Positions 1-29,951 of a stretch of 29,951 nt of DNA are shown here, in pieces (position 1 is the stretch's first letter; every line of letters begins with the position of its first letter). The notes under the pieces were generated by a model that saw only the letters and a list, made by a program, of their open reading frames with translations, was not told where the DNA came from and searched no databases. The translations under genes were made by a program, and so were the position numbers. The DNA lies in the IMG/VR virus record IMGVR_UViG_3300044476_000088, positions 1 to 29,951 of that record. One strand, given 5' to 3'. Origin of the DNA: a virus. Taxonomy: Duplodnaviria; Caudoviricetes.

Positions 1-1069
1 ACATGGGGCCTGGAGCCCCACCCGCCTTGAAGATGACGAAGTTCAAACCTGCTACGCCGAGCCCCTTGAGCGCGGCCTGCATCTTGTCGTCGCCCTTCTG
101 CTGCTGCACGGCAGTGTCATACGTGGCGATGCCTGCCTCCATGCCGGTGAGCGCGTCGGCGAGCTTGCCACCCGCCAGGAAGCCCACCACTGTTCCCGGC
201 AGCTCCTCGATCTGATTCACGAAGCCACGGCCCAGCATGTGATAATCGGGATTCTTGAAGGTATTGCCGGAGTCGTCCGTCAAGTATTCTGCTACAGCTT
301 CCTTCTTGCCGTAGCCCATCAGGCCGGTGAGGTAGTCGCTCGCGCCCAGCGCCTTCTGGTAAAACTTGCTCTGGTTCACGTCATCCAGAATGGCCTTGGC
401 CTTCGAGGAACCCTGTGGATCATGCAGCGTATCACCGATGTCCAGAGCTTCAGCACCAGCCTCGACGGCAGCACCCACCGTGCCCACCAGCTTGGCACCC
501 GCGCGCGTCATAGCACTACCGGCACCGCCCAACGTGGCAGCACCCATGGAGTGCAGCTCACCCATGACGTCTACGCCCATCTGCTCCAGGCCATACTGTG
601 CTACGCCAGTGACGGGGGAGAGGAACTTCAGGTAGCCGGGAACCTGGGCCTCTTCGCGTGCGGCCACGGCGCGCTGCTGCATCACGCGGCTGCGCTCCAT
701 CATCACGGCCTGCCACTGCTTCGGCGTCAGCGAGTCGGTGCGGAACTTGTCGGACAGCTCCTCCATGGCGCGCACGCCATCGAAGTCGTCCCAGCTCATC
801 GCGGCGAGCGCGGGATCCGCGTAGAACTTCGCTGTCTTCGGCAGCTTGCGCGCGAGATCGCCCAGCCCGAACTTATTCAGTCGCGAGGCCATCTCTGCAT
901 CCCGCGTCTCACTGAGACGTGCGGCCGCATCCGGCGCGATACCAAGCTCCTGTCCCTTGGTGTAGTTCTTCGCGAATTCGTCTGGATTCTGGCGAACCCC
1001 ATACGCAACGGACTGCTCCAGCTGCGCCGAGTCATCGCTGAAGTATTTCTGCACCAGCTCATTGGTCAT
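1..1069 (-). CDS. Large internal virion (ejection) protein, N-terminal part; runs off the left window edge
   Basis: Not in the ORF track. ATG at 1069 overlaps the TGA of the 564-aa gene (ATGA). It reads MTNELVQKYFSDDSAQLEQSVAYGVRQNPDEF... with no stop to the edge. Ala/Gly-rich; lies after the other internal virion genes. Confidence 0.75.
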   Translation of the reverse strand, partial: MTNELVQKYFSDDSAQLEQSVAYGVRQNPDEFAKNYTKGQELGIAPDAAARLSETRDAEMASRLNKFGLGDLARKLPKTAKFYADPALAAMSWDDFDGVRAMEELSDKFRTDSLTPKQWQAVMMERSRVMQQRAVAAREEAQVPGYLKFLSPVTGVAQYGLEQMGVDVMGELHSMGAATLGGAGSAMTRAGAKLVGTVGAAVEAGAEALDIGDTLHDPQGSSKAKAILDDVNQSKFYQKALGASDYLTGLMGYGKKEAVAEYLTDDSGNTFKNPDYHMLGRGFVNQIEELPGTVVGFLAGGKLADALTGMEAGIATYDTAVQQQKGDDKMQAALKGLGVAGLNFVIFKAGGAPGPM

Positions 1070-2760
1070 CGCTTGGCCCCCATGCCTTGGTTCTGCAGCT
1101 TGTAGAGAGGATCGTTCATCACCAGCGTGATCGTGTCACGCACCGTCTCAGGTGTGATCTTGATGCCGTTGTTCTTGAGCCAGATCTTCGCTTCCTCCAT
1201 CTTAGCCGGATCGTAACCCAAGTCATCCACGTTGGTGACCTTGAAGAGTGGTGCCTCATCCTGCCCACGCCAGAAGTGCGATGTCTTCAGCACCACGGTG
1301 GAGAGCTGCTTGTCGAAGATCTTCTGCTGCTCCTCGTCGTTGAGCGGTCGCCCATACTTCCGCTGCTTCTCTGCGATCTCGTTGATGCACGCGTGCTGCA
1401 GCGCGGCGTAGTCTTCGATCTGCCGCTGCGAACGCTTGCCGGTGCCCTTGTAGCCATACGCTTCCGCCGTCGCCTTGAACTGGTCGGCAGCGAGCGTGAC
1501 GTTGGAGAGCCCCGCCTCACTCTTGAGAGCTGCACCACGCAGGCGTAGCAGGTCGTCAAAGTAGGAAGGACCGACCACAGGCATCAGCGTCTTGATTTCC
1601 TTGTCGCTATACTTCAGCAGCTCGCGCGGGTTGTCCATGTAGTAGGAGAACGCGATGGCCTTGTCGGCCTGCTCCTGTGGGCTGAGCGTGTTCGTGAGAT
1701 GGTTGTTGTAGGTCTTCCAGTCGGTGAGGAACTTCGCACGCTGGTCGCCATCGAGCTTCAGCCACTGGGGCGTGAGCTGGATCTTGGCGAAGTTCATGGT
1801 GGGCACGTTGGGATTCAGGCCGGTGACCATGTCCCACACGTCGCCGTAGTAGACGCCCTGCTGCTTCGTGCGCAGTGTCTCCCGTTCGCGCAGGTCTTCG
1901 AGCGCGGCCTTCTGTGCTTCGGGCTTGCCCTTGAACTGATTGCGCAGCGCGTCGGCCTTCTGCTCTAGGTTGAGGCTCGTGTCCGCCCATACCGTGTTCA
2001 CCGACTCGGTGACGGTAAGGATCGCCTCCTTCTTGTCGAGGTAGTCGTTCACCTTGGTGAGCGTGTCCGGCGTCAGCTCGTTCATGTGCGAGTTGGTGTA
2101 GGCACGCGCGCCAGCGATGTCATCTTTCTCCGCGTAGCGTCCGATGACCGACGTGTGAAACTGGTCATACGCCTTGCCGGTCATCAGCTTGACGCTCTCG
2201 TCGGAGAGCCCCTTCATCTGGGCGAGCGTCTGGATGGACGTGTCCATCTTACCCTGCAGCACGCCGAGCGTAGCAGCGTCGTTGTAGTTGTTCGCGGCGT
2301 CGTCCAGCACGAGCTGCATCGTGTCCGTCTGCTGCTGAAGGGAGTGGTTCATCATCTGCTGCGCTTCGTGTTCGTTCACACCGCGCTGCAGGGCCATGCC
2401 CGATACCGTCGCCTGCTTGTTGAACAGCTCCTGCTGATCAGGAGTCAGGTCCATCGCCAGCTCGCTGGACCTGTCCTTGTATTGCTGCATGTAGCGATCA
2501 GTGAACGAGACGCCATCCTTCGGCAGCACGTTCTTCCCGAGCTGCTGCGTGTAGTCCTTGGCGATCTCGATCCGCTTGCGCTCCAGTTCGTTGGCAGCTT
2601 CCGTCACGCGCGCGGTGTCGGCCTGCTGCTTCATGAACGACACGGCCTTTCCCAGTAGCTCCGTCGGGTTCTCCTTCGGAACGTAGACCTCCTGCTGCGG
2701 CATGGCAGGCAGAGCGTTCGTGCTGATCTGCTGCGTTGGAATCCCAGGCACACTAGGCAT
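1066..2760 (-). CDS. Internal virion protein (564 aa, alpha-helical)
   Basis: Long Gln/Ala/Lys-rich ORF with an MPSVPG start typical of podovirus ejection proteins; synteny after tail tubular B. Confidence 0.7.
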   Translation of the reverse strand: MPSVPGIPTQQISTNALPAMPQQEVYVPKENPTELLGKAVSFMKQQADTARVTEAANELERKRIEIAKDYTQQLGKNVLPKDGVSFTDRYMQQYKDRSSELAMDLTPDQQELFNKQATVSGMALQRGVNEHEAQQMMNHSLQQQTDTMQLVLDDAANNYNDAATLGVLQGKMDTSIQTLAQMKGLSDESVKLMTGKAYDQFHTSVIGRYAEKDDIAGARAYTNSHMNELTPDTLTKVNDYLDKKEAILTVTESVNTVWADTSLNLEQKADALRNQFKGKPEAQKAALEDLRERETLRTKQQGVYYGDVWDMVTGLNPNVPTMNFAKIQLTPQWLKLDGDQRAKFLTDWKTYNNHLTNTLSPQEQADKAIAFSYYMDNPRELLKYSDKEIKTLMPVVGPSYFDDLLRLRGAALKSEAGLSNVTLAADQFKATAEAYGYKGTGKRSQRQIEDYAALQHACINEIAEKQRKYGRPLNDEEQQKIFDKQLSTVVLKTSHFWRGQDEAPLFKVTNVDDLGYDPAKMEEAKIWLKNNGIKITPETVRDTITLVMNDPLYKLQNQGMGAKR

Positions 2761-2763
2761 CAG

Positions 2764-3306
2764 CTACTCCCAGAATTTGCGGGTTTTCCCGCCGCTGTAG
2801 TTACCGGCCATGATCGTCCCGGCCATGCCCAGCTCGGATGATAGCTTGGCGTTGTCCGCCGCTGAGCTGTAATTGTCCGCAGTGCGGAAGCCATACTCTG
2901 CAGCCTGCCGATGCCCGTAGGCTTCACGCATCGTGTTGCGCATGATCGTCTGTAGGTCGGCGTCGGTCACCTGATCGGTTTCGTTTGCTACAGATTGAAA
3001 GCTACCCGAACCAGCCACGACACCAGAAGCTCCCATAGCAGCGAGCTGGCTTCCCTTGTATCGGCGAGCAGACTTCGCGTATTTCTCGGCATCCTCCGCG
3101 CCACGTTGATCCGAATCCGCCGCGCGCTGCAGTTCATATGCTGCGTTCTCCTTCGAGTTCTGGGCCTGCGTGTCGAGTGTCTTCTTCTTCTCCTTGCCGC
3201 TGGTGTATTGCCCATACAGGTCGAGTCCCGTTGTCGCAATGTCCAGCCAGCTAGACCCGGTGGAAGCCTTGCTACCAGACTTGAATAGGTTGCTCAAGAA
3301 TCCCAT
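2764..3306 (-). CDS. Small internal virion protein (T7 gp14 / Bbp11-like)
   Basis: 180 aa, Ala/Gly/Ser-rich, with the GSQLAAMGASGVVAGSGS segment typical of this family; AGGAGG RBS; synteny. Confidence 0.75.
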   Translation of the reverse strand: MGFLSNLFKSGSKASTGSSWLDIATTGLDLYGQYTSGKEKKKTLDTQAQNSKENAAYELQRAADSDQRGAEDAEKYAKSARRYKGSQLAAMGASGVVAGSGSFQSVANETDQVTDADLQTIMRNTMREAYGHRQAAEYGFRTADNYSSAADNAKLSSELGMAGTIMAGNYSGGKTRKFWE

Positions 3307-3309
3307 CGC

Positions 3310-5889
3310 CTACCTCCTTGCCAGTTCAACTTCTGGAATGATCGCTTGCACTGCCAACGGCAGCGGATAGGGCTGGCGGATGCAGACGTGCCCTCCCGTC
3401 GTCCACGTCGTGGGGATCTGAATCATCGCCATGCCGGTCATGGGGCGGACGGACTCATAGTAGCCCTCGTCGGTGCGCTGCTTGTATTCCTGCAGCTTGT
3501 CGAAGGACGGGCCTGCCATCACGCCGCGCGAGCCTTCGAGCTGCAGATGCACGCACGGGATGTTCTTCACCGTGTCCTGGATGACCTGACCACCAGGAGC
3601 AGCGAGGTCGAGCGTCTCCATGTCGCTGTTGTAGGGCAGGCCGACGATCAGTCGCACGGCAGGAGTGTCCATGCTGAACACACCACCGGTGACCGTGACC
3701 TCGGGATGCACGTTGCCGTCGGCCAGGATGCCGATGCTCTTGCCTTCGAGATGATCGGCACCGCTGAGCGTGCGCCGCGCGAAGGCCCAGTCCGTCGTGG
3801 CCGTGCTACGCCATGCAGGATCGATCAGCTTCTGCGGAGTGCCGAGCGCGTGCGACGTGTCGACGACCTCGGTGATGATGATCTCGTAGCGTCCGCTGTC
3901 GGGGTTCACGATGATCGAGTCGTCGAGATCCAGCGAGCCCGTGTTGAAGATGGGAGAGGAAGACTCGATCTGCACGATGGCCGTCTCGTCCCAGCCACCG
4001 CTGCTCTCAGTGACAGTCACTGTCGTGCTGCCCATGTTGGTGCCGTCGTAGGAAAGGCCGCAGTCCAGGAACCATGCCGACATGATATCGGTGGTCAGCA
4101 CGCGGTTCGCCATGCGCTCGACGTAGCGTTGCCCGACGCCGTCGATCTCACGATACACGATCATGTAGAGTGCGTCCTCCTGGCCCTCGCTCACGCAGCA
4201 GATGGACTCGAAGTAGCCGTCCGTCGTGTGCTGCGCCCAGCCCATCACTTCCTGGTCCTTCACGTAGGTGAGGGACAGCAGCACGCCGTCCTCACGCACG
4301 CACCACACGGTGGAGAAGGGAGTCTGCTGGAACGCCCAGTCGATGATGGTGTGATTCTCCACCAAGTGGCTCGCATACATCGTGAGGTCAATGCCGGTGA
4401 ACACGTTCTTCAGATAGTCGTAGCCCAGGTCGCGCACAACCTGCCCCTTGCTCTGCACGTAGATCGCCATATCGCCGACCACGAGCGGCATGAGGTCCGC
4501 GCTGCCACGGTAGCCCTGCAGCTTGGCACTGACGTCGGTCTGCGTGAGCGCGCCGTCGTTGGGTGCGGACAAGCTCCACTCGGAGTCGCTGGAGAATGCT
4601 ACGAGGTTTGCGCCCATGGTGAGGACATGCTTCACGGCGGACACCATGCGGCCGTCCAGCGGATACACCAGCGCGTCCTTGTCCACCACGGGGGAGGACT
4701 CACCGAAGTTCGCGAAGTCGGCGGTGGTGGAGAGCCACACGGTCTGCGGATCCTTCGTGGAGCCAGCGAACACGAGCCGCTGCTGGTGGTAGGTCGTGCA
4801 GCCAGGGTAGCCGTTCTCGGAACACCACGCGCCCTTGGCCCAGATGTAAGTCGTGTTGCCGGAGCCCACGCACGCGTCGGGGATGTAGCGCACCACTGTA
4901 GCAGTGACCACAGTGCCCGACGTGTAGCCGGTGATCTTCGCGATGCCGAAGCCGCCGTGAAGGTATTGCCACACAACGCCGCCATCGTCCCAGGTGTTCG
5001 CGTCGTTGGTAGGGTAGGTGTAACCGGTGGTGCCTGCGTTGGTCGCTTTGTAATACTTGCTGTCCGCCCGTCGGATGTCGTTGAGCGCGACGGCAGTGTT
5101 GGACACCCACGCCTTGCCAGCGTTCTTCTGCACGATCTTCACGAGCCGCCCGACGTCGGTCGACTTGAAGATGCTGCTGCTCGCGGTCAGCGTGATGCCA
5201 GTGCCGGTGGCCGCGCTCGCGTAGATGGTGACAGCGGTGTCTTCGTTGAGATCCTCGAACGGACCAAGCTCGATCACTGCCTCAGTGCAGGTCCACTTGT
5301 CGACGGCGAGCCGCGTGATGTTCTGCGGCGGATACTTGGGATGCGTGATGGTGAGGACGTCGGCGCTCTGCGTGTATTTCAGCAGGTCGAGGTCGCTCTC
5401 CTTCCATGGCGTGGGGATCTCCACGAGGACGCCGGTGAGCGCGAGCCAATAGGTCGGGCTGGTGTCAGGCTGGTGTCCGATGTTGCCAGCCGTCTTGCTG
5501 TAGTAATAGGTGCCGTTGTAGCTGCAGTGGTCGGCGAGCCCGTAGGTCGTGCCTGCAGCGTAGGCAGCGATGGCAGCGATGGTCGCAGGCTGCAGGATCA
5601 CCTGCCCGCTCTGCGTGAACAGCCGCATGTAGTAGTCACCGAACTCCAGCACGAAGGTCTGCTGCGTGGAGAAGATGAATGGGAGGAGGCGAGCATACTT
5701 CGCGCTGTCCCTGGTCTTGCCCACATACTGAGTGCCAGCGCGGTTCTTCGCGCCACCGTAAGGCTGCACGACAAAGTTCTTCTCCAGCTTCAGCGAGGTC
5801 AGATAGCGCGCGAGATCCGCGCGGCCATACAGTGCAGGGGCGATCTCGCCCCCTGCCAGTGATGCCTGGATGAACCCTTGCGTCGCCAT
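3310..5889 (-). CDS. Tail tubular protein B / nozzle (Bbp13-like)
   Basis: N-terminal QASLAGGEIAPALYGRADLARY, RLLPFIFS...LEFGDYYMR, QQRLVFAG, QEVMGWAQH and C-terminal QPYPLPLAVQAI, all characteristic of this family. Confidence 0.9.
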   Translation of the reverse strand: MATQGFIQASLAGGEIAPALYGRADLARYLTSLKLEKNFVVQPYGGAKNRAGTQYVGKTRDSAKYARLLPFIFSTQQTFVLEFGDYYMRLFTQSGQVILQPATIAAIAAYAAGTTYGLADHCSYNGTYYYSKTAGNIGHQPDTSPTYWLALTGVLVEIPTPWKESDLDLLKYTQSADVLTITHPKYPPQNITRLAVDKWTCTEAVIELGPFEDLNEDTAVTIYASAATGTGITLTASSSIFKSTDVGRLVKIVQKNAGKAWVSNTAVALNDIRRADSKYYKATNAGTTGYTYPTNDANTWDDGGVVWQYLHGGFGIAKITGYTSGTVVTATVVRYIPDACVGSGNTTYIWAKGAWCSENGYPGCTTYHQQRLVFAGSTKDPQTVWLSTTADFANFGESSPVVDKDALVYPLDGRMVSAVKHVLTMGANLVAFSSDSEWSLSAPNDGALTQTDVSAKLQGYRGSADLMPLVVGDMAIYVQSKGQVVRDLGYDYLKNVFTGIDLTMYASHLVENHTIIDWAFQQTPFSTVWCVREDGVLLSLTYVKDQEVMGWAQHTTDGYFESICCVSEGQEDALYMIVYREIDGVGQRYVERMANRVLTTDIMSAWFLDCGLSYDGTNMGSTTVTVTESSGGWDETAIVQIESSSPIFNTGSLDLDDSIIVNPDSGRYEIIITEVVDTSHALGTPQKLIDPAWRSTATTDWAFARRTLSGADHLEGKSIGILADGNVHPEVTVTGGVFSMDTPAVRLIVGLPYNSDMETLDLAAPGGQVIQDTVKNIPCVHLQLEGSRGVMAGPSFDKLQEYKQRTDEGYYESVRPMTGMAMIQIPTTWTTGGHVCIRQPYPLPLAVQAIIPEVELARR

Positions 5890-6485
5890 CACAACCTCGA
5901 CAGAACGAGCGGACCATCAGGCTCTGGCCCACGTTGCAGTTGACTCATGTCCCGCGCAGCGGCCATCGCCAGCAGCTTCTCAGCGAGTAGCATCAGCTCG
6001 CCCTGCATGTCCATCTTGCCGAGCGGCACGCAGATGCGTGACGCGATCATCACGGCGAGCCCCTCCACCACGTCGGGAGGGAACAGCGTGCTGTCGTCGA
6101 TGATGCCGGTATAGCGCAGCGTGGCTTCCGTCTCGTCAGTGAAGAGGACACGCTGGCCATCATACCAACCCAGCTCGAAGGGCACGCTCATGTCACCGGT
6201 GGGATACCTCGCGCCGATGGAGAGGATGCACTGCACGTCCAGGCAGTCGCTTGGCAACGCGTAGCAGTAATACCAATTCGGGATCAGCTCGGATCCCTTG
6301 AGCGAGAGGACCAGCGTCTTCTGCGCGAAGCTCCACGGGTAACGCTGCAGCATCATGTTGCGGCAGATCTCGTAGAACCTGTTGCACGCGACACCAGCAG
6401 GGGTCGTGTCATCAAGGCCGACGATGGTGTCCTGACTCAGCACGTAGCCGAGAGCCATGTTGCAGATGTCTACGTCAGCAGCCAT
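5889..6485 (-). CDS. Tail tubular protein A / head-tail adaptor
   Basis: VDICNMALG, YPWSFA and YALPSDCL motifs; directly upstream of tubular B; AGGAGG RBS. Confidence 0.88.
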   Translation of the reverse strand: MAADVDICNMALGYVLSQDTIVGLDDTTPAGVACNRFYEICRNMMLQRYPWSFAQKTLVLSLKGSELIPNWYYCYALPSDCLDVQCILSIGARYPTGDMSVPFELGWYDGQRVLFTDETEATLRYTGIIDDSTLFPPDVVEGLAVMIASRICVPLGKMDMQGELMLLAEKLLAMAAARDMSQLQRGPEPDGPLVLSRL

Positions 6486-6500
6486 CGTCGGCCTCCTTGT

Positions 6501-6761
6501 TTAGATGACTCGTCCAGAACCCTTGCGCGCAGCGGGTTCGTTGCTTTCAGCGAGCGAAGGCTTCTTCGACTCCAGCACGCCGGGGAGGCTGACCTCATTG
6601 TCCAGCACCCTGTCATAGACTTTGCCGGAAGCGTCGACGAACGGCTTGCCGTCCACGAGCATCCAGCGGTTCGAGGTCGTGCCTTCGGGAACCTCGAACT
6701 CATCACCGGGATTGCGTATGACGTCGAAGTAGCCGATTTCAAGAGCGAGTGCTTTAGGCAT
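6501..6761 (-). CDS. Small hypothetical virion-cluster protein (Bbp15-like position)
   Basis: 86 aa with GYF..IRNPGDEFEV motif; AGGAGG RBS; between cement and tubular A genes. Confidence 0.7.
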   Translation of the reverse strand: MPKALALEIGYFDVIRNPGDEFEVPEGTTSNRWMLVDGKPFVDASGKVYDRVLDNEVSLPGVLESKKPSLAESNEPAARKGSGRVI

Positions 6762-6780
6762 TGCGTGTTCCTCCTACAGG

Positions 6781-6812
6781 AGAAGAGCTGCGAGGACCGA
6801 AGTCCTCGCAGC
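6781..6812 (-). terminator. Rho-independent terminator after the capsid/cement genes
   Basis: Minus strand GCTGCGAGGAC-TTCG-GTCCTCGCAGC (11-bp stem, C(UUCG)G tetraloop) followed by TCTTCT. Confidence 0.85.
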
Positions 6813-6822
6813 GAGGTTATGA

Positions 6823-7281
6823 CTAGCCGACGGTGTAACCGCTGGCGCTCTGGATCGGGGCGTTCTGCGCAGTCTCGGCGATGTAAGCCGAGCCCACGCC
6901 GGTGGTGTTCGCACCGACGTTGCGCCAAGCGATACGCATGTAACGCTTGAGCCCGAGCGCGTTGGTCCGGTAGACCACGGTCTTGCCAGCGACGGCCTGG
7001 GCCACGGGGATCGCAGCGCAGAGCGGGAACTCCACGAGAGCGGTGGCGAAGTTGGTGTTGGTGTCGGTCTGTAGCACGGGCTGAACGCTAGTGCCGCCGG
7101 TCACCGCAGTGGTGATCGCGGCAACGATGGTCAGCTCCTGACCGACGGCGACGTCGGGAACCCACGCGGCATTCGCCGCGAGGTGCGGAGCGTTGTCGTA
7201 GATGTTAGTGGAGACGACATCCGCGCCAGAAGCGTAGATGTTCTGGCCCCAGGAGAAGATGAGCTGAGAGTCGATATACAT
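6823..7281 (-). CDS. Capsid cement/decoration protein (Bbp16-like)
   Basis: MYIDSQLIFS...STNIYD...KRYMRI; beta-rich 152 aa directly after the major capsid gene. Confidence 0.85.
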   Translation of the reverse strand: MYIDSQLIFSWGQNIYASGADVVSTNIYDNAPHLAANAAWVPDVAVGQELTIVAAITTAVTGGTSVQPVLQTDTNTNFATALVEFPLCAAIPVAQAVAGKTVVYRTNALGLKRYMRIAWRNVGANTTGVGSAYIAETAQNAPIQSASGYTVG

Positions 7282-7297
7282 GGTCGGGTTCTCCTTA

Positions 7298-8299
7298 TTA
7301 AGCGACGTTGGCTTCAGTGGACAGGAGCTGATCGCACATGCGGATCGGAATGTTCATGAAGCTGGTGGAAGCGAACTGCTCGCTGGCCTGCTTCAGACCG
7401 AAGACGTTGGCGCTCTTGTTCATCGCCTGAATGGCGAGCATCTCGGCGATAGTCCGGTTGACGTAGAACGCGGGGCGGCACTTCTTGATGCTCGGGATGC
7501 GGAAGATCGCCTTCAGCATGGCTTCGAGAATCTTGATGGTGCCACCGGTGGTATCGGCCAGGATGGCAGTCTGGTCGATGTTGCAGATGCGCACGATGTA
7601 GCGCCAGTCGCGCACGGTAAGGCCGCACTTCCACTGCCACCGATCCATGTAGGCGCGATAGCGGTTGTTGCTGCCGTCGAAGGCGTCGCCCTCGCCGAGA
7701 TCCCAGTGCTGCAGACCAGCGGTGGAGCCCTTCGGGTAGATGCCGGTGACGGTGTCCTCGGACCAACCCACCAGCCAGATGGAGTTGTTCGCGTTGGAGC
7801 TGCCGGACATGCTGATGATGTTCTGGCCGTTCGTAGCAGACAAGCTGCTGTAGCGAGGAGCCAGACCCAGGAACCGCTCAGGGTTCGTGCGAGTGTCGCC
7901 GTAGAACAGCGTCTGCGCAAAGGACTGATTCATGGATTCCAGGAAGCCGCCAGCTTCGGACATGCGGTATTCCTGCGCGTTGCCGTTGAGCGAAGCGAGA
8001 TCCACGTCGACCTCGGCTCGCGCTTCGAGCATGCCGCAGGCATCGTCCACCTGGGCGCGGATGCCCTTGCTAGGCGGAACGCCAGCGTAGAGCTGACGCC
8101 AGACGGCGGTGGGCAGGCCGACGCGGATCGTGGTGCGATGACCGGTGGGGAGGTTGCCCTCCATCCACAACATGTCGTCGATGATCTCGTTGGTCTGCGA
8201 GAGGATGTCGATGGTGCGCGCGACTTTCCCATCGGGATCGAGCGCCTTGGCGTAGTCAAGCAGAGTGACTGCACCAGCTTTGGTGGGCAAAGTAGCCAT
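7298..8299 (-). CDS. Major capsid protein (BPP-1 Bbp17 / epsilon15 gp7-like)
   Basis: 333 aa; LSQTNEIIDDMLWMEGNLPTGHRTTIRVGLP, TLFYGD..NPERFLGLAPRY, GLTVRDWRYIVRICNID. Confidence 0.95.
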   Translation of the reverse strand: MATLPTKAGAVTLLDYAKALDPDGKVARTIDILSQTNEIIDDMLWMEGNLPTGHRTTIRVGLPTAVWRQLYAGVPPSKGIRAQVDDACGMLEARAEVDVDLASLNGNAQEYRMSEAGGFLESMNQSFAQTLFYGDTRTNPERFLGLAPRYSSLSATNGQNIISMSGSSNANNSIWLVGWSEDTVTGIYPKGSTAGLQHWDLGEGDAFDGSNNRYRAYMDRWQWKCGLTVRDWRYIVRICNIDQTAILADTTGGTIKILEAMLKAIFRIPSIKKCRPAFYVNRTIAEMLAIQAMNKSANVFGLKQASEQFASTSFMNIPIRMCDQLLSTEANVA

Positions 8300-8302
8300 G
8301 TG

Positions 8303-8881
8303 CTACTCCTTTGGTGTGCCGTAAAATACGGCGGCGTTGGAAGGACGCTCGCCAGAAGTCTTAGAACTCTGGCTCACGTTGAACTTGTCTTCCGATGTCT
8401 TCTCATGAAGATCGGACAGCAGACGAATCATCACGGGATGGTTGCCCAGCCCCGTGCTGCTGAAGAAGGCCTTGTCTTCTTCGGACACTTGGAACTTCGT
8501 CAAGAGCGCGTTGCAGTTGCGCATCGTGGCGTCGAAGTTCGCGCCACCCAGCTTCGCGTCCTTGCGGACATCCTCGGCCCATCGATCCACTGTCGCCTTG
8601 TGGGCGGCAGCAGCAGCCTTCTCGTCCTGCTCGCTGAAAGTGCGCAGATGGTTGACGAACTTCAGAGCGGCATCCTGCGACAAGCCGAGATCCCTCGCGA
8701 TGGGCTCGATTGCCGTGATGGCTTCCGCCGGAAGCAGGTCAGCGCCGTCGGCACCTTTCCACACATACGCTTCAGGTGCGCCTGCTACCGTAGCATTCGC
8801 CGATGCCATGGCATCAGCGTTCTGCGTCGTAGTCGCCTGCTGTCCTGTCGCCGTAGTTGTCGTTGTGGTTTCTTCAGACAT
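8303..8881 (-). CDS. Capsid scaffolding protein (Bbp18-like)
   Basis: Start moved to ATG 8881 (GGAGGA RBS). Low-complexity N-terminus, GAPEAY, LGLSQDAA, TGLGNHPVMIR and C-terminal AAVFYG; directly upstream of the capsid gene. Confidence 0.85.
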   Translation of the reverse strand: MSEETTTTTTATGQQATTTQNADAMASANATVAGAPEAYVWKGADGADLLPAEAITAIEPIARDLGLSQDAALKFVNHLRTFSEQDEKAAAAAHKATVDRWAEDVRKDAKLGGANFDATMRNCNALLTKFQVSEEDKAFFSSTGLGNHPVMIRLLSDLHEKTSEDKFNVSQSSKTSGERPSNAAVFYGTPKE

Positions 8882-9182
8882 CCAGTTCCTCCTGTGGTGC
8901 GCGTGCTTCGCGCTCGGCGAGGCACACATGGTCGTAGTCGGCCTCGATGAAGTCGTCGCGAAGATACAGGCCGACTGAGCGCATACCCTCGTTGTAGGCA
9001 CTGCTGAGCGGTTCGCCGGTGAAGGTGGTCGCGTGGATCTTGGTCAGCTCCATGATACGCACAAACAGTCTGCGTCCGGCAGCAAGCTGCATGACGTCGC
9101 GGATGTCCTGCGCCTCACGTCGCGTCTGCAGGCTCGCGCGTGCCTTCTCCTGGCGCGTGGGCTTGTCGTCGCTAGAAGACAC
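8874..9182 (-). CDS. Bbp19-like phage protein
   Basis: DIRDVM..AAGRRLF and AYNEGMRSVGL motifs; between portal and scaffold. Confidence 0.8.
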   Translation of the reverse strand: MSSSDDKPTRQEKARASLQTRREAQDIRDVMQLAAGRRLFVRIMELTKIHATTFTGEPLSSAYNEGMRSVGLYLRDDFIEADYDHVCLAEREARAPQEELDV

Positions 9183-10830
9183 CTGCCACCTCCGTCAACG
9201 CATTCTCGCCGCTGGTGGGGGCCTCTGCCATCTTCTTCATGGTGTCGGCCTGCACGTTGCTCTGCTCGATCTGCTGTTGCTGCTGTTGCTGCGCAGCACG
9301 GTCTGCGCGGATCTGCGCGACCACCTTCTCGTCGTTCAGGATGCGCACCGGCGCGCCGCTCATGTCGGTGTAGATGTTCATCACCTCGTCGATGTTCACG
9401 TTGTCCAGGCCCTGCGGGTAGAACTCTGCGTTCTCGCGAGCGAAGCCCATCACGCGCTCGATGCCCACCACACCGTTCAGCTTCATCGCCTGCGCCAGCT
9501 CGCTGATGTATTCCACGGTCAGCGGTGCGCCAGCGAGAGCCTCGGGAGGCTCAGGGATCAGACCCTTGAACTCGGGCTGCTGCATGATCTCGTAAGTGCG
9601 CTCGACCAGTGTGTCCAGCAGCTCATCGTTCAGCGTGAGCAGGATGGGGCCGATGCTCTGGATCTTCTCGTCGATGCGAGCGCGGATCTCTTCGGCAGTG
9701 CGCGCAGAGTCGATGCCGCTCATCGCCATGAACACGTCCTCGTAGAGGCCCTTGCGGATGCGGTCTTCGAGTCGTTGGATCTTCGCTTCGACGTGCTGCA
9801 GCGGTGCGCTCTGGATCGTGTGCAGCGGTTCGATCTTCTGGTTGGGGCCTGCTACGAAGTTGAGCCCACCGGAGAACTGGTTGATCTCCTTGCGTCGCAG
9901 CTCCACCGGCACGTTCAGCGCAGGCGTGATGACCTTGTCCAGGAGCTGCAGGCTGCGCTTCTCCAGGAGCTGCAGCTCCTTGATGGAGCCCAGCACATCC
10001 ATGGCGGGGGAGTGACCGTAGACGTCGCCCTGCGACGCGGCCCAGCGTGGCGCGATCACCGCGAAGCTGTTGAAGCCACTGCGACGCAGGAACTTGTCGT
10101 CGTTCGATCCGACCTCATACCACACCGAGCGGAACTTGAAGAACCGCGCCAGCAGTGCGTCTGGAACGAACTCAGGGTTCGGCTCGACGCAGTGCCTGAT
10201 CGTGACCAGCACGTCAGTGCCGTTCTTGGTCTTCATCGCTGTAGCAACCTGCTCGCTAACGTTGTGCAGTCCGAACTTCTCGACGAGCTGCGCGCGTGTC
10301 ATCTGGAACTCGCGGTAGCACGTCGTCACTCTGCCGTCGCCGCCGAGCGCGAGCCGGTAGCTGCCGATGGGCAGCATCTCGCAGCGGATCACGGTGTCGG
10401 TGTCCTGCTCCACCACGAAGCAGCCCGTGCCGTAGAGCAGCAGATCCTGGTAGACCAGCGGCAGCACGGTGTAGAGGTTGCTACGCAGGAACACCTGGAG
10501 GACACGATCCGTAACCACGTCGAGCCACATGCGCACGTCCTGCCGATGGTTCAGCTCTTCGTTCGCAGTCTTCAGCTTGATCCATGGGCGCGCAGGGTTC
10601 GTGATCTTCGACATCATGCCGCGCGCCGTAGCACGCACGCTGAAGGTAGCAGTCTCGTTCAGGATCTTCTGGTTCGCCTTGTAGCCCTTGTTCCGGTCAG
10701 TGACCAGGAAGCGCGCCATGCGCGGCATCACGTAGTCGCAGAGATCACGCCAGTGGCCGATCCATGACGATGCGTCCTGGTCGAGCGCAGCCCAGCGCGT
10801 GTTGAGTTGTGCCTTCAGCGTGTCGCCCAT
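9172..10830 (-). CDS. Portal / head-tail connector (Bbp21-like)
   Basis: WIGHWRDLCDYVMPR, NPARPWIKL, SNLY, DLLLYGTG, VYGHSPAMDVLG, RTAEEI and VEYIS motifs. Start ATG 10830 lies just after the upstream stop. Confidence 0.95.
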   Translation of the reverse strand: MGDTLKAQLNTRWAALDQDASSWIGHWRDLCDYVMPRMARFLVTDRNKGYKANQKILNETATFSVRATARGMMSKITNPARPWIKLKTANEELNHRQDVRMWLDVVTDRVLQVFLRSNLYTVLPLVYQDLLLYGTGCFVVEQDTDTVIRCEMLPIGSYRLALGGDGRVTTCYREFQMTRAQLVEKFGLHNVSEQVATAMKTKNGTDVLVTIRHCVEPNPEFVPDALLARFFKFRSVWYEVGSNDDKFLRRSGFNSFAVIAPRWAASQGDVYGHSPAMDVLGSIKELQLLEKRSLQLLDKVITPALNVPVELRRKEINQFSGGLNFVAGPNQKIEPLHTIQSAPLQHVEAKIQRLEDRIRKGLYEDVFMAMSGIDSARTAEEIRARIDEKIQSIGPILLTLNDELLDTLVERTYEIMQQPEFKGLIPEPPEALAGAPLTVEYISELAQAMKLNGVVGIERVMGFARENAEFYPQGLDNVNIDEVMNIYTDMSGAPVRILNDEKVVAQIRADRAAQQQQQQQIEQSNVQADTMKKMAEAPTSGENALTEVAGVF

Positions 10831-10831
10831 G

Positions 10832-11710
10832 TCAGGCCCCCAGCTTCGGCTTGGCGACGGAGATGCCACCCAAGCCGCTCAAGCCGCCGATGATCTGATC
10901 CCGGCGACCATACTTCTTCCGGCCATACGCACCCAGCAGGTCTGTGGTCTGCATACTGTTGTCGACCTTCGTCTCCGAGGCTGCAGCAGCGTCCTTCTTC
11001 TTCTGCTCCTCTGCAGCAGCGGCAGCGTCCTGCTGCTTGGTGAGGTCGGTCTTGGCAGTGGCAACCATGGAGGAGGCATTCTCTCTGTTCTTACGATCAC
11101 GCTCAGCAAGCTCAGGGCTGCGCGTGTTCTGCTGCATGGAAGGATCGATGTTGGTCTTCACCGTCTCAGTAGTGAGCCCCGACGCAATCGAGGCACCACT
11201 AGCGGCGAGCCCAGGCAGATTGGCAGTGAGCAGAGAGCCGAGCGCGCCGAGTCCTCCCTTGGCGACTTGTCCCCAATCAGACACCTTGACGCTCGTCGTG
11301 GTCCGCGTCTTCGAGGGATCATTGGCATTCGCGATGCGCTCCGCAAGATTGGAGTCAGATCCGAAAGAGCGCATGGAAGGGCGCACGTCAGAGGTAGGCG
11401 CAGCGTCACCCGCACGCAGTCGTCCTCGAATGTCGGGGTCCACCGAAGTGTCCTCGTCGCTCACGCGCTCGTCGCCGTAGTCGGTAGCCTCGCTGCGTTC
11501 ACGCGTGCGGTAGTTGCCAGCACGACCTGCGTCAGGATCGTAGAAGTGCGGCAGGCCCGTCTGCGGATCGACGGTGCCTGCACCGCCCTCGGCCTTGAGC
11601 TTCGCCGCCTCCTCGGGCGTGATGTGCGCGAGGACCGTGTCCTGCCCTCCTGAGTTCTTTGCGCCCAGCTTGCGGAGCGCGCGCACCGTAGCATGTATGT
11701 TCGCAGCCAT
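10832..11710 (-). CDS. Hypothetical virion-associated protein upstream of portal
   Basis: 292 aa with GGAGG RBS. C-terminus GRRDQIIGGLSGLGG...KPKLGA resembles the small pre-portal proteins of T7/BPP-1-like phages; N-terminal LAHITPEEA..LK..GGAGTVDPQTGLP motif. Confidence 0.7.
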   Translation of the reverse strand: MAANIHATVRALRKLGAKNSGGQDTVLAHITPEEAAKLKAEGGAGTVDPQTGLPHFYDPDAGRAGNYRTRERSEATDYGDERVSDEDTSVDPDIRGRLRAGDAAPTSDVRPSMRSFGSDSNLAERIANANDPSKTRTTTSVKVSDWGQVAKGGLGALGSLLTANLPGLAASGASIASGLTTETVKTNIDPSMQQNTRSPELAERDRKNRENASSMVATAKTDLTKQQDAAAAAEEQKKKDAAAASETKVDNSMQTTDLLGAYGRKKYGRRDQIIGGLSGLGGISVAKPKLGA

Positions 11711-11979
11711 CACGCACCTCCATGGAATCGTTCGATGTGCTTGTAGAAGTCACTCTTCAGTTCGTCGAATGCCTTCGACGCGAACTCGTTGTTCTGCTTG
11801 ATCAGCTCCAGCTTGATGTTGATGTCGGCCAGTGCTACTTGGATCTTCGCGAGCTGCGCGGGGATGCTCATGTCCTTGCCGTCGCCCATGATCTTGTCCC
11901 AGAGCATCTGCAGGAGTAGCAGCGCAAGCCCACCCAACAGGCCAGCCACCACGGGGTTGGTCGTGTCCACCGCCATCAT
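11710..11979 (-). CDS. Small single-TM plus coiled-coil membrane protein
   Basis: Hydrophobic VVAGLLGGLALLLLQMLW followed by a heptad-like segment; AAGGAG RBS; overlaps both neighbours. Confidence 0.7.
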   Translation of the reverse strand: MMAVDTTNPVVAGLLGGLALLLLQMLWDKIMGDGKDMSIPAQLAKIQVALADINIKLELIKQNNEFASKAFDELKSDFYKHIERFHGGA

Positions 11980-12269
11980 TGCGCTCCTTTGTGCGAGAGC
12001 GCATTGTGCGCGGCCAGCAGCGTGTTCTGCTCGTTGATGAGAACCTCGATGTGCTTACTACGCTCACTGACAGCCTCCAACGACATGTGCAGTCGCTGCA
12101 GCATGATCAACGCAGCGATGGTCGCGCTGATCATCAGCCAGACGTGAACGCGATGCACGACCATATCGAACCGATGAGCATGCTCCATGTGCTGCGCGAT
12201 GCGCTCAGCGTTGATGCAGTCGGTCGCTCGTCGCTGTGGTATCTCTGGGCAGTGTGTCTCAGGGCACAT
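11976..12269 (-). CDS. Small membrane protein (RRATD motif, one TM, coiled coil)
   Basis: QRRATD, hydrophobic VWLMISATIAALIML; GAGG RBS; coupled to the next gene. Confidence 0.65.
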   Translation of the reverse strand: MCPETHCPEIPQRRATDCINAERIAQHMEHAHRFDMVVHRVHVWLMISATIAALIMLQRLHMSLEAVSERSKHIEVLINEQNTLLAAHNALSHKGAQ

Positions 12270-12370
12270 AGGAACCTCGTAGGGAGGCCAAGGGCTGAAG
12301 CGTGGCTCTACCGCCGACGAGCGCGCCGGTCACACGAGCAAACTGGTTGTCCACGCCATTCATACCTCGA

Positions 12371-12393
12371 CCTCCGACACGTAGTGTCGGAGG
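12371..12393. repeat. Perfect 10-bp inverted repeat (hairpin or operator)
   Basis: CCTCCGACAC-GTA-GTGTCGGAGG in the intergenic gap upstream of the structural genes. Confidence 0.8.
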
Positions 12394-12408
12394 CATTTGG
12401 TCCGGTGT

Positions 12409-12597
12409 CTACGATGTGCTTTCCCCATTGGGGAAAGTCATCTTCCGCACGTCGTCCAGGTTCCACAGGAGCTTGCCACCAGTGGTTGTCCGCGTCTCCA
12501 GATGCTCGCGCATCTTGTTGCGGAACGTCTTGTCACAACAGTCCATGCCGCTGAGTCGGCGCGCTTCAGTGGTCGAGATCCAGATCTTGCTCATCAA
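12409..12597 (-). CDS. Small putative DNA-binding protein (Xis/MerR-like HTH)
   Basis: 62 aa, WISTTEARRLSG...TFRN...RTTTGGKLLWNLDDV pattern; start overlaps the terL stop. Confidence 0.6.
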   Translation of the reverse strand: MMSKIWISTTEARRLSGMDCCDKTFRNKMREHLETRTTTGGKLLWNLDDVRKMTFPNGESTS

Positions 12598-14072
12598 GCC
12601 CTCGCGAGTGGGTCGTAGTCGTAGTTTGAGACTCGGCGTTCGAGCGCGAACGCTTCGTCGGTGTTGCCGTTGTTGTGCGCGTGCGTGATGGCTTGAACGA
12701 TGGTCTGCGCGGTGGTGGTCGCTGGCATCTCTGGGAGCGCGAAGGTGTTGGCGAGTGCGTCGGCGAGGTCAGGGCTGCGCTGCAGGCGCTGCTTGATCTG
12801 ATCCTTGTCTTCGAGCTGCAGCTTGCCGCCGTTGAAGAAGTAGGTGGGTGTGGTCAACTCTGCTACAAGCTCGGGAATGTTGGGCAGCGATCCGCCACGC
12901 TTGATCCATTCGGCCATCGCGAACCACATCTCCGCACGTCGATTGCGGTAGCGCGGATCGATGGAGGGCGCGTGATACTGCAGGCCCATGGGCGACTGTC
13001 CTGCGGTGATCAGGCAGTCGATCACGCCGTGTCCCCAGTGCCCAGTGTCGTCGACGAACAGCTCGACGTCGCCGCCCCATCGATGCACGCCCTGTAGCAC
13101 GCGCGCTGCGATGTTATCGGTGCGGATGCCGCGCATCGTCACAGGCTCAAAGGCCGCGAGCCCTTGGCGAGGGAACAGCACGGTGCGATCATCGCCGAAC
13201 CGCGCAACGTCAATGCCCATGCGCTTCTGCGCGTAGCGATACTCCTGCTCGTTATAGTGCCTGCCCATCGCAGAGCGCACCTCTTCGTGCGAGAGCAGCG
13301 TGTTCATGGAGCTGGGCGGGAACTTGCCGAACACGTTGACCAGCACCCAGGGATTGTCACGCCCATACTTCTCGATCTGCTCGCGCGCCCACTGGATGCT
13401 GATGCGCTTGGCACGCTTGGGATCGTCAGGATCGCCCGTGATCTCCTTCACCCACCACAGATGGCGCTCCTGGTCGCACGCGCGGAACAGAGGCCCTTCC
13501 AGGTGGGTAGGATTGCCAGCGATCAGCAGCTTCGTCTCGATGCCGGTGGAGAGCCCAGCCTCTGCTGCAGCCATCACGCCGTCGGGAATGCCGCCTGCCT
13601 CATCGAGCATGAACAGCAGGTAGTCGGCGTGCAGGCCAGCGAGCGTGTCTGCCTGCTGCTCACGGCTCGCGCTCTTGCTCCACGCACGGGCAGACATCCA
13701 GTGTGTCTCCGGTGCCTCGCGCAGCACGATGCGCGTCTTGCTCCACGAGAACTGCTGCTCCAGCAAGTGCGACTTGCTCTGCCACAGTGCCATCTCAGTC
13801 CACAGTCCGTCGGCGAGGTTGTCCGAGCTGATCGAGGTAGCAGCGATCTTGCACTGTGGGCGGGTGACCAGGAAGTTCCACGACAGCCAGCTCAGCACGC
13901 ACGTCTTGCCGGGGCCTTTGCACGCCTTCAGCGCGATCCGCTGCTCGTAAGGGAACGCCTCCAGCACGTCGATCTGCCAGTCGTCAGGGCGTGCGCCCAG
14001 GCACTCCTCCACGAACAGCGCAGGATGCGTGCGCCACTCCAGCACCTTGTGGGGGAGCAGCTCGCTATGCAT
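12594..14072 (-). CDS. terL: Terminase large subunit
   Basis: PDDWQ adenine-binding motif, Walker A ACKGPGKT, Walker B FMLDEA, AGNPT coupling motif, nuclease GIDVARFGDDRTV and RSPDLADAL. Confidence 0.95.
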   Translation of the reverse strand: MHSELLPHKVLEWRTHPALFVEECLGARPDDWQIDVLEAFPYEQRIALKACKGPGKTCVLSWLSWNFLVTRPQCKIAATSISSDNLADGLWTEMALWQSKSHLLEQQFSWSKTRIVLREAPETHWMSARAWSKSASREQQADTLAGLHADYLLFMLDEAGGIPDGVMAAAEAGLSTGIETKLLIAGNPTHLEGPLFRACDQERHLWWVKEITGDPDDPKRAKRISIQWAREQIEKYGRDNPWVLVNVFGKFPPSSMNTLLSHEEVRSAMGRHYNEQEYRYAQKRMGIDVARFGDDRTVLFPRQGLAAFEPVTMRGIRTDNIAARVLQGVHRWGGDVELFVDDTGHWGHGVIDCLITAGQSPMGLQYHAPSIDPRYRNRRAEMWFAMAEWIKRGGSLPNIPELVAELTTPTYFFNGGKLQLEDKDQIKQRLQRSPDLADALANTFALPEMPATTTAQTIVQAITHAHNNGNTDEAFALERRVSNYDYDPLARA

Positions 14073-14433
14073 CGACGTCAGCCTCCAGCACCACCATCTC
14101 GCGCGGTGGGAGCGGCATCTTCGCAGCGTTGCGCATCACTTCGAGCAGCGACTGCGTGGGGCCGATGTTCAGATCACGCGGTGCCGTCGCGCGCAGCAGG
14201 GCGCAGAACGTGCGATGGTCATACTTCGCTACCTGCACGAGGTAGTCGGTGCCACCGACCTCTGCGAGCGCGCTGTTCACCATCTCGACCAGAGGCTTGG
14301 GCTCCTCCTTCTGCTTGCTACGCGTTGGAATTGGGAAGGCGACAGTGAGTGTCTTGTCAGGCATCAACGACGAACCGATGTCGTTGATCCGCTGGAATGC
14401 CTCCGTCTTCTTTGCTACAACCCGCGCTGCCAT
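14065..14433 (-). CDS. terS: Putative terminase small subunit
   Basis: Directly upstream of and overlapping terL; ALAEVGGTDYLVQVAK..RTFCALL motif; ATG 14433 with GAGGTG RBS. Confidence 0.65.
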   Translation of the reverse strand: MAARVVAKKTEAFQRINDIGSSLMPDKTLTVAFPIPTRSKQKEEPKPLVEMVNSALAEVGGTDYLVQVAKYDHRTFCALLRATAPRDLNIGPTQSLLEVMRNAAKMPLPPREMVVLEADVDA

Positions 14434-14489
14434 AGGACACCTCGACATCAATTGTCAAGTCCTACGCTTCCCACGTCAAATGCTACACG

Positions 14490-14777
14490 ATTTCACTTTA
14501 CTTTGAAGTCCTCATAACCCGCGCCACCATTGGATGGGAGGGACACGCCCCGCCCGAAGTTGCTTCGGTTCATGAAACTCATTGAAATGACGCAGAACCA
14601 ATGACGGCGCGACTTTGGACGTAGTTCATTTCAGTATTTCACTTCCTTTTAAAATTCTAAGGTGAGAAATATAGAGGGTAGTGTATTTCTCCTTTTTATA
14701 ATGGATTTCGAAAAAAGTGAAATTCGAATAAACACCACGTAGACCCGCACCAGCATTGGGTTTGAGTCATTTCACTT
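14490..14777. repeat. Iteron-like repeat cluster in AT-rich intergenic DNA (candidate origin or packaging site)
   Basis: ATTTCACTT at 14490, 14636 and 14769 (+) and 14715 (inverted); CCAATGnnGGYGCG at 14598 (+), 14520 and 14746 (-). Confidence 0.7.
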
Positions 14778-15226
14778 TGCCTCGCCAAACTGAAGCAAAT
14801 TTGGCCGGTGACTACAAAATAGGCATTTTTTTGTAAAATACCGGCGTGAAAACAACCTTTTGAGGTTTGAGTAGGTTTTCTTCGATGGTGCTCAGTGGCA
14901 GCAATAGTTCCACAGCAACATTGCTCGAAGACACTGTGCCTTCTAGGTCGGACGTCGTAGATCCTTTCCCATGGCCCGTTCCATGCGAATTAATCTTATA
15001 TCATCGTAAAATTACGGGTTACATAATCATTTTTCGCGTAGCAAATTATCGATGGTTCATCATTATTTCGCTGTATACCGTCGGACATGCTGAGTGTTGG
15101 TGCGGTTCTACATGCCACTTTTTTGGACTCGCCTTAGAAAGTAGGTGGTTTGAAAAAGCCCTTGGCACCACTGCGTCTCCAAGGACTGTCGATAATTTCC
15201 CATTGGTGGCTCATCATGATTTTCGG

Positions 15227-15235
15227 TGATATACT
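15227..15235 (+). promoter_or_regulatory. Extended -10 promoter for the primase-helicase gene
   Basis: TG-A-TATACT about 105 nt upstream of ATG 15342. Confidence 0.55.
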
Positions 15236-15341
15236 CCGATTCCCGCCGGACCTGTGGCCTTGTGGTGGGGTTGGATGCCTCTCCAGCATCCCGGCAGGCA
15301 TGCCGCACAGGTTCGGCACTCACCACTTTTGAGGAGATCAC

Positions 15342-17312
15342 ATGCCCGAACTCGCCCCTTCAACCCTGGCAAAACTGGCTCAGTCGAGACTGACCGCAGA
15401 GGATGCCGAGCTACTCCAGATCCACTCCATCGATGCAGACGAAGCCGCCACGCGAGGGTTCGCACCCCGTGGCGGCTTCGTCATTCCCTACTTCGACCTC
15501 GATGGCAAGCCCACGAGCTTCTGTCGTGTGCGCTACATCGATCCTCCCAAACCCAATGGCTTCAAGGCTCTCCCGTCGAAGCCGCAGAAGTATGCACAAC
15601 TCCCTGGCACGTTGAACGAGGTCTACCTCCCCCCATTTGTCGATTGGCGCGCTGTAGCAGATGACACTGAGGTGCCCATATTCGTCACTGAAGGCGAGCT
15701 GAAGTCTGCGTGCGCAACGCGTCTGGGCCTGCCTACGCTGGGCCTGGGCGGTGTATGGAACTTCCGCGCAGCGAAGCAGAACATCCTGTGGCTCCCACAA
15801 CTCGACGAGATCAAGTGGAGTGATCGCACGGTGTTCATCGTGTTCGACAGCGATGCCGTCAACAATCCGATGGTGCGCGCTGCCGAGTCAGCCATCGGGC
15901 GCATGCTTTTGGAGAAGGGCGCAAAGCCCCTGGTGGTGCGGCTTCCCGAAGAGACGAAAGGATTCGACGATTGGATCGTCGCGCGTGGAATCGAGAGCAT
16001 CGACGAGCTGACGGACCAGCTCGGCACGTTGCCCACCGATCCTGTGGATCAACTCTCAGTGGAGCTGCACCGCCTGAACGAAGAGGTGGTCGCCATCCTC
16101 GCTCCACCGTGCGTGATGGCGTTGCGCTCGCTGGATCGCATTCGTGTCGGCGACTTCCTCGGGATCACGCACAGTGATCGGATCGTGCGCGAGGTCAACG
16201 CGAAGGGACAGCTCGTCGCCCATAGCGCAGCGAAGAAGTGGCTGCAGTGGCCGGGCCGCGCGAAGGCGCAAGGGCTCGACTATCGTCCCGGCGAACCGCA
16301 GTGGCTCGACGATGGTCGTATCAATCTGTGGCGTGGGTGGGGCTGCACGCCCAAGACGGGTGACGTCGCTGCGTTCGAGGAGTTCGTGAAGTTCGCTGGC
16401 CTCTCCGAGTGGTTCGTCCAGTGGCTCGCGTATCCTCTGCAGCATCCCGGCGCGAAGCTGCACAGTGCTGTCGTGTTGTGGGGCGCGGAGACGGGCACCG
16501 GCAAGAGCCTGCTCGGTGAGGTCATGACCTCTATCTATGGCGACAATGCCACGGCCATCGATGACTCGCGCCTGAACTCACGCTTCAACTCGTGGGCCGC
16601 GAACAAGAGCTTCGTCGTGGGCGAGGAGATCACCGGCGCGGAGAGCAGGCAGCTCGCCAACAAGGTGAAGGACATGATCACGCGACGCACGCTGCGCATC
16701 GAGCAGAAGGGGCTGGATACCTACGAGCTGATCGATCACTGCAACTACCTGCTCCTCTCCAATATGCCCGACGCGTTTCGTATTGACCGCAAGGACCGCC
16801 GCTTCTACGTCCACGAGATGCCTGAGAGGAAGCTGCCGCCAAAAATCATCGCTGGCATGAAGGCACTGAAGGCTGATCCGTCCGCACTGTTCGAGCATCT
16901 GCTGCACATCGACCTCGCTACCTTCGATCCTCATGGTGAGCCACCGATGACGACGGCGAAGCTTGAGATGATCTGCGACAGCCAGAGCGACGTGGAGTCG
17001 TGGATCATGCGGCACCTTCCGAACCTGCGCCTCGCCAGTGCCGAGGAGCTGCTGCACGCCTACGAGCCCGACGCGACCCGTCGGCGCATCAAGGCCAATG
17101 GCATGACGCGCTCGCTCAAGCTGCAAGGCTACCGCCACGTCTATGGTGGCGCTCAGATCCGTTTGACCAACGGCACTCAGGTAAGACTGTTCGCCATCGC
17201 GGCAGACGCAAAGGACCGGCAGTGGCTGCTGCAGCCACGACGCACGGTGACGGAGCTGCGTGAGATCTACGAGACAGAGCATCCTGCAGGCAGCAAGCCC
17301 AGGTATAAGTGA
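15342..17312 (+). CDS. Primase-helicase (DUF3854/Toprim-like N-terminus plus DUF5906/SF3-type helicase)
   Basis: IPYFDLDG, KYAQ, VTEGELKS, GLGGVW, IVFDSD and KGFDD (Toprim); WLAYPLQHPG, Walker A GAETGTGKS, VVGEE and DRRFYV. GAGGAG RBS. Confidence 0.9.
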   Translation: MPELAPSTLAKLAQSRLTAEDAELLQIHSIDADEAATRGFAPRGGFVIPYFDLDGKPTSFCRVRYIDPPKPNGFKALPSKPQKYAQLPGTLNEVYLPPFVDWRAVADDTEVPIFVTEGELKSACATRLGLPTLGLGGVWNFRAAKQNILWLPQLDEIKWSDRTVFIVFDSDAVNNPMVRAAESAIGRMLLEKGAKPLVVRLPEETKGFDDWIVARGIESIDELTDQLGTLPTDPVDQLSVELHRLNEEVVAILAPPCVMALRSLDRIRVGDFLGITHSDRIVREVNAKGQLVAHSAAKKWLQWPGRAKAQGLDYRPGEPQWLDDGRINLWRGWGCTPKTGDVAAFEEFVKFAGLSEWFVQWLAYPLQHPGAKLHSAVVLWGAETGTGKSLLGEVMTSIYGDNATAIDDSRLNSRFNSWAANKSFVVGEEITGAESRQLANKVKDMITRRTLRIEQKGLDTYELIDHCNYLLLSNMPDAFRIDRKDRRFYVHEMPERKLPPKIIAGMKALKADPSALFEHLLHIDLATFDPHGEPPMTTAKLEMICDSQSDVESWIMRHLPNLRLASAEELLHAYEPDATRRRIKANGMTRSLKLQGYRHVYGGAQIRLTNGTQVRLFAIAADAKDRQWLLQPRRTVTELREIYETEHPAGSKPRYK

Positions 17313-17370
17313 AACGATATGCTGCCTCGTGTAGCATTAAAATTATGAATTGGACCCCGCGTCTGTAGCA

Positions 17371-17408
17371 GTGAGATGCTTTGGGCTCAGCATTACAATT
17401 CCTTGACA
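17371..17408 (+). promoter_or_regulatory. Candidate sigma70-type early promoter(s)
   Basis: GTGAGA-N17-TACAAT (17371-17399) and a perfect TTGACA at 17403 without a clear -10, in an AT-rich gap before the early ORFs. Confidence 0.4.
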
Positions 17409-17625
17409 GCGACACAACGACGATACGAACACTAGCGGAAGCAAGTGCGAGTGAAAGGGATGCCCAGAACGGTTGCCCGAGTAGCTAGACGCGGCAAGGG
17501 GATGCAGTCACCGGCGAGCCTGGAAGAGCAAGGGCCAAGGGGCGCAGAACCACAGAAACAGAAGCCTCCTGGAGAGGAGGCACAGATCTGAACAACCACC
17601 ACCAACCACCTAAAGGAGAACCACC

Positions 17626-18111
17626 ATGCGCAACATCAAGGCCCCCGTAGTCGCTTACATCTACCACCATCCCGCCGGTGAGCATGGGAACGAGGAGCAT
17701 GTCGTTCGGTTCCTCCGCCTCCACGAGGGAACGCCGATGGGCTCGCTCGACGCCACGGTGAATGGGTGGTGCCTCGACAACCTGGAGTTCCGCGTCTGGT
17801 ATCGCGAAGGCGAGAAGCCGGTGTGGGATGAGACTGAGTGCTGCGCCGACCTGCACTATCAGATCGACCACGAGCGGCTGTTCTTCTGGAACGTGGAGGC
17901 GATGGCCGACACGCTGAAGCGCGTACGGAAGAGCCTGGAGAAGAGCATCACCAAGCTCGGCTACCCCACGAGCTGGGGCGAGCGGTTGCTGCAGCTCGGC
18001 ATGCTGTTCGGCGTCACTGAATATCGGCTGGTGACGCGTGAAGATTACGGCTACGCCAACATCGAATACTCTGTCCTAACCCCCTCCAGTGTGAGGAGCA
18101 TCAAGTGTTAG
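17626..18111 (+). CDS. Hypothetical early protein (161 aa)
   Basis: AAGGAG RBS, phage-like codon usage. Confidence 0.8.
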   Translation: MRNIKAPVVAYIYHHPAGEHGNEEHVVRFLRLHEGTPMGSLDATVNGWCLDNLEFRVWYREGEKPVWDETECCADLHYQIDHERLFFWNVEAMADTLKRVRKSLEKSITKLGYPTSWGERLLQLGMLFGVTEYRLVTREDYGYANIEYSVLTPSSVRSIKC

Positions 18112-18299
18112 CTATCACAGTGCGCGACGCGTTGGGCCGCGTGCTGAGGAGAGTTGCTGGGATCAACACGCTCGCGCGTGCCCAGCAGCTCTCGCGAGAG
18201 CTGAAGCAGCTGCCCGCCGCCCATAAGATCGAAGTCAAAGGCATGGACCTCCACCGCAACTATCACGACTACACCATCGAAGGAAACCACCATGATTGA
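18105..18299 (+). CDS. Hypothetical protein (64 aa)
   Basis: GTG start with GAGGAG RBS; overlaps both neighbours. Confidence 0.65.
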   Translation: MLAITVRDALGRVLRRVAGINTLARAQQLSRELKQLPAAHKIEVKGMDLHRNYHDYTIEGNHHD

Positions 18300-18582
18300 A
18301 CTCACGCTCTCCAGCTACTGGGAAACGAAGATGCGCCGCTGCTACGGCGAGCTGCGCGGCAAGCCGGTGACGAAGGTGCCCATGAGTTACATCCAGAAGT
18401 ATGTGGGTGCGGTGCGCGCCACCGAGTTCGTGTATCGCGGCATGGTGCCCTACCAGCTCCCCGGCGGGGCGATCTACGACGGCCAGCAGATCAGCATGGA
18501 CGATCTGCTGCAGATGGGCGTGCCGAAGATCCTGCTCCGCTGGAACATGGACCGTGACCTCTCCACGCTCGTGATCAAATGA
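18292..18582 (+). CDS. Hypothetical protein (96 aa)
   Basis: AAGGA RBS, typical codon usage. Confidence 0.75.
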   Translation: MIELTLSSYWETKMRRCYGELRGKPVTKVPMSYIQKYVGAVRATEFVYRGMVPYQLPGGAIYDGQQISMDDLLQMGVPKILLRWNMDRDLSTLVIK

Positions 18583-18683
18583 CACGCCTGCACCAAGCTG
18601 TCGCAATCGTTGCGGACGTGCTACTGATCGCAGTGTGCGTCCGCCTGCTGCTAATCCTGTCCTTCACTGGAGACTGCCCATGA
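18579..18683 (+). CDS. 34-aa hydrophobic (single-TM) microprotein
   Basis: MTRLHQAVAIVADVLLIAVCVRLLLILSFTGDCP; ATGA overlaps at both ends; below the ORF-track cutoff. Confidence 0.6.
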   Translation: MTRLHQAVAIVADVLLIAVCVRLLLILSFTGDCP

Positions 18684-19003
18684 CCATACAAACACTCCTG
18701 GCCGTGCTACGCGAGGCCACACCCAAATACATCCGCGACAACCAGCGCCTCGCGAAGGCCGTCCACATGATGGACATCGAACACATAATCGCCATCGCGC
18801 AGACCAAGCTGGACATGGACTCCGTCGTCGCCATCATCAACGAACCTCCCAACATGCTGTTCGACGCACTCGGTGGCCTCTGCGAGGACGAGCCCAGCAA
18901 CCTACCGGAGGCGGCGGCTTTGGTCGCCATGCTGGCCGCGCTCTCCACGCTGCAGGCCGACGCCGTGATCGCGGCTTACGCGAAGGAGGAGTGCCGTGTC
19001 TGA
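18680..19003 (+). CDS. Hypothetical protein (107 aa)
   Basis: Start moved to ATG 18680 (GGAG RBS). Confidence 0.7.
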   Translation: MTIQTLLAVLREATPKYIRDNQRLAKAVHMMDIEHIIAIAQTKLDMDSVVAIINEPPNMLFDALGGLCEDEPSNLPEAAALVAMLAALSTLQADAVIAAYAKEECRV

Positions 19004-19184
19004 CCTCGGAGCCAAACTGATCGACGATTATGTTGTCAACGGGCCTGGGACGCTGCTACAGGCCATCGATGGCGATCCTGACACCATCCACATTCTACCG
19101 ATGCTGCTGACGCGCATCGAGAAGGAGGCCCCGCTCTATGCGAACACCTTCACCGAAGATTTCGCCGACTACTTCCCCTGTTGA
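18996..19184 (+). CDS. Hypothetical protein (62 aa, acidic)
   Basis: GTG start with AAGGAGGAG RBS. Confidence 0.6.
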   Translation: MSDLGAKLIDDYVVNGPGTLLQAIDGDPDTIHILPMLLTRIEKEAPLYANTFTEDFADYFPC

Positions 19185-19389
19185 GCATCCGCCCCACTAC
19201 ACGGGCGGCACTATCGAGTGCATCGACAGCGTCGAAGCGATGCTCGGGCGCGAGGGCTTCATCGCCTTCCTGCGCGGGCAGATCCACAAATACAACTGGA
19301 GGCTCCTCCACAAGGAGGACGCGCTGCAGGACGTCCAGAAGCTGGGCTGGTATCAGCGCAAGCTGGAGGAGGCGCTACGTGACCGATGA
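19138..19389 (+). CDS. DUF3310 (SaV-like / T7 gp1.7 nucleotide-kinase-like) protein
   Basis: VEHPPHYTGGTIECID...FLRGQIHKYNWR...K....QDVQK..WY signature; AAGGAGG RBS. Confidence 0.85.
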   Translation: MRTPSPKISPTTSPVEHPPHYTGGTIECIDSVEAMLGREGFIAFLRGQIHKYNWRLLHKEDALQDVQKLGWYQRKLEEALRDR

Positions 19390-19437
19390 ACTGATCCGCA
19401 CACTGAAGGCCGTCTTCTACCTTACCCCGGAGCCACC

Positions 19438-19743
19438 GTGCCCCCCACCTACTACGAAACCCTCGGAGTAGCACCGTCTGCTACGGCCAGTGAGATCCGC
19501 GTCGCCTATGTTGAGCTGGCGCGGCTGCATCATCCTGACGCTGGCGGCAACGACGCCGCCATGACCGTCATCAACACCGCTTACAACGCGCTCATGCATC
19601 ACCGCGCGGCGTATGATCGCAGGCTGCGTGTGCTGCGCAAGATCTGCGACAAGTGCCGTGGGACCGGCAGAGTAGCAAAGTCGTTCACCGCCACCAAAAC
19701 CTGCCCGACCTGTCATGGATCCGGGTATACTGATCGTCACTGA
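19438..19743 (+). CDS. J-domain protein with DnaJ-type zinc finger
   Basis: YYETLGV...EIRVAY..LARLHHPD..G...INTAY plus CDKCRGTG and CPTCHGSG. Confidence 0.88.
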   Translation: MPPTYYETLGVAPSATASEIRVAYVELARLHHPDAGGNDAAMTVINTAYNALMHHRAAYDRRLRVLRKICDKCRGTGRVAKSFTATKTCPTCHGSGYTDRH

Positions 19744-19752
19744 GGAGCCACC

Positions 19753-20130
19753 ATGAAACCTACCATCGACTCTCTGGGCAAGACCGCGGACGCTTACTAC
19801 AAAGCGCGGGAGAAGCGGCTCGAAGCCGACAAGATCTCCGCGAAGCTGAAAGAGGAAGAGACGCGTCTCGCCAATCTCCTGATCGCCACGCTGGCGAAGG
19901 ACACCACCGGCGTAGCAGGCAAGTTGGTGCGTGTCTACGTCGACACCGTCGAGCAGCCCAAGATCGTGGACCGTGACAAGTTCATGGCCTGGGTCGGCAA
20001 GCACAAGGCGTGGGAATTGGTCCCCGCCTCCGTCAATAAGGCCCCCTGGCGCGAGCGCACCGAGGACGGCGAGAAGATCCCCGGTCTGGACACGATCCTC
20101 GTCCCCAAGCTCCACTGCAACCTTCTGTAG
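19753..20130 (+). CDS. Conserved phage replication-cluster protein (coiled-coil N-terminus)
   Basis: GAGGAG RBS; ...DRDKFMAWV...GEKIPGL pattern common upstream of SSB-like genes. Confidence 0.8.
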   Translation: MKPTIDSLGKTADAYYKAREKRLEADKISAKLKEEETRLANLLIATLAKDTTGVAGKLVRVYVDTVEQPKIVDRDKFMAWVGKHKAWELVPASVNKAPWRERTEDGEKIPGLDTILVPKLHCNLL

Positions 20131-20142
20131 CAGCTCTGCCTC

Positions 20143-20161
20143 GGCCCCTTACGGGGCCTTT
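20143..20161 (+). terminator. Hairpin; weak terminator or processing site
   Basis: GGCCCC-TTAC-GGGGCC-TTT, extendable by CTGCC/GGCAG. Confidence 0.5.
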
Positions 20162-20224
20162 GGCAGTGTAGCCCGTCGCATCGTGCGGCTGGCACATCCC
20201 ACCCATTTTTCTCTGAGGTCCACC

Positions 20225-21013
20225 ATGGCAAAAGCCACCACCGCTCCCGCTCCCACCCACCAGCTCAACACCTGGAAGGAGAGGCTCGACAAGTTCGCTA
20301 AGCGCGCCACGGCCAGCACCGCGAACAACATCTCCGGCAAGACCATCTCCACCAAGGGCGGCAAGTTCGCCATCGACGGCGTCAAGACTGACGAGTTCGT
20401 CGGCGTTATCCTCGACGTCGCTGTCGTGAAGGCCTACTACGACAACGCTTACGATCCCGCCAACCCGCAGCCCCCGAGCTGCTACGCGATCTCCCGCGAT
20501 GGTGCCGATATGACGCCGCACGCGAAGGTCAAGGATCCGCTCTGCAAGAGCTGCTCCGAGTGCCGGTGGAACAAGTTCGGGACTGCTACGCTCGGCAAGG
20601 GCAAGGCTTGCAAGGACACTCTGCGCCTGCACATCCTCAAGATCGAGGACGCGGACCAGAAGATCGTCGAGCCCTACGTGCTGTCCATCCCGCCCACCGG
20701 CTTGAAGGCTGCGTCCACCTACCTCAAGGGCGTCGAGGATCTCGGCCTCTGCCCCCAGGTCGTTGCTACGCGCTTCCGCATCGAGCAGGACGACTCCACC
20801 TTCTTCCAGATCTCCTTCGAGGTCGACGAAGAGCTGGACGAAGCCACCGGCGGTAAGTTCCTCGACCACGCTGACCGTGCCGGAGACAACGTGCTGGCCC
20901 ACTTCAGCGAGCGCGAGGCTGGCGACGCCCCTGCACCCACTCCCCGCGTGCCCAATGCCAAGATCAAGGGCACTCCCGTCAAACCCGCCGCGCCTGTGAA
21001 GCGTGGCCGATAA
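20225..21013 (+). CDS. Putative ssDNA-binding/recombination protein with Cys motif
   Basis: Start moved to ATG 20225 (GAGG RBS). YY...YDP.NP.PP.C..S.DG, CxxC.WN.FG, GKGKACK and a disordered C-tail; upstream of the polymerase; highly biased codons. Confidence 0.7.
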   Translation: MAKATTAPAPTHQLNTWKERLDKFAKRATASTANNISGKTISTKGGKFAIDGVKTDEFVGVILDVAVVKAYYDNAYDPANPQPPSCYAISRDGADMTPHAKVKDPLCKSCSECRWNKFGTATLGKGKACKDTLRLHILKIEDADQKIVEPYVLSIPPTGLKAASTYLKGVEDLGLCPQVVATRFRIEQDDSTFFQISFEVDEELDEATGGKFLDHADRAGDNVLAHFSEREAGDAPAPTPRVPNAKIKGTPVKPAAPVKRGR

Positions 21014-21022
21014 GGAGGACAC

Positions 21023-21184
21023 ATGAAGATCGATCCGAAGGAACTGAAGGCGCGCATCAAGGCTGAGAAGGCCGCGCTCAAGGCCATGGCTCTCGACGTG
21101 AAGGGCGCTGCCAAGGCGCTCGCTACCGCCACCAAGGCGCACGAGAAGCAGGCCAAGCTGGTCGCCAAGCTCGAAGCCAAGTAG
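21023..21184 (+). CDS. 53-aa Lys/Ala-rich helical protein
   Basis: MKIDPKELKARIKAEKAALKAMALDVKGAAKALATATKAHEKQAKLVAKLEAK; TAAGGAGG RBS; not in the ORF track. Confidence 0.8.
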   Translation: MKIDPKELKARIKAEKAALKAMALDVKGAAKALATATKAHEKQAKLVAKLEAK

Positions 21185-21196
21185 CCGCAGTGAACC

Positions 21197-21228
21197 AAGA
21201 GGGAGCGTGCTACACACGCTCCCTCTTT
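21197..21228 (+). terminator. Rho-independent terminator-like hairpin
   Basis: AAGAGGGAGCGTG-CTACA-CACGCTCCCTCTT, a 13-bp stem with only a short T run. Confidence 0.65.
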
Positions 21229-21245
21229 CCCTACGTGGAGCCATC

Positions 21246-23093
21246 GTGATCACCATCGACTTCGAGACTGCGCGCATCGAGCGCCGTCCACACTACCCAC
21301 CCAAGCCGGTGGGCGTTGCCATCAAGATCGGCGCGCGCAAGGCCAGGTATTATGCGTGGGGCCATCCCACCGAGAACAACTGCACGTTCGAGGAAGCGCG
21401 CACCGCGTTGCGCGAAGCCTACGTGAGCGGCGAGCCGCTGCTCTTCCACAATGCCAAGTTCGATCTCGAAGTAGCGGAGAAGCACTTCGGGCTCAGCATC
21501 CCGTCCTGGGAGCGCATCCACGACACGATGTTCCAGGTGTTCCTCTGCGAGCCCTACGCAACGACCTTCGCGCTGAAGCCCACCGCTGAGCGCGTGCTGG
21601 GCCTGCCGCCTGAAGAGCAGGACGCGGTGCATGCGTGGCTGCTGGAGAAGCGCATCGTCACCAAGGTCCAGAAGGACTGGGGCGCCTACATCTCTGAAGC
21701 TCCCGGCAAACTGGTCGGACGCTACGCCGTCGGCGACGTCGAGCGCACCTACGCGCTGCACAAGAGGCTGTTCGCGCAGATCCTCTCCATGGATATGGGC
21801 GCGGCGTATGATCGCGAGCGCAGGCTCATGCCGATCTTGCTACGCAACGAGCAGCAGGGCCTGCGCGTGGACCTCGAAGCTCTCACGCGCGATGTCCTCG
21901 CCTACGACGCCGCGATGTTCGACGCTGACGCATGGCTGCGCAAGCGGCTGAAGACTCCGTCGCTGAACGTGTCCTCCAATGAGGAGTTCGCCGACGCGCT
22001 GGAGCGTGCTGGCGTGGTCACCGAGTTCATGTTGACGGCGAAGGGCAACCGCTCCGTCGCCAAGAACTCCCTGGTCGGAAGCATGTTCAAGGACCAGGAA
22101 GTCTTCCGCGTCTACGGCTACCGGAATCGGCTTGCTACATGCGTCGGCACGTTCATGCTGCCCTGGAAGGAACTGGCCGAAGCGAACAAGGGGCGGATCC
22201 ACACGTCGTGGAACCAGATCAAGAGCATGGACGGCGGCGCGAAGACGGGCCGGATGTCATCCTCCCCCAACTTCCAGAACATCCCGAAGATGTTTGCTAC
22301 AGGCAAGGAAGCACAAGGATGGGACTACCCCACGAAGGTGACGCTCCCGCTCCTCCCACGGCTACGTAGCTACGTTCTGCCGGACAAGGGCGAGGTCTTC
22401 TGCCATCGAGACTACAGCCAGCAGGAGATCCGCGTCCTCGCGCACTACGAGAACAGCACGCTCCTCGACGCGTTCTTGATGGCAAAGCCACCGGCAGAGT
22501 TGTGCGACGCCGCTGGCCGCATCGACATCCACAAGTTCGTGCAGGTATCGATCAAGAACCAGCTCGGCATGGCGTTGGAGCGCGGCGCGGTGAAGACAGT
22601 CAATTTCGGCATGCTCTACGGGATGGGCCTTGCTACGCTGGCCGCGCGCCTGGGCGTGTCGGACGACGAGGCACGCACGATCCGCGACGCGCAGCGCAGC
22701 GTGATGCCAGGGATGCTGGAGCTGGACAAGGAGCTGAAGCTCATCGGCAGGTCCGGCGACTTCATGCGCACCTGGGGTGGTCGTGTCTACTATCGCGAGC
22801 CTGACGACGAGCGCGACCTGTCCTACAAGATGCTGAACCACTTAATCCAGGGCAGCTCGGCGGACATCACCAAGCAGGCCCTGATCAACCTGGACGCGCG
22901 CGACGATTTCAGAGGACGACTGCTCGTCACCGTCCATGATGAAATCAACACGAGCAGCAAGCCTCGCGACGTAGCACACAACATGCGCGTCATGCGCGAA
23001 GCGATGCTGGACATCGACGGCATCGACGTGCCGATGATCTCTGACGGAAAGACCGGACCACGCTGGAGCGATCTTCAGCCCTACAAAGGATGA
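21246..23093 (+). CDS. polA: Family A DNA polymerase with 3'-5' exonuclease
   Basis: GTG start with GGAG RBS; Exo I DFET, Exo II HNAKFD, Exo III YAVGD; TGRMSS; motif A DYSQQEIR, motif B KTVNFGMLYG, motif C TVHDE. Confidence 0.95.
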   Translation: MITIDFETARIERRPHYPPKPVGVAIKIGARKARYYAWGHPTENNCTFEEARTALREAYVSGEPLLFHNAKFDLEVAEKHFGLSIPSWERIHDTMFQVFLCEPYATTFALKPTAERVLGLPPEEQDAVHAWLLEKRIVTKVQKDWGAYISEAPGKLVGRYAVGDVERTYALHKRLFAQILSMDMGAAYDRERRLMPILLRNEQQGLRVDLEALTRDVLAYDAAMFDADAWLRKRLKTPSLNVSSNEEFADALERAGVVTEFMLTAKGNRSVAKNSLVGSMFKDQEVFRVYGYRNRLATCVGTFMLPWKELAEANKGRIHTSWNQIKSMDGGAKTGRMSSSPNFQNIPKMFATGKEAQGWDYPTKVTLPLLPRLRSYVLPDKGEVFCHRDYSQQEIRVLAHYENSTLLDAFLMAKPPAELCDAAGRIDIHKFVQVSIKNQLGMALERGAVKTVNFGMLYGMGLATLAARLGVSDDEARTIRDAQRSVMPGMLELDKELKLIGRSGDFMRTWGGRVYYREPDDERDLSYKMLNHLIQGSSADITKQALINLDARDDFRGRLLVTVHDEINTSSKPRDVAHNMRVMREAMLDIDGIDVPMISDGKTGPRWSDLQPYKG

Positions 23094-23308
23094 CCGCCAT
23101 GTTCGAGGAAGAAGTTCAGAAGGTTCTCGATCTGCTACACGCAGAACAGGGAGCCTATCTCAAGCTGATCGCGGCAGGCGATGACGCCCCCAAGGAGCTG
23201 CACCACGCCTACGGTGAGTGCATCGCGGCGCGCGTCACCGCCGAGATGAGTCTCATCGGATCGCTGCGCAAGCATGTGATGGGGGATCCCGATGCCGTGG
23301 TCATATAG
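23090..23308 (+). CDS. Hypothetical protein (72 aa)
   Basis: ATGA overlap with the polymerase stop. Confidence 0.65.
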   Translation: MTAMFEEEVQKVLDLLHAEQGAYLKLIAAGDDAPKELHHAYGECIAARVTAEMSLIGSLRKHVMGDPDAVVI

Positions 23309-23942
23309 TCGCTGGCAGTGCTACCGGCAGTGCCCCGCGAAGTTCGCGCATCAATACGTGTGGAAGACGCCGGTGGAAGTAGCACCGAGCGCGGCCCTAG
23401 CGCGTGGCAACGAGATCCACGAACATGCTGAGCGGTTCGTGAATGGCGAGGTAGACGATCTGCACGAGTCACTCTACCGATTGGAGAAGGGCCTCCGCGA
23501 TCTACGCAAGCGCGGTGCTATCGCCGAGAGTGGGTGGGGCCTTACCGAGGAGTGGGAGCCCATCGAGTGGGACCACCGCAGCGTGTGGCTTCGGTTGAAG
23601 GTCGACGTGCTGCATCCGCTCGGGAAGAGCGGCGCGAAGATCATCGACTACAAGACCGGCAAGTGCTACCCGGACCACCCAGAGCAACTCGGCCTCTACG
23701 CGCTCGCCACGTTCCGAATGTTCCCAGAGCTGGAGATCATCCACGCTGAGGACTGGTATGTGGACACCGGCATCGTCAGCAAGACTGAGACGTTCACCAA
23801 ACGCGAGGAGCCAATGCTACGCAAGATGTGGTCAGGCCGCGCCAAGCCTCTGTTCGAGGACACCGTCTACGCACCCACGGCGAACAAGTTCTGCAAGTGG
23901 TGCCCCTTCTCAAAGTTGAACGGAGGACCGTGTGAGTTCTAA
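23292..23942 (+). CDS. PD-(D/E)XK Cas4/RecB-like exonuclease
   Basis: WSYSR..Y.QCP, RGNEIH, E, KVD, IIDYKTG, QLGLYAL and C-terminal CKWC...C (4-Cys Fe-S pattern). Confidence 0.9.
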   Translation: MPWSYSRWQCYRQCPAKFAHQYVWKTPVEVAPSAALARGNEIHEHAERFVNGEVDDLHESLYRLEKGLRDLRKRGAIAESGWGLTEEWEPIEWDHRSVWLRLKVDVLHPLGKSGAKIIDYKTGKCYPDHPEQLGLYALATFRMFPELEIIHAEDWYVDTGIVSKTETFTKREEPMLRKMWSGRAKPLFEDTVYAPTANKFCKWCPFSKLNGGPCEF

Positions 23943-24153
23943 ACCGAAAGTCAACATCACCAAGATCCACGTTGCCATAGAGGTCTGCGACCTCTTCGGC
24001 AACGGCGACTGCCTCACTGCTACAACGGACGCGGTGCTCAGCCCTGACGTGCTGGATCGTGTGACGCTCCATCCCAAGGAGTTGCCTCGCGTAGCAGCGG
24101 AGATGGCGAAGGCCGTCCTCGGCGGCATCGACACGAGGTATACGCTGCCATGA
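23932..24153 (+). CDS. Hypothetical protein (73 aa)
   Basis: GTG start with GGAGGA RBS; overlaps both neighbours. Confidence 0.65.
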   Translation: MSSKPKVNITKIHVAIEVCDLFGNGDCLTATTDAVLSPDVLDRVTLHPKELPRVAAEMAKAVLGGIDTRYTLP

Positions 24154-24719
24154 GACGAGAGCGAGATCTCATCGAACGCCCCGTCTGTGCGTGGGCGAAG
24201 AAGCATGGGATCCTCTACACCAAGAACGAACTGCACCACCATGCGGGATGGCCGGACGCGACGTTCTACATCGCCGGTGGCCGTCCCGTCATGCTGGAGT
24301 TCAAGGATCCCGCCGGTCTTGTCTCACCCATCCAACTGCACACCATCACACAACTGAGGAGCCTAGGCTATGAAGTCCACGTTGTCTTCAGCAAGGAAGA
24401 CGGCATCGCAGTTCTGGAAGCCGCACGAGTATCAGCTCAGAGCGGTGCAGCGGTGCATCGAGGTCGGCGCGCAGATGCTGATCCTGGACCCAGGTCTGGG
24501 GAAGACGAGCATCACGCTCGCCGTCGCGTCGCTCCTGCGGCAGAAGAAGATCATCCGCCGCACGCTGATCATCGCACCGCTCCGCGTGTGTCAGCTCGTG
24601 TGGCCTGCGGAGCTGAAGAAGTGGAGCGACTTCGCGCACCTTTCACTAAACGTGCTACACGGCAAGGACAAGGAGAAGCTGTTCCAACAGCAGGCCGACA
24701 TCGACGTGATAAATCCTGA
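24150..24719 (+). CDS. VRR-NUC domain nuclease
   Basis: ERDLIE...GWPD...LEFK..G..SPIQ....QLRSLGYEVHVV in the first ~90 aa; the rest overlaps the helicase gene. Confidence 0.85.
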   Translation: MRRERDLIERPVCAWAKKHGILYTKNELHHHAGWPDATFYIAGGRPVMLEFKDPAGLVSPIQLHTITQLRSLGYEVHVVFSKEDGIAVLEAARVSAQSGAAVHRGRRADADPGPRSGEDEHHARRRVAPAAEEDHPPHADHRTAPRVSARVACGAEEVERLRAPFTKRATRQGQGEAVPTAGRHRRDKS

Positions 24720-25848
24720 TGGTCTGGAGTGGCTGCTCGCGCACCCGAACATCGAATACGACATGCTCGTGGTCGACGAGTCCACGATGTTCAAGAACAC
24801 GCAGTCGAAGCGGTTCAAGCTGCTGAAGAAGCACCTCAACAAATTCCAGCGACGCTACTGCCTCACCGGCACGCCAGCATCGAACGGCCTGGAGGATCTC
24901 TTCGGGCAGGTCTACGTGCTGGATCAAGGCGGCACCTTCGGACGCTACGTCACGCACTTCCGTCAGGAGTTCTTCTTTGCTACAGGGTTCGGCGGCTACA
25001 CGTTGGTGCCGAAGCCTCACGCAGAGGAGCGCATCTATGAGAAGCTGTCTCCGCTTGCTACGCGCATGGCCGCGTCCGACTATCTGGAACTGCCACCGCT
25101 GATCAACAACACGATCCTCGTGGAACTGCCGCCCACCGCTGCGCGTTGCTACGCAGAGATGGAGCAGCAGTTCCTCACCGAGCTGCTGGACGGCACCACC
25201 ATCACTGCGGTGAACGCTGCCGTCAAGAGCGGCAAGCTGCGCCAGATCGCTGCCGGTGGGCTGTTCCTTCCCAGCGGTGAGGAGTGGGAGAACCTCCACA
25301 TGGAGAAGACCACCGCGCTGCGCGAGCTGACGGAGTCGATCCCCGGCAGGCCGGTCCTCGTAGCATTCGAGTTCCAGCACGACCTGGATCGCCTGCAGCA
25401 GGAGTTCGGCAAAGACCTGCCCTACATCGCCGGTGGTGTGAACGAGAAGCGTGTGAAGGAACTGGAGCGCGAGTGGAACCTGGGCCGCCTGCCGATCCTG
25501 GCAGGGCATCCCCGCTCCATGGGCCACGGGCTCAACCTGCAGGAGAGGTCAGACACCGTGGTCTGGCTGACGCCCACCTGGGATCTGGAGCTGCACGACC
25601 AGTTCATCCGGCGCGTCTGGCGGCAGGGCAACAAGGCCCCCCATGTCAACTGTCACTACCTGATTGCTCAGGGCACCGTAGATGAAGCGGTGATGCTGGC
25701 AATCGCGAACAAGAGCCGAACTCAAAATTCTTTGCTACTTGCCTTGCGCGAGTATGCTACACTGAAGGCCAACCATAAGGAGTCCCACCATGAAGCTCGC
25801 AATCAACAAGTCCAACAAGACCCAGTCCGTCGTCATCGGCGAAACTGA
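24370..25848 (+). CDS. SNF2-family (SF2) helicase
   Basis: PHEYQ, LDPGLGKT, IIAPLRV, VVDES, LTGTP, GHGLNLQ and RVWRQG; GAGGAG RBS. Confidence 0.93.
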   Translation: MKSTLSSARKTASQFWKPHEYQLRAVQRCIEVGAQMLILDPGLGKTSITLAVASLLRQKKIIRRTLIIAPLRVCQLVWPAELKKWSDFAHLSLNVLHGKDKEKLFQQQADIDVINPDGLEWLLAHPNIEYDMLVVDESTMFKNTQSKRFKLLKKHLNKFQRRYCLTGTPASNGLEDLFGQVYVLDQGGTFGRYVTHFRQEFFFATGFGGYTLVPKPHAEERIYEKLSPLATRMAASDYLELPPLINNTILVELPPTAARCYAEMEQQFLTELLDGTTITAVNAAVKSGKLRQIAAGGLFLPSGEEWENLHMEKTTALRELTESIPGRPVLVAFEFQHDLDRLQQEFGKDLPYIAGGVNEKRVKELEREWNLGRLPILAGHPRSMGHGLNLQERSDTVVWLTPTWDLELHDQFIRRVWRQGNKAPHVNCHYLIAQGTVDEAVMLAIANKSRTQNSLLLALREYATLKANHKESHHEARNQQVQQDPVRRHRRN

Positions 25849-26548
25849 GCGCGGCGTCACAATGTTTTCTGTGATCGGTGCCAAGCTGCAGTTCTGCTAC
25901 ATGCAGCGCCCCGACTTCGAACTGCAATTCCGCATGACCAAGAACGACGGCAGGGAGCTGCTCAAGGTCTGGACGGAGAGCGACAGCATCGAGATCACTG
26001 CCGAAGCCCTCAGCCAGCTCCAGACCATGAAGATGCTGGAGAAGCCCATCCTCGCCGACGCCAAGGTCACGAAGGAACCGAAGCCTTCGACGAAGCCGGT
26101 GGTGCAGCAGACTGCGCCTGCGCCTGCTCCGAAGGTCGAGGAGAAGAAGGCTGCGCCTGCGCCTGCTCCGAAGGTCGAGGAGAAGAAGCCTGCGCCTGCG
26201 CCTGCGCCTGCACCGAAGGTGAAGGCCGAAGAGAAGAAGCCTGCGCCGAAGGCGAAGCCTGTAGCAAAGAAGGTCGAAGAGAAGAAGCCTGCGCCGAAGG
26301 CGAAGCCTGCTCCGAAGGCGAAGAAGCCTGAGCTGAAGACCCAGCCCCAACTCTCCATCGTCCAGGGCTCCTGCCCTGACGCCGTGCTGCGTGAGATCAA
26401 GCGGCACAAGAACGCTGTCACCGCTCCCCAGGTGTTCGACAAGCTTGGCGACGACTTCTCCTGGGACAACGTCCGCACTGCTATGTTCCGGCTGGAGCGC
26501 ATGCGCCTGATCAAGCGCGTCGGGCGTGGTGAGTTCGTTGCCGCGTAG
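25790..26548 (+). CDS. Protein with Ala/Pro/Lys repeat linker and C-terminal winged-helix-like domain
   Basis: TAAGGAG RBS; APAPAPKVEEKK repeats; C-terminal VTAPQVFDKL...NVRTAMFRLERMRLIKRVGRGEF. Confidence 0.8.
   Translation: MKLAINKSNKTQSVVIGETERGVTMFSVIGAKLQFCYMQRPDFELQFRMTKNDGRELLKVWTESDSIEITAEALSQLQTMKMLEKPILADAKVTKEPKPSTKPVVQQTAPAPAPKVEEKKAAPAPAPKVEEKKPAPAPAPAPKVKAEEKKPAPKAKPVAKKVEEKKPAPKAKPAPKAKKPELKTQPQLSIVQGSCPDAVLREIKRHKNAVTAPQVFDKLGDDFSWDNVRTAMFRLERMRLIKRVGRGEFVAA
26111..26330 (+). repeat. Intragenic tandem repeats (~39-nt unit, APAPAPKVEEKK / KPAPKA)
   Basis: GCGCCTGCGCCTGCTCCGAAGGTCGAGGAGAAGAAG twice exactly, then degenerate copies. Confidence 0.9.
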
Positions 26549-26562
26549 CAGGAGATACTTTT

Positions 26563-26664
26563 ATGGAGCCGCTCGTCGCCGCGATCTGCAACGCCTGCGA
26601 CGAGCAGCTTACCTGCCCTCTCGCCTACCTCGGAAACGGATGCCTGCCTACGGAGAAGCCATGA
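26563..26664 (+). CDS. 33-aa Cys-rich microprotein
   Basis: MEPLVAAICNACDEQLTCPLAYLGNGCLPTEKP; AGGAG RBS; ATGA overlap with the next gene. Confidence 0.55.
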   Translation: MEPLVAAICNACDEQLTCPLAYLGNGCLPTEKP

Positions 26665-27305
26665 CCCCATCCAAACTCGCCGAAATCCTGCGCCTGCACA
26701 AGCTCTGGCTAAAGGGTGACACTACCGGGCAGTGTGCCGACCTGCGCTACATCAACCTGAGCAGAGCCGATCTGAGCAGAGCCGACCTGCGCAACGCCGA
26801 CCTGCGCGACGCCGACCTGCGCGGTGCCGACCTGCGCAACGCCGACCTGCGCAACGCCGACCTGCGCGGTGCCGACCTGCGCAACGCCGACCTGCGCGAC
26901 GCCGACCTGCGCGGTGCCGACCTGCGCAACGCCAACCTGAGCAACGCCGACCTGCGCGAGGCCGACCTGCGCAACGCCAACCTGAGCAGAGCCTACCTGT
27001 ACTACGCCAACCTGCGCGGAGCCTACCTGAGCGAGGGCCTGATTGCATCCACCGTCCGCGCTATGGACGGCCTATACAAATACCCCTGCTGGGCCGTAGT
27101 CGCCTCTGATGGCACCCCCTGGGTGCGTATGGGGTGCCTCTGGAAGACGGTCGAGGAGTGGGACCGCATCGGCATTAGGAACAGTAATCCCGAGGAGTTC
27201 AAGCGCGAGTCGTCGGAGGATTCCGCGAGACGCGCCAGGACGTTCTACTTCGTTCGGGAAGAGGCTCTGATCCTAGCCAAGCAGTTCAAACGTGCCTCGG
27301 CGTGA
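26661..27305 (+). CDS. Pentapeptide repeat protein
   Basis: Start moved to ATG 26661 (GGAG RBS); L.EILRLHKLWL leader, 20 A(D/N)LRx units and C-terminal VRMGC...VEEW domain. Confidence 0.92.
   Translation: MTPSKLAEILRLHKLWLKGDTTGQCADLRYINLSRADLSRADLRNADLRDADLRGADLRNADLRNADLRGADLRNADLRDADLRGADLRNANLSNADLREADLRNANLSRAYLYYANLRGAYLSEGLIASTVRAMDGLYKYPCWAVVASDGTPWVRMGCLWKTVEEWDRIGIRNSNPEEFKRESSEDSARRARTFYFVREEALILAKQFKRASA
26736..27035 (+). repeat. 15-bp tandem repeat (GCCGACCTGCGCnnn), 20 units
   Basis: Encodes the pentapeptide repeats. Confidence 0.92.
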
Positions 27306-27322
27306 GCCGGAAGGAGGAACCC

Positions 27323-27491
27323 ATGAAGATCCGTCAAGAAGAGCCCAAATTCAAGCCAGTGACGATCACGCTCGACACACGGGATGAGGTAACGGCTTTC
27401 TGGGGGGGCCATTGAAGGACACCAGGATGAGCCAGCCCGGAAGATGGCGATTCGGATTTCCAACTGGTTCACCTCGAACCTTTACACCTAA
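27323..27491 (+). pseudogene. Small gene frameshifted at a G7 tract
   Basis: AAGGAGG RBS. The frame stops at 27415 after G7 (27402-27408); with G6 it reads through as a 55-aa ORF ending at TAA 27491. Confidence 0.6.
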
Positions 27492-27508
27492 CACCCAGGA
27501 GGAAGCCC

Positions 27509-27763
27509 ATGTCTGAAGAAGTCATCCACCCTGTGAACGGACAGACCCTTAGGATCTGCCCGCGCTGCCTGAAGTTCGCCCCGGCCTCCGCCGAGTTACA
27601 CACCTGCAACCCCTCGGCCTATGCCCGCGAGATGGAGGCGAAACTGGACCGCTACCGGGAGGCCCTGGAAAAGCTGGCTAGGCTGGGCAACGAACCGCGC
27701 CTCGGAAACAGCGAGGGCAACTGTATTGCACAGAAAGCCCTCGGCATTGACCACGTCGCCTAA
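27509..27763 (+). CDS. Hypothetical protein with CxxC...HxC motif
   Basis: AGGAGG RBS; CPRC...HTC; coiled-coil C-terminal half. Confidence 0.75.
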   Translation: MSEEVIHPVNGQTLRICPRCLKFAPASAELHTCNPSAYAREMEAKLDRYREALEKLARLGNEPRLGNSEGNCIAQKALGIDHVA

Positions 27764-27777
27764 TATCAGGAGGAACC

Positions 27778-27975
27778 ATGTGTTGCAAGGCAGTCGATGA
27801 CAAAGTGGCCGAGCTGGAAGCGATCATCGACGCGCTGCTCGAAGCAAGACCAACCCACCCGGTGTGCGAGGACTTCGACCACCGCTCGAAGGATTTCCAC
27901 CAGAGTCCAGCGTGCCCTTGCGTGCTACGTTGGGAGGCTGCTGTCCGCCGCGCTGTCGCGGTCAGAGAGGAGTAG
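27778..27975 (+). CDS. Hypothetical Cys/His-rich protein (65 aa)
   Basis: AGGAGG RBS; CEDFDH...H...CPC. Confidence 0.7.
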   Translation: MCCKAVDDKVAELEAIIDALLEARPTHPVCEDFDHRSKDFHQSPACPCVLRWEAAVRRAVAVREE

Positions 27976-27977
27976 TG

Positions 27978-28130
27978 ATGAAGCTCGTTGAGCTCAAGGC
28001 GCTCATGCGCGCGTCCATCCTCGGCGGCATCCTAGCACGGTGTGATCGCGAATCTCCCAGATGGGAGCAGGCGCACGAGGAAGCAGAAAAGGAGGTCGAC
28101 GTCATCCTCCGTGAACTCGGCTTGGAGTGA
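27978..28130 (+). CDS. Hypothetical protein (50 aa)
   Basis: GAGGAG RBS; MKLVELKALMRASILGG... Confidence 0.65.
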   Translation: MKLVELKALMRASILGGILARCDRESPRWEQAHEEAEKEVDVILRELGLE

Positions 28131-28252
28131 GCGTCTCCCCCTGCCGCGTAGCAGGTCGTGACAACCCTAACCGGAACGATGTGGTGGCGGTTGTGTCGGA
28201 ACACGAAAACAATCAAGGCTGCTCTCACGGGGGCACCTGCTAGGGGGACACC

Positions 28253-28540
28253 ATGGTCGTGAAGCTCAGCTACTCTGCGAAGTGGCAACGCGCGGCACGC
28301 TCGCAGCACCGCAAGGAACGTCGCTGCGGATGCGGACGCGAGCGGTGGGAAGGCTACCGCAAGTGCCTCATGTGTCTGATCCAGTCGCGTGTGAACTCGC
28401 GCATCTATCGTCGACGCGTAGCACCACACGCCATCGCGCTCGGCTTCTGCTCGCGCTGCCTCATACGTGAGGCGATGCCGGACCACGCGAACTGTGGGAT
28501 GTGCGCAGAGTATCTTGCTACACGAAGAGGCCCCCGATGA
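28253..28540 (+). CDS. Basic multi-Cys (zinc-finger-like) protein
   Basis: CGCG, CLMC, CSRC and CGMC; Arg-rich; AGGGGG RBS. Confidence 0.7.
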   Translation: MVVKLSYSAKWQRAARSQHRKERRCGCGRERWEGYRKCLMCLIQSRVNSRIYRRRVAPHAIALGFCSRCLIREAMPDHANCGMCAEYLATRRGPR

Positions 28541-28554
28541 TGGGGGCCTTTTTC
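28524..28554. terminator. Bidirectional rho-independent terminator between convergent early and lysis units
   Basis: GAAG-AGGCCCCC-GATGAT-GGGGGCCT-TTTTC. Confidence 0.85.
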
Positions 28555-28557
28555 GTT

Positions 28558-29085
28558 TCAGAACGAGATCGAGGCTACGAGGTAGCCGCGCGTCTCGTCG
28601 CGGTCATGGGTGACGATCCCTCCCAGGCTCACAGGTCCAAGCCTGCGCAGGTATCCCAGCAGGTAGCTCTGCTCGGCTGGATCATAGCCGCCCAGCAGCG
28701 TGTGGTTCGTTGGTGCTGCGACGGGCTTCGTCTGCACGACGATGTCATGCCCTGTGACCGCGCCGTCAGGACTGCTCACCACCACCCGTGTCTGCCCGTC
28801 CGGCGTCTCCACCAACGTAGCATCCACATGGACCTCCCTGCCCTCGGGGTTTGAAGTGGGTGTTACGGTAATCTCCTCGACGCGTAGCACACGCGCTCCG
28901 CTGGGAAGTGCGTGCCGCGCCTTCGCCTTCGGGCTGGCCTCCTTCTGCAGCACCACGCTGCCGTCGCCCTGCGCGATTGCAGGAGCATTCACCTCGGCAA
29001 CCGCAGGCTTCGGGCGGAACATCCACCACCCGAGCGAGAACCCCACGGTGAGCGCGAGTCCTCCCACGATGACGTGTGACCTCAT
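28558..29085 (-). CDS. Lysis-cassette membrane protein (spanin-like position)
   Basis: N-terminal TM; beta-rich body ending in GYLVASISF; AGGAAGG RBS; ATGA-coupled to the holin. Confidence 0.7.
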   Translation of the reverse strand: MRSHVIVGGLALTVGFSLGWWMFRPKPAVAEVNAPAIAQGDGSVVLQKEASPKAKARHALPSGARVLRVEEITVTPTSNPEGREVHVDATLVETPDGQTRVVVSSPDGAVTGHDIVVQTKPVAAPTNHTLLGGYDPAEQSYLLGYLRRLGPVSLGGIVTHDRDETRGYLVASISF

Positions 29086-29303
29086 TTGTCGCCTTCCTTC
29101 CTGATCCGATTGCCGAACGCTTCAACGGTGAGCCCTCCCGTGATCATCAAACAGAACGTGCCGAACGCGTAGTTCCACTCGGTGGTCAGCTCGCGGTTCG
29201 AGAGCCACACGATGGCGGCTACAACACCAGCACCATACGCCAGCAGCTTGATCTCGGCAGTGTGGTCCTGCCGATCCCACAGACTCTTGAGCCATCGCCA
29301 CAC
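29082..29303 (-). CDS. Putative holin (2 TM)
   Basis: 73 aa, two hydrophobic segments, charged C-tail RIRKEGDK; GAGGAGG RBS; directly after the endolysin. Confidence 0.75.
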   Translation of the reverse strand: MWRWLKSLWDRQDHTAEIKLLAYGAGVVAAIVWLSNRELTTEWNYAFGTFCLMITGGLTVEAFGNRIRKEGDK

Positions 29304-29717
29304 TTATGCCTCCTCGTAGCATGGCCGTCCCTGCACTCTGCGCATGCGCAGCGTCTGACGGCGAGGTTTCTCAGCCCAGCTCACATGGATCCACGTAGGC
29401 TCGATGATGAGTTGGTCGTAGGGGATCTCCGAACTCTTGATGCGGTGGAACGCTTCCTCCAATGACATCGTAAGGGGCAGCACGTCCGCTGCTTGACCTT
29501 TCATGTGCTGCGAGTTCTTGGCGGATCCAGCGATGGCGGCGTTCACTGCCACCGTGCGGAAGCCTGAGTTGACGCGCAGTGGGCCGACAAGGATGCGCGC
29601 TGGTTCCAGGATGGTTTTGCACAACCGCACCAACGCTGCGAGCTGTACAGCGTTGGGCGTGTTGGGCAGACCTGTGCCTGTAGCAGTCAGCTCCTCCATG
29701 GAGAAGTGATCGGACAT
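29304..29717 (-). CDS. Endolysin, peptidase M15 (M15_3/M15A-like Zn peptidase)
   Basis: SDHFSMEEL, NSGFR...N..I.G..NSQHMKGQAAD, YDQLIIE and WIHVS. Confidence 0.9.
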   Translation of the reverse strand: MSDHFSMEELTATGTGLPNTPNAVQLAALVRLCKTILEPARILVGPLRVNSGFRTVAVNAAIAGSAKNSQHMKGQAADVLPLTMSLEEAFHRIKSSEIPYDQLIIEPTWIHVSWAEKPRRQTLRMRRVQGRPCYEEA

Positions 29718-29719
29718 CC

Positions 29720-29951
29720 TTACCATTCCATCCTCGGCGCGTCAGCGAGCAGCTCTTCCTTCGTTGGTGCTACACGCTTACCGGCTGTCACATCCGCCAT
29801 GACCTGGTAGCCGTAACTCCAGACCGCGTCGCGGAAGGAGAGCCCCTTCATCCCCTCGTGACCGAACTTCGGATGAGGACTGGCGGCATAGGAACAGAGC
29901 GACAAGATCCCGTCGTAATTACGGGTTTTCGCCTCGGTGTCCATGTAGGCC
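29720..29951 (-). CDS. C-terminal part of a tail-fibre-associated phage protein (enters from the right edge)
   Basis: Frame is open past the edge (..AYMDTEA..); YDGILSLCSYA.S..PKF..EG.....RDAVW...P..EEL..P..W pattern typical of proteins following tail fibres. Confidence 0.65.
   Translation of the reverse strand, partial: AYMDTEAKTRNYDGILSLCSYAASPHPKFGHEGMKGLSFRDAVWSYGYQVMADVTAGKRVAPTKEELLADAPRMEW

Follow-up and report, generated by a model that had tools for sequence, protein, structure and literature searches.

Introduction

Lytic phages are known for the loss of short DNA words. Words that are iterated across a genome have been described in several other settings. The stoperators of cluster A mycobacteriophages, which are temperate, are sites of about 13 bp that follow the direction of transcription and number 20-30. 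Phage primases recognize short sites (GTC in T7, GTT/GCT in T4, GCA in SP6), and those of SP6 and T4 make G-started primers. Chi sites are often G-rich, the HIP1 element of cyanobacteria is a palindrome tied to a methyltransferase and DNA uptake sequences are 9-12 bp long and host-wide. Among proteins that coat DNA, Rok and H-NS are host-encoded, silence AT-rich DNA with only loose specificity and are built from an N-domain, a flexible basic linker and a DNA-binding domain (a winged helix in Rok).

Here we describe a word iterated across 29,951 bp of a Caudoviricetes phage (IMG/VR record IMGVR_UViG_3300044476_000088), the whole stretch being referred to as the window:
50..29773, both strands: dispersed TGCTAC/GTAGCA copies (n = 80), with preference TGCTAC(A>G>T>C)

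Like cluster A stoperators, which are bound by a phage helix-turn-helix protein, the copies are many, asymmetric, genome-wide and located inside genes; unlike stoperators, they are only 6-7 bp long, number 80 in 30 kb and are orientation-free. They resemble phage primase sites as dispersed short words with Okazaki-scale spacing but have six strict bases, no strand bias and no counterpart in the phages with a homologous primase that were compared. As a strict, asymmetric word, TGCTAC could in principle protect linear DNA as Chi does, yet its sequence differs and it shows no enrichment or polarity in the bacteria sampled, a sample that may not include the host. Iteration over coding sequence, on both strands and with random spacing, recalls HIP1 and uptake sequences, except that TGCTAC was seen in one phage only. 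Finally, the word is an asymmetric 6-mer with A at position 5, as are BREX type 1 PglX sites (PMC12707154, PMC11341690), but such sites are a liability for an unmethylated phage whereas here they are enriched and followed by a graded seventh base. Every described phage system in this comparison (stoperators, primase sites, Chi, methylation targets) falls short of a full match.

Results and Discussion

The phage and its site avoidance

The phage is likely a lytic podovirus, with no integrase or repressor cassette seen in the window, and about 10-13 kb of its genome likely lies beyond the window. The regions relevant to the word are:
2..1069, minus strand: truncated N-terminus of a large LPD22 inner-virion protein, with a 2416-aa homologue in the relative G001
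14450..15340, no strand: AT-rich divergent intergenic region with two copies of the word, a putative genome end/origin region
15342..17312, plus strand: primase with Toprim (DUF3854) and D5-like helicase (DUF5906) domains, a rival reader of the word
21246..25848, plus strand: family A polymerase, PD-(D/E)XK exonuclease, VRR-NUC-like nuclease and SNF2-type helicase

The terminase-end/primase-end layout around 14450..15340 is the same as in phages AXL3 and PW916. The genes at 28558-29950 (lysis module) lie on the minus strand, which corrects the first-pass annotation of this DNA. The phage has purged many restriction-type palindromes and is under heavy restriction pressure: 20 of the 64 six-base palindromes are absent from the window, GWGCWC is present once (45 expected) and GTAC three times. 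As initially reported, no methyltransferase was found among the 48 ORFs scanned. The sole PHROG match labelled methyltransferase spans the helicase C-domain only.

The word exceeds what the genes require

An exact count yielded 44 TGCTAC and 36 GTAGCA, or one copy per 374 bp, close to the roughly 79 (43/36) counted by hand at first pass; around 14.5 kb the copies divide 16/16 to the left and 28/20 to the right (previously 16/16 and 27/20). Markov models of order 0, 1, 2 and 3 expect 12.6, 9.3, 13.6 and 35.4 copies (z 7.5 for order 3), and the word is the top-ranked hexamer under all four. The first-pass annotation had proposed higher-order Markov and codon-shuffled nulls, and the two part ways. 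An order-4 model expects 70.7 copies (z 1.1) and reproduces the count, but the word's own 5-mers go into it (TGCTA extends to TGCTAC in 80 of 88 cases); its fit is therefore no proof of chance and means that the signal is visible at the 5-mer level too. Synonymous-codon shuffling of 41 curated genes (n = 1000) fails to reproduce the count, giving 10.1±2.6 copies (maximum 20) against 70 observed (73 vs 10.6 with a provisional gene set), so that in-gene copies are about 7 times more frequent than the genes require. The word occupies 70 of the 217 protein-compatible positions, with log-odds of use at synonymously possible positions of 3.42±0.16 (about 30-fold odds), compared to 1.4 at most for control words. 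CAGCTC and CTGCGC are also raised about 2-fold, and no second motif, gapped or longer, was found in the window. The enriched 9-mers of the window appear to trace to a pentapeptide-repeat gene.

Logan contigs from run X1, which may be the source sample and would then add no independent biology, agree with the window over long stretches, the only differences being five substitutions and a 6-base gap in positions 1-565, none inside a site. Runs X1 and X2 hold few variants relative to the window, and no RNA run is listed among the holders of its sequence.

The bias is strand-symmetric, strict in its core and graded in its flank

Log-odds are nearly equal on the plus (3.41) and minus (3.43) strands and range from 3.16 to 3.63 across the four strand/half quadrants, the bias being equal in both gene blocks. 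Such absence of polarity is as expected for an orientation-blind reader. Relative to transcription they are 3.50 for sense and 3.31 for antisense copies, and a stoperator or operator of a temperate repressor, which has a fixed orientation, was rejected on these values. The six-base core is strict, and the 18 one-off variants have log-odds near zero. The following base is mostly A or G, as first noted (G 37, A 27, T 9, C 7), and its log-odds are graded (A 4.5, G 3.75, T 2.7, C 1.2). A strict core with a graded seventh base is an affinity-like profile. Spacing is random: across the copies we found no even spacing, orientation runs or 10.5-bp helical phasing, and close pairs are no more frequent than expected (5 vs 8.1). 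Mean spacing per strand is 691 and 804 nt, with gaps of up to 3.9 kb. The 2.9 kb of non-coding DNA, with 7 fully intergenic copies, is about as dense in the word as coding DNA and shows no iteron array of it.

The word is also visible in codon choice and in some stops, and apparently in residues. Val-Ala is spelled GTA GCA in 21 of 69 cases against 0.3 expected from motif-free codon usage, and 3 of the 13 TAG stops fall inside the word, bearing out the rare codons and the three stops noticed at first pass. The intergenic copies listed then (14481, 15038, 17331, 17365, 21208) are all present, along with two more (18619, 28148). Cys-Tyr dipeptides number 9 (3.5 expected), all nine written TGC TAC, and genes in 21246..25848 carry many copies, Cys-Tyr cases included. 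In 5 of 6 testable cases the Cys at a word site is shared by at most 9% of homologues; the same holds for 23 of the 63 Cys elsewhere (Fisher p 0.04). Protein sequence appears bent toward the word; over all testable sites, residue conservation did not differ between used (0.38) and unused (0.39) positions.

The codon shuffle, log-odds and variant profile support the original proposal of a selected DNA-level signal overlaid on coding sequence, and we infer that selection rather than mutation bias drives the excess. Dozens of words have been purged from this phage while one has been gained, at some 30-fold odds. The reader, whatever its nature, would give a per-site benefit across the whole genome, and phage genomes redesigned with synonymous codons can lose functional signals of this kind.

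Distant relatives lack the excess

A comparable motif, sought in relatives as the first-pass annotation had suggested, is absent from all those compared, which are distant (45-67% capsid and mostly <=53% polymerase identity, the comparison lying outside the closest clade, at 59-63% polymerase identity). TGCTAC numbered 957 in 256 related loci (914 expected), with none enriched. Thirty-five of these, distinct after dereplication and sharing the primase architecture at 32-41% identity, gave 127 vs 117 and 61 vs 69 for TGCTAC, without any word of comparable strength. AXL3 and PW916 have 3 and 6 copies in 47 kb. A 2-fold excess in one locus (L116) was discounted as coming mostly from a 36-bp-period repeat. 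The sole DNA match is a 680-bp terminase stretch in CP2-like Xanthomonas phages, and a helicase scan of IMG/VR and a portal scan of GTDB returned no close relatives. Two cluster-pattern scans, covering 2/64 and 15/64 IMG/VR parts with 78 and 79 loci long enough (two of the 78 being pieces of G001), gave at most 2.9- and 3.3-fold excess, from single genes or the selected cluster; we estimate their power as low, at about a 1 in 10 chance per enriched genome. Capsid relatives are spread over many phyla, and isolates that share the replication module infect Xanthomonadales. The literature covered, with few subscription papers, contained nothing relevant to TGCTAC/GTAGCA, either in a phage, motif, methylome or methyltransferase context or by topic.

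A predicted winged-helix protein as candidate reader

Strand symmetry of the bias favors, among the uses listed at first pass, a protein coating or reading double-stranded DNA; promoter-driven ejection and polar signals fit poorly. Our favored, though tentative, reading is that TGCTAC(R) is the site of a lineage-specific dsDNA-binding protein that would coat the genome, most likely the phage's own product of the following ORF, a link drawn from one genome and from predicted structure:
25790..26548, plus strand: candidate reader of 252 aa, described from AlphaFold models, weak Foldseek winged-helix matches and homologues

The model has a folded N-domain (about 1-84), a disordered basic linker rich in Pro, Lys and Ala, and a C-terminal winged helix (pLDDT 86). 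This predicted architecture is like that of Rok and H-NS, but the protein has no significant match to them in sequence or structure. Searches of Pfam, NCBIfam and PDB gave no significant match and no homology to Rok or H-NS; Foldseek gave weak, generic winged-helix matches, none at E<=0.001, with Rok (E 0.014) among many winged helices, and no solved relative fell below E 0.037. Winged-helix look-alikes in the atlas are commonest in Thermodesulfobacteriota (scores under 0.9).

Homologues are scarce: four among 1.84 billion representatives, none in an IMG/VR scan and none in any of the related loci compared. One probably shares an 8151-nt contig with a 59%-identity polymerase, judging from equal sizes. 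Many other ORFs in the window are equally private to the phage. The core genes are common to relatives free of the word, which makes a conserved core function an improbable reader. The protein shows no sign of being a virion component and, thus, could not protect incoming DNA unless packaged.

As we envision it, the winged-helix protein would bind TGCTAC(R) every few hundred bases in either orientation, forming a nucleoid-protein-like coat that may organize or shield replicating phage DNA, our favored benefit. A host rich in restriction systems would be the setting for such benefit, and a few sites may additionally be placed at promoters. More doubtful is the fuller form of this idea, a private, sequence-addressed chromatin in which a winged-helix protein on a both-strand word marks self DNA and shields or organizes it against restriction, even at the cost of altered amino acids. 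Were this protein the reader, it would represent a sequence-based self-recognition or anti-restriction coat, testable in vitro without the host.

Alternative readers

A Toprim-D5 primase could use the word as a start signal on single-stranded templates of both strands, at intervals of about 750 bases. The per-strand spacing is of Okazaki scale, the one-sided graded flank suits a templated primer, and GTAGCA ends in GCA, which would give a G-started primer. We consider this unlikely: the 35 loci with a 32-41% identical primase show no excess, AXL3 and PW916 are poor in copies, gaps are irregular, and the four quadrants lack the bias that a lagging-strand template may be expected to show. Within the primase gene itself the word fills just 1 of 17 possible positions where 5.2 would be expected (P 0.011 before correction, with about 16 genes examined).

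Less probable still is a Chi-like stop for a host RecBCD/AddAB-type helicase-nuclease or a phage exonuclease, limiting chew-back that starts at ends or at restriction cuts, in either direction. Linear or cut DNA needs both orientations, matching the symmetry observed, the word is strict and asymmetric, and restriction pressure on the phage is strong. Bacterial densities fall far below the 2.67/kb of the phage, with maxima of 0.50/kb in 151 genomes from the phylum of a Syntrophaceae MAG and 0.66/kb in 141 Gammaproteobacteria. TGCTACR reaches at most 0.14/kb in 91 Acidobacteriota genomes (2.1/kb in the phage) and TGCTACAC 0.02/kb in 61 genomes from the order of Rhodanobacter (0.27/kb in the phage); these 444 rows are raw counts without a composition null, so that a 2-3-fold excess would escape them, and the host may lie outside. 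Three bacterial contigs examined in detail had no excess or skew, and relatives possess the exonuclease without an enriched word. A 25:1 strand skew in one genome listing was an artefact (25 vs 16 in the actual contig). The word is also unlike G-rich Chi sites and unlike GCTGGCGC, given in PMC5959072. If the reader were the primase or a host nuclease, the word would reveal a new specificity and provide a handle on the host.

We regard as similarly improbable a modification mark, a dense self signal written by a host BREX, type IIG or type III methyltransferase or by an enzyme domain in the part of the injected LPD22 protein beyond the window. The format agrees with that of BREX sites in PMC12707154, but the link goes no further than format: the window contains no methyltransferase and no BREX/PglX locus. 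The LPD22 protein is cut at 356 aa and the 2416-aa homologue has an inserted P-loop domain, which implies that such proteins carry cargo; the missing remainder could hold a DNA-acting enzyme, and the Dar proteins of P1 exert their effect in cis on the DNA that is injected. Against this, Pfam finds no methyltransferase in the relative's large protein, a weak search for a longer LPD22 homologue found none, and the graded seventh base is unlike what we would expect of an all-or-none methyltransferase site. In the passages surveyed, sites in both orientations are a liability with type III enzymes and no known system rewards more sites. The first-pass premise, routine loss of such sites by phages, was too strong, as type I and IIG sites are reported not to be avoided and type III sites only rarely, in a study that does not cover BREX (PMC6286503).

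Very improbable is a role in packaging or ejection, with the terminase or a DNA-pulling translocase as reader. If the genome is circularly permuted, dispersed sites would be suitable, and one copy adjoins the predicted terminase-operon promoter, but these processes are directional and the word is not, and no enriched word occurs in relatives whose terminase, portal and inner-core proteins are homologous. Nor are the sites extended -10 promoters of sigma-70 type (TG-n-TAnnnT), the final T being present in only 12 of the 80 copies (background 19%).

A by-product of biased, HIP1-like repair of near-matches or of displacement from avoided restriction sites is the least probable reading: avoidance strongly reshapes the genome and plausibly raises CAGCTC and CTGCGC, and last-position neighbors are low (5 vs 14.7), but avoidance cannot force GTA GCA when GTG GCG and the like are free, 12 of the 18 one-off neighbors (positions 1, 2, 4 and 5) are near expectation, and TGCTAC is not palindromic.

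Copies near genes and promoter-like matches

Several copies lie at suggestive places:
14451..14486, minus strand: sigma-70-like consensus match at the head of the terminase/virion operon, with GTAGCA 1 nt 5' of the -35
17331..17399, plus strand: two copies 34 bp apart, the second adjoining the -35 of a sigma-70-like match that precedes ORF 17626
21197..21227, plus strand: 13-bp hairpin before the polymerase gene (-25.3 kcal/mol, z -7.4)
25733..25760, plus strand: pair of copies in the same orientation, separated by 22 bp and located shortly before the ORF 25790 RBS

The sigma-70-like scan returned four promoter-like matches (3.5 by chance), two of them with GTAGCA 0-1 nt before the -35, where 0.4% of intergenic positions score so; this adjacency, noticed post hoc, concerns consensus matches only. 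The copy at 21208 forms the loop and stem end of the hairpin. The pair ahead of ORF 25790 makes autoregulation of the candidate reader possible.

An overrepresented hexamer spans the phage genome

We identified 80 exact copies of the word TGCTAC or its reverse complement GTAGCA (44 and 36, respectively) in the 29,951 bp of the window (61% GC), an excess that is a real and strong feature of this DNA. The first-pass annotation had counted 79 and proposed a selected signal; its counts around 14.5 kb (16/16 to the left, 27/20 to the right) stand save for one more copy on the right (28/20), the intergenic copies that it listed are all present and gene stops do fall inside the word (3 of the 13 TAG stops). 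The word ranks first among hexamers under Markov models of orders 0 to 3, which predict 12.6, 9.3, 13.6 and 35.4 copies, respectively. An order-4 model approaches the observed count (70.7 expected) because it is made from the word’s own 5-mers (TGCTAC makes up 80 of the 88 TGCTA). A codon-shuffled null, named beforehand as a possible refutation, did not reproduce the count: the 41 curated genes hold 70 copies vs. 10.1±2.6 after synonymous shuffling (maximum 20 in 1000 shuffles). Contigs assembled separately from sequencing run X1, possibly the source sample itself, give the same sequence.

Proteins encoded by the 41 curated genes permit the word at 217 positions, 70 of which carry it (Cys-Tyr, 9/9; Val-Ala, 21/69; x-Ala-Thr, 22/51). 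Measured against codon usage calculated without the word sites, the log-odds of word use are 3.42±0.16 (~30-fold), compared to 1.4 or less for eight control words. Values are alike on the plus (3.41) and minus (3.43) strands, in sense (3.50) and antisense (3.31) directions and in the four strand-by-block quadrants (3.16-3.63). All six bases are needed, as the 18 one-off variants, each with a purine as the next base, score about zero (largest 0.96 and 0.91), and the seventh base shows a graded preference (A 4.5, G 3.75, T 2.7, C 1.2). Spacing between copies is Poisson-like, overall and within each strand, and searches across the window revealed no orientation runs, helical phasing, regional bias, second motif or gapped motif. 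The excess is strict, strand-symmetric and genome-wide, and neither codon use nor site avoidance explains it. Very probably, it reflects selection for a double-stranded DNA site recognized by some protein reader. We separately ruled out an extended -10 promoter, whose defining test the copies fail.

Modest evidence suggests that amino acids may have been changed to create word sites. Cys-Tyr dipeptides number 9 vs. 3.5 expected, and Cys is rare among homologues in 5 of the 6 testable word Cys-Tyr cases vs. 23 of 63 other cysteines. Overall residue conservation is, however, equal at used and unused word positions, which counts against such changes.

The phage and its relatives

The phage, a podovirus from a sediment metagenome, has a virion module resembling that of BPP-1 and epsilon15, and no close isolate was found by DNA. 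Its gene blocks are:

2-14433, minus strand, virion module (terminase, portal, capsid, tail and inner-core proteins)
28558-29950, minus strand, lysis module
plus strand, block with Toprim-D5 primase, family A polymerase, PD-(D/E)XK exonuclease and SNF2-type helicase

Relatives have genomes of 41-48 kb and the window ends inside the gene of the large LPD22 inner-virion protein, so some 10-13 kb are probably missing. A 4778-nt variant contig in run X1 (5 substitutions and a 6-base gap over 1-565, in the LPD22 gene) runs past the window start; the missing part is therefore present in that run. The related provirus G001 encodes a 2416-aa LPD22 protein (L244:11944-19194), into which a P-loop domain (GGQSSGKT) with no Pfam name is inserted. 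The AT-rich terminase-primase gap contains ATTTCACTTT in direct and inverted copies (14490-14778), possibly origin or packaging repeats. A pentapeptide-repeat protein gene (26661-27305) has one possible word position and zero copies.

Through capsid, terminase, polymerase and primase we fetched 324 loci, 256 of which (duplicates kept) were long enough to test. The first-pass annotation had considered a comparable motif in relatives; none was found among these 256 loci, all distant (957 copies vs. 914 expected; top ratio, 2.1). The distant phages AXL3, PW916 and CP2 have 3, 6 and 7 copies, respectively. Across 181 sequences, the best two-strand word score was 30.5 for the window and 11.1 for the runner-up. 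A closer clade, with polymerases at 59-63% identity, also exists. Two low-power cluster scans of IMG/VR retrieved no second phage with the word. The putative reader is probably a factor that is not conserved in distant relatives. No report of the word in any phage was found in the literature searched, whose coverage was incomplete.

Other loci had enriched words of their own. Milder two-strand excesses occur in the polymerase relatives L061/L150 (CTGCGC, 93 vs. 39), L115/L185 (CAGCGC, 68 vs. 26) and L106 (GCGGCC, 36 vs. 10). By synonymous shuffle, any repeats included, the unrelated IMG/VR contigs L551, L538 and L483 are strongly enriched in GCGGCC (30 vs. 3), GCGGCA (22 vs. 3) and GCCGCA (18 vs. 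3), respectively, and L490, L500 and L547 in AAGTCA (about 3-4-fold).

Candidate reader and alternative explanations

The word’s reader may be the phage’s winged-helix protein (ORF 25790-26548), the leading (if tentative) candidate, which would bind the word as a nucleoid-like coat on the genome. In its predicted structure, residues 1-84 or so form a folded N-domain (pLDDT 75-92), and a disordered linker rich in Pro, Lys and Ala connects this domain to a winged helix at the C-terminus; Foldseek gave weak matches to generic winged helices (including IclR, MotA, Rok and Zur). The protein has four homologues in 1.84 billion representatives and none in any of the fetched related loci. For one of these homologues and for one 59%-identity polymerase, the longest contig is 8151 nt, a hint that this gene may be a marker of the closer clade. 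A pair of words 22 bp apart lies directly upstream of its ribosome-binding site. The assignment is a lead, given that many other ORFs are just as private; the candidate can be tested, and the mechanism is a proposal.

Stoperators, HIP1, uptake sequences, Chi and primase sites are genome-wide iterated words. TGCTAC resembles them all in its iteration but fails a defining test of stoperators, of HIP1 and of primase sites. It is unlikely to be a primase start site: copy spacing is right, but the word lacks polarity and phages with a homologous primase lack it (35 dereplicated loci with the same primase, no excess; 127 vs. 117 and 61 vs. 69). Furthermore, the primase gene (15342-17312) under-uses the word, carrying it at 1 of the 17 positions open to it (vs. 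5.2 expected).

The window shows very strong avoidance of restriction-type sites, a sign of restriction pressure. GTAC has just 3 copies, 20 of the 64 six-base palindromes are missing and GWGCWC occurs once vs. 45 expected, as are depleted GCCCGC (4 vs. 36), CACGGA (0 vs. 20), GAGACC (0 vs. 16) and GGCNGCC (1 vs. 24), some of them asymmetric. These words are a fingerprint of host restriction systems that could serve to identify the host. The primase gene avoids restriction-type words as other genes do. PMC6286503 describes avoidance of orthodox type II sites by phages, rare avoidance of type III sites and none of type I or IIG sites.

A Chi-like stop (compare PMC5959072) agrees with the strand symmetry and this restriction pressure but is rather improbable, as the bacterial genomes sampled give no support. 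Across 444 genome rows covering four bacterial groups, word density was nowhere near the phage’s, on raw counts that a mild host excess would escape. Three genomes in this set carry an unpublished flag, and none of the figures given here depends on them. A modification mark is equally doubtful. Its enzyme could hide in the missing part of the genome, and the scan of 48 ORFs bears out the earlier claim that no methyltransferase is visible in the window (nor was an integrase detected). The likeness to BREX sites noted in the first-pass annotation is one of site format (PMC11341690 on BREX type 1 PglX sites; PMC12707154 on BREX sites, type III site orientation, site loss and Dar shielding). A packaging or ejection signal is quite improbable, and a mutational by-product slightly more so.

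GTAGCA sits 0-1 nt ahead of the -35 box in two of the four sigma-70-like matches, those in front of the terminase operon and of ORF 17626; this is a post hoc observation on a chance number of matches. Two small ORFs lack family matches: a 53-aa Lys/Ala-rich basic protein (21023-21184), possibly DNA-condensing, and, at the thresholds used, a 61-aa ORF after the large terminase (12409-12594) that by eye resembles an excisionase-type helix-turn-helix.
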